In this document: in pieces, positions 1 to 59,753 of the stretch
Layout: each line of letters starts with the position of its first letter
Position numbering within the stretch: position 1 is the stretch's first letter
Assembly: GCA_029556475.1 (NCBI GenBank)
Contig: JAKQEP010000076.1
Coordinates: forward strand, 1-59,753
Length of the DNA stretch: 59,753 nucleotides
Source: Candidatus Atribacteria bacterium
GTDB lineage: Bacteria > Atribacterota > Phoenicimicrobiia > Phoenicimicrobiales > Stramentimicrobiaceae
Direction: 5' to 3'
The notes under the pieces: model-generated
Databases searched by the model: none
What the model was told of the DNA's origin: nothing
Seen by the model: only the letters and a program-made list of their open reading frames with translations
Translations under genes and position numbers: made by a program

Positions 1-202
1 AAGAGAAGGCCACTGTTATTGTTTCTTTGAAATGGCAGGTTATTTGATTATGAGGTTTGCAGGTAAAAATCATAAAAGGTGACATTATCTGGCGATAATT
101 AACTCCCCTTTTAGGTGACATTTTCTAAAGTTATTGACATAAAAAAATTATTTTTTATATATATTTTAAAGTTATTCTGCTTACAATATCTCTTATTTTA
201 AT

Positions 203-1312
203 CTAATCCAGATAATCTTTTAATTTTTTACTTCTACTGGGATGTCTAAGTTTTCGTAAAGCTTTTGCTTCAATCTGTCTGATTCTTTCCCTGGTAACGC
301 CAAATTCTCGTCCAACTTCTTCTAAAGTATGGGGATGACCATCGGCAATGCCAAATCTTAACTCCAGGACACGTTTTTCTCGATAAGTTAAAGTTTTCAA
401 GACATCATCCAATTGTTCTTTTAGTAAAGTGTGAGAAGCTATTTTAGGTGGTGCTGGCGAGTCTTCATCTTCAATAAAATCTCCCAAAAGACTATCATCT
501 TCTTTTCCAATGGGACTTTCCAAAGAAATCGGTTGTTGAGCAGTTTTAATAATTTCTTTAATTTTTACCAGGGGTAATTCCATTTTTTCTGCAATCTCCT
601 CTAAAGTTGGCTCCCTGCCCAGTTCCTGCAAAAGTTGTCTGGAAACTCTTACCAATTTATTGATAGTTTCCACCATATGTACCGGAACTCTGATAGTTCT
701 TGCCTGATCGGCAATGGCTCTGGTAATAGCCTGTCTTATCCACCAGGTAGCATAAGTACTAAACTTGTAACCCCGGCGATAATCAAATTTCTCTACCGCC
801 CGGATTAAACCCATATTTCCTTCTTGAATTAAATCTAAAAAGAGCATACCTCTGCCCACATAACGTTTAGCGATACTTACCACCAATCTTAGATTAGACT
901 GAACTAATTTTCTTTTTGCCTCTTCATCTCCTGCTTCCATACGTTTGGCCAAAACAACTTCTTCGTCTGCTGTTAATAATCTTATTTGACCAATTTCTTT
1001 TAGATACATTTTTACCGGATCATCAAGTTCAATTCCCCTGCCCACCACTAAATCAGCATCAATCTCTTTTTTAGAAATGGCTAAGTCTTCTTTTTTCTTG
1101 GGCTTTTCTTTATCTGAAATTAAATCATCTTCTTTTTCTTCTTCATCATCAACCACGTCTACGCCATATTTACTGAGAGTATCATAAAGGTCTTCAATCT
1201 TATTGATGTTTAATATTTCATCATCCAGATAGTTTTCAATTTCCTGGAAAGTAACATAATTTTTTTCTTTTCCTTTTTCAATTAACTTATCAATATCTTT
1301 ATTCTTAGCCAT
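203..1312 (-). CDS. rpoD: RNA polymerase primary sigma factor RpoD/SigA
   Basis: Region 1.2 [11 protein letters not shown], region 2 [12 protein letters not shown]...DLIQEGN...[20 protein letters not shown], region 4 [18 protein letters not shown]; follows dnaG. Confidence 0.98.
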
Positions 1313-1367
1313 ACTAACATCTCCTCTATTTCAATATCCGGCAAGTGCCCGGTTCAATAAAAAAGGA

Positions 1368-3128
1368 TCATACCATTGTTTTTATTCTGTATAATATATC
1401 CTGATATTTCTGTAAAAGTTCGGCATTAACATTTTTCTTTCTTTTTTCTTCTTCATTTATTGCCTTTTTAGTCTTTTCTAGTTCCAGCTGTAATCTGTAT
1501 ACTTTAATTGCTTTTATGGAACGTTCAATAGTAACTGAATCCAGAGAAATAACATCTCTTAGCATAATTTGGGGTATTAAATTTGTTATTGAGGGTTGTT
1601 CAACTTTATCCATCACTTTTTGCAAAGATACCTTTTCTCCACTATTAAATAAATTCATAATTATAGAGAAAATTTCCCGATGTTCCGGCACAGTAAAATC
1701 TTCAACCCTCAAGTCAGACACTATCCTTTCAATAGCATCTCTTTTCTGCAACATTGTACCAATTAATATTTTCTCAGCATTAATATGGGTAGATTCAACC
1801 GGGAAATGGGTTAAAATATTTGATAATTTTTTATTGCCCTTTTTATACTGATTTAAATCTAACAATATGCTCTCTTCTGTTAAACCTAATCTTTCAGCAA
1901 TTTTTTTCACTTCACTGCGTAATTCTATATCACTACTTATGTCATTTAAATCGGGAAATAATTCTTTAATTATATTAATCTTTCCTTCACTACTGGCAGG
2001 ATTATATTGCTGCTTCAATACTTTTAGCTTGTAATCCACCAAGGGTAAAGCATTTTCAATAAGGTTGTTGAAGAATATTTTTCCTTTTTGTAAAAGTATA
2101 TCAGCCGGGTCACTGTCAGGGGGCAAATGGACAACCCTTACTGTCAGTCCAGCTTTTTTTACGATACCGAGACTTCTCAGTGTAGCATTTTTGCCGGCAG
2201 TGTCAGAGTCAAAGGCAATAAGAACTTCATCAGCAAATCTCTTTAATAGCCCAATTTGTTGAGTGGTTAAAGCAGTACCTAGAGGAGCGACTGCATTTTC
2301 AAATCCAAATTGGTGAGCAATTAACACATCAGTATAACCTTCCATAATAATAATCTGATTTTTTTGCCGAATACTCTGTTTTGCTTGAAAAAGTCCGTAG
2401 AGATTTTTTGCCTTATTGTAAACTAATGTCTCAGGTGAATTAATATATTTTGGTAATTTATCATCCAACACTCTTCCGCCAAAAGCAATTATTTTACCCT
2501 GTAAATTAATGATGGGAAAAATGATTCTATCACGAAAATAATCTATTGGCTTCCCGGTTGTAGTGCTCTTAAATCCCAATCCTGCTTTAAATATATCTTC
2601 CAGTGCTGCCTTTTTTGATAACAAAAAATGGACCAGATGTTCAAAACCCGGAAAGGCGTAACCCAGTTGAAATCTTTTTATTATTTCTTCATTAAAATTT
2701 CTCTTTACCAAATAATTCAGCGCTTTTTCCCCTTGAGGTAAAAACAAATTTTTGTGATAATATTCTGTTGCAATTCTGTTTAAACGAAAAATAAGCTCTT
2801 TGTCCTGGATACTTTTATTGTTCTGTTTTTCATAAACAGGTAGTTGTACCCCTGCCTTATTGGCTAATAGCTTAACTGTTTCCGGAAAGGTCAACTTTTC
2901 AATTTTCATTACAAAAGTAAATATATTTCCACCTTCACCACAACCAAAACAATGAAATATTTGCCGTTGCCCATCTACCATAAAGGAGGGTGTTTTCTCT
3001 TGATGAAAAGGGCAAAGTCCTTTATAGCCTTTACCACTCTTCTTTAAAGTCACATATTCTGAAATAAGAGCTATTATATCTAATCTATTTCTAATTTCAT
3101 CTAAAATCTCTTCAGAATACCTAACCAA
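1368..3128 (-). CDS. dnaG: DNA primase
   Basis: CHC2 zinc finger CPFH..KTPSF..CFGC, KYINSPET, TOPRIM EGYTD and FDSD.AG; TTG start after AAGGAG. Confidence 0.98.
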   Translation of the reverse strand: MVRYSEEILDEIRNRLDIIALISEYVTLKKSGKGYKGLCPFHQEKTPSFMVDGQRQIFHCFGCGEGGNIFTFVMKIEKLTFPETVKLLANKAGVQLPVYEKQNNKSIQDKELIFRLNRIATEYYHKNLFLPQGEKALNYLVKRNFNEEIIKRFQLGYAFPGFEHLVHFLLSKKAALEDIFKAGLGFKSTTTGKPIDYFRDRIIFPIINLQGKIIAFGGRVLDDKLPKYINSPETLVYNKAKNLYGLFQAKQSIRQKNQIIIMEGYTDVLIAHQFGFENAVAPLGTALTTQQIGLLKRFADEVLIAFDSDTAGKNATLRSLGIVKKAGLTVRVVHLPPDSDPADILLQKGKIFFNNLIENALPLVDYKLKVLKQQYNPASSEGKINIIKELFPDLNDISSDIELRSEVKKIAERLGLTEESILLDLNQYKKGNKKLSNILTHFPVESTHINAEKILIGTMLQKRDAIERIVSDLRVEDFTVPEHREIFSIIMNLFNSGEKVSLQKVMDKVEQPSITNLIPQIMLRDVISLDSVTIERSIKAIKVYRLQLELEKTKKAINEEEKRKKNVNAELLQKYQDILYRIKTMV

Positions 3129-3337
3129 ACAAAAACTCCTTCTATATCTAGAAATCTTTTTCTAATATCTATTTCTCCAAAAAAACAGGAAATCCTCTTT
3201 TTTATTAATATTTTTTAAAAAAAATTTATTATAAGAGGAAAATCCATTAAAAAATAAAAATGATGAATATGGATATTATTATTGTTTTAACCATAATTAA
3301 AATATTTTAATGAAGGCAGCTCTTTAAAAAAATCTTT

Positions 3338-4540
3338 TTAAGGTTGTTTACTTACTTTACCGTACTTTCCACCACCACCAGGGATCAATAATAATTCACT
3401 TTTTCGCGCTAAAATTATATCTGTAGCAATTTTAGGACCAACAATCCGACTCAAGTCATGAAAGGTAGTTTTATGTAAAATGTTCATCTCGGTACCAAAA
3501 TGGTAGAATAGCTCTTCTCTGGTTTTTTTACCAATTCCTGGTACAAAGTCAAGCGCAATCTGGTAGTAGTAGGGCGGTCTATGGGTGGGTGAAAATGAAT
3601 CTCTTCCATTGCTTAATTCTATAATCCTATCCAGCACTCCTTTGGTGATTTTTTTACTTCCGCATTCTTTACAGTAGGATACCGGAGGAGGCTCTAAGGT
3701 TTTGGTCTTACATTCATTACAAAAAGAACGATTATATTTCCCCAGTTTAGGGTTAAGCCCATAATTTTCTACCACTTTTCTGCCTGATTCTCTTTTTAAA
3801 GCCACTAACAATTCTTTGTAGGATGGTTTTTCCATCAAAATTGTATTATACTCCCGAGCTATTTTAGATAGGGAATGAGCATCAGAATTTGTTAAGAAAG
3901 TGAAATCTGATAACTCAGGTAAGCAATCAGCAAGAAAGGTATCTGCACTTAATCCCAATTCTAAAGCAGGGATTTTCTTTAAAGTAGAAGGACTAAAAAT
4001 TTCTTCTAAACGTGCAGTACAACTGCCAAAAACACTCTTATAGGGAGTGAAGACATGGGCAGGAATGACAATTCCATCTAAATTATCCACTATATTAAAA
4101 AAATCTTGAGCAGGAATTCTGCTATTCTGTGAGCTTAAGTTTAAATTGGTTATCAGTTTGTTCATTATCTTACTGAACTTAACTACATTAGCAAAATAAG
4201 GAAAATAGGCAATCTGGTGAGACAAACCTCCCTTTTTCTCTTTACATTCTATCTCTGCACCCAATATAATAGTAACCACATCATGATAACGCAAACCTCC
4301 ATCCAATAATTCTTCCATCTCTCCCAAATTGAGCATTTTTTCAATATCTTCAATAACTCGAGGGGAAGCACAATCCACAATTCCAACAATATCAATACCT
4401 TTTTTAACCTGACATTCCCGGGCAATATTGGCAAAGGTTAAATTTCTGGACGCAGTCACCTTAACCGGTAAAGCCCTTTCATTTCTCCCAATATGTACAT
4501 GTAAATCTACAAAATATTTATTTAAATTCTTTTCTATCAT
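3338..4540 (-). CDS. Endonuclease Q family PHP-domain protein (TIGR00375-like)
   Basis: DLHVH, IPAH.FTP, ELGLSADT, NSDAHS..KIAREY, PKLGKY, CxxC..CxxC zinc ribbon, GVLDRI, FGTEMNILH. Confidence 0.88.
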   Translation of the reverse strand: MIEKNLNKYFVDLHVHIGRNERALPVKVTASRNLTFANIARECQVKKGIDIVGIVDCASPRVIEDIEKMLNLGEMEELLDGGLRYHDVVTIILGAEIECKEKKGGLSHQIAYFPYFANVVKFSKIMNKLITNLNLSSQNSRIPAQDFFNIVDNLDGIVIPAHVFTPYKSVFGSCTARLEEIFSPSTLKKIPALELGLSADTFLADCLPELSDFTFLTNSDAHSLSKIAREYNTILMEKPSYKELLVALKRESGRKVVENYGLNPKLGKYNRSFCNECKTKTLEPPPVSYCKECGSKKITKGVLDRIIELSNGRDSFSPTHRPPYYYQIALDFVPGIGKKTREELFYHFGTEMNILHKTTFHDLSRIVGPKIATDIILARKSELLLIPGGGGKYGKVSKQP

Positions 4541-5073
4541 TTATGGAGCCACCACAGGATCCCCACTAATGATTTAGCATCTATAATATTTCTATTTTTT
4601 ATTAATAATTGGACTTCTTCTCGATTTAGTTCTACAATTTCTATAAATTCATCCTGATCAGTATTGCTTCGAGTTTTAATTAAATTACTGGCATAATAAA
4701 GGGTTAATTTTTCATTACAAAAACCGGGTGCAGAGTAAAAATGATAAATCTCTTGCCAGTTTTTTGCAATATATCCTGTTTCTTCTTCCAATTCTCTTCG
4801 GGCACAATCTATTATTTTTTCAGAGAGCTCAATGGTCCCGGCTGGTAGTTCCAATAAGAACTCTTCAACAGCTTTACGAAATTGTCTTACCAATACAATT
4901 TTATGTTCTTCCCTTTCAGCCAAAATAACTACTGCACCAGGATGTTCTACAATTTCCCGGATAGCTTTTCTCCCATCAGGGAGAATTATGGTATCCTTTC
5001 GTAGTTTAACTATTTTTCCCTGATAAAGTTGTTCAGATTTGATAGTTTTTTCCGGTATTTTTTCTCTTTCCAT
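4537..5073 (-). CDS. nudF: Nudix hydrolase, ADP-ribose pyrophosphatase type
   Basis: Nudix box GTIELSEKIIDCARRELEEETG; ADPRase features REIVEHPGAV, RQFR, ELPAG, SAPGF. ATG at 5073 follows AAGGTGA (ORF track starts at GTG 5085). 4-nt overlap with next gene. Confidence 0.85.
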   Translation of the reverse strand: MEREKIPEKTIKSEQLYQGKIVKLRKDTIILPDGRKAIREIVEHPGAVVILAEREEHKIVLVRQFRKAVEEFLLELPAGTIELSEKIIDCARRELEEETGYIAKNWQEIYHFYSAPGFCNEKLTLYYASNLIKTRSNTDQDEFIEIVELNREEVQLLIKNRNIIDAKSLVGILWWLHK

Positions 5074-5132
5074 ACTAAACTTCACCTTTATTATTCATAA
5101 TAATCTAAGCCTTTAATCAGACTTCTTGAAAA

Positions 5133-5996
5133 TTATTTTATTTTTTTAAGGTAGTTCAGGATTTCTTTTTCCACCTCTTCTTTTAGACGATAACTATGCT
5201 CTTCATCCGGGAAAAGGCCGGTTTTTACCTCTCTATCAAATTCTGAAAGTGCCTTAACAATTTCCTGGCCAATTTGTGCATATTTTTTAACAAATTTGGG
5301 AACAAATCTTTCAAACAAACCCAATAAATCATGTATTACTAACACTTGAGCATCACAAAAAGGTCCAGCGCCTATTCCTATAGTGGGGATTTTAAGTCTT
5401 TCAGTAATGACTTTAGCAACTGGATTTGGAATACCCTCCAGTACAATACTGAAAGCACCGGCTTCTTCTAGGGTTAAGGCGTCTTCAAGTAATTTCTCAG
5501 CAGCTATAAGATTCTTGCCTTGAACTCTAAAACCACCCAATTGAGAGCTACTCTGAGGAGTTAGACCGATGTGACCCATTACTGGTATACCAGCCCTGAC
5601 TATGGCTGCAACTGTATCTGCCATTCTTTTTCCTCCTTCTAATTTGATGCAATCTACTTCGGCTTCTTTCATAAATCTCCCGGCATTTTCTATTGCTTTT
5701 TCTTTGCTCACTTCGTAAGAAAGGAAAGGCATATCTCCTACAATAAATGTATTAGGTGCTCCCCTCACCACAGCTTTGGCTAAAATTATCATAGTATCAA
5801 GATTTATTGGAACAGTACTCTGCAGTCCTAACATAACCATTGCTGCTGAATCTCCTACCAGTATCATTTCAATATCAGTCTTGTTTACCTGAGTAGCTAA
5901 AGCAAAATCATATGCAGTGACCATGGTAAATTTTTTTCCTTCCAGTTTCATGAAAATGAAATCTGGAATCATTGTTTTCTTTTTAATTTGTTCCAT
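5133..5996 (-). CDS. panB: 3-methyl-2-oxobutanoate hydroxymethyltransferase
   Basis: TAYD, LVGDS, GDMPF, KLEGG, GHIGLTPQ, IGIGAG, LVIHDLLG motifs intact. Confidence 0.97.
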   Translation of the reverse strand: MEQIKKKTMIPDFIFMKLEGKKFTMVTAYDFALATQVNKTDIEMILVGDSAAMVMLGLQSTVPINLDTMIILAKAVVRGAPNTFIVGDMPFLSYEVSKEKAIENAGRFMKEAEVDCIKLEGGKRMADTVAAIVRAGIPVMGHIGLTPQSSSQLGGFRVQGKNLIAAEKLLEDALTLEEAGAFSIVLEGIPNPVAKVITERLKIPTIGIGAGPFCDAQVLVIHDLLGLFERFVPKFVKKYAQIGQEIVKALSEFDREVKTGLFPDEEHSYRLKEEVEKEILNYLKKIK

Positions 5997-6010
5997 CTTG
6001 TTTTCTCCTT

Positions 6011-6946
6011 CTAAATATTTATTTGTTTCTCATATTTTTCTTCTATTGCCCTTATCAATTCAGTTATCATCTGATTAAAGGGAGTGGGTATATTAACCAT
6101 TTCTCCTTCTTTAACAATAGCTCCATTTATAAAGTCTATCTCAGTTTTTCGTTTTCTTATAACATCCTGTAGCATGGAATTTATATTATTCTCTGTCTTT
6201 TTACAGATAGAGATAACTTCATTGAGCATATCTTCATGAGTTAACTTAATTCCTTTTTTCTTAGCTACCTGTACTGCCTCTTCAACCAGAGCTCTTTGTA
6301 TTTTTGGAGAAAATTCTCCTTTAACAATTTCGCCATTTTTAACTCTCATCAATACCCCTAAAGCATTAATTCCAACATTGATCACGAGTTTACTCCAGAT
6401 TAACCCCAATACATTCTGATTAATTTCAGTTTTGATCCCAGATTGATTGAGAACTTCTGCAATATCTTTGATACGAGTAGTTAATTTACCATCCAATTCA
6501 CCAATGGCAGTTGGGCCAGTACCAGCATGTAACACTTTGCCTGGTCCTAGTATAGTAGCTCCAAACGAAGTTGTTCCGGCTATGACTTTTTCTTTTCCAT
6601 ATATTTTACTTAATATCTCAGTGTTGCCCAAACCATTTTGAAGAGTCAGCAGGGAGGTATTCTCACCTATTATCGGTAAAAGCTTATTGGCAGCTTCTTC
6701 AGTATGATAAGATTTAACAAAAATAACTATTAAATCTGGTTTGCCTTGAATCTCTTCAGTTTCAGTACTTGCTTCAATTTTAACAAACCTATTTCCACTT
6801 AATCCTTCAATCCATAAGCCCTTATTGTTGATGGCATCTACATGCTCCTTCCAGATATCTATCAGAAAGACCTGATTACCCGATTCTGCGAGTAATCCGC
6901 CAAAAAGAGAGCCCATGGCACCAGCACCAACTATATTTATTCTCAT
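6011..6946 (-). CDS. panE: 2-dehydropantoate 2-reductase (ketopantoate reductase)
   Basis: GAGAMG, VKSY, LQNG, WSKL..N, SMLQD, TEIDFING motifs; 14 nt upstream of panB. Confidence 0.93.
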   Translation of the reverse strand: MRINIVGAGAMGSLFGGLLAESGNQVFLIDIWKEHVDAINNKGLWIEGLSGNRFVKIEASTETEEIQGKPDLIVIFVKSYHTEEAANKLLPIIGENTSLLTLQNGLGNTEILSKIYGKEKVIAGTTSFGATILGPGKVLHAGTGPTAIGELDGKLTTRIKDIAEVLNQSGIKTEINQNVLGLIWSKLVINVGINALGVLMRVKNGEIVKGEFSPKIQRALVEEAVQVAKKKGIKLTHEDMLNEVISICKKTENNINSMLQDVIRKRKTEIDFINGAIVKEGEMVNIPTPFNQMITELIRAIEEKYEKQINI

Positions 6947-7050
6947 GATATATTTTCCTTTAACATTTCTTACTTGTGTGTAATTTATATAAATAATATT
7001 ATTTCAGATTAAAATATTTTACTGATGGACTTCTTTTTTATTTAATAAAA

Positions 7051-8043
7051 TTAAAATAAATCTTTATAACATGGAAATCCATACAATGATTCGGTATTTT
7101 TTACCGCTTTGACTACTGCCTGTGCCATCACTTCAGCGGCTAATATCCCCACTAAGTTTACTTCCGCTTCTACCTTATTGGTCGCAGAGCAAAAGATTGT
7201 GTCACCATCAAACATGGTATGGGCAGGAATAATTGTTCGAGCATAACCATTCTGTGCCATCATAGCTACTTTAGTTGCACCAGCCTTTGTTAAAATAGCA
7301 TTGGTAGCAATGACACCTATAGTTGTATTGGCAGGGAATTGAGCTGAACTATTTTTTGTCAGAGATCTCCTTTTTAAATAAGAAATAGTATTAATAAATT
7401 GCTTCTTATCTTCCGCCAAAGCACCGGCAATAATCCTTCCACATTGTGGATCAATAACATCTCCAAAACAATTGACTGCAACAAGTGCACCCACAATCAG
7501 GTCATCACATTTTAAACTAGCTGAACCAATACCACCCTTCATACAATGTTTTAAACCCAATACTTTTCCTACTGTTGCGCCTGTTCCTGCCCCAATATTG
7601 CCCTCTCTGTTTTCTTTATCAGTAGCATTCAAACAGGCTTTATATCCCATCTCGGCATCCGGCCTTGCTCTAAAATCAGCCACACCCAAATCAAAAAGAA
7701 CTGCACCCGGAACGATGGGAACTTTGATAAATCCAACATCAAATCCCAATCCCTGTTCTTCTAAATATTGCATAACACCAGTTGCCCCATCCAGACCAAA
7801 GGCGCTGCCACCACTTAGATAGATAGCATGAGCTTTGTCCACTAAATTTACCGGATTCAAAAGGTCGGTTTCTCGTGTGCCAGGGGCCCCACCTCTTACA
7901 TCAACTCCTGTAATTGCCCCTTTCTCAAAAATCACAACTGTACATCCAGTACCGCCTTTTAAATCTTGACTGTGGCCCACTTTTACCCCGGAAACATCAA
8001 TAATGGAATTCTTTAATATTTGTAAATTGTTAGAAGATTTCGT
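7051..8043 (-). CDS. DmpA/OAT-superfamily (peptidase P1/S58) self-processing amidohydrolase, ThnT/NylC-like
   Basis: GCTVV, DVRGGAPGTRETDLL, GGSAFGL, VPIVPGAVLFDL, GAGTGATVGK, N|TTIGVIATNA autocleavage motif, PAHTMFDGDTIF. The frame is open to ACG at 8043, behind SD GAGGTG; first canonical start is GTG 7980. Confidence 0.88.
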   Translation of the reverse strand, partial: TKSSNNLQILKNSIIDVSGVKVGHSQDLKGGTGCTVVIFEKGAITGVDVRGGAPGTRETDLLNPVNLVDKAHAIYLSGGSAFGLDGATGVMQYLEEQGLGFDVGFIKVPIVPGAVLFDLGVADFRARPDAEMGYKACLNATDKENREGNIGAGTGATVGKVLGLKHCMKGGIGSASLKCDDLIVGALVAVNCFGDVIDPQCGRIIAGALAEDKKQFINTISYLKRRSLTKNSSAQFPANTTIGVIATNAILTKAGATKVAMMAQNGYARTIIPAHTMFDGDTIFCSATNKVEAEVNLVGILAAEVMAQAVVKAVKNTESLYGFPCYKDLF

Positions 8044-8094
8044 GGTATTTCACCTCTTTTTATAAAATTATTTTCAAAAATTAAGAAAAGTGGG

Positions 8095-9327
8095 TTACCA
8101 AACCTCTTCGTTTAGAAACAACATAGCTGTTAGGACGTAAATTTTTACTGTTTCAACTAATTCTTCAATTTCAACATATTCATTGATCTGATGAGGTATC
8201 AGTCTATTACCAGCACCGATGGTTACAATGGGAATACCTTTCCATGAATTCAAGAAAGTTCCATCAGTTGCTCCAGGAACTCCATTATAAATGGGTTCCT
8301 TTTTGCTTATATATCTATATGCTTCAGATATAGCTTTGACAATAGGCTCTTCGGGCGAAGTTTCTGTCCAGGGTCGTTCCTCAAGAACTTCCATATCAGC
8401 CTGGAAGTTACCATCTTTTTTAGAGAGTTTTTTAAAAATATTTATAATAGATTTTTTTATAATTTCATGATTTTGTCCAGGAACAGTCCTGATATCTATG
8501 GTTGACATACATTCCTGTGGAATAACATTGATTTGTGCCTCACCTTGAACCGGTGCTTTCAGTATTGTTGGGGTAAAACTAGGGTACCCCAAAAACTTGT
8601 GTTTGCCTAATCTTTTAATCTCTTTCTGCTGTAGCTTTTCTAATTCTAACAATATTTTTGCCATACCCCAGTTGGGATTGATTCCAGCTTCAGGCATAGC
8701 ACCATGAGCCATTTTACCTTTTACCACTATCTTTACTCTTAGCGCACCTTTCTGATAAATACAGATATTGTTTTCTTCGGGTTCACAAATAATTGCTGCA
8801 TCAACTTTATCAGCCCACCCCTGTTTAATAAAATGTTTTATACCTAACATCATGCCTTCTTCATCAACGGGAATACATAATATGATTTCACCTTTAAATT
8901 CAGCTTTTGCATCTATAATAGCTTTAACTGCGTATATCATAGCTGCTAAATTACCTTTGGTATCACATGCTCCCCTTCCATAAATCTTACCTTCATGGAT
9001 GATAGCTTCAAATGGTGGGTATTTCCATTCTTCCGGGTTACCTTCAGTTACAACATCGGTATGCGCCTCAAAAAGCAATCTTCTTCCATCTCGTTTTCCC
9101 TTAATAATTCCTATTACATTAGGCCTACCAGGCACTACTTCATCAATAAAAACCTCTATACCCATACTTTTTAATTTGTTAGCAACAAAATGGGCTACCT
9201 TTTCTTCATTGAATCCTTCTTTTTTAGTATGAAATACACTTTTAATTCTAACCAAATCCTGAGTAAATTGAATAACTCCCTTTTGGTCAATATTGTTGAC
9301 AATATTATCATATTTTGAAATAGACAA
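8095..9327 (-). CDS. M20 family metallo-amidohydrolase (ArgE/DapE-like)
   Basis: Metal-ligand motifs AHTDVV, GRGACDTKG, DEE, CEP and C-terminal PHQINEY; HGAMP dimerisation region. Confidence 0.9.
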   Translation of the reverse strand: MSISKYDNIVNNIDQKGVIQFTQDLVRIKSVFHTKKEGFNEEKVAHFVANKLKSMGIEVFIDEVVPGRPNVIGIIKGKRDGRRLLFEAHTDVVTEGNPEEWKYPPFEAIIHEGKIYGRGACDTKGNLAAMIYAVKAIIDAKAEFKGEIILCIPVDEEGMMLGIKHFIKQGWADKVDAAIICEPEENNICIYQKGALRVKIVVKGKMAHGAMPEAGINPNWGMAKILLELEKLQQKEIKRLGKHKFLGYPSFTPTILKAPVQGEAQINVIPQECMSTIDIRTVPGQNHEIIKKSIINIFKKLSKKDGNFQADMEVLEERPWTETSPEEPIVKAISEAYRYISKKEPIYNGVPGATDGTFLNSWKGIPIVTIGAGNRLIPHQINEYVEIEELVETVKIYVLTAMLFLNEEVW

Positions 9328-9360
9328 TTCTTTTATTTATTCTCCTTATTTATTTTCTTA

Positions 9361-9404
9361 AGCCCCTCTTACTTATTTTAAATATAAAATTAAGAAGAGG
9401 GGCT
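9361..9404 (-). other. Stem-loop between substrate-binding gene and M20 gene, no U-tract (likely mRNA-stabilising)
   Basis: AGCCCCTCTT...AAGAGGGGCT perfect 10-bp arms plus an imperfect AT inner stem; followed on the minus strand by A-rich sequence and an SD, not by U residues. Confidence 0.6.
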
Positions 9405-9460
9405 GGATTGGTTAAATAACTGATATTTTATTTGTTTGTTTCACTATTTAGCAATCAATA

Positions 9461-10639
9461 TTATTTTGCCATAGCTTTAAATACTTTCTCTCCATTCTCT
9501 ATTTCAAACAAGAAAGTTCCTTTACCGGTAGGCACTCCATCAGTCATATCCCAGGTCAATTGAATTCCTTTGAAGCCTTTTACGTTCCGGCAATAGTCTC
9601 TTATTTTAATCCTTTCCTCGGCCAATTTTGCGGGGTCACCTGTTACTCCGGTGTTTTCAATTGCTTCTTTAATCATATAAACACTATCATAATAATTGGT
9701 GGAAAGAGAAGCTGGTTCTATCCCATTGTGGTCTTTTTTGTAAGCTTCTCTGAATGCCTGCCAGCGTGGATCATCTAAGTTCAGGTCAATATAGTTATAA
9801 ATTGAAATCCCTTCTAAACTATCACCACCAGTGGTGTACAAAGCAGTATCATCTGCACTACTGAAGACTAATATTTTTGATTTATCGGTCCAACCCTTTT
9901 TAACCAATTCAATAATAATTTTTGCTGCTTTTTCTGAATTACAGGTTAACATAATGCCATCAGGTTTCTGAGCTAAAGCCTTTAATACAAGAGGTTCAAA
10001 CATTATGGCATCAGTTGGAACATCAACCTGAGATAACATTTTCACTCCTGCTGATTCCAGACCAACGGCATGTGCTTCCGCCATGGGTGGCCAGGCAGCC
10101 CAGTTTTCAACAAACTGTACTACTGTTTTCATATCTGGATGTAATTTTGCCCAGGCAGCAGTGATGGGTGGAAGCTTTTCTTCAGTTATTGGATACCATG
10201 AAAGTGTCCAGGGGAAGTATTCAACTGCATATTCATAGCTGGTTGAAGAAACCATACTAAATAATCCAGCCTTTACTGCAATGGGTACTGCTGCCATAAT
10301 ACAAGCTTCCGGGACTGGACCCATTACTACCAACGCCGAATCAACCAGTTTAGCCATCTCCTCCATTGCTTTATCCTTATCTACACCTGTATCAATAATT
10401 TCGATTTTTATAGGTACTCCCCTTACTCCTCCAGCAGCATTTATCTCTTCAGCGGCTCTATTAGCACTCCAGGACATATATTCTCCAATGCTGGCTATTG
10501 GGCCTGTTATGGTGTTCAAGAAAGGAATATTCCACTCGCTGACTTTTACCTCCTGCCCAAATATATGGAAAGCAGAAGCAAAAACGATTCCTATCACTAA
10601 TATTAAAATACTAAAAAATCGCAATGTTTTACATTTCAT
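9461..10639 (-). CDS. ABC transporter substrate-binding protein, LivJ/LivK-like, divergent
   Basis: Signal peptide, TGPIASIG...AAEEINAAGGVRG, late YYDSVYMIKEAIE; adjacent to liv-type permeases and ATPases. Confidence 0.88.
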   Translation of the reverse strand: MKCKTLRFFSILILVIGIVFASAFHIFGQEVKVSEWNIPFLNTITGPIASIGEYMSWSANRAAEEINAAGGVRGVPIKIEIIDTGVDKDKAMEEMAKLVDSALVVMGPVPEACIMAAVPIAVKAGLFSMVSSTSYEYAVEYFPWTLSWYPITEEKLPPITAAWAKLHPDMKTVVQFVENWAAWPPMAEAHAVGLESAGVKMLSQVDVPTDAIMFEPLVLKALAQKPDGIMLTCNSEKAAKIIIELVKKGWTDKSKILVFSSADDTALYTTGGDSLEGISIYNYIDLNLDDPRWQAFREAYKKDHNGIEPASLSTNYYDSVYMIKEAIENTGVTGDPAKLAEERIKIRDYCRNVKGFKGIQLTWDMTDGVPTGKGTFLFEIENGEKVFKAMAK

Positions 10640-10798
10640 ACTATTTTTCCTCCTTTTTTTTCATTAAAATATCTTTATGGATGTCATTTTATTGTGTAAT
10701 ATTTTAAATCGCTCTATATTATCCCTCCTTTCTGATTTTCTTTTTAATACCCACTGCATAACAATTTTTTTAAAAAACTCCTTTGTATATCTAAATAA

Positions 10799-11653
10799 TT
10801 AATTAGTTATATATCGGGGTGATTTTATTTTTATGCTCCACAACATTTTTCTGGTAATCAAGCCCTCCGGTCTCAATAAGATGATGATTACCAGCAGCGC
10901 TCCGTAGATAACCAGACGCCAGGAAGCAATATTGCTGGGGAACATTAAAGGTATCCCCTGTAGAAAAAAAGCAGAGAGGATTACTCCCCACATAGTAGTA
11001 TATCCGCCAACAAATAATATACACATTAAATAACCAATCATACTAAAAGTAAAGAATTCTGGAGAAAGGCTTTTCACCAAAAAAGCATCCAGAATTCCTG
11101 CCATTCCGGCTATCGAGCATGATATTATTTGAAAAAACATTCCTAATTTTTTAATATCAACCCCCAGTGTAACGGCAACATCCCTGTCTATAAAAACAAC
11201 TGATGCAGCCCTTCCCCACCTGGAATGGTCAATCCTGAATACCAGTAATCCAACTAAAAACAATAAACTATAAATAATGGCAAGCATATTATTGGGGCCA
11301 GGGATATGGAAAAAGCCAATGGTACCTCCCAGAGTTCTCCAATTTTCAATAACTGTTTTAACAATAAAAACTGATGTTAGGCCAACAATAACAACTGTGA
11401 AACAGGGAGCATCCCCGATAGCCAAAGAAAATATAAAGGCAATTGTTGCACCAAATAATATCCCAATAATTAAAATCACGATAAATGGCCAACCCCACTC
11501 TCGCGCAGCAAAACCACCAAAATATGCTGTAATTGCCATACAAGCCACTATTAGAAAATTAAGCTGTCCTACTCTATATGGTAAATAAAGTGCCCATCCC
11601 ATTAGAACATAGATGCCGGCAAACCCTAAAAAGTAATAGGTAACCTCAGACAA
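10799..11653 (-). CDS. HAAT-family ABC permease (LivM-like)
   Basis: Multi-TM, GQLNF, SRWGRA, GGYTTMWG, RPEGL. TTG 11653 follows AAGGAGG (ORF track start 11671). Confidence 0.85.
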   Translation of the reverse strand: MSEVTYYFLGFAGIYVLMGWALYLPYRVGQLNFLIVACMAITAYFGGFAAREWGWPFIVILIIGILFGATIAFIFSLAIGDAPCFTVVIVGLTSVFIVKTVIENWRTLGGTIGFFHIPGPNNMLAIIYSLLFLVGLLVFRIDHSRWGRAASVVFIDRDVAVTLGVDIKKLGMFFQIISCSIAGMAGILDAFLVKSLSPEFFTFSMIGYLMCILFVGGYTTMWGVILSAFFLQGIPLMFPSNIASWRLVIYGALLVIIILLRPEGLITRKMLWSIKIKSPRYITN

Positions 11654-11690
11654 TATTAGCCTCCTTATCAATTGTTTATCTTAATATCTC

Positions 11691-12566
11691 TTATATTTTG
11701 ATACCAAATAATCCCCCGGGCTTCATCAAGACTACAATTAGCATTACCGCAAAAGCAATAACATTAGACCAGGAACCGGAAAAATAGCCTATAGCCATAG
11801 CTTCAATTATTCCTAATAGCAGGCCACATACCAATCCACCCTGTAAATTACCTAATCCCGCTACAATTGATACAGCTAGCATCTTTAAAGCAACAAATTC
11901 ACCTAACCAGGGAGATGCTGACCCAATGAGCATTGAAAATAGTATTGCTGAAAATCCCCCTAAAATTCCAACAATTAGATAACTAAAAATACTGGTCTTA
12001 ATAATGGGAATACCTACCAGGCAAGCAGCAAAACGGTTTTCAGCTATAGCCCTAAAAAATCTACCCTGATTAGTATGATACAGGAGGAAGAAAAATATCA
12101 GCACTGCAATAATTCCACCCAATAAGGCAAATAACTGCCCTTTTGATACAGTAATCAATCCATAACCAAAAATGTTTCCACCCACCCAGTCGGGAGAAAA
12201 AGCAACAGGAAAACCATAGTTAATAGAATGAGACATAATGTCCATCATAATCATAGCTATTCCCATAGAAGCGATAAACGAAGCATTAATATCTACACCC
12301 TCAATGCTGCTAATCTTCCTAAAAATAGGCTCACTTAATAAACTTAGAATTATTGAAACAGATACACCCGCCAGAATAATAATTAATTTATTTCCGGTTA
12401 ATTTTAAAACCCACCAACAGGTGTACATTGATACCACCACTATCTGGGGATATGCAAATTGTATAATTTTTGCTACCAAAAGCATTAAATTGAATCCGGT
12501 AACCAGTAATACATAAATACTGCCTAATGCCAATCCACTAATTAGCTGGGCTATAAATATTTCCAT
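11691..12566 (-). CDS. HAAT-family ABC permease (LivH-like)
   Basis: QLISGLALGSIY.L...G, T..GR..RAIAEN..AA.LVGI, GLGNL.G, KPGGLFG. Confidence 0.88.
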   Translation of the reverse strand: MEIFIAQLISGLALGSIYVLLVTGFNLMLLVAKIIQFAYPQIVVVSMYTCWWVLKLTGNKLIIILAGVSVSIILSLLSEPIFRKISSIEGVDINASFIASMGIAMIMMDIMSHSINYGFPVAFSPDWVGGNIFGYGLITVSKGQLFALLGGIIAVLIFFFLLYHTNQGRFFRAIAENRFAACLVGIPIIKTSIFSYLIVGILGGFSAILFSMLIGSASPWLGEFVALKMLAVSIVAGLGNLQGGLVCGLLLGIIEAMAIGYFSGSWSNVIAFAVMLIVVLMKPGGLFGIKI

Positions 12567-12614
12567 ATATTCCTCTCTTAGAAATTATACAAAACAATTT
12601 TATCAGTTTATTGA

Positions 12615-13334
12615 TTAATTTCCACCAAGATAAGCTTGTCTAATTTTAGGATCATCTATTAAATCGGTAGAAAATCCAGACATAGCAATCTCACCAGTTT
12701 TCATCACATAGCAGCGATGGCTCCCCTCTAAAGCTTTTTTAGCATTCTGTTCTGCTAAAAGAATAGCATACCCTTCCTTGTTTAACTCTGTAAGAATATT
12801 AAATATGTCAGTGACTATTTTAGGAGCTAAACCCAGGGAGGGCTCATCTACCAATATTAGTTTTGGTTTGGACATTAAAGCTCTACCCATAGATAACATT
12901 TGTTGTTCGCCACCACTTAAGGTCCCCGCTATTTGGCTACTTCGATCCTTTAAAACAGGAAAATAATCAAATATCCTTTTTAAATTTTCTTCAAAATCTG
13001 CAAGGTTCTGATAAGCTCCCAGTTGAAGATTTTCTAAAACGGACATTGATGAAAAAATAACATGCCCTTCTGGGATAAGACTTAAGCCAGAGCTAACTAT
13101 CTTATCCGTTGGTTTTCTGGTAATATCCTGTCCTAAAAAAAAGATACTACCTTTCTCTGCTTTATTTATACCCAATATTGATTTCAATAAAGAAGATTTC
13201 CCGGCACCATTTGCTCCAATCAGGGCTACAAATTCTCCATGATTTATTTCCAGGTTAACCTCTTTCACTGCTTTTATAGGACCATATGCGATTGAAAGGT
13301 TACAAATTTCTAAAATATTATTTATTTTCTCCAA
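12615..13334 (-). CDS. HAAT-family ABC ATPase (LivF-like)
   Basis: GANGAGKS, LSGGEQQML, DEPSLGLAP, AYLG end. Probable TTG start 13334 after GGAGG (ORF track extends to 13403). Confidence 0.92.
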   Translation of the reverse strand: MEKINNILEICNLSIAYGPIKAVKEVNLEINHGEFVALIGANGAGKSSLLKSILGINKAEKGSIFFLGQDITRKPTDKIVSSGLSLIPEGHVIFSSMSVLENLQLGAYQNLADFEENLKRIFDYFPVLKDRSSQIAGTLSGGEQQMLSMGRALMSKPKLILVDEPSLGLAPKIVTDIFNILTELNKEGYAILLAEQNAKKALEGSHRCYVMKTGEIAMSGFSTDLIDDPKIRQAYLGGN

Positions 13335-14091
13335 GATATGCCTCCAACACCCTGGGATCCTTTTGAATTTGTTCTGGACTACCTTCGCTAATTTTGTTTC
13401 CAAAATCTAATACTGTAATCCTATCTGAAATTTCAGGAATCAGGTTCATATCATGACTAACTACAATCACAGTGATTCCCATGTTTCTTATTCTTCTGAT
13501 AATATCCATAACCGCTTTAGACTCATCTATACCCATACCAGAGGTAGGCTCATCAAGCATTAACAAATCTGGACTGGATATTAAAGCACGGGCAATCTGT
13601 ACCAATTGCCGTTCGACCCAGACTAGTTCACTGGTCCATCTTTCAGCAAAATCTGATATTCCAATAAATTTTAACATTTCCAAAGCACTGGTTTTAATAT
13701 CTTTCTCTTGATTTTTAAATTGTGATGGTTGAAAAAAGAAGGATTTTACAGGATTGGGACTGATATGATACTTTCCAGACATTACATTATCCAGAACTGT
13801 TAGATTGGGTACCAGTTTCCCTGCCTGAAAAGTTCTGCTTATACCCATCCTAGTGATTTCTTCAGCAGGAAGATTGGTTATTTCCTTCGATTTAAAATAT
13901 ATATTTCCATCAGTAGGTGGATATAATCCTGAAACAACATTAAAAAAAGTAGACTTTCCTGCACCATTCGGGCCAATTAAACCATGAATTTTATTCTTCT
14001 GAATTTCAATATCAATATTCTTAAGTGCCTGTAATCCGCCAAAAGATTTGCATAAATTTTTTACTTCTAATATTGCCATTTCCTCTTCCAT
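13318..14091 (-). CDS. HAAT-family ABC ATPase (LivG-like)
   Basis: FGGLQAL, GPNGAGKST, SRTFQ, LDEPTSG, DPRVLEAYLG. Confidence 0.92.
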   Translation of the reverse strand: MEEEMAILEVKNLCKSFGGLQALKNIDIEIQKNKIHGLIGPNGAGKSTFFNVVSGLYPPTDGNIYFKSKEITNLPAEEITRMGISRTFQAGKLVPNLTVLDNVMSGKYHISPNPVKSFFFQPSQFKNQEKDIKTSALEMLKFIGISDFAERWTSELVWVERQLVQIARALISSPDLLMLDEPTSGMGIDESKAVMDIIRRIRNMGITVIVVSHDMNLIPEISDRITVLDFGNKISEGSPEQIQKDPRVLEAYLGENK

Positions 14092-14125
14092 CAGGGAAAC
14101 TCTCCTCTAAACTAAACTGTTTCAT

Positions 14126-14154
14126 ATGATAGTAAAAATCAAATTAGTTGTCAA
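14126..14154 (-). promoter_or_regulatory. Sigma70-type promoter of the ABC-M20-P1-panE-panB unit
   Basis: TTGACA (14154-14149) -17 nt- TATCAT (14131-14126), 35 nt upstream of the livG-like start. Confidence 0.75.
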
Positions 14155-14274
14155 AAATTACTTTAATTTGAAATTAGCTATAATATTTTAGAATAGCTGT
14201 AGTTAAAAAATTATCTTTCAGAAAAAATGTAAAGAAACAATATATACAGTCCGTCTACTTCCTCCCAAGAAATT

Positions 14275-14306
14275 TATGTGCTGACTTTTTAATAAGTCAG
14301 CACATA
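14275..14306 (-). terminator. Hairpin ending the vor operon
   Basis: 13-bp perfect stem TATGTGCTGACTT/AAGTCAGCACATA, 6-nt loop, weak U tail (AATTTCTT). Confidence 0.6.
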
Positions 14307-14363
14307 CACATAAATAGGAAGTTTAAGGTAAAAGACAGTTAAATTTTTAAAATATATTTAATC

Positions 14364-14903
14364 TTACCCGATAATAATTTTTTCTCCTCTTTTAAGTGCT
14401 TCTTTGTTTAGTTCAATGATTTTTTCTGAACCTTTACCAAGTGTCTGTTCTAAAGCTTCAAAGACTGTTTGCATCTTCACACTTTTACTTTTGGCAATAT
14501 AGCTACCCAATGCTACCATATTGGCAACCCTTAAATTACCCAGTTCGTTGGCAATGTCGTTAGCTGGAACTTTCACCACCTCTACATCATCTCGGTAAAT
14601 ATTACGAGAAATGAGTGATTGATTAACTATAATCGTACCACCTTTTTCTACTAAAGGTTCAAATTTATCTAAAGATGGTAAATTCATAGCAATTAAAGAA
14701 AGGGGATTAGGGACTACCGGAGAGGCAACTTCTTCTGAAGAAATAATCACAGTACAATTTGCCGTTCCTCCTCGCATTTCAGGACCATAGGAAGGCATCC
14801 ATGCTACATGTTTTCCCTCTAACATGCCAGCATGGGCAATCAATCTTCCCATTAAAAGAATTCCCTGACCACCAAATCCGGCAATAATTATTTCATCTAA
14901 CAT
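14364..14903 (-). CDS. 2-oxoacid:ferredoxin oxidoreductase gamma subunit (VOR-type)
   Basis: [24 protein letters not shown]. Confidence 0.92.
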
Positions 14904-15668
14904 TTAAGATACCTCCTCCACATTTTTAAATTCACCTAAGGGGTAGTATGGTATCATCTTTTCATTTAGCCATTCATTGGCTTCTTTGGGGCTTAATCCC
15001 CAGCTGGTAGGACAGGTAGAAAGAACTTCTACCAGAGCAAATCCTTTACCATCAAGCTGATATTGAAAAGCTTTTTTAATAGCCTTCTTGGCTTTTACAA
15101 TATAAGCTGGTTTTGTCAGGGCAACCCTGGCAATATAGGCAGGGCTATTTAAGGTAGAAAGTAACTCACAAATCCGGATTGGCATTCCCATAGTTTTTGA
15201 ATCCCGTCCATAAGGTGAAGTTTGGGTTATCTGGCCTTCCAGTGTTGTTGGAGCCATCTGGCCGCCAGTCATACCATAAATGGCATTATTAACGAAAATG
15301 ACTGTTATTTTTTCACCTCTATTAGCAGCATGAACTATTTCGGCAGTTCCTATAGAGGCAAGGTCGCCATCTCCTTGATAAGTGAAGACTATATTATCTG
15401 GCTTTACCCTCTTTATACCAGTAGCTATAGCTGGTGCCCTTCCGTGAGCAGCAACTATCATATCACATTCAAAAAAGAGGTAAGCAAATACAGCACAACC
15501 TACCGGAGCAATACCAATAGTATCTTCAGCTATATTTAAATCATCCATTGCCTCAGCAACTAATCGGTGAATAATACCATGGTGGCAACCGGGGCAATAA
15601 GTAAAAGGTACATCTGTTAAAGATTTAGGTTTGGTAAATACTTGTTTCATCAATTTTTTTACCCCCAT
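14904..15668 (-). CDS. 2-oxoacid:ferredoxin oxidoreductase beta (TPP-binding) subunit, VOR-type
   Basis: [44 protein letters not shown]; true start may be the ATG of MKQVF. Confidence 0.92.
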
Positions 15669-15719
15669 ATTTTTTCATAAACAATGTTTTTATAATTATC
15701 TGATGTTATTCTATACTAA

Positions 15720-16775
15720 CTAATCTAATAATTTTTTTACTTCTTGCAGAATTTCTATTGGAGAAATAACTACCCCGCCGGTTCTGCCATAGAAACTAAC
15801 TTGTGACTTGCCTTTAACTGCCAATTTAACATCTTCAACCATCTGTCCCAGACTCATCTCAGTTACCAAAAACTTGTCTACTTTATTGGCAACTTCTTCA
15901 ATTGCAGCATACGGAAAAGGATAAAGAGTAATGGGTCTAACTAATCCAATATTTATTCCTTCTTGTTTCGCTTTTTGAATAGTAGTCTTTACAATTCTAG
16001 CTATACTACCGTACGCAACTATGACTATGTCCGGGTTATCAATATTTACCACTTCATATTCTACTTCTTTTTGCATGTCCTGATATTTCTGGCCGAGTTT
16101 ATTTACTATTTTCTCTAACTCATTGGGGTCCAGGTCAAAGGGCACTATTCTTCTTGGTTTTCTTCCATGACTGGAACCTAGAGCCCAATCTTCTTTTGAA
16201 GGGATATTCTTTTCATCAAATTCTTTAAATTGAACTGGTTCCATCATCTGACCCAATAATCCATCTCCTAAAATCATAGCTGGATTACGATATTTATCTG
16301 CCAGACTAAAAGCCCTAATAGTTAGGTCAACCAGCTCCTGCACTGAAGATGGAGCAAAAACAATGAGATGGTAATCACCATGTCCACCCCCTTTAGTAGC
16401 CTGAAAATAATCTCCCTGGGCTGGTTGAATAGACCCTAAACCAGGCCCTCCTCTCATTATATTGACTATTACACATGGTAATTCAGCACAGGCAAGATAA
16501 GAAATCCCTTCCTGTTTTAAACTAATTCCCGGACTGGATGAAGAAGTCATTACTCTGCCACCAGCTGCCGAAGCCCCATAAACCATGTTAATCGCAGCAA
16601 TCTCGCTTTCGGCTTGAATAAAAGTAGCGCCTTTTATTTTTAACAAGCGTTTAGCCATGTAAGCAATCAATTCGCTCTGCGGTGTTATGGGGTACCCAAA
16701 ATAATAACGGCATCCTGCATGGATAGCAGCCTCTCCAATTGCCTCATTCCCTTTCATTAATAATCTTTCTTCCAT
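15720..16775 (-). CDS. vorB: 2-oxoisovalerate (branched-chain 2-oxoacid):ferredoxin oxidoreductase alpha subunit
   Basis: MKGNEA, GYPITPQSE, QAESE, TSSSSPGISLKQE, RGGPGLG.IQP.Q.DY.QATKGGGHGDY typical of the VorB group; ptb/buk context. Confidence 0.85.
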   Translation of the reverse strand: MEERLLMKGNEAIGEAAIHAGCRYYFGYPITPQSELIAYMAKRLLKIKGATFIQAESEIAAINMVYGASAAGGRVMTSSSSPGISLKQEGISYLACAELPCVIVNIMRGGPGLGSIQPAQGDYFQATKGGGHGDYHLIVFAPSSVQELVDLTIRAFSLADKYRNPAMILGDGLLGQMMEPVQFKEFDEKNIPSKEDWALGSSHGRKPRRIVPFDLDPNELEKIVNKLGQKYQDMQKEVEYEVVNIDNPDIVIVAYGSIARIVKTTIQKAKQEGINIGLVRPITLYPFPYAAIEEVANKVDKFLVTEMSLGQMVEDVKLAVKGKSQVSFYGRTGGVVISPIEILQEVKKLLD

Positions 16776-16822
16776 TAATAATCAATCCTCCTTAAAAATT
16801 TAGATAGAAGTTTTTGCTCTTC

Positions 16823-17026
16823 TTATTTGTACACTTCTATAGCAACATCTGGACAGGTCATAGCACAAAAAGCACATCCGGTGCATTTTTCCGGGTTCAT
16901 CAACTCAGCAGGATGATAACTTTTTTTGTTAAATGATTTTGACATCACTATTATCTTTTGAGGACATATCAGTGTACATAACTCACAACCTTTACACCTC
17001 TCGCGGTCTATAATTATTTTTGCCAT
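16823..17026 (-). CDS. 2[4Fe-4S] ferredoxin-like delta subunit
   Basis: CKGCELC...CP and CTGCAFC...CP. Confidence 0.92.
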   Translation of the reverse strand: MAKIIIDRERCKGCELCTLICPQKIIVMSKSFNKKSYHPAELMNPEKCTGCAFCAMTCPDVAIEVYK

Positions 17027-17086
17027 ACAAAACCCTCCTTATCTATTTTTCGCATCTTACACTAACATTCATTACTTATTAATTTC

Positions 17087-17758
17087 TTATCCATCCCACG
17101 GTAAACTCATATATCGATGAATTGTCATTATTTTTTCTGAAAAATTATACCTTCCTATCTTCTGGTAAATAGATTCTTCAATTGTCAGATACTTTATTGG
17201 TAACCCAAGCTCTTTAGAGGCTTCCTTTACAATATTATGTCCTTTTATAATTGATTCAAGGTCTGTTTGTCCTCCTAAATTAGGATTACTGATCAAACTG
17301 TTAATCTTTAAGCGCGAGGATAGCTCCAACTCTCTGAGCATCTCAAATATCTGCTCGCTATTCTGGGTAAAAGGACGATATGGGTTAATGACCATTTCCA
17401 TCTGATATCCGACATCTTTTAATACCGGATAAAAACTAGCAATTGATTTGGCGCCAATATCATCTCCACCTAAATCAATAATTAGTCTTCGATTAGAATC
17501 TTCAAGCATCCCCTTAATTTCTGGAGCAATTAAAGGCAAATCAGCCATGGCAAATTTACCCGGAGGAGTAATTACTGTGATACCAATCCTTTTTAATTTT
17601 TCTTTCATATCTCTAGAACGAAAATAGGGATTAACAATATCTAAATCAACAATAACTACCTTTTCTTTTTTCTTTAAAGCTTCTATTGACTGATTGATAG
17701 CTATTTCAGTCTTTCCACTGCCAAAACTGCCTGTGTAAATAATTATTTCATCTTTCAA
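17087..17758 (-). CDS. Uncharacterised MinD/CobQ-like P-loop NTPase in the vor operon
   Basis: GSFGSGKTE, DLDIVNPYFRS, IDLGGDDIGA. TTG 17758 overlaps the buk TGA (TTGA); ORF track starts at 17809. Confidence 0.8.
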   Translation of the reverse strand: MKDEIIIYTGSFGSGKTEIAINQSIEALKKKEKVVIVDLDIVNPYFRSRDMKEKLKRIGITVITPPGKFAMADLPLIAPEIKGMLEDSNRRLIIDLGGDDIGAKSIASFYPVLKDVGYQMEMVINPYRPFTQNSEQIFEMLRELELSSRLKINSLISNPNLGGQTDLESIIKGHNIVKEASKELGLPIKYLTIEESIYQKIGRYNFSEKIMTIHRYMSLPWDG

Positions 17759-18828
17759 TAGATTCTTTCCTCCTCTTCTCCTCTTAAAACCCTTAAAGCA
17801 CCCTGACACAGTGAAAGCATTTCTTCTTCACCGGGATAAACCATAACTAAGGAAATAAAACTTACCCTATCTTTTATCATTTCAACAACCTGTAAGGAAT
17901 GTGATATACCTCCAGTTAGAACAATGGCATCAACATTACCTTTCAGTACTGTAGCTCCTTCTCCAATCTGCTTTGAAATCTGGTAGGCCATTGCCTCCAA
18001 AACTAGTTTTGATTTCTGGTCTCCTTTCATTACCTTTTCTATAACCATTTTTACATCATTAGTATTTAAATAGGCGATCAGCCCGCCTTTTCCTTTTATC
18101 ATAGACTTAATCTCACTCTGAGAGTACTTGCCGGAAAAACATAATTGCACCAGATCCCCCACCGGTACTGTTCCACTTCTTTCTGGAGAAAAAGGCCCTT
18201 CGCCATCTAAAGCATTATTAACATCGATCACCCTCCCTCTTTGATGTACTCCTACAGAAATTCCTCCACCCATATGTACAACTATGAGATTAACATCATT
18301 GTAATTTTTCCCTAAATCATAAGCCGCTTTTCGTGCTACAGCTTTTTGATTTAAGGCATGAAAGATGCTCTTTCTGGGAAGAAGAGGCATACCAGATATC
18401 CGTGCAATCTCGTTCATTTCATCTACAACTACCGGATCAACAATATATGCAGAAATTTTATTATGCCTGGATATTTGATAAGCTAATATTGCACCGAGAT
18501 TGGAAGCATGCTCTCCAAATAAACTTTGTTGGAGGTGGTTTATCATTCTTTGGTTAACCCGATAAGTTCCACTAACCAAAGGCTCTAATAATCCACCTCT
18601 GCCCACGACAGCATCAATGGTATTAAGATTAATTGATCTACTTTTTAAAAATTCTAAAATTACTTTTTCTCTGAATTCATATTGTTCAATAATACTATTG
18701 AACATCTTCAGTGAATCGCTGGAATGGGCTATTGTTTCAGTAAATAACATGGTATCATCTTTAAATAACGACAATTTTGTAGTTGTTGAACCCGGATTAA
18801 TCACCAGGATATGATAATTTTTTTCCAA
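17755..18828 (-). CDS. buk: Butyrate/branched-chain carboxylate kinase
   Basis: INPGSTTTK, VGRGG, HASNLG, DPVVVDE, HALNQKA, HMGGGIS, GPFSPERSG, LTGGI, PGEEEM. TTG 18828 after AAGGTGA (ORF track 18873). Confidence 0.95.
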   Translation of the reverse strand: MEKNYHILVINPGSTTTKLSLFKDDTMLFTETIAHSSDSLKMFNSIIEQYEFREKVILEFLKSRSINLNTIDAVVGRGGLLEPLVSGTYRVNQRMINHLQQSLFGEHASNLGAILAYQISRHNKISAYIVDPVVVDEMNEIARISGMPLLPRKSIFHALNQKAVARKAAYDLGKNYNDVNLIVVHMGGGISVGVHQRGRVIDVNNALDGEGPFSPERSGTVPVGDLVQLCFSGKYSQSEIKSMIKGKGGLIAYLNTNDVKMVIEKVMKGDQKSKLVLEAMAYQISKQIGEGATVLKGNVDAIVLTGGISHSLQVVEMIKDRVSFISLVMVYPGEEEMLSLCQGALRVLRGEEEERIY

Positions 18829-18853
18829 GAAAATCACCTTATATATATTATAT

Positions 18854-19765
18854 TTATTTATTTTGATGAACACTCATTAAAATAGCTAGCGCAATGGAAC
18901 GTACTTTAGAAACAGGGCAATCAGAACGAGAGACAATAATAACAGGCGCAGTTGTGCCTAATAATACTCCTGCCGGTTCAGCTTCTGCCAAATAGACCAG
19001 ACCTTTGGCAAATATATTACCAGTTTCAATTTCTGGCACTACTACTGCATCTACTTCACCACTTACCGGCGAATTAATACCTTTGTGCAATGCCGCCTCT
19101 TTAGAAATCGCATTATCAAAAGCTAATGGTCCATCTACTATTCCACCCATAATCTGTCCCCTATCGGCCATTTTAGACAAGCAGGCAGCATCAATACAGG
19201 CGGGCATATCAGGATTTACTACTTCTACTGCAGCCAATATGGCAATTTTTGGTTTCTCAATCTCTAAACAATGACAAAAATTGATAATATTTTGCACAAT
19301 TTGAACTTTTTGTTCCAGATTGGGAGCAATATTCATAGCACCATCAGTAACTGTGAGTAATTTGTCATAATGTTTCAACTTTAAAACATAGGCATGGCTT
19401 AACAATCGTTGTGTCCTTAGGCCAATCTCCTTGTCCAAAACAGCCTTTAATATGCGATCAGTACCTAACATACCTTTCATTAACAATTCTGCCTTCTTTT
19501 CTCTTACCAACTTAACTGCTATTCTCGCTGCTTCATTCTTATCCCCTTCATCGATAATTTCGTAATTCTTAGGGTTAATATTTAATTTTTTACAAACCTG
19601 TATAGTCTCCTCTTCATCACCAACTAAAATTCCGTTTACTAGCCCAATTACTCTTGCCTGTTCCACCGCATCCATTACATCTTCAGCTTGGGAAACTGCC
19701 ACTGAAATTTTTTTAGGACCGAAATGAACCGCCTTTTCTATTACTTCCTCAAAAGACTTTAACAT
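18854..19765 (-). CDS. ptb: Phosphate butyryltransferase
   Basis: LMKG, LLSH, TDGAMN, AAVEVVNP.MP, DGPLAFDNA, GN.FAK, SRSD; lies between two buk genes. Confidence 0.93.
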   Translation of the reverse strand: MLKSFEEVIEKAVHFGPKKISVAVSQAEDVMDAVEQARVIGLVNGILVGDEEETIQVCKKLNINPKNYEIIDEGDKNEAARIAVKLVREKKAELLMKGMLGTDRILKAVLDKEIGLRTQRLLSHAYVLKLKHYDKLLTVTDGAMNIAPNLEQKVQIVQNIINFCHCLEIEKPKIAILAAVEVVNPDMPACIDAACLSKMADRGQIMGGIVDGPLAFDNAISKEAALHKGINSPVSGEVDAVVVPEIETGNIFAKGLVYLAEAEPAGVLLGTTAPVIIVSRSDCPVSKVRSIALAILMSVHQNK

Positions 19766-19849
19766 TTTTAATTACCTCATTTTTAAAAAGATTAAGAAAA
19801 AACAGAAAAATTAATCATAATCAAAAATATGATAAATATTTTCTTATTT

Positions 19850-20941
19850 CTAATACTTTTTAGCTTCTTCTTCTCCCGTTAAAACTCTTAGTGCCCCCAT
19901 TGCCAATGCTTTCATTTCTTCACTACCCGGGAAAACCATTACCGGTGCAATAAATCCGACCCTTTCTTTAATCCAATTAACAAAGATATTTCCCAGTGCT
20001 CCATTTTCACCTGCCCCATTTCCGGTTATCACTATCCCGTCAACTTCCCCTTTTAATACTGTAGCCATTTCTCCAATACCTTTTGCTATCTGATAAGCCA
20101 TAGCCATATATATTAATTTGGCATTTTCATTACCCTTGGCAATTAATTCTTCTACTTCTAAAGTATTATTTGTACCTAAATAGGCAACAATACCGCCCTT
20201 TCCCATAACTTTATTACACATCTCTTTTAAAGTATATTGACCTGAATAGCACATTTTGATAACAGCCTGGACAGGCAAGCCACCAGAGCGTTCTGGAGAA
20301 AATGGTCCTTCACTGCTGGCATCATTAACATCAATCATTTTACCTTTTTGATGTGCACTGATAGAAATTCCTCCGCCTAAATGGACAACAACTAAATTAA
20401 TCTCTTGATAGGATTTGTCTAATTCTTTAGCTGCTCGTCGGGCCGCCGCTTTTAAACTGAGGGCGTGAGAAAGACTTTGTCTTTCAATTTCAGGAAGGCC
20501 GGAGATTCGGGCGATAGGTTCCATCTCATCCACTGCTACAGGGTCAACTATGAAAGAAGGAACTTTAATTCTCTGAGCAATTTCATAGGCAATTTGAGCA
20601 GCTAAATTTGAAGCATGCTCTATTCTGGGCCTTTCTCGTAATTCTTCCAACATATTTTTATTAATATAGTAAGTGCCGCTGGTTAAAGGACTTAAAATTC
20701 CGCCACGACCAACAATGGCATCAAGTTCTTTCAATAGAATATTGTTCTCTTCTAAAGATTGAAGTATGAGCTGTTCCCTAAATTGGTACTGATCCATAAG
20801 TTTATCAAACTTCTTTAATTCATCTAAACTGTGACGTATGGTTTTTTGGAAAATTTCATTACTTCCCTGGAATACTGAAATAGCAGTAGAAGTCGAACCG
20901 GGATTTATCACCAATACTCTAAAATTTTTTTCCTTCTTCAA
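19850..20941 (-). CDS. buk: Second, divergent butyrate kinase paralog
   Basis: INPGSTST, VGRGG, HASNL, DPVAVDE, HLGGGIS, GPFSPERSG; TTG start after AGGAGG. Confidence 0.9.
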   Translation of the reverse strand: MKKEKNFRVLVINPGSTSTAISVFQGSNEIFQKTIRHSLDELKKFDKLMDQYQFREQLILQSLEENNILLKELDAIVGRGGILSPLTSGTYYINKNMLEELRERPRIEHASNLAAQIAYEIAQRIKVPSFIVDPVAVDEMEPIARISGLPEIERQSLSHALSLKAAARRAAKELDKSYQEINLVVVHLGGGISISAHQKGKMIDVNDASSEGPFSPERSGGLPVQAVIKMCYSGQYTLKEMCNKVMGKGGIVAYLGTNNTLEVEELIAKGNENAKLIYMAMAYQIAKGIGEMATVLKGEVDGIVITGNGAGENGALGNIFVNWIKERVGFIAPVMVFPGSEEMKALAMGALRVLTGEEEAKKY

Positions 20942-20983
20942 ATTAACCTCCTATCCTATAAATTATCTAAATATAATATATAA

Positions 20984-20998
20984 GCAATTTTTATGCCA
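20984..20998 (-). promoter_or_regulatory. Sigma54 (-24/-12) promoter of the buk-ptb-buk-vor operon
   Basis: TGGCAT-AAAAA-TTGC matches consensus TGGCAC-N5-TTGC; 43 nt upstream of buk, next to a sigma54 activator gene. Confidence 0.88.
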
Positions 20999-21001
20999 AA
21001 T

Positions 21002-21030
21002 AAAAAAAGACCTTTTCACAAAAGGTCTTT
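21002..21030 (-). terminator. Intrinsic terminator downstream of the activator gene
   Basis: AAAGACCTTTT-CAC-AAAAGGTCTTT hairpin running into a U7 tract on the minus strand. Confidence 0.75.
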
Positions 21031-21138
21031 ATGTCCAATCTCCCCCTTTTTACACCTATTTAATATAGACATTACTCTAATAGTAAATGGAAATAAGGGT
21101 AACAAAATATATTTCTCTTATAATTCATATTTTGAAAT

Positions 21139-21166
21139 AAATTGCACATTATTGCAATTTAATGCA
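21139..21166. promoter_or_regulatory. Candidate upstream activator (enhancer) site
   Basis: Palindrome AAATTGCA-N6-TGCAATTT plus a third TGCA at 10-bp period, ~140-170 bp upstream of the -24 box. Confidence 0.6.
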
Positions 21167-21215
21167 TTTTAATAGAATTTTTCTATTTAACAGTTTGTCA
21201 GGACATCTGTTTTAA

Positions 21216-22697
21216 TTAATGACTTTTGAAATCATAAACCTTCTTAATCTTATATTTGCTCATCTTATAGTATAGTGTTCTTATACTGATTCCTAAAAAA
21301 TTTGCAACTTTTTGATAATCACCTTTAAAAGCTCTGAGTGCTTCGATAATAGCATTCTTTTCAATTTCCCCCTTCATATTTTTTAGTCCACCAGTTTTGA
21401 TTTCACCATCAGTCTCAACTTTCTGCTCAGCATTAAACCCTTCCTGTTCTTCTACTTTTTTTCTATTTAAACTTATATATTCAGGAAGATGAATCTGTTT
21501 TAAAACATTGTCCTGTACTCTCATATTTATTACTGCTCTTTCAATTACATTTTCCAGTTCTCTGATATTACCAGGCCAGGAATAGCTAGACAACAAATCA
21601 ATTACTTCCTGAGAAACATCTTTTATGTTTCTGCCGAATTCCTGATTACATTTCCTGACAATATTTTGTACCAGTAAGGGAATATCTTCTTTTCTCTCCC
21701 TTAAAGGAGGGATGAGTATGGGAACAACATATAACCGATAATATAGATCTTCTCTAAAAAGGCCTTTCTGTACTGCTTCGTCCAGATTAATATTGGTTGC
21801 TGAGATAATTCTTACATCTACAATGATGGGTTCATTACTGCCGATTCTAACAATTTCCTTTTCTTGTAACACCCTTAAAATTTTAGCCTGCAAATTCAAA
21901 CTCATCATACCAATTTCATCCAAAAATATGGTACCACGATCTGCTTCTTCAAAAAGACCTTTACGCCCTTTTTTGCTGGCACCAGTAAACGCTCCACTTT
22001 CATAACCAAAAAGCTCGCTCTCCAGTAATGTATCTGTTAATGCAGAACAATTAACTCTAATAAATTGACGATTTTTTCTGGAACTATGATTATGAATGGC
22101 ATGGGCAAAAAGTTCTTTACCAGTTCCACTTTCTCCATGTAATAATACTGTAGCCGGGGTATTAGCTGCTTTAATAGCTTGCTCTTTGGCAATAATCATA
22201 GCTCTGCTTTTACCTACAATATCATCAAAAGTATATTTAGCCTCCAAATGACGAACTCTTTTTTTAACCTGATTTAATTCTTCTGTCAAACTTCTTATTT
22301 CGGAAAGGTCATGAATTATTGCCACGCTTCCTTTTAGAACTCCATCAACGATTACCGGTGCCACATTTACTATAACTTCTTTCTTGTTGGGGCCTACCTT
22401 CATTTTTACACCATAAACAGGCTCTTTTGTTTTTAAAACTTTCATATGCATACTTTCTCCCTCAGCTATATCAATATTGGAAGATTGCCCTAATACATCC
22501 TTTTCGGTTAATCCTATCAATCTGGTATAGGCGTCATTTACCAAAGTGTGTATACCTTTTTCATTCACCACCGAAATAGCATCACCGGTAGAATTGATAA
22601 TAGCCTTCAGGGTACTCAAAATCTCTTTTTGTTTATGCACTTCCCTGAGCAGAAACTTGTTAATAATATTATCTTTTTTATCCATTCTTCTATTCAT
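21216..22697 (-). CDS. PAS-domain sigma54-dependent enhancer-binding protein (BkdR/RocR-like)
   Basis: PAS, GESGTGKE, ESELFGYESGAFTGA, FLDEIG, FREDLYYRL, WPGNIRELEN, C-terminal HTH. Start probably ATG 22697 or 22685, at the recN stop (ORF track 22733). Confidence 0.92.
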   Translation of the reverse strand: MNRRMDKKDNIINKFLLREVHKQKEILSTLKAIINSTGDAISVVNEKGIHTLVNDAYTRLIGLTEKDVLGQSSNIDIAEGESMHMKVLKTKEPVYGVKMKVGPNKKEVIVNVAPVIVDGVLKGSVAIIHDLSEIRSLTEELNQVKKRVRHLEAKYTFDDIVGKSRAMIIAKEQAIKAANTPATVLLHGESGTGKELFAHAIHNHSSRKNRQFIRVNCSALTDTLLESELFGYESGAFTGASKKGRKGLFEEADRGTIFLDEIGMMSLNLQAKILRVLQEKEIVRIGSNEPIIVDVRIISATNINLDEAVQKGLFREDLYYRLYVVPILIPPLRERKEDIPLLVQNIVRKCNQEFGRNIKDVSQEVIDLLSSYSWPGNIRELENVIERAVINMRVQDNVLKQIHLPEYISLNRKKVEEQEGFNAEQKVETDGEIKTGGLKNMKGEIEKNAIIEALRAFKGDYQKVANFLGISIRTLYYKMSKYKIKKVYDFKSH

Positions 22698-24420
22698 CAC
22701 CCTTCTGGTGTAACATTTTTTCAGCATGTTCAATGCTTATAGAGCCATACTTATCTCCATCAAGCATCCGGGCAATTTCATAGAGCTGCTCATCTCCTGC
22801 TAATTTCTTTATAGACAGGATAGTTTTATTTAGAGATACATACTTGCTTATATAGAGATGTTGGTTTGCCTGACAGGCAATCTGAGGTAGATGAGTAACC
22901 GCGATAACCTGATGGTTTTGAGCAATCTTTGCTAATTTCCGAGCTATAATGGCACCCAGACGGGCACCTACTCCACTGTCAATTTCATCAAAGATCATTA
23001 TAGGTATCTGGTCTGCTTTGCTTAGGATAGATTTTAGCCCTAACATAATTCTGGAAACCTCTCCTCCCGATACAATATCTGTTAAAGGCTTTATCTTTTC
23101 TCCAACATTAGTAGAAATAAAAAATTCAACCCGGTCAATTCCATCTTGAGTAACCTTAAACATTTTATCTGCAATGGGCAAACCATTCTTATCTTCCTGT
23201 TGTTCAATTTTGATTACAAAATTACAGTTTTTCATATTTAGCTCTGCTAATTCCAGTATAATATCCTGTTCTAATTTTCTGGCAATTGATTTTCGCTGGC
23301 TGCTTAATTCTAAAGATAACTCAATCAATATCTTTTCCTCTACCTCAATCTCTTTTTTTAACTTTTCCATCTTTATCTCATCATCTTCAATTGAACTTAA
23401 TTCTTTTTGCAAATTATCATTGTACTTAAGTATATCCTCGATCTTTGACCCATATTTGTGCTTCAGATGATTAATCAAATTCAGGCGTTCTTCAATTTCC
23501 TGTAATTGATAGACATCCAGATCTATTTTTTCTTTATACTCCAGTATCTGAGAAGAGATATCTTCTATTTTTAATTGTACTTCTGATAGTTGTTCTTTGA
23601 TATTATTTATCTTATGGTCCAAATTGGAAATATTGTCAAAACTGCTAATCAATCTGGCTAAAAGATCAAGAATGGGAATTTCTTCTATACTATTACCATC
23701 AAATAAAACATCATATGCCTTTTCTGTAACTTCTTTAATTTTAGCTTTATGACGAATTATATTTACTATTTCTTCTAATTCCTGGTCTTCTCCATTTTTT
23801 AATTTCGCCTGCTCTATTTCTTTAAGCTGGTAGAGCAGATAATCCTTTTTTGATAAGGTTTCTGAATGTTTTTCTTTTATTTCTTCCAATATTTTTTTCT
23901 TTGTTTGCCACTGTTTGTAATGATTATAAAATTTCTCTTTTTTTTCCGAGAAAAGCCCGTTTTCAAAGCTATCAACAAAATCAATATGAAATAGAGGGTT
24001 CAATAATGATTGATGGCTATGTTGACCATGTAGGTCTATTAGATAATTGCCAATTTCCTGAAGAACAGAAAGGGTAACCAGTTGATTGTTTATGAAACAC
24101 TTGCTCCTTCTGGACTGGTGTATTTCTCTTCTTATAATTAATTGATTATCCAGAAAAGTTGTTGGGTTTATATCCTGTAATTCCTGTAATTGTTTTCGGG
24201 ATATTGCATCAAGATAAAATAAGGCTTCAATTTCCAAACATTCTTTATCATTTTTAGACCAATTTTGACTGATCGGAGAACCTAAAATTACATTTATAGC
24301 TTCTATAATCATTGATTTCCCGGCTCCGGTTTCCCCGGTAATAACATTCAGCCCTTTTTCAAATTCAACACTTAATTCATCGATTAAGGCAAAATTTTTT
24401 ATATGGAGATAGTTAAGCAT
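22690..24420 (-). CDS. recN: DNA repair protein RecN
   Basis: TGETGAGKS, HGQH, long coiled coil, SGGEVSR, FDEIDSG, VTHLPQIA, EIARML. Confidence 0.97.
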   Translation of the reverse strand: MLNYLHIKNFALIDELSVEFEKGLNVITGETGAGKSMIIEAINVILGSPISQNWSKNDKECLEIEALFYLDAISRKQLQELQDINPTTFLDNQLIIRREIHQSRRSKCFINNQLVTLSVLQEIGNYLIDLHGQHSHQSLLNPLFHIDFVDSFENGLFSEKKEKFYNHYKQWQTKKKILEEIKEKHSETLSKKDYLLYQLKEIEQAKLKNGEDQELEEIVNIIRHKAKIKEVTEKAYDVLFDGNSIEEIPILDLLARLISSFDNISNLDHKINNIKEQLSEVQLKIEDISSQILEYKEKIDLDVYQLQEIEERLNLINHLKHKYGSKIEDILKYNDNLQKELSSIEDDEIKMEKLKKEIEVEEKILIELSLELSSQRKSIARKLEQDIILELAELNMKNCNFVIKIEQQEDKNGLPIADKMFKVTQDGIDRVEFFISTNVGEKIKPLTDIVSGGEVSRIMLGLKSILSKADQIPIMIFDEIDSGVGARLGAIIARKLAKIAQNHQVIAVTHLPQIACQANQHLYISKYVSLNKTILSIKKLAGDEQLYEIARMLDGDKYGSISIEHAEKMLHQKGDE

Positions 24421-24423
24421 ACA

Positions 24424-25323
24424 TTAAGGCCTTTCTTTATCTTCTGATATATTAGGTAAAACTCTGCCACTCCATTTTAATTTTTTCCTTAAAACACTAA
24501 AAAAACTTTTTCCAGGGAAAGTTACCAATTGAGTCTTATACTTAGATTCCTGAACCAGGATAACGTCATTTTCTTTTAAGTTAAAACCCTCCTGCCCATC
24601 AACTGTTAACATTACTTCCTGACCTTTCGAACGAATGATTAACTTAATTATATCCTTATGGTGAACAACCAGAGATCTTGCCGAAAGAGTATGGGGGCAA
24701 ATGGGAGTAATAATTATATTTTTTAAATCAGGGTAAATGATAGGACCACCGGCTGAAAGAGAATAAGCTGTAGAACCTGTAGAAGTAGATATGATTAAAC
24801 CGTCCGCGGCATATTGAATTGCATACTCTTCATTTATGTACATATCTAAATCAATCAATCTGGCAAATAATTTTTTTGCAACTACAACATCATTGAGACA
24901 ATAGAATTTTTCTTTCTTTTGACCTTCTCTCTCAATAAATCCCGATAACATCATTCTTTCCTCAATTTGATAATTATTGTTTAAAATATAAGGAAGATAG
25001 ATATCTATTTCTTCTTGACCAATCTGAGTTAAAAAACCCAGACCGCCTAAATTTACTCCACAGACCGGAATTTTGTACGGTGAAGCCAATCTTGCTGCCT
25101 TCAACATTGTTCCATCCCCACCCAGAGAAAAGAACATGTCCAAATCTTGATAAGGCTCGCTAAGTAGATGTATTTTTTTTGATTCATTTATCTGAAAGAT
25201 GATATTTTCAGGTAGATAGACCTCTATATTTTTCTCATTTAAGGTGCCGATTATCTTTTTTGTAACTCTCAGATTTTTATCTTTTTCTTCGTTTACGATT
25301 ATTCCTGTTTTTCTAATCTTCAT
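24424..25323 (-). CDS. nadK: NAD(+) kinase
   Basis: GGDGT, NLGGLGFL, LND, DGLIISTSTGSTAYSLSAGGP. Confidence 0.96.
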   Translation of the reverse strand: MKIRKTGIIVNEEKDKNLRVTKKIIGTLNEKNIEVYLPENIIFQINESKKIHLLSEPYQDLDMFFSLGGDGTMLKAARLASPYKIPVCGVNLGGLGFLTQIGQEEIDIYLPYILNNNYQIEERMMLSGFIEREGQKKEKFYCLNDVVVAKKLFARLIDLDMYINEEYAIQYAADGLIISTSTGSTAYSLSAGGPIIYPDLKNIIITPICPHTLSARSLVVHHKDIIKLIIRSKGQEVMLTVDGQEGFNLKENDVILVQESKYKTQLVTFPGKSFFSVLRKKLKWSGRVLPNISEDKERP

Positions 25324-25338
25324 CTATTTCCCCTTATA

Positions 25339-25884
25339 TTATTTTAAAACAAAAACATACATTCCTAACAAGGAAATCAACATTCCTAACAAAAAGAAAA
25401 TAATATTTTCGACTAATTTGAAATGAAAGTAGGGAAGCTGAAATCTTATTTCGGAAAATTTTTTGGTATCCATATCGAATAGCATAATCCCATACGGCTG
25501 ATAGGCTAAGAAATATTCTAATAATTGTCTTCTAGTCTCTCTTTTAGTTATTTTATTTTTAGAACCACTCTTCACCTCAACCACATAAGTACGGCCATTT
25601 TTTTTTACCAATAAATCGATTCTTATCAGATAGCGATGAAGAACTGCACTCTCTTTTATGATGAGTGGTTTACTTATTTGCCTGTCAATAATCTGAAAAC
25701 CGTTTTTTTTAAGCAATTCTTCGGCCTTTTTTTCGGCACGTTTACTGATTACTGCCCTTCTGGTTGCCTTTTTGCTGCTGAGACTATTTTTTATTTTGAG
25801 ATATAGAACGAGGGAAAGAATACCTCCTAACAATAACATAACTATAAACAGATACAATTCTTTATTTTTAATCATAAAAAACAA
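25339..25884 (-). CDS. Hypothetical membrane protein with a PD-(D/E)xK nuclease-like domain
   Basis: N- and C-terminal hydrophobic helices flank AEKKAEELL..NG, RIDLLV, VVEVKSG and RQLLEY. Confidence 0.65.
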   Translation of the reverse strand: MFFMIKNKELYLFIVMLLLGGILSLVLYLKIKNSLSSKKATRRAVISKRAEKKAEELLKKNGFQIIDRQISKPLIIKESAVLHRYLIRIDLLVKKNGRTYVVEVKSGSKNKITKRETRRQLLEYFLAYQPYGIMLFDMDTKKFSEIRFQLPYFHFKLVENIIFFLLGMLISLLGMYVFVLK

Positions 25885-25929
25885 TGATACTACTATACCT
25901 GTAAAGGAGTAAATTTCATAAAAGAAATG

Positions 25930-26763
25930 CTAAACATGAGTTTCCTTGGCAAAAAAATAGTGATGGGCTTCATCTACAATCTTTTTGAGCAAATTAATAT
26001 TTGCATCAGATAAATTATCTTTCCCTATTTTTTTTTCTAAATAAAGGAAATATTCTATGTTGCCAGGAGAATTTTTTATAGGAGAAAAGGTCATATTTAG
26101 TAAATGGAATTGATTTTTTATTTTTTCTAAAAGCTTACTGATTACCTCCTTATGAACCTCTGGGTCATCCACGATTCCGCCCTTTTTTACCAATACTCTA
26201 CCCGCTTCAAATTGTGGTTTTACTAAAGCAATAACCTCTCCATTGTCTTTTAATAATTCAGCTAATACAGGAAGAACCTTTTCTAAGGAGATAAAGGAGA
26301 CATCGACAGTGGCTAAATCAAACAGAAAATTAAATCTATTCTTTTGTAGATATCTAATATTGGTCTTTTCCAAATTTGTTACCCTATCATCCTGACGTAA
26401 AGCCCAATCAAGTTGACCATAGCCCACATCCACACAATATACCTCTTCAGCACCATATTTAAGCAGGCAATCGGTAAACCCACCGGTGGAAGCTCCTACA
26501 TCTATAACTATCTTTCCATTGACATCCACTTCAAATTCAGTTAAGGCTTTTTTAAGCTTAAATCCACCTCTGCTAACAAAAGGGTAATTATCTTTTTCTA
26601 TATTTATTTTACTTTCTATATTACATCTGGTACCAGCTTTGTTTATTATTATTCCATTCACTTTTACCAGATTAGCCATAATATATCTTTTAGCTTTCTC
26701 TCGAGAATCAGTTAATCCCATATCAACTAATAATTTATCCAACCGTTCTTTTTTTATCATCAT
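25930..26763 (-). CDS. tlyA: TlyA family rRNA 2'-O-methyltransferase
   Basis: S4 domain, VSRGGFKL, DVGASTGGFTD, DVGYGQL, DVSFISL, KPQFE, GNIEY. Confidence 0.96.
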   Translation of the reverse strand: MMIKKERLDKLLVDMGLTDSREKAKRYIMANLVKVNGIIINKAGTRCNIESKINIEKDNYPFVSRGGFKLKKALTEFEVDVNGKIVIDVGASTGGFTDCLLKYGAEEVYCVDVGYGQLDWALRQDDRVTNLEKTNIRYLQKNRFNFLFDLATVDVSFISLEKVLPVLAELLKDNGEVIALVKPQFEAGRVLVKKGGIVDDPEVHKEVISKLLEKIKNQFHLLNMTFSPIKNSPGNIEYFLYLEKKIGKDNLSDANINLLKKIVDEAHHYFFAKETHV

Positions 26764-26788
26764 TTAAATATCATAATAAAACTAATAA

Positions 26789-27391
26789 TTATTTTTTAAG
26801 CCAGCTTTCATCTCGCTCCAGAGGAATGCTGGTATCAACGTGGCCTACCAAAGTCTCTCCGCTATTCCCATCAACAAGTATTTGTACTTTGTTAATTTCA
26901 GGGAAAGAAGTTAAAGTCATTACTATGGAATAAACTGTCAATAATTCCCCTGTACTTCCACCTGGATGGTTCTTTATTACTTCTGAGGAAAGATCGATAT
27001 AGGCAATACCATCACCAATATACAAACCATTAACTCTGGTAGTAGAGGGTATAGTGGGGTAAAGCTCACTGCTTGACGGACCCTTAATAAGCTCTATTAT
27101 TGCCTGTTTGGCTATTCCCTCAACTATCTTTATCTTTCTATATTCGGGAACCAGGTATTGCGCATTTCCATCGGCAAAATATAACACAATCTGTTCTTCC
27201 CCAACTACATCAGATGGGGGTGTCAACTCAATTTCTTCCTTTGTTTCTTCTATTTTAGGCACCCTTTTTTCCAGGATTAAAGGGATAATAAATTTTTGCA
27301 TTAGAAAGATGATAATAACCAATAAAATAACCAATACTGCAAAGTCAATTATTGATTTAAAAGAATTTTTTTTCTTTCTTCTTCTCGCCAT
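26789..27391 (-). CDS. Membrane-anchored GerMN domain protein
   Basis: Basic N-terminus plus TM, LYFAD..LVPE, LIKGP, YSIVMTLT.F..I..VQILVDG. Confidence 0.88.
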   Translation of the reverse strand: MARRRKKKNSFKSIIDFAVLVILLVIIIFLMQKFIIPLILEKRVPKIEETKEEIELTPPSDVVGEEQIVLYFADGNAQYLVPEYRKIKIVEGIAKQAIIELIKGPSSSELYPTIPSTTRVNGLYIGDGIAYIDLSSEVIKNHPGGSTGELLTVYSIVMTLTSFPEINKVQILVDGNSGETLVGHVDTSIPLERDESWLKK

Positions 27392-27404
27392 TTCAAGCCT
27401 CTGT

Positions 27405-28922
27405 TTAAATATTATCAGGAATATTTTTTACATAATCCTTTATTGACCGGGTAAGAGCCTGGGCTACTTTTTCTCTGAATTCAGGCGTTTTTAACAGCTT
27501 CTCCTCATTGGGATTGGAGATGAAACCAACCTCAATCAGCACAGCAGCCATATTCACCCCTTTTAAAACAATAAAAGGAGCTTGTTTAACGCCTCTATTA
27601 GTCAAACCAGTATTTCGTACTATGTTTCCCTGAACTATTTTAGCAAACTCCGTACTAAATCTTATATTTACACTTTCCCCCAAATCATAAAGGATTTTAT
27701 TTAATAGATCCGTTTCTTGATGATAGAATTGACTTGCTCTATTTTCTCGGTCAGCAACATCTTTAGCTGATGCATCAGAAGCATATTTCGAATTTAAAAA
27801 ATAAGTCTCAATTCCTTTAGCAGTAGGGGAACCTTTTTGTATAGCTGAATTGGTATGAATACTAATAAACACAGTTGCCTCTTTCTCCATAGCAATTAAT
27901 GGTCTCTTTTCCAATGGAACATCAACATCTTTTTCCCTAGTAAGATAAACTTTGAAACCATTTTCTTGTAATAATTTCTTCGCCCTTAAGGCAATATCAA
28001 GAACTATATCTTTTTCCTTCAGTCCTCCTGGCCCGATTGCTCCAGGCTGATTACCTCCATGTCCTGGATCTAATACAATAACATAATCGGTATTCTTTTG
28101 AACACCTTCTGTTAACGTTTCTGATTGAATTTCAGTTTGAGAAACAATGTCCATCTGACTCAGGGGAGCAAATATATCTACTACTATACGTTCTGGTGAA
28201 GATAAATTGAATACTTCAAATTCATATTTCCCTTTTAAATCTGCAACAATACGTACTTTTTCGGGAGTAAACTGACCACTTCTTACTCTTTTCACCAATA
28301 AATCATCAACATTTAATTCTTCTTCTTTTTTATTCAATTGCTTCAGAGTGGCATCAATATCAACTACTAATCTTTCAGGTTCTTTTAGGGTTAGAACATG
28401 ATAGGAACTCTTTTCTGATATATCAATAACTATCCTGGTTTTATCCGGATGAGAAAAACTACGAATAGAAGTTACCTGAGGTTTATGACTGGTAATAATT
28501 ATTTCTTTTGAAGCTTGGTTCCATTCAGTCTCTACTTCAGTCAACAACTGTAATACTTCCAAAGGAATCATAACCCTATTTTCAATTATAGAAGGAGCAT
28601 TCTCCAGAATCACTTTTTTCCCATTAAGCTCAGCCTCTAAACTATCTATAACCAGGCTCACCTTTTTCTTTCCTAATTCAAGATTTAATAATTTCAGAAC
28701 AGGAAACCAGGTGATCCTTCCATTCAAGGCCTCAATTACATCCCGGGCTGGTAAAAAAATATGACCGTTCATTACCACTGGCGATACATTAGTAGGTATT
28801 ACTATATCATTCAAGGTAAGTTGCACGTCATTCTGTTCTGCTAAAATGATTTTATATGGTACAAAAAAAAGTAAAATGATGAAAGAAATTATGGCAGCTA
28901 TATAATAATACTTCTTTAACAA
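27405..28922 (-). CDS. N-acetylmuramoyl-L-alanine amidase (copper-amine-oxidase-N/stalk + AMIN + Amidase_3)
   Basis: Signal peptide, TRIVID/PERLVVD AMIN motifs, LDPGHGG, EKD, SIHTNS, LIEVGFISN. Confidence 0.92.
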   Translation of the reverse strand: MLKKYYYIAAIISFIILLFFVPYKIILAEQNDVQLTLNDIVIPTNVSPVVMNGHIFLPARDVIEALNGRITWFPVLKLLNLELGKKKVSLVIDSLEAELNGKKVILENAPSIIENRVMIPLEVLQLLTEVETEWNQASKEIIITSHKPQVTSIRSFSHPDKTRIVIDISEKSSYHVLTLKEPERLVVDIDATLKQLNKKEEELNVDDLLVKRVRSGQFTPEKVRIVADLKGKYEFEVFNLSSPERIVVDIFAPLSQMDIVSQTEIQSETLTEGVQKNTDYVIVLDPGHGGNQPGAIGPGGLKEKDIVLDIALRAKKLLQENGFKVYLTREKDVDVPLEKRPLIAMEKEATVFISIHTNSAIQKGSPTAKGIETYFLNSKYASDASAKDVADRENRASQFYHQETDLLNKILYDLGESVNIRFSTEFAKIVQGNIVRNTGLTNRGVKQAPFIVLKGVNMAAVLIEVGFISNPNEEKLLKTPEFREKVAQALTRSIKDYVKNIPDNI

Positions 28923-29962
28923 TTTCTATGTTCCTCCTGTATCAGGTACCTATATGTTATTACTTTGATTGCAGCCGCAAGTGGTATGGCAAATAATACG
29001 CCTAAAAAACCTAAAAGACCTCCAAAAATCAAAACTGAAAAGATGATAGTTAAGGGGTGCAATCCCAATTCTTTCCCCAGTATTTTTGGGTTTAACCAGA
29101 ATGCTTCGATCTGATTTACAGCAATGAATATAGCAGTTACCATAATATAAACAGACCAGGGTTTACCTATGGTAAAAAACAAGGATAAAACCCAGCCAAC
29201 AATTGGCCCAAAATAAGGAATAAAATTTAATATTCCTGATATCATACCAATAATAAGAAAGAATTTTATTCTTAACAGATAAAGGCCAAAGGTAATCAAC
29301 ACTCCTACCAAAAAGCAGACAATAAGGCGTCCCCTGATAAAATTGCTTAATATTTTATCAATTTCTATAACAATTTCTTTATAATCTTTTTTACTAGGAG
29401 GTGATACGAATATGAGTAAGTTGTCCTTAAGGAGGTCCATATCTATTAACAGATAATAAAGAATAAGAGGAATGATAAATATCCCAAAACCAAATTTTGT
29501 AACAAAAGATGATAAGGTAAATATTGCGATCCTGGAAAATGTCAACAGACTTTTTTGTATTTCTGTAAAAATATTGCCGATAAAAGTTTCCAGATTTTCG
29601 GAATCCATAATCCTGTTAAAAAAGGGTTCAAAAGAAAATAATATATTTTGAAGTCCTGCTAATAAGCCTGGAATTTCTTTATATAGCTGATTCAACTCAT
29701 TAATAGTATTGGGGATGATAAAAAATAAAAAGATAATCGTAAAAGATAATATAATCAAAAAGATTATTAAGATAGATATTGATTTTTTCAGACCTTTAGT
29801 GAGCAGAAAATTATAAAGGGGACTAAAAAAATAAGCTAGAAAAAGTGCCAAACTGAAATATATTAAAATCCAGTTTATCCTGTGCGCTACATAACAAAAA
29901 ATGAACAAAGCAACTATTAACTGTATTAAAAACCTGTTCTGTCTATCTATTAGTGAATACAA
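28916..29962 (-). CDS. AI-2E family transporter
   Basis: Multi-TM, IPYFGP, QIE...L.PKILG..LGLHP, G.LGVLFAIP. Confidence 0.9.
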   Translation of the reverse strand: MYSLIDRQNRFLIQLIVALFIFCYVAHRINWILIYFSLALFLAYFFSPLYNFLLTKGLKKSISILIIFLIILSFTIIFLFFIIPNTINELNQLYKEIPGLLAGLQNILFSFEPFFNRIMDSENLETFIGNIFTEIQKSLLTFSRIAIFTLSSFVTKFGFGIFIIPLILYYLLIDMDLLKDNLLIFVSPPSKKDYKEIVIEIDKILSNFIRGRLIVCFLVGVLITFGLYLLRIKFFLIIGMISGILNFIPYFGPIVGWVLSLFFTIGKPWSVYIMVTAIFIAVNQIEAFWLNPKILGKELGLHPLTIIFSVLIFGGLLGFLGVLFAIPLAAAIKVITYRYLIQEEHRNC

Positions 29963-30104
29963 TATTTTTCTTCCTATTTCTTAACAAATCTATAAAAAAC
30001 AAGACTGAATTATAATATACTATGATAGAATATTCATTATTCTCATTTCAGATTATTTGCGGGACCATCACTCACTTTCCAATATAATAACAAAATTATA
30101 GATA

Positions 30105-30458
30105 TGGTGGAGGCGGCGAGAATCGAACTCGCGTCCAGAGAACCGTTGATAAAAAACACTACGAGCGTAGTCTATGAACTTTTTTTGCGATACTTAATAC
30201 CCATAGACCGGTTTCAAGTATGCTATCCCCTAATTTTTCTCTGTATCAATCGGAGCGGTTGATACAGATATCCTGTTATATATTACACCTATAAAAAGCT
30301 CACAGGCATAGCCTTTTTACAGATGAGCAGCTTTATTAAGCTGCTAAAGCCAATTCGTAATCGTTGGCAGTTATTGTTTTTCCCGTTGTTTATCGAGGAC
30401 CAGGAACCTCGGCTCGCATTTCTTACCTCTGTTTTCCCTGTCGATACCTATCGCCCCC
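30105..30458 (-). ncRNA. ssrA: tmRNA, tag (A)ANDYELALAA
   Basis: 5' GGGGGCG pairs with 3' CGCCTCC-ACCA including the G3.U alanine determinant; T-arm GCGAGTTCGATTCTCGC; ATAACT resume context then tag ORF 30368-30336. Confidence 0.96.
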
Positions 30459-30921
30459 AAATCTTATTTTTTAATTCTCTTTCTGCTTCTCTCTTAATGG
30501 CTCTCTGGGTCAGATCTCTTCTTTTGTCATAAAGCTTCTTACCCTTTGCCAGAGCTATCTCTAACTTGGCATAACCATTTTTAAAATATAACCTAAGGGG
30601 AATCACCGTTACGCCTTTAGTCTCTATATTGCCTCTTATCTTATTTAATTCTCTCTTATTTAAGAGAAGTTTTCTATCTCTCTTTGGCTCCAGATTAAAT
30701 CTATTTCCAAACTGATATGGAGCAATATGCATATTAACAATATATAAATCGTTTCCCTTTAACTGAGCATAACTTTCTTTAATACTTACCTGACTATTCC
30801 TGATTGACTTAACTTCGGTTCCTTTTAAAACAAGACCAGCTTCGAAGCTTTCCAAGATATGGTAATCATGCCATGCTTTCCGGTTTACAGTAACAATTTG
30901 GAATTTTTCTTTCTCAGACAT
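30448..30921 (-). CDS. smpB: SsrA-binding protein
   Basis: NRKA, EAGLVLKGTEVKS, RKLLL, GKKLYDKR. ATG 30921 preferred because an extended -10 lies immediately upstream of the ORF-track TTG 30942. Confidence 0.97.
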   Translation of the reverse strand: MSEKEKFQIVTVNRKAWHDYHILESFEAGLVLKGTEVKSIRNSQVSIKESYAQLKGNDLYIVNMHIAPYQFGNRFNLEPKRDRKLLLNKRELNKIRGNIETKGVTVIPLRLYFKNGYAKLEIALAKGKKLYDKRRDLTQRAIKREAERELKNKIWGR

Positions 30922-30946
30922 CCAATTATCCCTTTGAACCAATTAA

Positions 30947-30955
30947 ATTATAACA
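30947..30955 (-). promoter_or_regulatory. Extended -10 promoter of smpB-ssrA
   Basis: TGtTATAAT ending 26 nt upstream of ATG 30921. Confidence 0.6.
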
Positions 30956-31025
30956 TATTTCCGCTTTTTTTACTATTTATAGTATCCAAAAACTAAATAA
31001 AGGTGTTAAAACATAACTAAATAAA

Positions 31026-32069
31026 TTAACAATTTCTTGATGCCCTCTTTAAGCGGTCCATAATGGCTCTCCCCATTCCAATATCTTCAAAATTTTCAGA
31101 AATTATTATATCACATTTTAATTCATCCAAAATTCTCAGCTGAGCATACAAATTACGGGCACAGGAATTAAGGTCTTTAGCTTCCCCAAGCACTTTAACT
31201 ATAAACCCGGAATATTTTTCCCGATTTTCCTGACAGGCAATCACTCCAACTTTTTTACCTTTATTTCTATGCTGTAAAGCTATCTTGCGAATCTTTTCAA
31301 TCATCTTCTCATCCTTATCTTTTACCAGTATTAGTTTAGCTAAAGGAGAATAGTGCCTACTTAGCATTCCTGGTGCTTTTTTTATTTTAATATGGTCATC
31401 GGCAATGATGATATCTGGAATTATCTTTTTTAAACTTTCAAAAGTAATACCACCTAATCTCAATATCTGTAAAGGGGACGTAGTGACATCCAATACTGTT
31501 GATTCAAGCCCTATTAAGGTTTCACCACTATCAATAATTATATCTATACTACCCTTTAAATCAGAAATTACATGCCAGGCAGTGGTGGGACTGGTATGAC
31601 TAAACAAATTAGCGCTGGGAGCCGCAATGGGTCGCCGAGCTTCTTTAATCAATCCCAATGCAACCTTATGATCAGGGATACGTATAGCAACAGTATCTAA
31701 CCCGGAAGTAACTATATCTGAAATTGATTTACTCTTTTTTAAAACCATAGTTAACGGACCTGGCCAGAATAATTCACCCAACGTCCTGGCAACATCCGGA
31801 AAAAATTCCACATAATCATATATCTCTTTCAGATTATAGATATGAACAATTAAAGGGTCATAAAAGGGTCTTTTTTTTGCTTGGAATATTTTTAATAGCG
31901 CTTCGGCATTTAAGGCATCTGCTCCTAGCCCATAAACTGTTTCAGTCGGAAATGCCACTAATCTGCCCTCTCTAATTGCCTGACCAGCAAGCTGTAAGTA
32001 TTTCCAATCAATATTATCAGGATCTATTTTTATAATTCTGGTATCTACACTGTTACTATATTCTTTCAC
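31026..32069 (-). CDS. sua5: L-threonylcarbamoyladenylate synthase, Sua5 (long) form
   Basis: FPTETVYGL, KKRP..PLIVH, FWPGPLT, APSAN, EST, PGM..RHY linker and SUA5 C-terminal domain. Confidence 0.95.
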   Translation of the reverse strand: MKEYSNSVDTRIIKIDPDNIDWKYLQLAGQAIREGRLVAFPTETVYGLGADALNAEALLKIFQAKKRPFYDPLIVHIYNLKEIYDYVEFFPDVARTLGELFWPGPLTMVLKKSKSISDIVTSGLDTVAIRIPDHKVALGLIKEARRPIAAPSANLFSHTSPTTAWHVISDLKGSIDIIIDSGETLIGLESTVLDVTTSPLQILRLGGITFESLKKIIPDIIIADDHIKIKKAPGMLSRHYSPLAKLILVKDKDEKMIEKIRKIALQHRNKGKKVGVIACQENREKYSGFIVKVLGEAKDLNSCARNLYAQLRILDELKCDIIISENFEDIGMGRAIMDRLKRASRNC

Positions 32070-32085
32070 ATTATCTCCTTATGCT

Positions 32086-32112
32086 AAAAAGAGCAGGAAA
32101 CTCCTGCTCTTT
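32086..32112 (-). terminator. Intrinsic terminator after the tRNA pair
   Basis: AAAGAGCAGGA-AAC-TCCTGCTCTTT hairpin with U5 tail on the minus strand. Confidence 0.75.
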
Positions 32113-32158
32113 AAGCATTTATAAACTGGGTCTGTAATAATTTCATTGTGCATATAAA

Positions 32159-32233
32159 TGGTGGCGCAAGGGGGAATTGAACCCCCGTTTGCTGATTGAG
32201 AGCCAGCTGAATTAACCACTATTCGATTGCGCC
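32159..32233 (-). tRNA. tRNA-Glu(CTC)
   Basis: GGCGCAA/TTGCGCC acceptor stem, anticodon arm GCTGG-CTCTCAA-TCAGC, GGTTCAATTCC T-loop, encoded CCA. Confidence 0.95.
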
Positions 32234-32242
32234 ACTATAAAT

Positions 32243-32316
32243 TGGCTGAGGGAGGTGGGGTCGAACCACCGCTCCCAGATCCAGAGTCTGGTGTCCTACC
32301 ACTAGACGATCCCTCA
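32243..32316 (-). tRNA. tRNA-Gln(CTG)
   Basis: TGAGGGA/TCCCTCA acceptor stem with U1-A72, anticodon arm CCAGA-CTCTGGA-TCTGG, GGTTCGACCCC, encoded CCA. Confidence 0.95.
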
Positions 32317-32341
32317 AAATTTTTATAGCTACAACAATAAT

Positions 32342-32369
32342 ATTTTACAACAAATTTTTTATAGGTCAA
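32342..32369 (-). promoter_or_regulatory. Sigma70-type promoter of the tRNA pair
   Basis: TTGACC-16-TAAAAT ending 26 nt upstream of tRNA-Gln. Confidence 0.6.
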
Positions 32370-32476
32370 GCCATTTCAATAAAGGACGAAAAATTTCAAC
32401 TTATTGTTACCGGTAATTATTGCTACATTTTATACTTTCAAGAGGTTTTTGTTTAAACTCTTTTACAATTATTCTT

Positions 32477-33994
32477 TTAATTTACTCTTTTACCATTATC
32501 AGGCTTAGGGAAAGTATATTCAGAATTTTTACTTAATTTACTAATTATTTTTTCTAATCTTTTGATATTTCTCTCTTTACCCAGTACTTCCATCAGGGCA
32601 AATAAGCTTGGACCAACGGTCTTACCAGAGAGCGAGACACGAGCAGGATGAATAATTTGTTTTCCTTTTAAATTTAACTGATGTGCCATTTCTCTCACTT
32701 TACATTCAATATTCTCCTCATCCCATTTATCTATCTCTTTAAGTTTATTTATCAACTGCTCTAATATGTCTTTTACCCCTGTTTGTTCTAATATTTTCGC
32801 CGCCTCTTCCTCTATGATAAAATCATCAGTGAAAAAATAATCCCCATATTCCAAAAATTGTTTAAAATTTCTTGCTCTACTTTTCATAAGTGAAACAACT
32901 TTTCTAAGCCATTTCTCTTTTTTTTCACTTAAAGGCAGTTCAATATACCTCGCTTCTATGAGAAAAGGTATTAACATTTCTACATATTTTTCATCAGATA
33001 ATCTTTTTAAATGTTCATTATTAAACCAGTTTAATTTTTCCATGTTGAAAATTGCGGAATGATGGGATATTTTTTCTAAAGCGAAACTTTCCACTAATTC
33101 TTTTATAGTAAAAATTTCCTGATTAGTTCCTGAAGACCAGCCTAAATGTGCAATATAGTTAACAACTGCCTCTGGCAAAAAACCCATTTTCTGATATTCT
33201 ATAACAGAAGTTGCACCATGTCTTTTGCTCAACCTGGTATTGTCTGGACCCATAATCATAGGAATATGAGCAAATTCGGGAAGAGGGATTCCCAAAGCCT
33301 GATAGATAACAATCTGCTTTGGTGTATTAGAAATATGGTCATCCCCGCGCATAACTAATGACACCTTCATTAAAATATCATCAACCACTGCTGCAAAATT
33401 ATAGGTTGGTATTCCGTCAGATTTTATTATTACAAAATCACTGAGCAATTTACTATCAAATTCCATTATTCCTTTAATTAAATCATCTACTACAATTTGC
33501 CTATCAGGCATTTTTAGTCTGATTGCCGGTTTTTTACCCTCTTTTATTAATTGTTTCTTTTCATTATCACTTAAATTCAAACATTTGCGATCGTAAATGG
33601 ATGGTCTTCCTTCTGCCAACTTCTTCTTACGTCTCTCTGCAAGTTCCTCCGCACTGCAAAAACAATAATAAGCCTCTCCACTTTCTAACAATCTATCTAT
33701 AAATTTTTTATATAAATCCAGCCTCTCTGTTTGAAAATACGGCCCATATTCTCCGTCCTTTTCTGGCCCTTCATCCCAATCAAGGCCAAGCCATTTCATT
33801 CCATCTAAAATAGCATTAACGGCTTCAGGAGTAGACCTTGCCCTATCAGTATCTTCTATTCTTAAAATAAATGTTCCACCATAATGCCTGGCGTAGAGCC
33901 AATTAAATAGAGCTGTTCTGGCACCTCCAATGTGGAGGTATCCTGTCGGACTTGGAGCAAATCTTACTCTAATATTTTTGTTCTCAATCCCCAT
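32477..33994 (-). CDS. gltX: Glutamate--tRNA ligase
   Basis: RFAPSPTG.LHIGG, RIEDTD, CFC zinc region, RGDDH, LSKR. Confidence 0.98.
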   Translation of the reverse strand: MGIENKNIRVRFAPSPTGYLHIGGARTALFNWLYARHYGGTFILRIEDTDRARSTPEAVNAILDGMKWLGLDWDEGPEKDGEYGPYFQTERLDLYKKFIDRLLESGEAYYCFCSAEELAERRKKKLAEGRPSIYDRKCLNLSDNEKKQLIKEGKKPAIRLKMPDRQIVVDDLIKGIMEFDSKLLSDFVIIKSDGIPTYNFAAVVDDILMKVSLVMRGDDHISNTPKQIVIYQALGIPLPEFAHIPMIMGPDNTRLSKRHGATSVIEYQKMGFLPEAVVNYIAHLGWSSGTNQEIFTIKELVESFALEKISHHSAIFNMEKLNWFNNEHLKRLSDEKYVEMLIPFLIEARYIELPLSEKKEKWLRKVVSLMKSRARNFKQFLEYGDYFFTDDFIIEEEAAKILEQTGVKDILEQLINKLKEIDKWDEENIECKVREMAHQLNLKGKQIIHPARVSLSGKTVGPSLFALMEVLGKERNIKRLEKIISKLSKNSEYTFPKPDNGKRVN

Positions 33995-34069
33995 ATTTCC
34001 CCTCCGGCTGTATTTTTCTCTTTTTATATATCTATATATCTTACTGATTTAACATTATAATATTTTACT

Positions 34070-35008
34070 TTATTCCAATAACTCATCTAAAGGAACAATT
34101 ACAACACCAGCTGGTGTTAAAATTGATTTTAACTCCCTGAGCACCTCAATGGTATTGCAATAAGGATGTCCAATTGCTATGGCGTTACCATATCTTAGAG
34201 CTGAATCTTTCAAAATGGTAACCTGATTTCGGATATAGTCAATATCCTGCTCATTGTCTAAAAAGACAGTGCGCTGAGCCGTCTTAATTCCCATTTCTTT
34301 ACTTAATTTGTAACCTACTGAATTAGGACTGGTCATACTATCTATAAAGAATAAATTTCTCTCTTTTAATTCATTCAGGACAATTCTCATTAAATAATTG
34401 TCTTCCGTGGCTTTTGAACCCATATGGTTGTTTACACCATCACTATATGGGATTTCCTCCAGATCTGCTAAAATCTTTGCCCTAATTTCCTGTTCATTCA
34501 TTGTAGTGAAGATTGCACCTTTACCAGGGTCAGTATTTGAATTATGCGGTTCCATAGGCAAATGTAACAAGAGAGTAAATCCTTTTTCTTTAGCCTTTTC
34601 TGCTACTATGTGGGTATGTGGTAAAAAGGGTAGCACAGATATAGCAACCGGGAAATTTAAATTCATAATCTGCTCCGCAATATCTTTATGATATCCAATA
34701 TCATCAATAATAATTGCCACTTTAGCTTTTATCTCGCTCCTCTTTCTATCTGTTAAAAATCTATCAAGCAAGGGTGTTTCTTTGCCTTTCTGCTCAAAAT
34801 ATTCAGGTAAAAAAAGTACCCGCTTTTCACTTACAGACTGCACCTGTTCTTGCTCAAGAGTCTCCTTGGGTTTGTATTTATTGTCAACAACCGATTTATG
34901 CCCAATATTATATTCATTGCTGTTTAAATTCAAAAATATCCCTAAAAGTAATATTAGAATTATAGAAAACAGTAAAGAGTAAAGATAATTCCACGATTTT
35001 TTCCCCAT
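34070..35008 (-). CDS. Divergent polysaccharide deacetylase (YibQ/DUF610-like)
   Basis: IIIDDIG, HLPMEP, NNHMGS, FIDS.T, FLDN, AIAIGHP; N-terminal TM. Confidence 0.9.
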   Translation of the reverse strand: MGKKSWNYLYSLLFSIILILLLGIFLNLNSNEYNIGHKSVVDNKYKPKETLEQEQVQSVSEKRVLFLPEYFEQKGKETPLLDRFLTDRKRSEIKAKVAIIIDDIGYHKDIAEQIMNLNFPVAISVLPFLPHTHIVAEKAKEKGFTLLLHLPMEPHNSNTDPGKGAIFTTMNEQEIRAKILADLEEIPYSDGVNNHMGSKATEDNYLMRIVLNELKERNLFFIDSMTSPNSVGYKLSKEMGIKTAQRTVFLDNEQDIDYIRNQVTILKDSALRYGNAIAIGHPYCNTIEVLRELKSILTPAGVVIVPLDELLE

Positions 35009-35020
35009 ATTAAGCCACCA

Positions 35021-36205
35021 CTACTCCACAGTAATTAAATCTTTCAGTAAATAGTTTATGGCAACATTTAGCTGCTCATCTTCTTCGGAGTCCTCCTGGC
35101 TGGTAACGTTAATATCTGGTTCAATGCCTATATTATTAATAACTCTGCCCTTTGGGGTATAGTATTCTGAGGTAGAAATGGTTACTGCGGAATTATCTGA
35201 TAAAGGATAGATCTGCTGAACTAATCCTTTTCCAAAAGATTGTTCTCCGATAGTAATACCTCTTTGGCTATCCTGTATTGCTCCCGCTACAATTTCCGAA
35301 GCACTCGCACTTCCTTTATTTATTAATATTACTAAAGGCCAATCGGGATAATCATTTCCATAGGAATGGTATACTTTGGTTGATTGATTTCTACTTTTTA
35401 TTTTCACTATATCCCCTTCTTTAACAAATTGACTGGCTACTTCTATTGAGGATTCCAAAAGGCCCCCCGGGTTATTTCTGAGATCTACTATGATACCCTC
35501 TAATGATAATTTAGTAAAATCATTTAAAACCTGCTTCAATTCTGGTACGGTATTGGCATTAAAAGTAGAAATTCTAATATAACCAACCTGGTTTTCTTCC
35601 AACAACTTTTCTTTGACTGCTTCTACTTCAATAGTATCCCTGATAACAGTTATTTCAAACAATTCCTCTTTATTTTCTCTTTTGATAGTGAGTGTAACCG
35701 GTACTCCTTTTTCACCGCGTAAAATATTAACGGCCTCATCCAGATTAATTCCTTTAGTAGATTCACCATCAATTTTTATTATCTTGTCGTTTGCTTTAAT
35801 TCCTGCCTGATAAGCAGGGGTATCTTCTATTGGTGAGATTACGGTTAGTTGTTCATCAACTATGGTAACTATAATTCCTAATCCATGAAAATGACCCATA
35901 AATAAATTTTCTTGCTCTCTTTGGAAGCTCATTGGATCCATATATCTGGAATATGGATCACCTAGCTCCTGCAACATTCCTTTTATAGCACCTGGCACCA
36001 GTTTGTTAATGTTTACATCCTGGTCAATAAATTCACTTCTGATAATACTTAAAACCTCTAAAAAAGGTTCCAGGTCATTAAAGATACTCTCATTTTGACT
36101 ATTTACAATTATCTTTGAGATAAGGGTAAAAAAGAGGATGCTACAAACAGCAATAATTATTATTGAATTTATTTTGAAACCTTTTCTTCTCATACCATTT
36201 ACCAT
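35021..36205 (-). CDS. ctpA: S41 carboxy-terminal processing protease with PDZ domain
   Basis: DPYSRY, GLGI, DLRNNPGG, SASASEI, FGKG.VQ. Confidence 0.92.
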   Translation of the reverse strand: MVNGMRRKGFKINSIIIIAVCSILFFTLISKIIVNSQNESIFNDLEPFLEVLSIIRSEFIDQDVNINKLVPGAIKGMLQELGDPYSRYMDPMSFQREQENLFMGHFHGLGIIVTIVDEQLTVISPIEDTPAYQAGIKANDKIIKIDGESTKGINLDEAVNILRGEKGVPVTLTIKRENKEELFEITVIRDTIEVEAVKEKLLEENQVGYIRISTFNANTVPELKQVLNDFTKLSLEGIIVDLRNNPGGLLESSIEVASQFVKEGDIVKIKSRNQSTKVYHSYGNDYPDWPLVILINKGSASASEIVAGAIQDSQRGITIGEQSFGKGLVQQIYPLSDNSAVTISTSEYYTPKGRVINNIGIEPDINVTSQEDSEEDEQLNVAINYLLKDLITVE

Positions 36206-36248
36206 CCAATTCTCTAAATTCCATCCATTATATCACAATAATCCATTT

Positions 36249-37502
36249 TTAAATCCACTCAAAGGGGTTCACTGGTTTTCCTTCTACTCTTACTTCAAAG
36301 TGCAATCTTGGCGAAGGTACACCCCCGCTGGTACCAACCTGCCCAATAATCTGTCCTTTTGAAACCTGATCGTTTATTTTTACTAAAATTTTGGATAAAT
36401 GGGCATATAAGGTTACCACATTACCACCATGATCCAGAATTATTATATCGCCATAACCTTTAACATTCCCAGTATAAATAACGGTGCCGAAGCTGGCACT
36501 TCGGACTGAATCCCCTAAAGGAGCACTTATATCAATTCCAGAATTAAAGACTAATGCATTTGAATCAGGTTGTTTTTGTTGTCCAAAATTAGAAATTATG
36601 GAACCATTTACTGGGATATGAAATATTCCTTTTTTAGGTTTTAAGGTTGGTTCTTTTTTCATAGTTTCAGTTCCTGGTTTAGCTTGAGTCTGAGTCCTTT
36701 CTTCAGCTTTTTGTTCTGCCTTTTTTGCTTTTTCTCTTTCCTGATAAGCAATCTCGATAATCTCTTTTATCTGTGCTGAAGACTTTTCTAATTCTTCCAG
36801 AACAACAAGTTGTTTTTTTCTTTCTTCATCAATTTTTACCAGATATTTATTCTTTGCCTCTAAGGACATTTCAATATTCTCTTTTTCTCGTGCTATCTCC
36901 TGTTCTAACATTTTTGTAATCTCTCTTTTATTGTACAAGCTGTCCCTTTGTTTTTTAACCAGTTCAACCTGCTCATTAACCTGTTTGATAACATCAGCAT
37001 CATTTTCTAATATCTGTTCTAAAAAATGATATCTATTTAAGAATTGTGAGAAATCCTTACTATTAATTAAAACAGCAAAATAAGATATGTTGTTATACTT
37101 ATAAAATTTTTTTAACCTATTTTTTAAAATTATTAACTGCAAATCAAGTTTATTCTGCTCAATCTCAAATTCTTCTTCCAGTTTTTTTATTTCTTTCAAG
37201 GTAGTTTCATAAGACTGTTTGGTAGATAATAATTCTTTCTCCGCAGAAGCAAGTAGTTCCAGGATTTTTTGTAAAGATTTCTGATAATCTACTTTCTCCT
37301 GTTTTAATCGCTCTATCTCCTTTTCTATATCCTTCTTTCGCTGTTCTATTTTATTCAGGTTATCCTGTTCTTGTTCAATATTAATTTCTTTATTTTGAGT
37401 AATACTAACTTCAACAAAAATTAAGATAAGGAAGAGAATATATAGCATAAGGGAAAATGTTTTATAATATCTTTTTCTGTAGGATTTGCCAAGTATTTTC
37501 AT
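36249..37502 (-). CDS. envC: EnvC-like murein hydrolase activator (coiled coil + degenerate M23)
   Basis: TM/signal, long coiled coil, NSGIDI (first metal His replaced by N), YAHL, LHFEVR; follows ftsX. Confidence 0.82.
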   Translation of the reverse strand: MKILGKSYRKRYYKTFSLMLYILFLILIFVEVSITQNKEINIEQEQDNLNKIEQRKKDIEKEIERLKQEKVDYQKSLQKILELLASAEKELLSTKQSYETTLKEIKKLEEEFEIEQNKLDLQLIILKNRLKKFYKYNNISYFAVLINSKDFSQFLNRYHFLEQILENDADVIKQVNEQVELVKKQRDSLYNKREITKMLEQEIAREKENIEMSLEAKNKYLVKIDEERKKQLVVLEELEKSSAQIKEIIEIAYQEREKAKKAEQKAEERTQTQAKPGTETMKKEPTLKPKKGIFHIPVNGSIISNFGQQKQPDSNALVFNSGIDISAPLGDSVRSASFGTVIYTGNVKGYGDIIILDHGGNVVTLYAHLSKILVKINDQVSKGQIIGQVGTSGGVPSPRLHFEVRVEGKPVNPFEWI

Positions 37503-38386
37503 AATTCCTCAAAACTTATTTTTCTAAGGGAGAGCATACTGCCAAAAACACCAATTGAAATACCTAAAAAAAGCAAAATTATACCGATTCTAATTAAAAA
37601 TTCATTCCCTGCCATAATTGGCAGGAAGGGAATTATCTCTTTAACCTGACCGATAAAGTATTGATAAGTTTTACTTAAAAAGAAAAAAGCAATTAGAGAA
37701 GAGAGAAATCCTTTTAGAAATCCTTCAATAATAAAAGGCCATCTTATAAACCAGCTGGTGGCACCAACAAGGGCCATTATTTCAATCTCCTGTTGTCGGG
37801 AGTGAACACTTATTTTTATTACACTAAACATAATGAGGATGGCAATAGCAAGCAACACTAAAATTATCCATAATCCTATTTTTCGTACAAAATTGAATAT
37901 TGACATTAAACTCTTAGTTAATTCCCCTCCATAATTGACCTCTTCTATTCCCTTGTACTGACTGAGCAGAGACGCTATCTCCTCTAGATAGCCAGTTTCA
38001 TAAACCTTAATTTCTAAAGAAGAAGGTAGCGGATTTTCTGGCAAACCAGCTAAAATATCTTCATGTTCAGCTAAATCTTCTTTTAATTTTTGTAAGGCTT
38101 CCTCCTTTGAAATATAATGTACTTCTTTCACTCCTTTTAGATTACTGATCTCTTCTACTAACTTTTTAATTTCTTCTTCAGTAAAATTATCTTTAAAATA
38201 AGCAATAGCAATTAATTGTGATTCAATATTAGCGATAAAGAGGTCTATGTTTAGTGATATCACCAGGAAAATTCCTACAATGATAAGGGTCGCAGTCAGA
38301 CAAATCACAGTAGCTAAACTGATAACACTATTTTTTTTAGTGCTAAGAAAAGCTTCTTTGATATAAAAAAGGGTACTTCTAATCAT
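37499..38386 (-). CDS. ftsX: Cell division permease FtsX
   Basis: ISKEEAL, NPLP.S, R..EIEIMALVGAT.WFIRWPF..EG. Confidence 0.95.
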   Translation of the reverse strand: MIRSTLFYIKEAFLSTKKNSVISLATVICLTATLIIVGIFLVISLNIDLFIANIESQLIAIAYFKDNFTEEEIKKLVEEISNLKGVKEVHYISKEEALQKLKEDLAEHEDILAGLPENPLPSSLEIKVYETGYLEEIASLLSQYKGIEEVNYGGELTKSLMSIFNFVRKIGLWIILVLLAIAILIMFSVIKISVHSRQQEIEIMALVGATSWFIRWPFIIEGFLKGFLSSLIAFFFLSKTYQYFIGQVKEIIPFLPIMAGNEFLIRIGIILLFLGISIGVFGSMLSLRKISFEEL

Positions 38387-39066
38387 TGCTTAGCATAAAT
38401 TCCTTTCCTGGCATCAGAAACAACCTCACCCTGTACTAATCTGATTACCCGTTTTTGAGCCTTATCTACCATCAATTTATCGTGTGAGGCAACTATAACG
38501 GTTGTACCCCAGACATTTATCTTAAATAGTAATTTCATTATTTCCCAGGAAGTTTCCGGATCCAAATTACCTGTTGGTTCATCTGTTAGCAATATTAGTG
38601 GACGGCTAACTACAGCTCTGGCAATACACAATTTTTGTTGTTCTCCTCCAGAAAGTAAGTGAGGATAAGTATTTTTCTTTTCATAAAGTCCAATGATATC
38701 CAGAACTTCGTTTACCTTCTGTTTGATAATAATATTTTTTGTACCAACTACTCTTAAGCTAAATGCCACATTCTCAAATACATTCCTATCGTATAACAGT
38801 TTAAAGTCCTGAAAAACAATACCAATTTCTCTTCTTAAATAAGGCACTAAAGATAGTTTTAGCCGGGATAGATTAACCCCATCAACTATAACCTGCCCTT
38901 TACTGGGAAGTATCCCCCGGTAAACTAATTTCAACAAAGTTGTTTTACCGGCGCCGGTTGGCCCCACTAAAAAAACAAATTCTCCCTTTTTAACATGAAG
39001 ATTAATATCCCATAGGGCATGTATCTTATTAGGAAAAGTTTTAAAAACATGAAACATCCGTATCAA
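38383..39066 (-). CDS. ftsE: Cell division ATP-binding protein FtsE
   Basis: GPTGAGKTT, RREIGIVFQDFKLL, LSGGEQQ, DEPTGNLDP; overlaps ftsX start. Confidence 0.95.
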   Translation of the reverse strand: MIRMFHVFKTFPNKIHALWDINLHVKKGEFVFLVGPTGAGKTTLLKLVYRGILPSKGQVIVDGVNLSRLKLSLVPYLRREIGIVFQDFKLLYDRNVFENVAFSLRVVGTKNIIIKQKVNEVLDIIGLYEKKNTYPHLLSGGEQQKLCIARAVVSRPLILLTDEPTGNLDPETSWEIMKLLFKINVWGTTVIVASHDKLMVDKAQKRVIRLVQGEVVSDARKGIYAKQ

Positions 39067-39088
39067 AAGTTCTTCATTTCCTTTCTAA

Positions 39089-40243
39089 TTATAAAATCCT
39101 TTCTTTTATAAAAGATAGTAATTCTTTCATTCCAGCCTCAGCCTTGCCCTGAAACTGTTTTGTGTTAGTATCCAAAATAGATTTGATCTTTTCCCAATTA
39201 TCATTAATATATTGTAACTTATAATCAATATATTTAATAGTTAATTGATTTAGATTTAATAATAATTCTGGCAATTCCAGGGAATTAACATAATTTCTGA
39301 CTTTGGGATCATAGTCAATTGCTATAAAGGGATTGTTGTTAATAGTCGAGAATAGAATTGCATGGAATCTCATCCCAATTGTTAGAGATAATTCAGAAAA
39401 AAAAGATAGCATTTGAGCTGGATTTATTTCCCGTTCCAGACAATCAACAGAAGAATTTTTCATTTGTTTAATTACATCATTTAGTAAAGTCAAATCATTA
39501 TCAATTTGAAAAGGTATAAAAATAAGTCTGGATTGGTATTTTGTAATTAGATGGTCTGCTACTTTGGCTAACTGTAAAACCTTTTGATTATAATCTTGTT
39601 CTATCTCTTTACAATTTCTAATTATCACCCCAATAGTCATCTTGTTAATAGATTTTCCATACCGAGGTCCCAAAAAATAATATTTTTCTATTTCAGAAGA
39701 TAATTGTTCTTTTTTTAATAAAAAAGAGGGGTCAGCATAAACCAGGACTGATTCTTTTTCGATACCAATTTGCTGTAGGAGAAGCTGTGATTGTTCATCT
39801 CTCACTATAATTAGATTTGTTTTGGATAGAGTCAACCTTAAAATTTTTCTGTTAATTTCTCTTCTTATTGGCCCTATACCCTGCCCATATATAACATTAG
39901 GTATTTTAAACAGTCTGGCTAAAAGAATTAAGGAAAGATAATAGATAATACTCAACCCTTTGCCGCTAACATCCTGTAATAAACCGCCACCTCCACTGAT
40001 AAAAACAGCACATTTTTTCATTTGTCTGAAAATAAGAAAAGGGTTTAAACGAAAAACAGAATTTACTCCGTATAACATTTTAGTTTTTTTAGGATTCTGC
40101 GATAAGACAACAATATTTTCTTTTGAAACAATTTGTGATAGCTGTTGTATCATTGCCATCAGAATGGCTTCATCTCCACAATTTCCAAAACCAAAATAGC
40201 CCGAAATTATAATTGATTTGAGATTTCTATTTTTTTTCAACAT
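39089..40243 (-). CDS. csaB: Polysaccharide pyruvyl transferase CsaB
   Basis: SGYFGFGNCGDEA, GGGGLLQD, QGIGP, VRD, MRFH, YDPKV. Confidence 0.9.
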   Translation of the reverse strand: MLKKNRNLKSIIISGYFGFGNCGDEAILMAMIQQLSQIVSKENIVVLSQNPKKTKMLYGVNSVFRLNPFLIFRQMKKCAVFISGGGGLLQDVSGKGLSIIYYLSLILLARLFKIPNVIYGQGIGPIRREINRKILRLTLSKTNLIIVRDEQSQLLLQQIGIEKESVLVYADPSFLLKKEQLSSEIEKYYFLGPRYGKSINKMTIGVIIRNCKEIEQDYNQKVLQLAKVADHLITKYQSRLIFIPFQIDNDLTLLNDVIKQMKNSSVDCLEREINPAQMLSFFSELSLTIGMRFHAILFSTINNNPFIAIDYDPKVRNYVNSLELPELLLNLNQLTIKYIDYKLQYINDNWEKIKSILDTNTKQFQGKAEAGMKELLSFIKERIL

Positions 40244-42239
40244 TCAGACAAATCCTAATTATTTTCAAAAAAAAGAACAAAATAGCAGGAAATAAAATAG
40301 CAAAAAATAATCCAAGCCAATAACCATTAAAAGTTCTTAATAATGAAAAAAGGAAAGGAGTGTGTATATGACAAAAGGTGTTTACGACAGTAATAGGTGC
40401 GATGGTACCCACAGCTATTACCGGAATTTTTAGATAGTGAATATCCAAATGGTTCATTGCAATAGCCAGTGATAACAAGGGATAACCAATAAGGAATTCC
40501 TTGTTTCTGGGCCGGGCAATTAAATACTTTTCAAGAAATAGTCTAATTTTTTCTTCTATATTTGAAATTGTTAAAATTGAAAAATTTCCTGAACGTGTAA
40601 TATATATTATTCCAAACATTATTAAAATCAGAACCAGCAAAGCATGTTCAAACAGAATTGGTTTTTTAATATCTTCTAACAATGCTTTTTTTTCTTCTTT
40701 ACTGCTCCACCAGAAATATATGGTTACAATAAAAATTGGAAATACATATGCAACTTTTATTCCACTAAACAATTGTATGGCTAATATAAATTGCCGCTGG
40801 GTTAACAACGCTGCAATGGTTAATCCACCAAGCAATGAAATCAACATAATCCTGGTGATACCTACAAAAATATTCTTAATAATTTTTGTATATAAGAAAA
40901 ATGGTTTATCAGTTATAACAATGGAATTATTTTTTGTTGAAGCCACCTTAATAAAATATTTTTTATTTATTATTATCGCTAAACTTGGAAAAATTAATGC
41001 ACTTGCCAATGCCAGTATTTTCATTAAGAATATTGTGCCTATTGCTGTATTAACAAGCAGTAAGAATAAAAGAATACTTAAAAATAGCATAATCTCATAT
41101 TTTTTATCAATATTAACAAATTCCAATAATAGCAGTATTCCGGCAGAAATTATACCAAATCCAATTATGAAAACAACAATTAAGGGGTTTTGATAGGTGG
41201 GGAATAGGCTTGCTTCACCAATTTGATAATTATTTTTGATAAGTTCATCCTTTATCTTCTCAATATAATCAAGATTGCTTTCTACTAAACTTCCTTCTCT
41301 TATGTTTAAGAATGGGTTTAAATAAAAGAGCCTTATATTTCTTTCTTGTGCTGCCCGTACCCATCGCTCTATTGCTTTATTTTGGTCAATTTTCTCCATC
41401 TCTTCTTTGGTTATACTATGTACGCGCACGGCCAATTCACTAATCTTAGAAGCAATAGTCTGAATTCCTTTTTGTGAAGTAAATTCGATAATTCCAAAAG
41501 AATAGTTTTTCTTTTCTAAAAAATTTGCCATCCCTGTAAGCATTTTTAATGAAGGGTAACCAAGTACTTCTTCTTCATCAAATATAATCAGAGCAATATC
41601 ATCAAAATCTTCTATTGATTGTAATTTTTGTTGGAAAATTTCCTGATTGATTTTAGAAGTATTTTTAGGTCTTAAAATGAGATTGAATGCCATTTGTTGA
41701 ATTTTTAAAATATCTTCTTTAGAATATCCCAAACCCAATTTTAATAATTCTTCTTCATCACCTTGCAATATTCGTAAATAATATTTTCCATCAATGGTAC
41801 TGGTTTTTATAAAATCTCTTCCTAAATAGGATTGGATATTTTCTTTTATCCTTTGAAATAAGTCATAATCCTGGCATGCTATCATAAAACCGTTATTGGA
41901 AATATTGTCGAATTGGGCTAAATCAAGATGATAAAAATAATTGAACTTGCTCAAGTCATTCGGGGAAAAAAAGGCAATTTTACCTTGCAGCAATAACGTC
42001 GTAATAGTATCTTCCTGAATTGCTATACCGGTTATTCCTTTTAACTTAGCCTGTCTTAGTATTTCATTTTCATCTTTTCCATCTTTAATGGATAGCTCTC
42101 TTATTTTGTTTAAACTCATTACTATATCAATCTGTTTGTAGCTGTTTTCCAAAACTGACCTTTTTATTCCCACCATCAGGGAAAAAATAAGAGTTAATAA
42201 AATAAAAAAAACATACACTTTTTTGGTCTCTATTTTCAA
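40227..42239 (-). CDS. DUF5693-like membrane protein (CsaB-associated)
   Basis: EVLGYP, RVHSI, RWVRAA.ERNIR, GIK, RSGN, RPRNKEFLIGYP, VNTFCHIHTP; many C-terminal TMs. Confidence 0.8.
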   Translation of the reverse strand: MKIETKKVYVFFILLTLIFSLMVGIKRSVLENSYKQIDIVMSLNKIRELSIKDGKDENEILRQAKLKGITGIAIQEDTITTLLLQGKIAFFSPNDLSKFNYFYHLDLAQFDNISNNGFMIACQDYDLFQRIKENIQSYLGRDFIKTSTIDGKYYLRILQGDEEELLKLGLGYSKEDILKIQQMAFNLILRPKNTSKINQEIFQQKLQSIEDFDDIALIIFDEEEVLGYPSLKMLTGMANFLEKKNYSFGIIEFTSQKGIQTIASKISELAVRVHSITKEEMEKIDQNKAIERWVRAAQERNIRLFYLNPFLNIREGSLVESNLDYIEKIKDELIKNNYQIGEASLFPTYQNPLIVVFIIGFGIISAGILLLLEFVNIDKKYEIMLFLSILLFLLLVNTAIGTIFLMKILALASALIFPSLAIIINKKYFIKVASTKNNSIVITDKPFFLYTKIIKNIFVGITRIMLISLLGGLTIAALLTQRQFILAIQLFSGIKVAYVFPIFIVTIYFWWSSKEEKKALLEDIKKPILFEHALLVLILIMFGIIYITRSGNFSILTISNIEEKIRLFLEKYLIARPRNKEFLIGYPLLSLAIAMNHLDIHYLKIPVIAVGTIAPITVVNTFCHIHTPFLFSLLRTFNGYWLGLFFAILFPAILFFFLKIIRICLNVEKK

Positions 42240-42276
42240 AATATTTACCTCATAATATCATTAAAAGATTGGTAAT

Positions 42277-42305
42277 ATTTTAACATACCATCAGATAATT
42301 GTAAA
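42277..42305 (-). promoter_or_regulatory. Sigma70-type promoter of DUF5693-csaB-ftsEX
   Basis: TTTACA-17-TAAAAT with TG extension; the -35 overlaps the upstream terminator tail. Confidence 0.6.
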
Positions 42306-42344
42306 AATGCACCTCTATCAAAATGTAATAAAGGTGCATTTTTA
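42302..42344 (-). terminator. Terminator after the decarboxylase operon
   Basis: TAAAAATGCACCT...AGGTGCATTTTTA inverted repeat with A/U runs on both sides. Confidence 0.72.
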
Positions 42345-42530
42345 TAATAATAATTACCATTAATATAATAATTTCAAATAGCCTGTTAAAAGTAGTCTTA
42401 AAGTTATGATTTTAAATTATTTTCCTTACTATCAAATCAAATCCTTTGCTATTTTTAGAATGCTATTCTAACAGATTATTTTCTATTAATATTATTTAAA
42501 ATAACAGATTAATGAAATATTTGTTGTTCT

Positions 42531-43649
42531 TTATGTTAATAAGGTCAGTATAACCCCTGCTGCCACTGCTGTACCAATTACCCCTGCTACATTGGGACCC
42601 ATGGCATGCATTAATAAGAAATTCCTGGGGTTGGCCTGCTGGCCTACCCTTTGGGCTACTCTGGCTGCCATCGGTACTGCAGATACTCCTGCAGCTCCAA
42701 TTAGAGGGTTAATCTTTCCACCTGATAGTCGGTATAATACCTGTCCGAACATTACCCCGCCAAAGGTACTGAAGCCAAAAGCAATCAATCCTAGGGTTAT
42801 TATTTTTATAGTCTCCACTGTCAGGAAATATTTTGCCTCCATGGTGGCACCAACACAGGTTCCCAGAAAAATTGTCACAATATTGATAAGCTCATTTTGG
42901 GTGGTGTTGGATAGTCTATCTACTACCATACTCTCCCTGAACAGGTTCCCCAGCATCATAATACCTACAATAGGCACAGTAGCTGGTAATAATAGTCCTA
43001 CAAATATTGTACAAATAATGGGGAAAAGTATTTTCTCGGTTTTAGAAACAGGATGTAGCTGCTTCATTACTGTCTTTCTCTGTTCCTTGGTAGTACACAA
43101 CTTCATTATTGGGGGTTGGATTAAGGGTACTAAAGACATATAGGAATAAGCGGCTACTGCAATCGCTCCTAAGATATGCGGTGCTGTCTTGGCAGCCAAA
43201 TAGATTGCCGTAGGTCCATCGGCGCCTCCTATGATGCCTATTGCTGAAGCTTCTTTAATATTGAAACCTATTAATACTGCTCCTATTATGGCCACAAAAA
43301 CGCCAAGCTGGGCAGTTGCTCCTAATAAAAAAGTTACCGGATTGGCCAACAGTGGTCCAAAGTCAGTCATAGCTCCTATCCCCATAAAGATTAAGATGGG
43401 AAATAGTTCGTGGCGTATTCCAAAAGAGAGCAGATTTAAAAATCCTCCTTCTTCCATTAAACCGGTAAAAGGTAAATTTACTAAAATTGCACCAAAGGCA
43501 ATTGGTAACAACAATAATGGTTCATAATTTTTTACTATGGCCAGATATAACAGGGTTCCCCCTACTAACAGCATTATTAAACTTGGCAGGTTTAAGCCGA
43601 CAAAGCCGGATATTTCTACAAGTTCGATTAGGGAATGAACTATATTCAT
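42531..43649 (-). CDS. mmdB: Na+-translocating decarboxylase beta subunit
   Basis: EPLLLLPI.FG, MTDFGPL, IGIIGGADGPT, AYSYMSLVP, GVSAVPMAARV, MHAMGPNVAG. Confidence 0.93.
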   Translation of the reverse strand: MNIVHSLIELVEISGFVGLNLPSLIMLLVGGTLLYLAIVKNYEPLLLLPIAFGAILVNLPFTGLMEEGGFLNLLSFGIRHELFPILIFMGIGAMTDFGPLLANPVTFLLGATAQLGVFVAIIGAVLIGFNIKEASAIGIIGGADGPTAIYLAAKTAPHILGAIAVAAYSYMSLVPLIQPPIMKLCTTKEQRKTVMKQLHPVSKTEKILFPIICTIFVGLLLPATVPIVGIMMLGNLFRESMVVDRLSNTTQNELINIVTIFLGTCVGATMEAKYFLTVETIKIITLGLIAFGFSTFGGVMFGQVLYRLSGGKINPLIGAAGVSAVPMAARVAQRVGQQANPRNFLLMHAMGPNVAGVIGTAVAAGVILTLLT

Positions 43650-43672
43650 ATCATACTCCTTTTTTGATATTC

Positions 43673-44071
43673 TTAACCTATTACGGCGAGGGCATCATCG
43701 GTTTCCACCATCTGATTCACGGCAACATGTATCTTTTTAACTTTGCCGCCAGAACCAGCAACAATTTCATTCTCCATCTTCATTGCTTCCAGAATCACGA
43801 TAGTATCACCCTCTTGAACTGTATCCCCTTCTGATACATTTATTTTAAGAATCTTACCGGGCATGGGAGCTACGATAACCTCCTCACCTTCTGAGACGGT
43901 AACAGAGGCTTCCTTTTTTACCTCAGGTTTTACTGGTGCAGTCTCAACTTTTACTTCCTTTGCTTCTGTCTTGACAACTGGAGTAGCAGTAGGAGGGGTA
44001 TTGCCTGTGCCTATCTCTTCCACCTCTACCAGATATTCTTTACCATTTACTTTGATTTTAAATTGTTTCAT
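43673..44071 (-). CDS. mmdC: Biotin carboxyl carrier subunit
   Basis: VNGKEY.VEVEE N-domain, Pro/Ala/Glu linker, APMPG, EAMKMEN. Confidence 0.92.
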   Translation of the reverse strand: MKQFKIKVNGKEYLVEVEEIGTGNTPPTATPVVKTEAKEVKVETAPVKPEVKKEASVTVSEGEEVIVAPMPGKILKINVSEGDTVQEGDTIVILEAMKMENEIVAGSGGKVKKIHVAVNQMVETDDALAVIG

Positions 44072-44074
44072 TTA

Positions 44075-44491
44075 CTAAAATCCTCCTTTTTTTCTGGAAC
44101 TAATTGATATTCTTTCTGTCATCATATTTTGTCTGCCCGAAATTGCCCAGTAGTTTAAAGTCTGTGGTATAATCCTTTTTATACTAATAATACTGAGTGG
44201 TAGTGCTGATGTTGTACTATGTAGATAACTAGCAACAGCTGCCGATATAACACCGACTATTTCCTCATTTGCCGTTTCTTCAACACCTGTTGTTTCTTTC
44301 GGTACTGGAGCCGCTTTCTCTCCTTTGACAATCCCTTTTTCATCTTTGGCTGGTTTTTTTGAAGTGAAAGCCATGAATTTTCTCAGTCCTACCATCAATA
44401 ATGCCAGCAAACCCAATACTATAAATACAATAACCATTGAAATTATTGATAATACAATTGCACCCTGCATTCCTTCATACATATTATGCAC
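44075..44491 (-). CDS. mmdD: OadG/MmdD-family membrane anchor subunit
   Basis: M.IVF.VL single TM, EEIVGVISAAV, W..SGR. Confidence 0.85.
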   Translation of the reverse strand: MHNMYEGMQGAIVLSIISMVIVFIVLGLLALLMVGLRKFMAFTSKKPAKDEKGIVKGEKAAPVPKETTGVEETANEEIVGVISAAVASYLHSTTSALPLSIISIKRIIPQTLNYWAISGRQNMMTERISISSRKKGGF

Positions 44492-44552
44492 CTTCTTTCA
44501 ATAGGTAAAATATATTCAGATAACACTTATTAAAAGTAATTTTCCACTTTAT

Positions 44553-46121
44553 CTAAAGAGGGATATTTCCATGCTTTTTACCTGGTAAACTTTCTCTTTT
44601 AGTAGAAAGCATTTCAAAAGTTGTAATCAATCTCGGTCTGGTCTCACGGGGATCAATAATCATATCTACATAGCCTCTGGCTGCTGCGGCATAAGGATTA
44701 GAAAATTGTTCTTGATATTCATCAATCTTTTTCTGCCGGTACTGTTCAGGGTTTTCTGCTTCTGCTATTTCTTTCTTAAAGATTATATTGGCAGCACCTT
44801 GAGAACCCATTACGGCAATCTCTGCTGTAGGCCAGGCAATGACCTGGTCTGCTCCTAAATCCCTACTGCACATAGCCAGATACGCTCCACCATATGATTT
44901 TCTTACCACCACTGTAACCTTGGGAACGGTCGCTTCAGAATAGGCATATAACATCTTTGCCCCATGTCTGATAATTCCTCCATACTCTTGATTCGTTCCT
45001 GGTAAAAATCCTGGAACATCTACTAGAGTTAAGATAGGAATATTAAAGGCATCGCAAAAACGGATAAAACGAGCAGCTTTATCAGAGGCGTCAATATCCA
45101 GACAACCAGCAAGTATCTTTGGCTGATTGGCAATAATCCCGATACTCTGACCATTTAATCTGGCGAACCCGGTGAGAATATTACGAGCAAAATGTTCATG
45201 TGCCTCAAAAAAATCACCATTATCAACAATATATTTTATAATATCTCTCATTTCATAGGGCTTATTAGGATCTGTTGGCACAATGTTTAATAATGCCTCT
45301 TCCATTCTATTGGAAACATCATTGGTAGGTTCAACAGGAGGATTCTCCATATTATTGGAAGGCATGTAACTAAGTATTTTCCGGACTGATTTAAAAACTT
45401 CCTGTTCATTTTCAGCTGCAAAGTGGGCAACTCCACTTTTTTGGTTATGAGTCATTGCTCCTCCTAATTTTTCTGAGGAGACATCTTCACCTGTAACTGC
45501 TTTAATAACACTGGGACCGGTAATATGCATAATGCCAATCTTCTTAACCATAAAGACAAAATCCATTATCGCAGGAGAGTATACAGCTCCGCCTGCAGCT
45601 GGACCAACTACTACAGAAATCTGGGGAACCACACCTGAGGCAATAGTATTCCGATAAAATATTTGTCCATAACCACTCAAAGAGTCTACGCCTTCTTGAA
45701 TACGAGCACCACCAGAATCATTGATTCCAATAACAGGTGCACCCATTTTCATAGCCATGTCCATAACTTTGCATATCTTTTTAGAGTGCATTTCTCCTAA
45801 AGAACCACCAATGACAGTAAAATCCTGGGAAAAAACATAAACCAGACGTCCGTTAACTGTTCCATAACCGGTAACCACTCCTTCTCCTGGCACTTCCTTC
45901 CCAGCCATATCAAAATTTGTACAACGATGTTCCACAAAAAGATCTAGCTCATTAAAACTCCCCTCATCTAATAATAAGGATATTCTTTCACGGGCGGTCA
46001 GTTTTCCTCTTTCATGTTGTGCTGTAACTCTTTTTTCTCCTCCGCCAGCAAGAATCTTTTCTTTCTTTTCCTGCAAAACTTTCATTAATTGATTAATAGA
46101 TTGTTCCATTAGACACTCCAC
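44553..46121 (-). CDS. mmdA: Methylmalonyl-CoA decarboxylase alpha (carboxyltransferase) subunit
   Basis: GKLTARERI, QDFTV.GGSLG, SGGARIQEG, DVPGFLPG, KHGNIPL; mcm/mce context; true start may be ATG 46109. Confidence 0.92.
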   Translation of the reverse strand: MECLMEQSINQLMKVLQEKKEKILAGGGEKRVTAQHERGKLTARERISLLLDEGSFNELDLFVEHRCTNFDMAGKEVPGEGVVTGYGTVNGRLVYVFSQDFTVIGGSLGEMHSKKICKVMDMAMKMGAPVIGINDSGGARIQEGVDSLSGYGQIFYRNTIASGVVPQISVVVGPAAGGAVYSPAIMDFVFMVKKIGIMHITGPSVIKAVTGEDVSSEKLGGAMTHNQKSGVAHFAAENEQEVFKSVRKILSYMPSNNMENPPVEPTNDVSNRMEEALLNIVPTDPNKPYEMRDIIKYIVDNGDFFEAHEHFARNILTGFARLNGQSIGIIANQPKILAGCLDIDASDKAARFIRFCDAFNIPILTLVDVPGFLPGTNQEYGGIIRHGAKMLYAYSEATVPKVTVVVRKSYGGAYLAMCSRDLGADQVIAWPTAEIAVMGSQGAANIIFKKEIAEAENPEQYRQKKIDEYQEQFSNPYAAAARGYVDMIIDPRETRPRLITTFEMLSTKRESLPGKKHGNIPL

Positions 46122-46235
46122 CTTCCTTTAATTATTTAATCCTTATAGAAGTTTAATTGAATCTTTCTAAAAAAATAAATATATAATTAAATCTTATAAA
46201 TAATAAGTCCTTCAACTTTTTTAGAATTAATACTT

Positions 46236-46646
46236 CTAATCCTGATCCTTGTGCTCGCATAATTCGACTAAAACCCCCTTAGTGCTCTTAGGATGTAGAA
46301 AAGCAATTTTGATGCCTCCCGCACCAATTCGTGGTTTCTGATCGATTAATTGAACCCCTTTTCTCTTGAGATCTTCTATCACCCCTTCTAAATCACCAAC
46401 TTCAAAGGCAATATGATGAATGCCTTCCCCTTTTTTTTCAATAAACCTGGCGATGTTTCCCTCTGGAGATGTTGATTCTAATAATTCAATTTTGCTTTCA
46501 CCAACAGGCAGACAGGCTACTTTAACAAGCTGATCTTCTACTTCTTCTATACCAGAACAGGTCATGCCCAGAGTATCCTGAAAAACTGAAAGAGCATCAC
46601 CTAGATTTTTTACGGCAATCCCGATATGATTAATTTTTTTAAACAA
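46236..46646 (-). CDS. mce: Methylmalonyl-CoA epimerase
   Basis: HIGIAV, IELLE, GEGIHHIAF, FLHPK..GVLVEL. Confidence 0.95.
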   Translation of the reverse strand: MFKKINHIGIAVKNLGDALSVFQDTLGMTCSGIEEVEDQLVKVACLPVGESKIELLESTSPEGNIARFIEKKGEGIHHIAFEVGDLEGVIEDLKRKGVQLIDQKPRIGAGGIKIAFLHPKSTKGVLVELCEHKDQD

Positions 46647-47601
46647 TATTATTACCCCCTTGAAATATTTTTTTCTTGAATTTTTCGGTTAGCTTTTCAA
46701 CTGCACAATAAGGGTCATTCTCCTGCTTTAATACTTTTTCTACTTCCCTTTCCAGGTTTGCTTCCCCTATTAATTGAAAAAACATATCTTTCCAATTTTC
46801 CTGGAAGAGATCGAAAATTTCTTTTCTAACCCGATTTCTTCTTCTCTGGTATATCTGCCCATTCTCCTCTAACTCAACGATCAACCTTTCAATCTCTTTC
46901 CATAACTGTGCTATACCTATATTCTCAATGCCAACTGTTTTAATTATTGGAGGATTTTTTTTGCCCTCACCATTTAAATGTATCATCATCTCTATTTCCG
47001 TAATCAGTTTATCAGCACCGTCCCTATCCGCTTTATTGACTACAAAGATATCTCCTATTTCCATAATGCCAGCTTTTAGTGCCTGTATATCATCCCCCAT
47101 ACCTGGAATGGTCACCAGGAGAATAATATCCGACACTTTAATTACTTCTATTTCCGATTGTCCTACACCAACTGTTTCTATAAAAATAATATCTTTCCCC
47201 ATAGCGTCCATTATCTTAACAATAGCTTGAGTAGAACGCGACAAACCTCCCAGATGACCTCTGGTTCCTATACTTCGGATAAATACTTCCTGGTCAGTTG
47301 CCAGATCCTGCATTCTTATGCGATCACCGAGAATAGCACCACCTGTAAAAGGACTGCTGGGATCTATGGCAATGATACCAACTTTTTTTCCAATTTTTCT
47401 GATATGCTGGGTCAGGCGATCAGTAATAGTACTTTTACCTGAGCCAGGAGGCCCGGTAATTCCAATAACAATCGCTTTGCCACAATATTGATGCAAGTCT
47501 TTTAAGGCCTTTTGAGCATGTTGAAAATCATTCTCTACCAAAGTAATAAGCTTTGCTACAGCCCTGGTATCACCTTGCCGAACTCTGGTACCCAAATCCA
47601 T
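46639..47601 (-). CDS. meaB: Methylmalonyl-CoA mutase-associated GTPase
   Basis: GPPGSGKST, DPSSPFTGGAILGDRIRM, ETVGVGQ, NKAD. Confidence 0.95.
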   Translation of the reverse strand: MDLGTRVRQGDTRAVAKLITLVENDFQHAQKALKDLHQYCGKAIVIGITGPPGSGKSTITDRLTQHIRKIGKKVGIIAIDPSSPFTGGAILGDRIRMQDLATDQEVFIRSIGTRGHLGGLSRSTQAIVKIMDAMGKDIIFIETVGVGQSEIEVIKVSDIILLVTIPGMGDDIQALKAGIMEIGDIFVVNKADRDGADKLITEIEMMIHLNGEGKKNPPIIKTVGIENIGIAQLWKEIERLIVELEENGQIYQRRRNRVRKEIFDLFQENWKDMFFQLIGEANLEREVEKVLKQENDPYCAVEKLTEKFKKKIFQGGNNIV

Positions 47602-47617
47602 TTATTTATACCCCTAT

Positions 47618-48025
47618 TTAAGTTTTGGTAATCTCAATATTCTCTTTTATAAATTTTACTATCTTATTAGTGTCTGTCCCTGGAGTAAATATCTCTTTAA
47701 TACCCACTTTTTTTAACTCGGCAATATCTTCATTAGGAATAATTCCTCCCGCTATTACCAGAATATCGGTAGCCTCTTTTTCTGCCAATAACTCCATTAT
47801 TTTTGGAAATAGATACATATGCGCACCTGAGAGAATACTTAATCCAATAACATTAACATCTTCCTGAATTGCTGTTTCTACAATCTGTTCAGGTGTTTGT
47901 CTTAATCCTGTATAGATAACCTCCATTCCGGCATCTCGTAATGCCCGAGCAATAACCTTTGCTCCACGGTCATGTCCATCTAAACCTGGTTTGGCAACTA
48001 AAACTCGGATTCTGGCATTTTTCAT
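47618..48025 (-). CDS. Acyl-CoA mutase cobalamin-binding subunit
   Basis: [22 protein letters not shown]. Confidence 0.95.
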
Positions 48026-48043
48026 AGTACACCTTCCTTGTCT

Positions 48044-49720
48044 CTATATCTTTATAGAATCTTTATATTCACCAAATACTTCTCTGAGTTGATCACAAAC
48101 CTCGCCCAGGGTAGCATAACTTCTGACACAACTAAGAATAGCAGGCATAACATTCTGTTCAGAACTGGCAATCTTCTTTAACAGGCTGAGGTTTTCCTGA
48201 ACTTCTGCTTCATTTCTTCTCTTTTTAATACTATTTAGTTTCTCTGCCTGTCTCTTCTCTATTTCCGGGTTTACCTTCAGCAAATCTTTCATTGGTTCTT
48301 CTTCTGATTGAAATTGATTGACACCAACTATTATTCTTTCTTTATTTTCAATATCTTTCTGGTATTTATAAGCGCTGTTCTGTATTTCCTTCTGAATAAA
48401 TCCTTTTTCAATAGCTTTAGGTGCTCCCCCCAATTTATCAATCTGATTTATATAGTCCATTGCTCCCTGTTCAATTTCAGTGGTTAACTTTTCCAGGTAG
48501 TAAGAGCCCGCCATAGGATCTACAGTTTCAGCAACACCACTTTCATAGGCAATAATCTGTTGTGTTCTTAGGGCTATTCTTACGGACTTCTGTGATGGTA
48601 AAGAAAGGGCTTCATCTCTGGAGTTTGTGTGTAAAGATTGCGTTCCTCCTAAAACTGCAGCTAATGCTTGAATCGCCACTCTAACCACATTATTGTCAGG
48701 TTGCTGTGCAGTAAGAGTGCATCCAGCAGTTTGAGTATGAAAACGGAGCATCATTGACTTTGGATCTTTTGCCCTAAAGCGTTCTTTCATAATTTTTGCC
48801 CATAGTCTCCGTGCCGCTCTAAATTTAGCAACTTCTTCAAATAGATCATTATGTGCATTGAAGAAAAAAGATAATCTGGGGGCAAAAATATCAATATCAA
48901 GACCTTTTTTAGTTGCCGCGGAAACATACGCAATCCCATTAGCTAAAGTAAAAGCTATCTCTTGAATAGCAGTTGATCCTGCTTCTCTGATATGGTAACC
49001 ACTAATACTTATTGTATTCCATTTTGGCAATTCCTTTGAACAGTAATCGAAAATATCGGTTATTAGTCGCATGGAGGGTAAGGGTGGGAATATATAGGTA
49101 CCTCTTGCCACATATTCTTTTAAAATATCATTTTGAATGGTTCCATTTAGTTCCGTTTTTGAAATTCCCTGCTTTTCAGCAATGGCAATATACATTGCCA
49201 ACAAAACAGCAGCCGGAGCATTGATAGTCATAGAAGTGCTTACCTGATCCAGAGGGATACCACTAAACAATATCTCCATATCTTCTAAAGTATCAATTGC
49301 TACTCCAACTTTACCTACTTCACCATGTGCCATAGGATGAGTAGAGTCATAACCTATTTGAGTTGGCAAGTCAAAAGCGATACTTAAGCCAGTCTGACCA
49401 TTTTGCAACAGATACTGGTATCTTTTGTTTGATTCCTCAGCATCTCCAAAACCGGCATACTGTCTCATAGTCCACAATTTTCCCCGATACATAGTCGGCT
49501 GTACTCCTCTGGTATATGGGTACTCCCCAGGATAGCCCAGATCGTCTACATAATCAAAACTTTCTAAATCTAATGGGTCATACAATCTATTTATTTCCTT
49601 ATTTGAACCAGTAACAAATGTATTTTTTCTTTCAGAAAATTTTTTTAAAACTTTATTTAATAAATTACTTTCCCACTGTTTTTTAACTTCTTCAATTCGC
49701 TTTTTCCCTTGGTAATTCAA
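48044..49720 (-). CDS. Methylmalonyl-CoA mutase catalytic subunit (split type)
   Basis: [10 protein letters not shown] (Tyr as in MCM, not Phe as in isobutyryl-CoA mutase), [25 protein letters not shown]. Confidence 0.93.
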
Positions 49721-49954
49721 CTGCTACACCTCCTTTTTTTGTTTTGTTAAAACTTAAATAAATTTCTGGCTATTTTTTCATAAATTATTTTTAAATATTT
49801 TCTTATTATTCATTTTGATTTCAGACAAAAACCATAAACTCAATAATTTCATACTTCTAACTAACATATATATTATTTTCATACCACAAACAAAGAATTT
49901 ATTTATAACAAAATGAATTTTTATAAAATACTAAAAAGCATTTATAATTATTAA

Positions 49955-50788
49955 CTAAAATGAAAAGAATTTATTCTTTTCCATTATTAGACTATCTATC
50001 AGCACATCAATGTTTTTAATATTTATTCCGGTAATGTAGTCCAATTCTTTTTTCAATTGTTCTTGTATTGCCCTGACCATTTCTGGTATATTTACACCAT
50101 ATTTTAAAGTGAGATTGATACTAATGGAAATGCCCTCTTGGTTAATATTTATTTTTGTCTTTCCAATCCTGATAACATCTTTGAAATCTTTAATTTGGAA
50201 ATAGATTATATCCAAAATAGCATTTTCTGAAATAAAGAGTTTTCCAAAATAACTAAATGGTGGCCGTACAACCGTTCGCTCTCCGATTTTTCTGTTACTA
50301 TATCTTTTTCGATAAAATATTTCTAATGACTCTACCAAATTAATAGGAAACTTCCTCTGTATTTCAATTCCCGGCAAAGGTATAACATGTGTCCCTTCCT
50401 TGAAACGACTGGTCCGGGCTAATTGTATCTCTTTCTCGCTGGAAATATCTTCTATATTAAAAACTATACTTACTGGTGGTAATTCCAGGGTTTCAATTAT
50501 TTTTTCCACCATTTCGACTGAAGTCCCCAAAACCATTATATTTTTTGGTTTTTCTTCCTTAATAATTTTTTTAACTGACTGGGCATGAGCTTTATCAAAA
50601 AAAATAGCTCTTCTAATTGCTTGAATCTTATTTAATTCTTTTTTTGCTGAAAGACCTGCCAAAATTTTGTCTTTTTTTATTAAGAGCCCGTCATCAATAA
50701 TATATTCAATATTTTCCTTATGGGCAATCAAGAGGGCTTTGTGACTTTTGCCAGTTCCGCTTTCTCCTATCAGAGCAAATACTCTCAT
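49955..50788 (-). CDS. P-loop NTPase fused to an Asp23/Gls24 domain
   Basis: GESGTGKS, IIDDGLLI, HVIP, VVRP.FSYFG; Asp23-like tail YGVNIPE...IQ......TG......DV. ATG 50788 probable (ORF track 50830). Confidence 0.8.
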   Translation of the reverse strand: MRVFALIGESGTGKSHKALLIAHKENIEYIIDDGLLIKKDKILAGLSAKKELNKIQAIRRAIFFDKAHAQSVKKIIKEEKPKNIMVLGTSVEMVEKIIETLELPPVSIVFNIEDISSEKEIQLARTSRFKEGTHVIPLPGIEIQRKFPINLVESLEIFYRKRYSNRKIGERTVVRPPFSYFGKLFISENAILDIIYFQIKDFKDVIRIGKTKININQEGISISINLTLKYGVNIPEMVRAIQEQLKKELDYITGINIKNIDVLIDSLIMEKNKFFSF

Positions 50789-50858
50789 ATTTTTAAAATA
50801 CTCCACATAAATTCTGGTTAAGGGATTCAATCCCCTAACCAGCGTTATTAACTAAATA

Positions 50859-52169
50859 TTATTTTCTTGTTTTTACCCAACCTCTTCCCTCCACTGCTCG
50901 GGCAACTCTTTGAATAGCAATAACATAAGCAGCATCCCGGGCATACAGTTTTTCTTTTTCAGCCAAATCCATAACATCATGGAAGGCGGAAGTCATAATA
51001 TGATTTAATTTTTCAAATACCTCTTCTTTGGGCCAGTAATAATTCATATTATTTTGAACCTGTTCAAAATATGATACAGTAACACCACCGGCATTACATA
51101 AAAAATCAGGAATAAGATAAATACCTTTTTCTTTAATAATCTTATCTGCTTCAGGAGTAGTAGGCGAGTTTGCACCTTCAGCATAAACCTTAACTACATC
51201 AAATTTGATGTCATTAACATTGTCTTTATGGACAGCCGAACCCAAAGCCGCTGGAATTAAAACAGTAACAGGCTTTTTTATCCAGGCATCTCCATCTTCC
51301 TGTTTCCAGCCAAATTCTTTTGCTTTTTCGAGATTAATGGTACCAAACTTATCTAATGTTCCAGGGGAAAACAAATCCTCGGGCTTTATACCCTCTTCGC
51401 AACTATAAGTATATGCCTTTTTATCATTAGAATCCCAACAGGACATAGCTACAACTTTACCACCATACTCAGTAAATTTTTCACAGCAATACTGGGCATT
51501 ATTACCAGCTCCTTGAATTGATGCAGTAGCACCTTTAAAATCAATGTTTAGTCTCTTAAATGCTTCTCTGACACAATAAATAACTCCATATCCAGTTGCT
51601 TCAGTTCTTCCTAAAGAGCCACCGACATCAACAGCCTTCCCGGTGACAAATCCCGGTTTTCTGCTTCTGGCAATAGTATCATATTCATCCATAATCCATA
51701 ACATATCCTGTGGGTTAGTAGCAACATCCGGTGCAGGTACATCCATATCAGGTCCAACAAAATCATATACTTTTCTTACCCAACCCCGACATAATTTTTC
51801 AGTTTCACGCTCAGACAATTCTCTGGGGTCACAAGCCACACCTCCTTTTCCTCCACCCAAAGGAATATTGACTACAGCACATTTCCAGGTCATCATAATA
51901 GCTAAAGCTCTTACCATATCTATAGTTTCATTTGCAGCAAATCTTAAACCACCTTTAGCCGGACCTCGGGCTGTGGAATGTTGAACACGAAAACCGGTAA
52001 AAGTTTTGGTGGTTCCATCATCCATTTCTACCGGTATTCTAACCTGAATTTCTCGCTCAGCTTCTCTTAAAAATTCCTGCATTGACTTATCTAAATTACC
52101 TTTTCTGGCATTCTCATCAAACTGAGCCTGAACAATTTCAAAAGGATTTAATTCTTTATCCTGAGACAT
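50859..52169 (-). CDS. gdhA: Glutamate dehydrogenase
   Basis: RGPAKGG, MTWK, GGGKGG, VPAPD, GSLGRTEATG, EGAN.PTT, NAGGVTVSYFE; the Lys and Ser typical of glutamate binding are present. Confidence 0.88.
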   Translation of the reverse strand: MSQDKELNPFEIVQAQFDENARKGNLDKSMQEFLREAEREIQVRIPVEMDDGTTKTFTGFRVQHSTARGPAKGGLRFAANETIDMVRALAIMMTWKCAVVNIPLGGGKGGVACDPRELSERETEKLCRGWVRKVYDFVGPDMDVPAPDVATNPQDMLWIMDEYDTIARSRKPGFVTGKAVDVGGSLGRTEATGYGVIYCVREAFKRLNIDFKGATASIQGAGNNAQYCCEKFTEYGGKVVAMSCWDSNDKKAYTYSCEEGIKPEDLFSPGTLDKFGTINLEKAKEFGWKQEDGDAWIKKPVTVLIPAALGSAVHKDNVNDIKFDVVKVYAEGANSPTTPEADKIIKEKGIYLIPDFLCNAGGVTVSYFEQVQNNMNYYWPKEEVFEKLNHIMTSAFHDVMDLAEKEKLYARDAAYVIAIQRVARAVEGRGWVKTRK

Positions 52170-52206
52170 ATTAAAAACCTCCCGTATTTTATATTTTTAT
52201 TTTATT

Positions 52207-53643
52207 TTAAATAATTAATTTTTTTAAGCTTTTCCCTGAAGATAAATAATCATCAATTGAACGAGCAGCTATTTTACCATCGCCTACCGCAGATATAACT
52301 GTTGCTGAACCTCTTACTATATCACCTCCCGCAAAAATTCCTTCGCAGGTAGTCATTTTGGTTCTTTGGTCAATCTTAAAATAACCCCATTGATTAACTT
52401 CTACACCTTCAGCACTTCTGGCAACAATTGGATTAGCCATAGTACCGATGGCATCAATCACCATATCTACTTCTAAAACAAAGTTAGAATTCTCAATTGG
52501 AATGGGGCTTCGCCTGCCAGATTGGTCCGGTTCACCCAACTCCATTTTTATGCACTCCATCCCGGTTACTCTCCCCTCTTTATCCCCCAATATCCGAACA
52601 GGTAAGGTAAGAAAATGAAAAATAATCCCCTCTTCTTCAGCATGGTGAACTTCTTCTGCTCTGGCTGGAACTTCTGCTCTGGAACGCCGATATATTATAT
52701 ATGATTTCTCAGCACCGAGGCGCAGGGCAGTTCGAGCTGAATCCATTGCCACATTGCCTGCTCCGATAGTGGCAGCCCTCTGCCTTATTTTTATTGGAGT
52801 GTCATGTTCTGGAAAAAGGTACGCTTTCATTAAATTTGAACGGGTTAAAAATTCATTGGCAGAGTATACGTCATTCATATTTTCTCCCGGAATATCCATA
52901 AAACGGGGTGCTCCTGCTCCATTGGAAAGAAATATGGCATCAAATTCATCTTTTAAATCTTCTATGCTTTTAGTTGCCCCAATTACTTGATTACAAATCA
53001 ACTTCACTCCCAATTGCTCTATCTCATCAACTTCATATTCAACAATCGACTTAGGCAGCCTGAATTCTGGAATTCCATAAACAAGAACCCCTCCAGGTTT
53101 ATGCAATGCTTCAAAAAGAGTAACCTGATATCCCGTTTTTGCCAGATCTGCTGCACAGGTTAATCCTGCAGGTCCAGAACCCACAATTGCAACTTTCATT
53201 GTCTTCCTACTTCTTTTATCCTTTATTCCGTGTATCCCATTTTCCCTAGCCCAATCAGCTACAAAACGTTCTAACCTACCAATTGCTATAGGTTTTCCTC
53301 GTTTGTTCAAAACACATTCTTTTTGACATTGTTCTTCCTGGGGACAAACCCTTCCAGTCACTGCTGGTAAAGCATCTGTTTCTAAAATAGTCAGATATGC
53401 CTTTGCAAAATCCTCTTCAACTATATAACGGATAAAGGCTGGGATATTTATCTCTGCCGGACATCCTCTCATACAGGTTGGATTTTTACACTGTAAGCAT
53501 CTCTGCGCTTCATAAATTGCTTCTTCTTTAGTGTATCCCAGAGGAACCTCTTTGAAATTGTGAATGCGTTCAGATGGTGGCTGTTCCTTCATTTGAACTG
53601 TTTCTCTCTTTGTTCTCTCTTTCATTTCAATCATTTCAGCCAT
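52207..53643 (-). CDS. nfnB: Electron-bifurcating transhydrogenase large subunit NfnB (GltD/SudA-like)
   Basis: RCLQC...C..GCP, GRVCPQE.QC...C, GSGPAG, YGIPEFRL, GAGNVAMD, YRR, GGDIV.G; paired with nfnA, no gltB nearby. Confidence 0.88.
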   Translation of the reverse strand: MAEMIEMKERTKRETVQMKEQPPSERIHNFKEVPLGYTKEEAIYEAQRCLQCKNPTCMRGCPAEINIPAFIRYIVEEDFAKAYLTILETDALPAVTGRVCPQEEQCQKECVLNKRGKPIAIGRLERFVADWARENGIHGIKDKRSRKTMKVAIVGSGPAGLTCAADLAKTGYQVTLFEALHKPGGVLVYGIPEFRLPKSIVEYEVDEIEQLGVKLICNQVIGATKSIEDLKDEFDAIFLSNGAGAPRFMDIPGENMNDVYSANEFLTRSNLMKAYLFPEHDTPIKIRQRAATIGAGNVAMDSARTALRLGAEKSYIIYRRSRAEVPARAEEVHHAEEEGIIFHFLTLPVRILGDKEGRVTGMECIKMELGEPDQSGRRSPIPIENSNFVLEVDMVIDAIGTMANPIVARSAEGVEVNQWGYFKIDQRTKMTTCEGIFAGGDIVRGSATVISAVGDGKIAARSIDDYLSSGKSLKKLII

Positions 53644-53644
53644 T

Positions 53645-54493
53645 TCAGTTCTCCTTACATCTGCATTCGTTTTTATTTTTAAAATCCTGCCAGGATTCTT
53701 TTTCTTCTTCCCGATAGCGATAGATTCGATGCATAAATTCGTCCCAATTAACTAATTGTCCATCAAATTCAGGCCCATCGGTACAGACAAATTTTGTTTC
53801 CTCACCTATGGATACTCTACAAGAGCCACACATTCCTGTGCCATCGACCATAATAGTATTAAGACTAACAATGGTATCAACGGGATACAATTTAGTTAGT
53901 TCAGTAGTTACTTTCATCATAATTGGCGGTCCAATGGTCCATATTTTTTTGATAGAAGGGTCCTGATCAAGCTTTTCTTTTAAAGCATGTGTGACAAATC
54001 CCTTTCTCCCATAACTACCATCATCCGTAGTTATGATCAGCTCATCTGACACCACTTTTAATTCCTTTTCCATAATGATTAGTTCTTTACTTCTGGCTCC
54101 AATTATAGCGATAACCTTGTTACCAGCTTCCTTCAAACTACGTGCTATAGGATGAATACAAGCAATACCTGTTCCACCACCTACTACCACCACTGTACCA
54201 TAAAAATCTATTTCTGATTTACGTCCTAAAGGTCCTGTAAAAGAATATAAACAATCTCCTTCCTGAAAACAGGATAACTCGTCCGTTGTTTTACCAACCA
54301 CTTGAAAAACAATATGCACCAATCCTTCCTTTCGGTCATAATCAGCAACAGTCAGTGGGATTCTTTCCCCTTTTTCTTTAGTCATCAATATAATAAACTG
54401 TCCCGGCTGTACTGTTTTTGCTATTTCAGGTGCTTCTATCCACATACTGTACATATCCTGATACAATTTTATTTTCCTATTAATTCGATACAT
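53645..54493 (-). CDS. nfnA: Electron-bifurcating transhydrogenase small subunit NfnA
   Basis: PGQF, GERIPLT, GPLG, GGGTG, MVDGTGMCGSCR...C.DGPEFDG [2Fe-2S] motif. Confidence 0.9.
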   Translation of the reverse strand: MYRINRKIKLYQDMYSMWIEAPEIAKTVQPGQFIILMTKEKGERIPLTVADYDRKEGLVHIVFQVVGKTTDELSCFQEGDCLYSFTGPLGRKSEIDFYGTVVVVGGGTGIACIHPIARSLKEAGNKVIAIIGARSKELIIMEKELKVVSDELIITTDDGSYGRKGFVTHALKEKLDQDPSIKKIWTIGPPIMMKVTTELTKLYPVDTIVSLNTIMVDGTGMCGSCRVSIGEETKFVCTDGPEFDGQLVNWDEFMHRIYRYREEEKESWQDFKNKNECRCKEN

Positions 54494-54511
54494 CTATTAC
54501 CCTTTCAAAAA

Positions 54512-55735
54512 TTAATGACCAGCTTTTGGTCTAAAATTATTACAAATCTCTGCTGTGTCATGTGCTATCATAAATTCTTCATCAGTTGGTATTACTAAAA
54601 CTGTCACTTTTGAATCTTCAGTACTAATTATTGCTTTTTTACCATTTTGGTCATAATTTATCTTATCATCAATCCTAATTCCAAAAAAATTTAAGTCTTC
54701 ACATACTGCTCTTCTTAACTTAGGAGAATTTTCACCAATTCCAGCGGTAAACACCAGAACATCCAGACCATTCATTGCTGCGGTATATGCTCCGATATAT
54801 TTCTTCAAGCCATAATACAAGACATCCAAAGTCCTTTTTGCCCTTTTATTTCCTTTTATTGCCTCCTCTTCCAAATCCCGCATATCGCTTGATATTCCCT
54901 CTGATAAACCCATAAAGCCACTCTTTTTATACAGAATATTATTAATTTCTTTAAAACTAAGATTTTCTTTCTCCATCAGATAGGGAATAATAGCTGGGTC
55001 AATATCGCCACAGCGGGTTCCCATTATCACACCGGAAATAGTACCAAAACCGAGACTGGTATCAATTGATTTTCCTTCCTTCACTGCAGTTATACTGGAA
55101 CCATTACCCAGATGGCAGGTTATTATTTTCAATTCTTTCAAATCTTTACCCAGCATTTCTGCTGCTTTTTGGGCTACATATTTATGGGAAGTTCCATGAA
55201 AACCATACCTTCTAATTCGATATTTTTCATAAAAACCATATGGTATACCATAAAGAAACGCCTGCTCCGGAATGGATTGATGGAAAGCTGTGTCAAAGAC
55301 ACCGACCTGAGGAATATTTGGCAATAAATCCTGACACACTTTGATACCCAATATATTTGGTGGATTATGAAGTGGTGCCAATTCAATAAACTCATTGAGA
55401 GTATTCATTACATCTTCATTTAATAGCACTGAACCAGAATATTTTTCTCCACCATGAACCACTCTGTGACCTACTGCAGATATTTCTGAAATGCTTTTTA
55501 TAACACCATATCTACTATCCAGCAGAGCCTCTATTACCAGTTCTATTCCTTTACGGTGATCAGGTATGTCTATCTCTTTTTTTAAAAAATCCTTCCCTGA
55601 AGGATAGTGATTTATCAGAGAACCCTCGATTCCAATTCTTTCCACCAGACCTTTGGCTAACAGAGATTCTTCTGCCATATCATAAAGCCTATATTTTATC
55701 GAAGAACTACCGGAGTTCACCACTAAAATCTTCAT
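54512..55735 (-). CDS. ackA: Acetate/propionate kinase
   Basis: NSGSSSIK, GHRVVHGG, APLHN, FDTAFH, YGFHGTSH, HLGNG, FTAGIGEN, PTDEE. Confidence 0.96.
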   Translation of the reverse strand: MKILVVNSGSSSIKYRLYDMAEESLLAKGLVERIGIEGSLINHYPSGKDFLKKEIDIPDHRKGIELVIEALLDSRYGVIKSISEISAVGHRVVHGGEKYSGSVLLNEDVMNTLNEFIELAPLHNPPNILGIKVCQDLLPNIPQVGVFDTAFHQSIPEQAFLYGIPYGFYEKYRIRRYGFHGTSHKYVAQKAAEMLGKDLKELKIITCHLGNGSSITAVKEGKSIDTSLGFGTISGVIMGTRCGDIDPAIIPYLMEKENLSFKEINNILYKKSGFMGLSEGISSDMRDLEEEAIKGNKRAKRTLDVLYYGLKKYIGAYTAAMNGLDVLVFTAGIGENSPKLRRAVCEDLNFFGIRIDDKINYDQNGKKAIISTEDSKVTVLVIPTDEEFMIAHDTAEICNNFRPKAGH

Positions 55736-55761
55736 TATATTTTTCCCTTTCTGAATACAAA

Positions 55762-56316
55762 TTATACCCTACTCGTATTCATTAAATTTTTTCCTATTTG
55801 AAAACCATGCTCCAATGCTTTTTTATTTATATCTCTTATTCTTTCCGGTATTCTGTTCTGTAGTGCTTTTTTGATAGCATCTTTAGAAACAATATCTGTT
55901 AATTGAACAATGATACCTAAAGAAATAATATTGGTTACCAACTGATTCCCTAAAACGTCTATAGCATCTTTGGTAATGGGATATTGGTAAATTTTCCCCG
56001 GGAATGGCGGAATATTAAAAACATTAGTTGAATCTACCAGTAAAACTCCTTCTTCCTTCAAACTATTAACATATTTATCACAGGCTTTTTGTGTTAAGGC
56101 TAATAATATATCTGATTTTCCAATTTTAGGGTAATCTATCTTTTCATTGCTGATAATAACCTCTGATCTGCTAGCCCCTCCTCTAGCCTCCGGTCCATAT
56201 GATTGGGTTTGAGCAATTTCAAAACCATCATAGATGCCAGCAGCCTCAGCTAAAATAATTCCAGCCAGGATCAACCCCTGTCCTCCTGAACCACTCAAAC
56301 AAATCTCTTTTCTCAT
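55762..56316 (-). CDS. korC: 2-oxoglutarate:ferredoxin oxidoreductase gamma subunit
   Basis: GSGGQG, QSYGPEARGG. Confidence 0.85.
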   Translation of the reverse strand: MRKEICLSGSGGQGLILAGIILAEAAGIYDGFEIAQTQSYGPEARGGASRSEVIISNEKIDYPKIGKSDILLALTQKACDKYVNSLKEEGVLLVDSTNVFNIPPFPGKIYQYPITKDAIDVLGNQLVTNIISLGIIVQLTDIVSKDAIKKALQNRIPERIRDINKKALEHGFQIGKNLMNTSRV

Positions 56317-57140
56317 TTTTCTCTCCTTCCCTGTTGAATTCTGTTACAGGTTTCCTGGTATTTTTCGGTATATTCTGGTATATCAATATCTAAAAACTCT
56401 CCGGTAGGTATTTTCCCTGCTTTTTCTTCTTCTGGTAATCCCTCCCAAACTCTCTTTGCTACTGTTATACTTTTTATCCATTCAAGCATTTGAACAGGAG
56501 TCCTCAATTGATTAATTCTGCCAAAAGAAATAGGACAATCGGCAATAATTTCTACTACGGAAAAACCTTTTTTAAGTAATGCCTTTTTAATAAAATGAGT
56601 AATTTGATTAACATCAAAAACATTTCCACGTGCCACATAAGAAGCTCCGGCACTAGCCGCTAATGCAGCTATATCAAAACTCTGGTCAATATTACCATAG
56701 GGAGCAGTTGAACCAAGCTTGCCGGTTGGGGTTAAAGGAGAGTACTGCCCTCCGGTCATTCCATATATCATATTATTAATGATGATGGCAGTTATATCTA
56801 TATTACGACGAGCAGAATGGATAAAATGGTTCCCTCCTATAGCAGCACAATCTCCATCACCCATCACAGTAATTACTTTTAAAGCAGGATTGGCCATTTT
56901 TATTCCTGTTGCGAAAGGTAAAGCCCTGCCATGAGTAGTATTCATAGTATTAAAATCTACATAACCAGTAATACGGCTGGAACAACCTATTCCTGAAACC
57001 ATGACAACTTCATCCTTCTCCCATCCAGTACTCTGGATTGCCCTTAACATAGAGCCCAAAATAATACCGATTCCACAACCCGGACACCAGATATGAGGGA
57101 ACATTTCTTTTCTAAAATACTGAGTAATAGAATTATTCAT
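56313..57140 (-). CDS. korB: 2-oxoglutarate:ferredoxin oxidoreductase beta subunit
   Basis: [36 protein letters not shown]. Confidence 0.87.
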   Translation of the reverse strand: MNNSITQYFRKEMFPHIWCPGCGIGIILGSMLRAIQSTGWEKDEVVMVSGIGCSSRITGYVDFNTMNTTHGRALPFATGIKMANPALKVITVMGDGDCAAIGGNHFIHSARRNIDITAIIINNMIYGMTGGQYSPLTPTGKLGSTAPYGNIDQSFDIAALAASAGASYVARGNVFDVNQITHFIKKALLKKGFSVVEIIADCPISFGRINQLRTPVQMLEWIKSITVAKRVWEGLPEEEKAGKIPTGEFLDIDIPEYTEKYQETCNRIQQGRREK

Positions 57141-58282
57141 AATTTGCTTTCCTCCATAATCCTGGTAAGAATTTCTAAAGGATTGATTAGCTCACCATCA
57201 ACTCTGCTATATGAGACAACACGACATTTTCCTCCAACTGCCCTTTCTACTTCACGCGACATCTGACCCAAATTCATCTCTGGTACTATAATTAAATCAA
57301 CCTGCCCTGCCAATCGATTAATAGTTTCATCGCCAAAAGGCCAGAGAGTAATTAGTTTTAATAAACCTGTCTTTATTCCTTTTTCTCTGGCTAGCTTAAT
57401 GGTTCTTTGTGCAGCTCTTGCTACAGAACCATAAGCAATAATTGCCACTTTAGCATCATCTAATAAAAACTCTTCCTCTATAATAATATCCTTTTTATTC
57501 AATTCCACTTTGTTAGTTAATCTTCTGATCAACTGATCTATTTCTTTATTATTAGAAGTTGGATAACCTTTTTCATTATGAATTAAACCTGTTACATGGT
57601 ACCTATATCCACTGCCAAAATTTGCCATTGGTGGAACAAGATCTTCATCTGCTTTATAAGGTAAAAAATTATCTTTTTCTACTGCTGGTTTTTTCCTGTC
57701 AATGAGCTCTATTTCTTCTCTGGTAGGTATATTAACTTTCTCACGCATATGTGAAATTACTTCATCTAACAGTAACATCACTGGGGTACGGTATTTCTCA
57801 CTAAAATTGATAGCCTTTATAGTCATGTGTAAAACTTCATTTACATCTGAAGGAGCCAGGGCTATCATAGGATGATCTCCATGTGTTCCCCAGCGAGCCT
57901 GCATTACATCCCCTTGAGAAGGTTTAGTAGGTAACCCGGTACTCGGACCACCCCGCTGAGCATTGACAACAACACAAGGAACCTCAGTAATTGCAGCAAA
58001 TCCAATGTTTTCCTGTTTCAGACATATCCCCGGACCGGAACTGGCGGTCATCGACTTAGAGCCCGCTAAAGAGGCACCAATGACAGCAGCCATACTGGCA
58101 ATCTCGTCCTCCATCTGCATAAAAACTCCCCCCAGTTCAGGAAGACGAACAGCCATACCTTCAGCTATTTCAGAAGCAGGAGTGATGGGATAGCCTGCAA
58201 AAAACCGTACACCGGCTAAAAGGGCACCTTCTACACATGCTTCATTGCCCTGTAAAATCCTCACCGATCTGTTTTTATCCAT
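57137..58282 (-). CDS. korA: 2-oxoglutarate:ferredoxin oxidoreductase alpha subunit
   Basis: GYPITPASE, QMEDE, SGPG, QRGGPSTGLPT, RWGTHGDH; substrate inferred from gdh/mcm context. Confidence 0.87.
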   Translation of the reverse strand: MDKNRSVRILQGNEACVEGALLAGVRFFAGYPITPASEIAEGMAVRLPELGGVFMQMEDEIASMAAVIGASLAGSKSMTASSGPGICLKQENIGFAAITEVPCVVVNAQRGGPSTGLPTKPSQGDVMQARWGTHGDHPMIALAPSDVNEVLHMTIKAINFSEKYRTPVMLLLDEVISHMREKVNIPTREEIELIDRKKPAVEKDNFLPYKADEDLVPPMANFGSGYRYHVTGLIHNEKGYPTSNNKEIDQLIRRLTNKVELNKKDIIIEEEFLLDDAKVAIIAYGSVARAAQRTIKLAREKGIKTGLLKLITLWPFGDETINRLAGQVDLIIVPEMNLGQMSREVERAVGGKCRVVSYSRVDGELINPLEILTRIMEESKL

Positions 58283-58287
58283 ACTGA

Positions 58288-58560
58288 TTAATCCTCCAGA
58301 CCTTTTTGATTGACAATATGCTCAACTGTTTTCTCTTTCTTTTCAACATTGATAGCAAAGTCCGGGCATCTAAGTTCACACAACATGCAATGTATACAAT
58401 CATCAATATTCTTTGCCTCAGGGAAACCTTTTTCATTACTTACCAGCACTTTTTTAGGGCAAAAATGGATACAAATCCCACATGATTTACACCAATCTTC
58501 ATTTACTGTTATTACGGTCTTTTCGTTTTGATAAACCTTCAAATTATTTTTTTTATCCAT
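58288..58560 (-). CDS. korD: 2[4Fe-4S] delta subunit
   Basis: CKSCGIC...CP and CIHCMLC...CPDFAI. Confidence 0.87.
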   Translation of the reverse strand: MDKKNNLKVYQNEKTVITVNEDWCKSCGICIHFCPKKVLVSNEKGFPEAKNIDDCIHCMLCELRCPDFAINVEKKEKTVEHIVNQKGLED

Positions 58561-58566
58561 TCGTTA

Positions 58567-59553
58567 TTAGGTCACCTCTTTCTTTTTTATTTCAAAAATA
58601 TTGTTCCTCAAAGTTTCAATGGAACCCTTATCAGGAACATAAATAAATTCAATGAGAGGAACATTTTTAGAAATTAATCCCTGTATTTCTTTCTTTCTTC
58701 CGGGAGAGACTATTAATATATCACTATCATTAATAATTTTTTTTAGCTCAATGCTATTGCGAGTTGTAGTAAATATTATTTTTTTATATTTTATACCGAC
58801 ATTATTAATAGATTTTATAACTCTCTCAGCAAAATTATTAGTTAAACATACTAAGCCGATATTCATATCCGGAGATGTACTGTGGGCAATTTGAACCATG
58901 GTTTCCATTTGAGGATCTAATGCTATAGCAATAATTCTTTTATTTTCATCCTGTAGAAAATCTTGTAGTTCCTTAAAATGGAAAAAGGTTGTTACTATAA
59001 GATCAGCAGACCTCATTTTTTCCAAAAATTTTTCTTTTTGGTGATGCATTTCATCAATTAAAAGAGGGGTAATATGAACGCCGGTACCTAATTCTAATCT
59101 TTGAGAGAAGTAAAGTAATTGTTCTTGATTACATTCAACAAATGCTATATGTACATTATCAAAAAGATTTTTCTTTTTTTTAAGACGATGGTTTACCAGG
59201 CGCATAAAATCTTCTAATTGAATATTTAACTCTACAGCCTTCTGTATGGCTAAATCAATATTTTTAATTACCGGTAATTTATTAATATTATTAAATGAAT
59301 TATTCCCAGGTTCTGTTTCAGCAATGATAAAAGTACCTTTGCCAGAAATAGAGGAAATTATTTTTTCCTGAACAAGCTCTTTATAAGCCATGCTAACAGT
59401 ATTACGGCTAACTTTAAGTCTTAAAGAGAGTTCTCTTTCAGTAGGTAGCTGGGTATCCTTTTTTAGCTGGCCACTCTGGATGTATTCTTTCAATTGTTCC
59501 TTAATTTGAAGATAAAGAGGTATTTTAATATTTCTGTTAACTTCAATTTCCAT
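58567..59553 (-). CDS. GntR-family regulator with a large atypical effector domain
   Basis: wHTH PLYLQI..LPTERELS..L.VSRNTV..AY..L...GKGTF followed by a ~200-aa alpha/beta domain. Confidence 0.9.
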   Translation of the reverse strand: MEIEVNRNIKIPLYLQIKEQLKEYIQSGQLKKDTQLPTERELSLRLKVSRNTVSMAYKELVQEKIISSISGKGTFIIAETEPGNNSFNNINKLPVIKNIDLAIQKAVELNIQLEDFMRLVNHRLKKKKNLFDNVHIAFVECNQEQLLYFSQRLELGTGVHITPLLIDEMHHQKEKFLEKMRSADLIVTTFFHFKELQDFLQDENKRIIAIALDPQMETMVQIAHSTSPDMNIGLVCLTNNFAERVIKSINNVGIKYKKIIFTTTRNSIELKKIINDSDILIVSPGRKKEIQGLISKNVPLIEFIYVPDKGSIETLRNNIFEIKKKEVT

Positions 59554-59577
59554 AGATTAAATAACCTTGTAGAAAAT

Positions 59578-59601
59578 TGGACTAATTGACTAATGGATTA
59601 A
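59578..59601. repeat. Three tandem 8-mers in the gntR leader (candidate operator)
   Basis: TGGACTAA TTGACTAA TGGATTAA. Confidence 0.6.
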
Positions 59602-59609
59602 CCATTTAT

Positions 59610-59637
59610 AGAATACCATAATATTTTAATTTGTCAA
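59610..59637 (-). promoter_or_regulatory. Sigma70-type promoter of the gntR-kor operon
   Basis: TTGACA-16-TATTCT with TG extension. Confidence 0.65.
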
Positions 59638-59753
59638 TTTATATTCTTTAAAAAATATATTCTTTTAAGCTTGAAAATTAGTTGTGACACTATAACAAAA
59701 ATTGTACACTAATTCCAATTAATAAAGGTGAAGTTGTGAAGGAATTACACAAA

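Follow-up and report, generated by a model that had tools for sequence, protein, structure and literature searches.

The 59,753-nt window from Candidatus Atribacteria bacterium GCA_029556475.1 (JAKQEP010000076.1:1-59753), that is, the whole stretch of DNA analysed here, carries a minus-strand unit (14154-5133) which, judged from its sequence, is likely to be an operon that takes up and ferments pantothenate and, probably, pantetheine, two forms of vitamin B5. This catabolic reading is strongly supported by comparative genomics. In the route we propose, an ABC system of the HAAT type with its own binding protein would import the substrate, an S58 amidase would take off the distal group in a ThnT-like manner (pantetheine to pantothenate and cysteamine), and an M20 metallo-amidase would act as pantothenase (pantothenate to pantoate and beta-alanine). 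PanE would then oxidise pantoate to ketopantoate, and PanB, running in reverse as a retro-aldol reaction, would convert ketopantoate and THF into 2-oxoisovalerate and 5,10-methylene-THF. A VOR-Ptb-Buk system, one of which is encoded directly upstream, could turn 2-oxoisovalerate into isobutyrate, reduced ferredoxin and ATP, and the C1 unit may exit via the folate pathway, FTHFS being present in the same genome. Beta-alanine may be handled by a class-III aminotransferase (AT) and a CoA-acylating (methyl)malonate-semialdehyde dehydrogenase (MMSDH), which stand together on contig C99 of this genome and are 81-84% identical to the pair of locus L136. The organism probably meets its own need for pantothenate, too, through this importer and S58. 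All substrates in this scheme, like the direction of PanE and PanB, are predicted from gene identities, order, conservation and co-occurrence. The sequence-only reading had proposed the sequence of steps from import to 2-oxoisovalerate and on to VOR-Ptb-Buk, a scheme that gains support from the absence of panC, the conserved array and the neighbouring PanF and beta-alanine catabolic genes; no description of the route was found in the literature searched.

ORF calling combined with Pfam and NCBIfam profile searches of the window recovered every gene that the sequence-only reading had named, all on the minus strand:

14126-14154, minus: promoter-like site of sigma70 type, TTGACA-17-TATCAT (11/12 matches), in the 272-nt gap between vorG and livG
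13318-14091, minus: livG-type ABC ATPase (PF00005, PF12399)
12615-13403, minus: livF-type ABC ATPase (PF00005), overlapping livG by 86 nt; the true start probably lies downstream of the overlap
11691-12566, minus: livH-type permease (PF02653)
10799-11671, minus: livM-type permease (PF02653)
9461-10639, minus: substrate-binding protein (SBP) of the HAAT family, Peripla_BP_6 (PF13458, 144.8 bits), with a signal-like N-terminus
8095-9327, minus: M20 (ArgE/DapE-like) di-metal amidohydrolase (TIGR01910 ArgE/DapE subfamily, 292 bits)
7051-7980, minus: S58/DmpA-family self-processing amidase (PF03576, 138 bits; Thr codon 7324-7326)
6011-6946, minus: panE, 2-dehydropantoate 2-reductase (TIGR00745, 303.5 bits against a cut-off of 141)
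5133-5996, minus: panB, ketopantoate hydroxymethyltransferase (PF02548, 371.8 bits; TIGR00222, 329 against a cut-off of 207)

The promoter reported at 14154 is a real site; since promoter-like matches are not enriched as a class (69 found, 75.5 expected), its weight lies in its position. As had also been claimed, a scan found nothing terminator-like between the genes from livG to panB, its minus-strand matches at 11109, 10991 and 6897 sitting within livM and panE, and panB starts 14 nt downstream of panE. Contigs from four RNA libraries of three studies cover the operon and bridge the panB/panE, S58/M20 and SBP/livM junctions, with DNA carry-over possible and strand, level and single-transcript status not readable. 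One X17 contig ends at 14095, and among the contigs listed none spans 14095-14332, which is a weak hint. The importer/amidase/panEB unit of the window holds no regulator gene. Control would be needed by any pantothenate auxotroph that itself hydrolyses pantothenate.

ThnT, a member of the S58/DmpA family, is the pantetheine hydrolase of thienamycin biosynthesis. The S58 protein of the window matches a nylon-oligomer hydrolase (9cxr, 8e-71) and ThnT (4e-47) in the PDB, and shares with ThnT and NylC-type nylon-oligomer hydrolases both the family and the N|T self-cleavage site, correctly recognised earlier: in the alignment, N218/T219 of ANTTIGV falls on the region of the ThnT N-T site. It differs from ThnT in length (309 versus 419 aa), in standing outside antibiotic clusters and in belonging to a widespread orthologous group of anaerobes (577 tblastn-confirmed relatives) linked to PanT, OPT or HAAT importers. 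We propose that it is a ThnT-like hydrolase of pantetheine or a pantothenate conjugate, which would release pantothenate. Among 80 ortholog loci, 21 have S58 immediately after a PanT-like ECF S component and about 55 have no pantothenate-related neighbour; orthologs directly follow an OPT transporter in L054, L139, L200, L203 and L204, and in other Atribacterota a UPF0182 gene follows S58. The ECF S component matches only the two solved PanT structures, 4rfs and 6zg3, whose identity as PanT is confirmed in PMC11521937. C. homopropionicum carries panB-panC-panD-MFS-PanT-S58.

The second amidase shares fold, di-metal ligands and catalytic Glu with the DapE/ArgE deacylases of the M20 family, but passes just the TIGR01910 subfamily model, staying below the equivalog cut-offs for DapE and ArgE, and its context is pantothenate-related rather than that of lysine or arginine biosynthesis. 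Its metal and catalytic residues (H89, D122, E156/E157, E182, H379) are invariant in 10 orthologs. M20 orthologs neighbour PanF or PanT, panEB, a class-III aminotransferase with MMSDH, or an IsoDH-SDR-ALDH trio; of 13 further Bacillota homologs (47-50% identity), five lack pantothenate-related neighbours. We propose this M20 enzyme as the pantothenase. The protein identity of pantothenase is given as unknown in 2023 in PMC10393543, and the operon offers gene candidates for this enzyme. That two amidases would serve two amide bonds, as first suggested for this unit, agrees with the repeated pairing of a transporter with a hydrolase (PanF-M20, and OPT-S58 or PanT-S58). The binding protein resembles solved LivJ and urea binders only distantly (best E 8e-12), and its orthologs (57-90% identity) accompany S58, M20 or panEB in L057, L121, L046 and L058; pantothenate and/or pantetheine is its proposed ligand.

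For the two remaining enzymes, the nearest solved relatives of the window PanE are ketopantoate reductases, and the Asp closing its beta2 strand ('FLID') would, by the general Rossmann rule, hint at use of NAD(H). By their scores PanE and PanB are both ordinary biosynthetic equivalogs, and their sequences do not prove a direction. Since the equilibrium of ketopantoate reductase lies on the side of pantoate, oxidation must be pulled by later steps. A quick tree separates the three PanBs linked to panC from those linked to the clusters.

The arrangement is conserved, with the full liv-SBP-M20-S58-panE-panB array present in L004, L122-L125, L135 and L147, and the M20/S58/panE/panB module extends to Spirochaetota (L046, L058, L067) and Bacillota (L054, L139, L201-L204), which bears out the suggested co-location of panB and panE with M20. 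In these Bacillota loci, M20, S58, panB and panE share one array with PanF equivalogs that score 599-690 bits (cut-off 328), and DUF997 stands upstream of PanF. Genes for beta-alanine breakdown recur nearby: L136 and L137 read liv-SBP-M20-class-III aminotransferase-MMSDH (MMSDH 488 bits to TIGR01722), L201 reads MMSDH-AT-panB-panE-DUF997-PanF-M20, and L203 and L204 read PanF-M20-AT-panB-OPT-S58-panE-AOR-IclR. L202 contains IclR-FTHFS-panB-panE; FTHFS beside panB is compatible with either direction.

The aerobic route of Pseudomonas comprises pantothenase (EC 3.5.1.22), pantoate 4-dehydrogenase, aldopantoate dehydrogenase and dimethylmalate dehydrogenase. The route proposed for the window would share with it the first step (cleavage of pantothenate into pantoate and beta-alanine) as well as the end point 2-oxoisovalerate, and the corresponding enzyme classes (SDR, ALDH and a tartrate/D-malate-type dehydrogenase) adjoin M20 and PanF or PanT in L140 (PanF-M20-IsoDH-SDR-ALDH; IsoDH 474.8 bits to TIGR02089), in L145 (PanT-S58-M20-IsoDH-SDR-ALDH) and partly in L206/L212. 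In contrast, the window lacks the SDR/ALDH/IsoDH trio and has PanE and PanB, two steps instead of three; the best IsoDH match of its genome is 37% identical and lies on another contig. Whereas the Pseudomonas route oxidises C4 to a carboxyl that is lost as CO2, the PanE/PanB route would keep this carbon as methylene-THF, which would suit a fermenter.

One alternative, unlikely but deserving some weight, is that the module degrades another pantoyl- or beta-alanyl-amide, such as pantothenoylcysteine, fragments of CoA or acyl carriers, or a natural product, with S58, C45, CN-hydrolase and a second M20 trimming variable head groups. The amidase set does vary: in G042 the places of S58 and M20 are taken by a C45 Ntn-hydrolase and by another M20, beside the same importer and panE-panB, with an IclR regulator added, a CN-hydrolase occurs in L201, and L139 has three amidases. 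The importers vary as well (HAAT ABC, OPT, Dpp-like SBP_bac_5, PanF, PanT), and no close relative of the window binding protein is characterised. However, homology marks PanF and PanT as transporters of pantothenate, and L140 has only PanF and M20 ahead of its pantoate-oxidising genes, so that pantothenate should be at least an intermediate. This alternative refines the pantothenate model more than it replaces it.

Quite improbable, in our estimate, is the alternative named in the sequence-only reading, biosynthetic panB and panE combined with beta-alanine scavenging: pantoate would come from PanB and PanE, beta-alanine from peptides that are taken up and cut by M20 and S58, and a ligase not yet seen would join the two. 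DmpA/BapA-type S58 and some M20 enzymes release beta-alanine, which would suit such a scheme, as would FTHFS beside panB as a supply of C1 units. The window shares the PanB and PanE families, with high scores against biosynthetic equivalog or subfamily models, with canonical PanB-PanE-PanC(-PanD) biosynthesis; its genome, like nearly all of the phylum, lacks PanC and PanD, panEB is joined with an importer and two amidases, and the proposed direction is reversed. The absence of panC and panD, first read from the window, thus holds for the whole 84%-complete genome. Across 86 Atribacterota genomes panB passes the cut-off in 22 and panC in one, G013, where it adjoins panB; in the genus of the window panB is present in 7 of 8 genomes and panC in 0 of 8 (completeness up to 98%). 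Archaeal phosphopantothenate synthetase (PPS) is absent from all 85 other Atribacterota genomes, and in the window's own genome what matches is a 25-residue fragment, located on a 1.4-kb contig. In the Spirochaete MAGs with the module (L046, L058, L067; completeness unreported) no panC, CoaX or CoaBC was found, and the L203/L204 genomes lack panC. Since G139, G213 and G003 have panC, its absence is not universal among module hosts. In G139 (Bacillota), the cluster panB is the only one in the genome, yet panC exists elsewhere, so PanB/PanE may serve both directions there. Wukongibacter (four panB, two panC), in contrast, retains a canonical panB-panC pair away from the cluster. Moreover, the module adjoins genes that degrade beta-alanine (AT together with MMSDH or AOR) and one that imports pantothenate, which makes little sense for synthesis, and M20 orthologs elsewhere trade panEB for enzyme classes of the dimethylmalate route.

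We give scant credence to pure salvage, in which importer, S58 and M20 free pantothenate from conjugates for CoA and panE/panB are unrelated or relict: the organism, which has CoaX and CoaBC while lacking PanC, PanT and any close PanF, must import pantothenate, Clostridium PanT-S58 pairs carry no catabolic genes, and panEB seems dispensable in some strains because G088 lacks panE and has a truncated panB and one RNA-library contig skips 5149-6847, but in three phyla panE-panB and M20 stand together in compact arrays on a single strand, M20 is linked both to genes of beta-alanine catabolism and to alternative pantoate-oxidising genes, and seven arrays of the Atribacterota family keep panB and panE intact.

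Returning to the proposed fermentation of pantothenate, VOR, ptb and buk had been placed directly upstream of the unit, and all are present there; however, they form a separate unit with its own promoter and terminal hairpin:

about 20982-20997, minus: sigma54-type promoter TGGCAT-N5-TTGCT for buk1-ptb-buk2-P-loop-vorDABG (read from sequence)
19850-20941, minus: buk1 (PF00871/PF01515 for the buk/ptb set)
18854-19765, minus: ptb (same set)
17755-18873, minus: buk2 (same set)
16826-17026, minus: VOR delta, small 2x[4Fe-4S] ferredoxin subunit (read from sequence)
15720-16775, minus: VOR alpha (Pfam POR_N/PFOR_II, TPP_enzyme_C, POR for the VOR set)
14904-15668, minus: VOR beta (same set)
14364-14903, minus: VOR gamma (same set)
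14275-14306, minus: 13-bp hairpin after vorG (terminator-like scan and sequence; weak T-tail), the likely end of the upstream operon

Bkd/VOR-Ptb-Buk systems for fermentation of branched-chain 2-oxoacids stand under a sigma54 activator, following a BkdR-like logic. The upstream operon shares with them the activator (a PAS/sigma54 activator gene at 21216-22733, above the promoter), the sigma54 promoter, ptb, two buk genes and a four-subunit VOR, and would be a general sink for branched 2-oxoacids rather than a dedicated part of the pantothenate unit. It adjoins that unit in a single Atribacterota family only, and a second buk-ptb-VOR set lies on contig C121 of the same genome.

Every gene of the region was called on the minus strand in the source metagenome-assembled genome (MAG; Atribacterota, 84% complete, 173 contigs; the window is contig C78), and ORF calling, Pfam, NCBIfam and site scans agreed with the genes and gene order described in the sequence-only reading. 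The features are listed here in the order in which they would be transcribed.

21216-22733, minus strand: PAS/sigma54 activator gene, heading the first unit
21030-21006, minus strand: terminator-like hairpin between the activator gene and the sigma54 promoter
~20997-20982, minus strand: sigma54-type promoter, TGGCAT-N5-TTGCT, a clean match in front of buk1-ptb-buk2-VOR (VOR, 2-oxoacid:ferredoxin oxidoreductase)
Down to 14364, minus strand: first unit, buk1, ptb, buk2, P-loop ORF, VOR delta, alpha, beta and gamma
17087-17755, minus strand: P-loop ORF (GSGKT) between buk2 and VOR delta, inside the sigma54 operon
16826-17026, minus strand: VOR delta ferredoxin gene, with two CxxCxxCxxxCP motifs read from the sequence
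14306-14275, minus strand: 13-bp hairpin at the end of the first unit, before the second
14154-14126, minus strand: sigma70-like site TTGACA-17-TATCAT at the start of the second unit
Second unit, minus strand: livG, livF, livH, livM, a signal-bearing Peripla_BP_6 binding protein (SBP), M20, S58/DmpA, panE and panB

Promoter-like and terminator-like sites were not more frequent in a scan of the window than in shuffles and therefore count only through their position. By analogy, the arrangement of activator, hairpin and sigma54 promoter before buk1-ptb-buk2-VOR is BkdR-like. The VOR-ptb-buk neighborhood reported in the sequence-only reading is indeed present upstream, but as a sigma54 unit of its own and not as part of the second unit, whose genes are separated by gaps of 14-159 nt that contained no terminator-like site when scanned. 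The VOR alpha, beta and gamma subunits were recognized by Pfam and the delta subunit as a double CxxCxxCxxxCP ferredoxin, the substrate preference being a class prediction; the P-loop ORF had no match in Pfam or NCBIfam. Likewise, two ATPases, two BPD_transp_2 permeases and the Peripla_BP_6 protein assign the importer to the HAAT family by Pfam, and the nearest solved binders of the SBP were found at E 8e-12, its predicted ligand being pantothenate and/or pantetheine. panB is followed by a NUDIX gene, a TIGR00375 gene, dnaG and rpoD. No regulator gene is visible in the second unit, and scanning the complete window against Rfam at gathering thresholds returned no leader riboswitch; the known RNAs were limited to one tmRNA and two tRNAs, encoded on the minus strand (30105-30458 and 32162-32316). 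A second VOR-alpha-like gene (57158-58258) lies close to the window's end.

Among the public runs listed, 20 carry the region, from sludge, wastewater and digester, and six of these are RNA libraries. Contigs from four of the RNA libraries, which stem from three studies, leave little of the region uncovered and span the junctions panB/panE, S58/M20 and SBP/livM; being Logan contigs, they record presence in RNA libraries and not strand, level, transcript ends or a single transcript. The stretch 14095-14332 in the vorG-livG gap was crossed by none of the contigs listed, a weak hint, and the overall pattern fits two units.

The identity of the last two genes is clear at the family level. PanB exceeded both equivalog cut-offs (TIGR00222, 329.4 versus 207.55; NF001452, 374.7 versus 272), and PanE carries both domains (PF02558 and PF08546) and scored 303.5 against a cut-off of 141.35 for TIGR00745, with no narrower NCBIfam equivalog model reaching its cut-off. 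The Asp at the end of beta2 in PanE hints, by the general rule, at NAD use; the Thermococcus reductase uses NADH. The PanB reaction is reversible, and the equilibrium of ketopantoate reductase lies on the side of pantoate.

A role of these two enzymes in canonical pantothenate biosynthesis would call for their usual partners. PanC (PF02569) and PanD were absent from the source genome at 84% completeness, and PanC from 85 of 86 Atribacterota genomes, the single copy lying directly beside panB in genome G013. Since PanC is missing across the phylum, its absence here is not a binning artefact. PanB, by comparison, scored above its cut-off in 22 of the 86 genomes, and the eight other genomes of the window's genus (completeness up to 98%) encode panB in seven cases and panC in none. 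The panC absence that the sequence-only reading proposed to check holds in all but one genome of this phylum; some Bacillota hosts carry panC. The archaeal bypass by pantoate kinase and PPS can be dismissed, as PF02006 was found only in a 25-residue N-terminal PPS fragment (30.4 bits) at the end of contig C104 (1404 bp, 1-1404) of the source genome; because the family occurs in none of the 85 other Atribacterota genomes, C104 is probably a contaminant of the bin. The source genome does encode CoaX and CoaBC, which without PanC argues that the organism needs pantothenate from outside. Type III PanK is not known to use pantetheine. No PanT was found in this genome, and PanF-like matches were distant only (30% and 24% identity).

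The array consisting of VOR followed by livGFHM-SBP-M20-S58-panE-panB is retained in six further loci (L004, L122, L123, L124, L125 and L147), from SBP to panB in L135 and as a fragment in L126, so that the proposed co-location of panB and panE with M20, S58 and HAAT genes recurs, partly in the case of L135. Adjacency to VOR is confined to one Atribacterota family. In a genome of another family (G042, locus L121), an IclR gene precedes the same importer and panE-panB, and S58 and M20 give way to a self-processing hydrolase of family C45 and another M20 (5936-8917). Judged by the gene content of this locus, L138 and L201, the module can take different enzymes as its second amidase. L201, a Bacillota cluster without S58, contains a carbon-nitrogen hydrolase (18278-19198); vanin, the animal pantetheinase, belongs to the CN-hydrolase superfamily. 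In genome G088 (L132, contig C2), panE is gone and an N-terminally truncated panB adjoins S58, and a contig from RNA library X16, which may derive from a relative without panB/panE, links window positions 5148 and 6848 via 20 other letters (shorter side, 38 letters). Based on these two cases, panEB seems to have been lost in some strains. Outside the phylum, two Spirochaete MAGs (L046, L058) combine S58, panE, M20 and a 61-63% identical SBP, and a third (L067) combines panB and S58; PanC, CoaX and CoaBC were not found in these three MAGs, for which completeness is not reported.

The M20 protein has the metal and catalytic residues of ArgE/DapE-type enzymes (H89, D122, E156/E157, E182 and H379; roles presumably as in DapE numbering), invariant in 10 orthologs from three phyla. 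It is distinct from DapE or ArgE proper, as the best NCBIfam equivalogs remained below their cut-offs (NF006399, 210.9 versus 381; TIGR01892, 168.9 versus 297.7), and NCBIfam (June 2026) holds no specific model for it, reaching the subfamily level only. Gene context makes it a candidate pantothenase (EC 3.5.1.22), predicted to convert pantothenate to pantoate and beta-alanine. A metagenome scan returned 51 M20 loci, 16 of them at ≥42% identity; pantothenate-related neighbors occur in 10 of these 16, and of the other six, four have nothing recognizable and two cannot be judged because of their short length. The 35 distant homologs (≤34% identity) had no such neighbors, bar a 33% PanF-like gene 8 kb off in L151. 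Recurrent neighbors of M20 orthologs are PanF or PanT, panEB or IsoDH-SDR-ALDH, and an aminotransferase (AT) with (methyl)malonate-semialdehyde dehydrogenase (MMSDH), in the following arrangements.

L135 and L147: like the window
L139: OPT-S58-IclR-panB-M20-PanF-M20b-panE
L146: S58, then M20-panB-panE
L138: C45-M20b-S58-M20-aminotransferase
L143: M20-SDR-S58
L140: PanF-M20-IsoDH-SDR-ALDH
L145: PanT-S58-M20-IsoDH-SDR-ALDH
L136/L137: liv-SBP-M20-class-III aminotransferase-MMSDH

Beside M20, the IsoDH exceeds the cut-off of the tartrate/D-malate dehydrogenase model (474.8 versus 470.4 bits), the MMSDH that of TIGR01722 (488 versus 448.5 bits), and two PanF reach 599 and 690 bits. SDR, ALDH and a D-malate-type dehydrogenase are the kinds of enzyme that one would expect to catalyze the pantoate 4-dehydrogenase, aldopantoate dehydrogenase and dimethylmalate dehydrogenase steps of the classical route. 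In contrast to L140 and L145, where these classical-route classes adjoin M20 orthologs, the window's unit lacks the three dehydrogenase genes of the dimethylmalate route, and the source genome has only distant matches on other contigs. The occurrence of M20 orthologs beside either IsoDH-SDR-ALDH or panE-panB suggests that the same amidase is joined to either route, both contexts being tied, as judged by annotation, to importers for pantothenate and to genes for beta-alanine catabolism.

The second amidase belongs to the S58/DmpA family, whose profile PF03576 it matches almost end to end (138.1 bits; positions 22-301 of 307). Its predicted self-cleavage site, N218-T219 in 'ANTTIGVIATNA', aligns to 'NTTLAVVATDA' of ThnT, an enzyme that hydrolyzes pantetheine, and the nearest solved structures are nylon-oligomer hydrolases and ThnT (E 4e-47 to ThnT); NCBIfam (June 2026) has no model at all for this protein. 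Homology and gene context point to a candidate ThnT-like hydrolase that would cleave pantetheine to pantothenate and cysteamine. Among the best 80 loci of 577 confirmed relatives, an ECF S component lies directly upstream of S58 on the same strand in 21 (gaps of 6-129 nt) and nearby, not directly upstream, in two more. One such S component matched, among solved structures, solely 4rfs and 6zg3, which are ECF-PanT according to PMC11521937. An OPT transporter precedes S58 in five loci, Clostridium homopropionicum has the order panB-panC-panD-MFS-PanT-S58, and most S58 orthologs have no telling neighbors. In other Atribacterota (L005-L013, L057), a 900-aa UPF0182 membrane protein follows S58 in nine loci, replacing panE-panB, and L057 retains the liv importer and SBP upstream of S58.

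Bacillota arrays bear directly on the biosynthetic alternative. Wukongibacter (L054) has the order M20-OPT-S58-PanF-IclR-panB-panE, its PanF scoring 672.7 bits to TIGR02119 (cut-off 328), and the genome encodes four panB and two panC, with a canonical panB-panC pair at another site. As a second independent sample, the M20 profile was run against 400 further Bacillota genomes, yielding 13 new hosts at E ≤1e-100. PanF or PanT adjoins M20 in eight (L200-L206, L212), panB and panE lie within the array in four (L201-L204), a class-III aminotransferase is present in five (L201-L204, L206) and S58 in four (L200, L203, L204, L212); the remaining five hosts, with an M20 of 47-50% identity, have no PanF/PanT, panB/panE, AT or S58 beside it. 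Three arrays read as follows (AOR, aldehyde:ferredoxin oxidoreductase; FTHFS, formate-THF ligase; DUF997, presumably YhdT, which goes with PanF).

L204: DUF997-PanF-M20-AT-panB-OPT-S58-panE-AOR-IclR, one strand
L201: CN-hydrolase-HutP-MMSDH-AT-panB-panE-DUF997-PanF-M20-SBP_bac_5
L202: IclR-FTHFS-panB-panE-AOR, then a few genes on DUF997-PanF-M20-AT, same strand

Biosynthesis is hard to reconcile with an array in which panB and panE stand next to an importer for pantothenate and enzymes that degrade beta-alanine. PanC is absent from genomes G176 and G217 and encoded elsewhere in G213, G139 and G451; the G451 cluster lacks panB and panE, and the cluster copy in G139 is its sole panB. AOR genes lie inside PanF-M20-panB-panE arrays in L203 (9114-11000), L204 (1532-3382) and L202, and FTHFS once, in L202, where AOR and FTHFS account for 6259-7737 and 9697-11430; possibly, AOR is an anaerobic stand-in for the semialdehyde dehydrogenase and FTHFS a C1 outlet.

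Taken together, we lean towards a widespread anaerobic fermentation of vitamin B5, in which M20 would be the pantothenase and S58, of a family common in anaerobes, the bacterial pantetheinase, PanE and PanB would run in reverse, and the same M20 would also be a marker of the gene sets for the classical dimethylmalate route. Import would be followed by S58, M20, PanE and PanB in that order, with substrates and direction predicted from gene content; the recurrent pairs PanF-M20, OPT-S58 and PanT-S58 suggest which hydrolase cuts which bond. The reversed PanE and PanB reactions would turn pantoate into 2-oxoisovalerate and save the C1 unit on folate. Potential sinks in the source genome are the adjacent VOR-Ptb-Buk operon, a second buk-ptb-VOR set on contig C121 (53722-56884), FTHFS and, on contig C99, an aminotransferase-MMSDH pair with 81-84% identity to the one after M20 in L136. 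ATP could accordingly be gained three times per pantothenate, from isobutyryl phosphate via Buk, from formyl-THF via FTHFS and from acetyl-CoA derived from beta-alanine.

The biochemistry of pantothenate degradation goes back to the 1960s, and its classical pathway, with EC numbers, reportedly comes from the Snell laboratory. Full-text searches, covering the main text of freely accessible papers, found no description of an anaerobic pantothenate route, a pantothenase gene, an S58-PanT link or dimethylmalate-route genes. What would be new is the folate-linked anaerobic branch and not pantothenate catabolism itself. According to PMC10393543, the pantothenase protein was still unidentified in 2023; the locus and its relatives offer gene candidates for this orphan enzyme, for a bacterial pantetheinase and for the three classical-route enzymes. 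If the proposed pathway is true, two textbook biosynthetic enzymes would serve catabolism in anaerobes, which would change the reading of panB/panE in genome-based predictions of auxotrophy and cross-feeding: a genome with panB and panE and without panC would be a B5 consumer and not a partial producer. On this reading, B5 and CoA fragments of dead cells would also be open to fermentation in the digesters and sediments that Atribacterota inhabit.

The NUDIX gene (4537-5085) was considered as a CoA pyrophosphatase feeding the pathway and rejected, as it matched only NudE/ADP-ribose-type models, below their cut-offs; in L004 and L122, another gene lies between it and panB. HAD phosphatases adjoin panB/panE in L046 and L120 and might dephosphorylate phosphopantetheine. 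Finally, a second panB (panB2), 51% identical to the window's copy, lies on contig C55 of the source genome (13110-21250; L003, 5110-13252) in a conserved cluster of a D-2-hydroxyacid dehydrogenase, a CpsA-like M20D amidohydrolase, a threonine-dehydratase-like PALP enzyme, panB2, a GCAxxG protein, an HI0933 flavoprotein, a P5C reductase and an aminotransferase. A quick PanB tree, which included only three panC-linked sequences and left out the truncated copy of L117, placed these three apart from the cluster-linked copies and so lends weak support. panB2 forms its own long-branch clade; it is common in Atribacterota without panC and may be another case of a PanB put to catabolic use.

Follow-up and report, generated by a model that had tools for sequence, protein, structure and literature searches.

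In the window, which is the whole 59,753-nt stretch of Atribacterota DNA analysed here, smpB ends inside ssrA, the gene of the tmRNA whose protein partner it encodes, and an smpB/ssrA overlap recurs in every locus that we read in the window's order. We regard it as somewhat more probable than an even chance that the two genes form one smpB-ssrA operon in which maturation of the tmRNA by RNase P would remove the stop codon of smpB and so limit the yield of SmpB. An overlap of this kind had been predicted from the letters of the window, together with a negative feedback on SmpB through trans-translation; the observation is confirmed and the interpretation partly supported, cleavage, tagging and regulation being steps that we infer. 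How cells balance SmpB and tmRNA is partly understood.

The window comes from the metagenome-assembled genome (MAG) of an uncultured Atribacterota bacterium (173 contigs, 84% complete). We searched 86 Atribacterota species genomes with its SmpB, obtained a match in 71, and read the junction in these 71 loci, 41 in the window's own order and 30 from other families. As sampled, the order comprises two families, 17 genera and 41 smpB loci, with SmpB identity down to 54%, and its MAGs are of a free-living type of about 2 Mb.

The smpB and ssrA genes of the window

The features concerned are the following, in window coordinates:

30448..30921, minus strand: smpB coding sequence, 157 aa plus TAG, the sole long open reading frame (ORF) there (PF01668)
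30105..30458, minus strand: ssrA (tmRNA), one-piece, 354 nt, with encoded CCA (ARAGORN and RF00023)
30333..30368, minus strand: tag frame ANDYELALAA followed by two TAA stops (ARAGORN, gene positions 91-126)
30448..30458, minus strand: smpB/ssrA overlap of 11 nt, GGGGGCGATAG (ARAGORN, RF00023 and ORF letters)
30458..30459, minus strand: predicted RNase P cut site between U(-1) at 30459 and G1 at 30458, positioned from the acceptor stem
30929..30935, minus strand: purine-rich AAAGGGA, 8 nt before the ATG, a putative Shine-Dalgarno-like element
30947..30955, minus strand: extended -10 TGTTATAAT upstream of smpB, 25 nt before the ATG, the likely smpB-ssrA promoter

The RF00023 model covers ssrA from end to end (positions 1-374 of 374; 207.6 bits for a gathering threshold of 47; E 1.2e-84), and the hallmarks of a tmRNA are present, namely the tag frame and an acceptor stem GGGGGCG/CGCCUCC, including a G3-U pair, followed by ACCA. 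The +1 of the tmRNA is fixed because GGGGGCG pairs with the 3' CGCCUCC, G3-U included. The smpB gene reads ...AAA AAT AAG ATT TGG GGG CGA TAG at its 3' end, the stop finishing at 30448. With G1 of the tmRNA at 30458 and the TAG at its nucleotides 9-11 (30450..30448), the overlap is therefore 11 nt, and the final three codons (W-G-R) and the stop consist of tmRNA nucleotides 1-11 plus the preceding T. A cut at +1 would leave an smpB message ending in ...AAG AUU U. The ORF, ARAGORN and RF00023 thus agree with the original prediction, which had smpB ending in ATT TGG GGG CGA TAG with its stop within the tmRNA and an 11-nt overlap; its assignment of GGGGGCG to the 5' acceptor strand, its tag and its cut position and product were likewise correct in letters and coordinates.

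The encoded protein matches PF01668 with 196.9 bits (cut-off 27), residues 11-152 lying on positions 2-143 of the 143-position profile, and solved SmpB chains in the PDB match it as well (best 7ljp_A, E 1.7e-46). Its C-terminal tail is present, the alignment reaching residue 154 in 1p6v_A (156 aa) and residue 155 in 7ljp_A, and this tail (...DKRRDLTQRAIKREAERELKNKI) precedes the WGR add-on. The ATG at 30921 lines up with the starts in relatives, where AGGA/GAGG-like stretches also precede the gene. Residues 1-154, the predicted product of the cut message, retain all 143 Pfam SmpB positions and align to residue 154 of 1p6v_A. Where the window SmpB has ...LKNKI before WGR, SmpB of the sister families ends in ...LKYRA or ...KYKV; SmpB(1-154) is as long as the full sister-family protein, so WGR is an addition dictated by what the tmRNA letters encode.

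Conservation of the junction

The overlap is found in 41/41 loci of the order, as the 11-nt junction in 40 and with 36 nt in the last (L015). ARAGORN called the tmRNA in 37 of the 41, L015 among them and 36 with the 11-nt overlap (smpB ending in ...WGR-TAG, with GGR in L012); in L008, L020, L029 and L065, where the contig ends 23-250 nt past the stop, the 11-nt junction was judged from the letters only. L015, from a genome 68% complete, has one base fewer before the tmRNA +1, and its smpB reads 36 nt into the tmRNA (...YHNGGDRYRQGKQR, then TAA), which is either a true frameshifted terminus or an assembly error. The alignment of junctions in relatives, a check named with the original prediction, came out in its favour, no locus of the 41 having a stop upstream of the tmRNA. 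The junction recurs in all 41 order loci and is therefore more than chance; the overlap is neither an error nor recent. Note that the TAG at tmRNA nucleotides 9-11 is invariant in the order, which fits a real use of this stop on uncut transcripts, and that the same tmRNA start is common too in phyla without the smpB/ssrA overlap.

Throughout the phylum, smpB lies directly upstream of ssrA on the same strand (71/71 loci). In the 30 loci outside the order, smpB is separated from ssrA by 0-118 nt, or else the two share 29 nt, distributed as follows:

29-nt overlap in a different frame: two loci (L032 and L035)
stop codon abutting the tmRNA +1 (gap 0): five loci
gap of 4-6 nt: nine loci
gap of 7 nt: three loci
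gap of 9-17 nt: seven loci
gap of 36-42 nt: three loci
gap of 118 nt: one locus

The gaps of 0-7 nt in 17/30 of these loci therefore leave no room for an intergenic promoter. Close smpB-ssrA coupling characterises the phylum as a whole, and within it one order has the 11-nt overlap as its fixed state.

Two departures from these patterns were seen outside the order. In L032 and L035, which belong to one other Atribacterota family, smpB runs 29 nt into the tmRNA in a different frame (...RRRGRMVSTGI, then TAG), probably an overlap of separate origin. In L033, L036, L037 and L039, the 14 nt before the tmRNA +1 match tmRNA nucleotides 3-16 at 12/14 positions, a score reached by 0-1 of 300 shuffles, and smpB ends in ...AGG GCG TAA AGG TGT; a weaker likeness is seen in L041. 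A tandem duplication of 16 nt from the tmRNA 5' end would seem to have provided smpB with a stop of its own here, thereby undoing an older overlap; the four loci are close kin and were therefore counted as one event.

Scanning species genomes for the pattern of the tmRNA start gave at least 120 stretches, and we examined 80 loci among the matches listed. An smpB lies in the 700-nt upstream flank in 31/80 of these, and the 11-nt overlap is seen in 16 of the 31. Ten of the 16, again among the matches listed, are Atribacterota by name or likeness, including Ca. Phoenicimicrobium oleiphilum and Ca. Sediminicultor tertius, and six lie outside the phylum: an unclassified MAG (L075), a Planctomycetia MAG (L092) and four Nitrospirales loci (L096, L110, L113 and L119). 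The overlaps outside Atribacterota end in ...RGR or ...GGR, followed by TAG. We also checked 30 smpB loci from 81 Nitrospirales genomes, where the overlap is confined to five close relatives (L195-L199; L199 by junction letters only); of the other loci, 4/30 have gaps of 3-112 nt, 20/30 lack a tmRNA over at least 934 nt and 1/30 is cut by a contig end.

In five other loci of the scan (L080, L091, L125, L128 and L145), no stop interrupts the frame leading to the tmRNA TAG anywhere in the 700-nt upstream flank, and that frame has no SmpB similarity; these may have arisen by chance, as open frames do in GC-rich DNA, or may belong to other genes with an end inside a tmRNA. The junction of L125 (Aminicenantes) is AT-rich.

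These distributions bear on a neutral account of the overlap, to which we give a substantial though minority share of belief. It holds that a single loss in the ancestor of the order removed the spacer together with the original stop, and was tolerated since the in-frame UAG of the tmRNA adds just three residues, that nearly all SmpB is made from uncut nascent transcripts, and that the stop-less leftovers cost the cell little and regulate nothing. The junctions of the phylum form a continuum of tight spacings (gap 0 in five loci, 4-7 nt in 12, a 29-nt overlap in two) of which the overlap resembles one end, as spacer drift would produce; its separate origin in the Nitrospirales clade (5/30 loci), the Planctomycetia MAG and the unclassified MAG, in all cases through the same tmRNA UAG, fits an easy and repeatable accident; L015 tolerates a 36-nt read-in; and one sister-family subclade seems to have reversed an overlap by the 16-nt duplication. 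Against this, the junction persists through two families and 17 genera whose SmpB identity falls to as little as 54%, no reversion was seen in 41 loci, and the whole tmRNA precursor lies on each stop-containing mRNA, so that cleavage by RNase P would be hard to avoid. Even if the overlap is mere gene packing, it would mean that bacteria tolerate a routinely stop-less mRNA for a protein of an essential pathway.

Promoters and RNA-library contigs across the junction

The original prediction had noted an extended -10 upstream of smpB and no convincing ssrA promoter within the gene, and both statements hold in the relatives. The extended -10, located at 30955..30947, has a TGnTATAAT counterpart at the matching place in 38/38 order loci with enough upstream DNA, accompanied in 30 of the 38 by a -35 with at least 4/6 matches at a distance of 16-18 nt, and TGnTATA[AC]T recurs in many loci of the sister families too. 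On the minus strand of the window, consensus scanning lists nothing promoter-like from 30921 to 30459, and the positional scan for -10-like hexamers up to 200 nt from the tmRNA +1 found none common to more than 11/40 order sequences. In a codon alignment of the same number of order sequences (40, L015 having been dropped because its end is in another frame), per-codon synonymous entropy shows no strong dip inside smpB; the last ~10 codons display mildly reduced synonymous variation, by -0.27 to -0.52 bits relative to the gene-wide mean per amino acid, which could reflect a weak ssrA promoter or constraints on the RNase P leader. Together, the three analyses reveal no conserved ssrA promoter within smpB.

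A hidden promoter in the 3' part of smpB might nevertheless make most of the tmRNA, in which case smpB transcripts reading through the junction would be a minority subject to ordinary translation and decay, and maturation would rarely affect smpB expression. Many bacteria have an ssrA with its own promoter, and the mild drop in synonymous variation over the last codons, the A/T-rich smpB end and the weak -10-like hexamers of some relatives (in 5/40, a TAAAAT whose end lies 2 nt short of +1) would agree with one here. We consider this improbable: no such hexamer is widely shared near +1, the consensus scan of the window has no match inside smpB and, in contrast, the upstream TGnTATAAT is kept in 38/38 loci. 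Moreover, a full smpB mRNA would still contain the tmRNA and hence be an RNase P substrate.

Sequencing data give a hint in the same direction as the upstream promoter. A search of sequencing runs gave 22, of which 18 are recorded as RNA, from sludge, digester and biofilm, each with a quarter to less than half of the search words. The RNA data are assembled contigs of four RNA runs, from which RNA ends, processing, strand, membership of a single transcript and expression level are not readable, and such libraries may contain DNA. Three studies each have one contig that spans smpB and the tmRNA and crosses the junction:

30000-30933: X2 contig, depth 358, 27 differences from the window
30000-30926: X3 contig, depth 24, 24 differences from the window
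30046-30852: X5 contig, depth 45, 23 differences from the window

The junction contig of X1, with merely 25 nt on the tmRNA side, was left out of this count, and bins without coverage carry no meaning. Contig depth is 0-10 upstream of ~30960, as compared to 24-358 on smpB-ssrA, the drop falling at about 30925-30961; this drop upstream of smpB speaks against mere carry-over of DNA and would suit transcription beginning right behind the -10. The contigs hint that junction-spanning smpB-ssrA RNA exists, and as assemblies they do not prove one transcript. An assembly or sequencing error, or a stop loss specific to the strain of the window MAG, which the fragmented state of that genome (173 contigs, 84% complete) and the one-base difference in the junction frame of L015 (68% complete) might have suggested, is refuted by the same junction in 40/41 independent order genomes and in the RNA-library contigs of three studies.

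In runs X1, X2 and X3, RNA-library contigs from close relatives have six extra nucleotides (TTTTTC, plus strand) behind window position 30903, equivalent to two additional residues in an EKEK stretch near the SmpB N-terminus.

tmRNA maturation and the smpB message

For the one-operon reading that we favour, the starting point is observed: the gene anatomy and its conservation, the conserved upstream promoter, RNA-library contigs bridging the junction, and genes for RNase P RNA, ClpP and release factors. In this proposal, smpB and ssrA would be one transcription unit driven from the conserved extended -10 upstream of smpB, and co-transcription would be the main source of tmRNA; nothing points to transcription termination inside the tmRNA. 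The sole stop of smpB is at tmRNA nucleotides 9-11, therefore each stop-containing smpB mRNA is a tmRNA precursor. RNase P depends on the acceptor stem, the 3' strand of which is 350 nt further along, so that termination at the UAG is open to early ribosomes. Ribosomes arriving before the 3' half of the tmRNA is made and folded would thus stop there and release SmpB-WGR. Once the tRNA-like domain forms, RNase P would cut the co-transcript at the tmRNA +1, and the three last codons and the stop would be gone. Later ribosomes would run to ...AAG AUU U and stall. tmRNA-SmpB classically acts on ribosomes stalled at an mRNA 3' end with nothing in the A site, and rescue would append (A)ANDYELALAA to SmpB(1-154) and direct it to proteolysis. 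Maturation of the tmRNA would in this way cap the amount of SmpB made per transcript and couple SmpB output to tmRNA production, which is where its regulatory value would lie.

The machinery for these steps is encoded in the genome of the window, which carries a full-length type A RNase P RNA (RF00010, 293.9 bits), ClpP (282 bits) and two ORFs with an RF-1 domain, of 351 and 350 aa, presumably release factors 1 and 2, as named from their size. The RF-1 domain search of this genome (84% complete) found no ORF of ArfB size; an NFACT_N (RqcH-like) gene is present. The usual degrader of non-stop mRNA is RNase R, and the RNB domain of the RNase R/RNase II family (PF00773) was found in 0/86 Atribacterota genomes, 43 of them at least 90% complete, by a search that was positive in 11/14 known genomes used as control. 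Judging from these searches, which bear on the fate of the cut message, Atribacterota seem to lack RNase R, the nuclease that usually accompanies trans-translation. The limits of contig-level RNA data, the RNB count, the lack of an ArfB-size ORF, the end-of-gene dip in synonymous variation and the invariant TAG are the points that we count against the one-operon reading.

The negative feedback on SmpB that had been proposed from the window's letters is rated below a limit on yield, or a coupling to tmRNA maturation. A cut message yields no free SmpB whether rescue is active (the product being tagged and degraded) or not (the ribosome being stalled); true feedback would therefore need a tag-free release route.

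A stronger version of the proposal holds that RNase P maturation is a selected timer for SmpB, such that only ribosomes finishing before the tmRNA folds would make stable SmpB, later products being self-tagged, and that this operates in the order and, independently, in the Nitrospirales clade and other lineages. We hold this version to be unlikely, and advance it tentatively for what it would entail. If it is true, a single strong promoter would provide abundant tmRNA together with a matched, self-limiting supply of SmpB, and ribosome rescue would have an autoregulatory loop setting its stoichiometry, in a phylum seemingly without RNase R.

The nearest parallel in another rescue system is arfA of E. 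coli: Garza-Sanchez et al. are said to have found in 2011 that its mRNA is cut by RNase III, becomes non-stop and is regulated by trans-translation. In both cases a ribosome-rescue gene has its mRNA made stop-less by an endonuclease and its product tagged when tmRNA-SmpB is active, which for smpB is the proposal made here. The two differ in the cut, made by RNase III in a hairpin for arfA and predicted for RNase P at the tmRNA for smpB, and in that the arfA product is a backup factor, active when truncated, whose case is experimentally shown, whereas that of smpB is known from sequence.

The closest precedent for the overlap itself is Candidatus Carsonella ruddii, in which, according to the passages of Hudson, Lau and Williams (2014; PMC4131195) on this overlap, the smpB coding sequence runs into ssrA on the same strand. 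These passages credit the Carsonella overlap to Mao et al. (2009, RNA Biol 6:355), reason that tmRNA maturation should yield a non-stop smpB mRNA that is a substrate of its own product, and give Carsonella as the only smpB-ssrA overlap among 2031 genome projects surveyed (PMC4131195). Table 4 of the same paper counts 250 overlaps with an upstream coding sequence among 115,660 t(m)RNA genes, mostly tRNAs and in few clades (PMC4131195). As in Carsonella, the smpB stop of the window and of 41/41 order loci lies downstream of the tmRNA +1 on the same strand, and as in the general overlaps described in that paper, an upstream same-strand coding sequence takes its stop inside an RNase P substrate. 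Unlike in the general overlaps, the coding sequence in Atribacterota is that of the tmRNA's own protein partner. Carsonella, as that source describes it, is an extremely reduced endosymbiont whose SmpB is without the central loop and the C-terminal tail and whose overlap is variable, occurring in half of the strains, whereas SmpB of the Atribacterota order is full length, its overlap is fixed at 11 nt in 40/41 loci, and a conserved strong promoter precedes smpB.

Phrase searches of the literature found no paper on the smpB/ssrA overlap besides PMC4131195. The caveat attached to the original prediction, that such overlaps were known in other lineages, was thus well placed, the same feedback idea being in print for Carsonella in that paper's discussion of the overlap, and the feedback concept is not new. 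New are the order-wide fixed overlap in non-reduced bacteria with full-length SmpB, a spacer close to zero throughout the phylum, combined with a conserved promoter ahead of smpB, and the recurrence of the overlap in other lineages, and these data correct the printed statement that the smpB/ssrA overlap occurs in Carsonella alone. The only published natural smpB message that would target itself belongs to a degenerate endosymbiont and could be dismissed as decay; the Atribacterota described here have an intact SmpB and an overlap preserved over two families, with recurrences in other phyla, so that the idea deserves a direct test, for which natural sequences are now at hand.

The two genes have the following neighbours in the window, the Sua5/TsaC gene lying directly upstream of the smpB promoter and the AI-2E family transporter gene downstream of ssrA; the consensus scan placed a promoter-like site before a pair of tRNA genes:

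28916-29962: AI-2E family transporter gene
31026-32069: Sua5/TsaC gene
32369-32342, minus strand: promoter-like site TTGACC-16-TAAAAT
32159-32316, minus strand: tRNA-Glu(CTC) and tRNA-Gln(CTG), 10 nt apart, behind this promoter-like site
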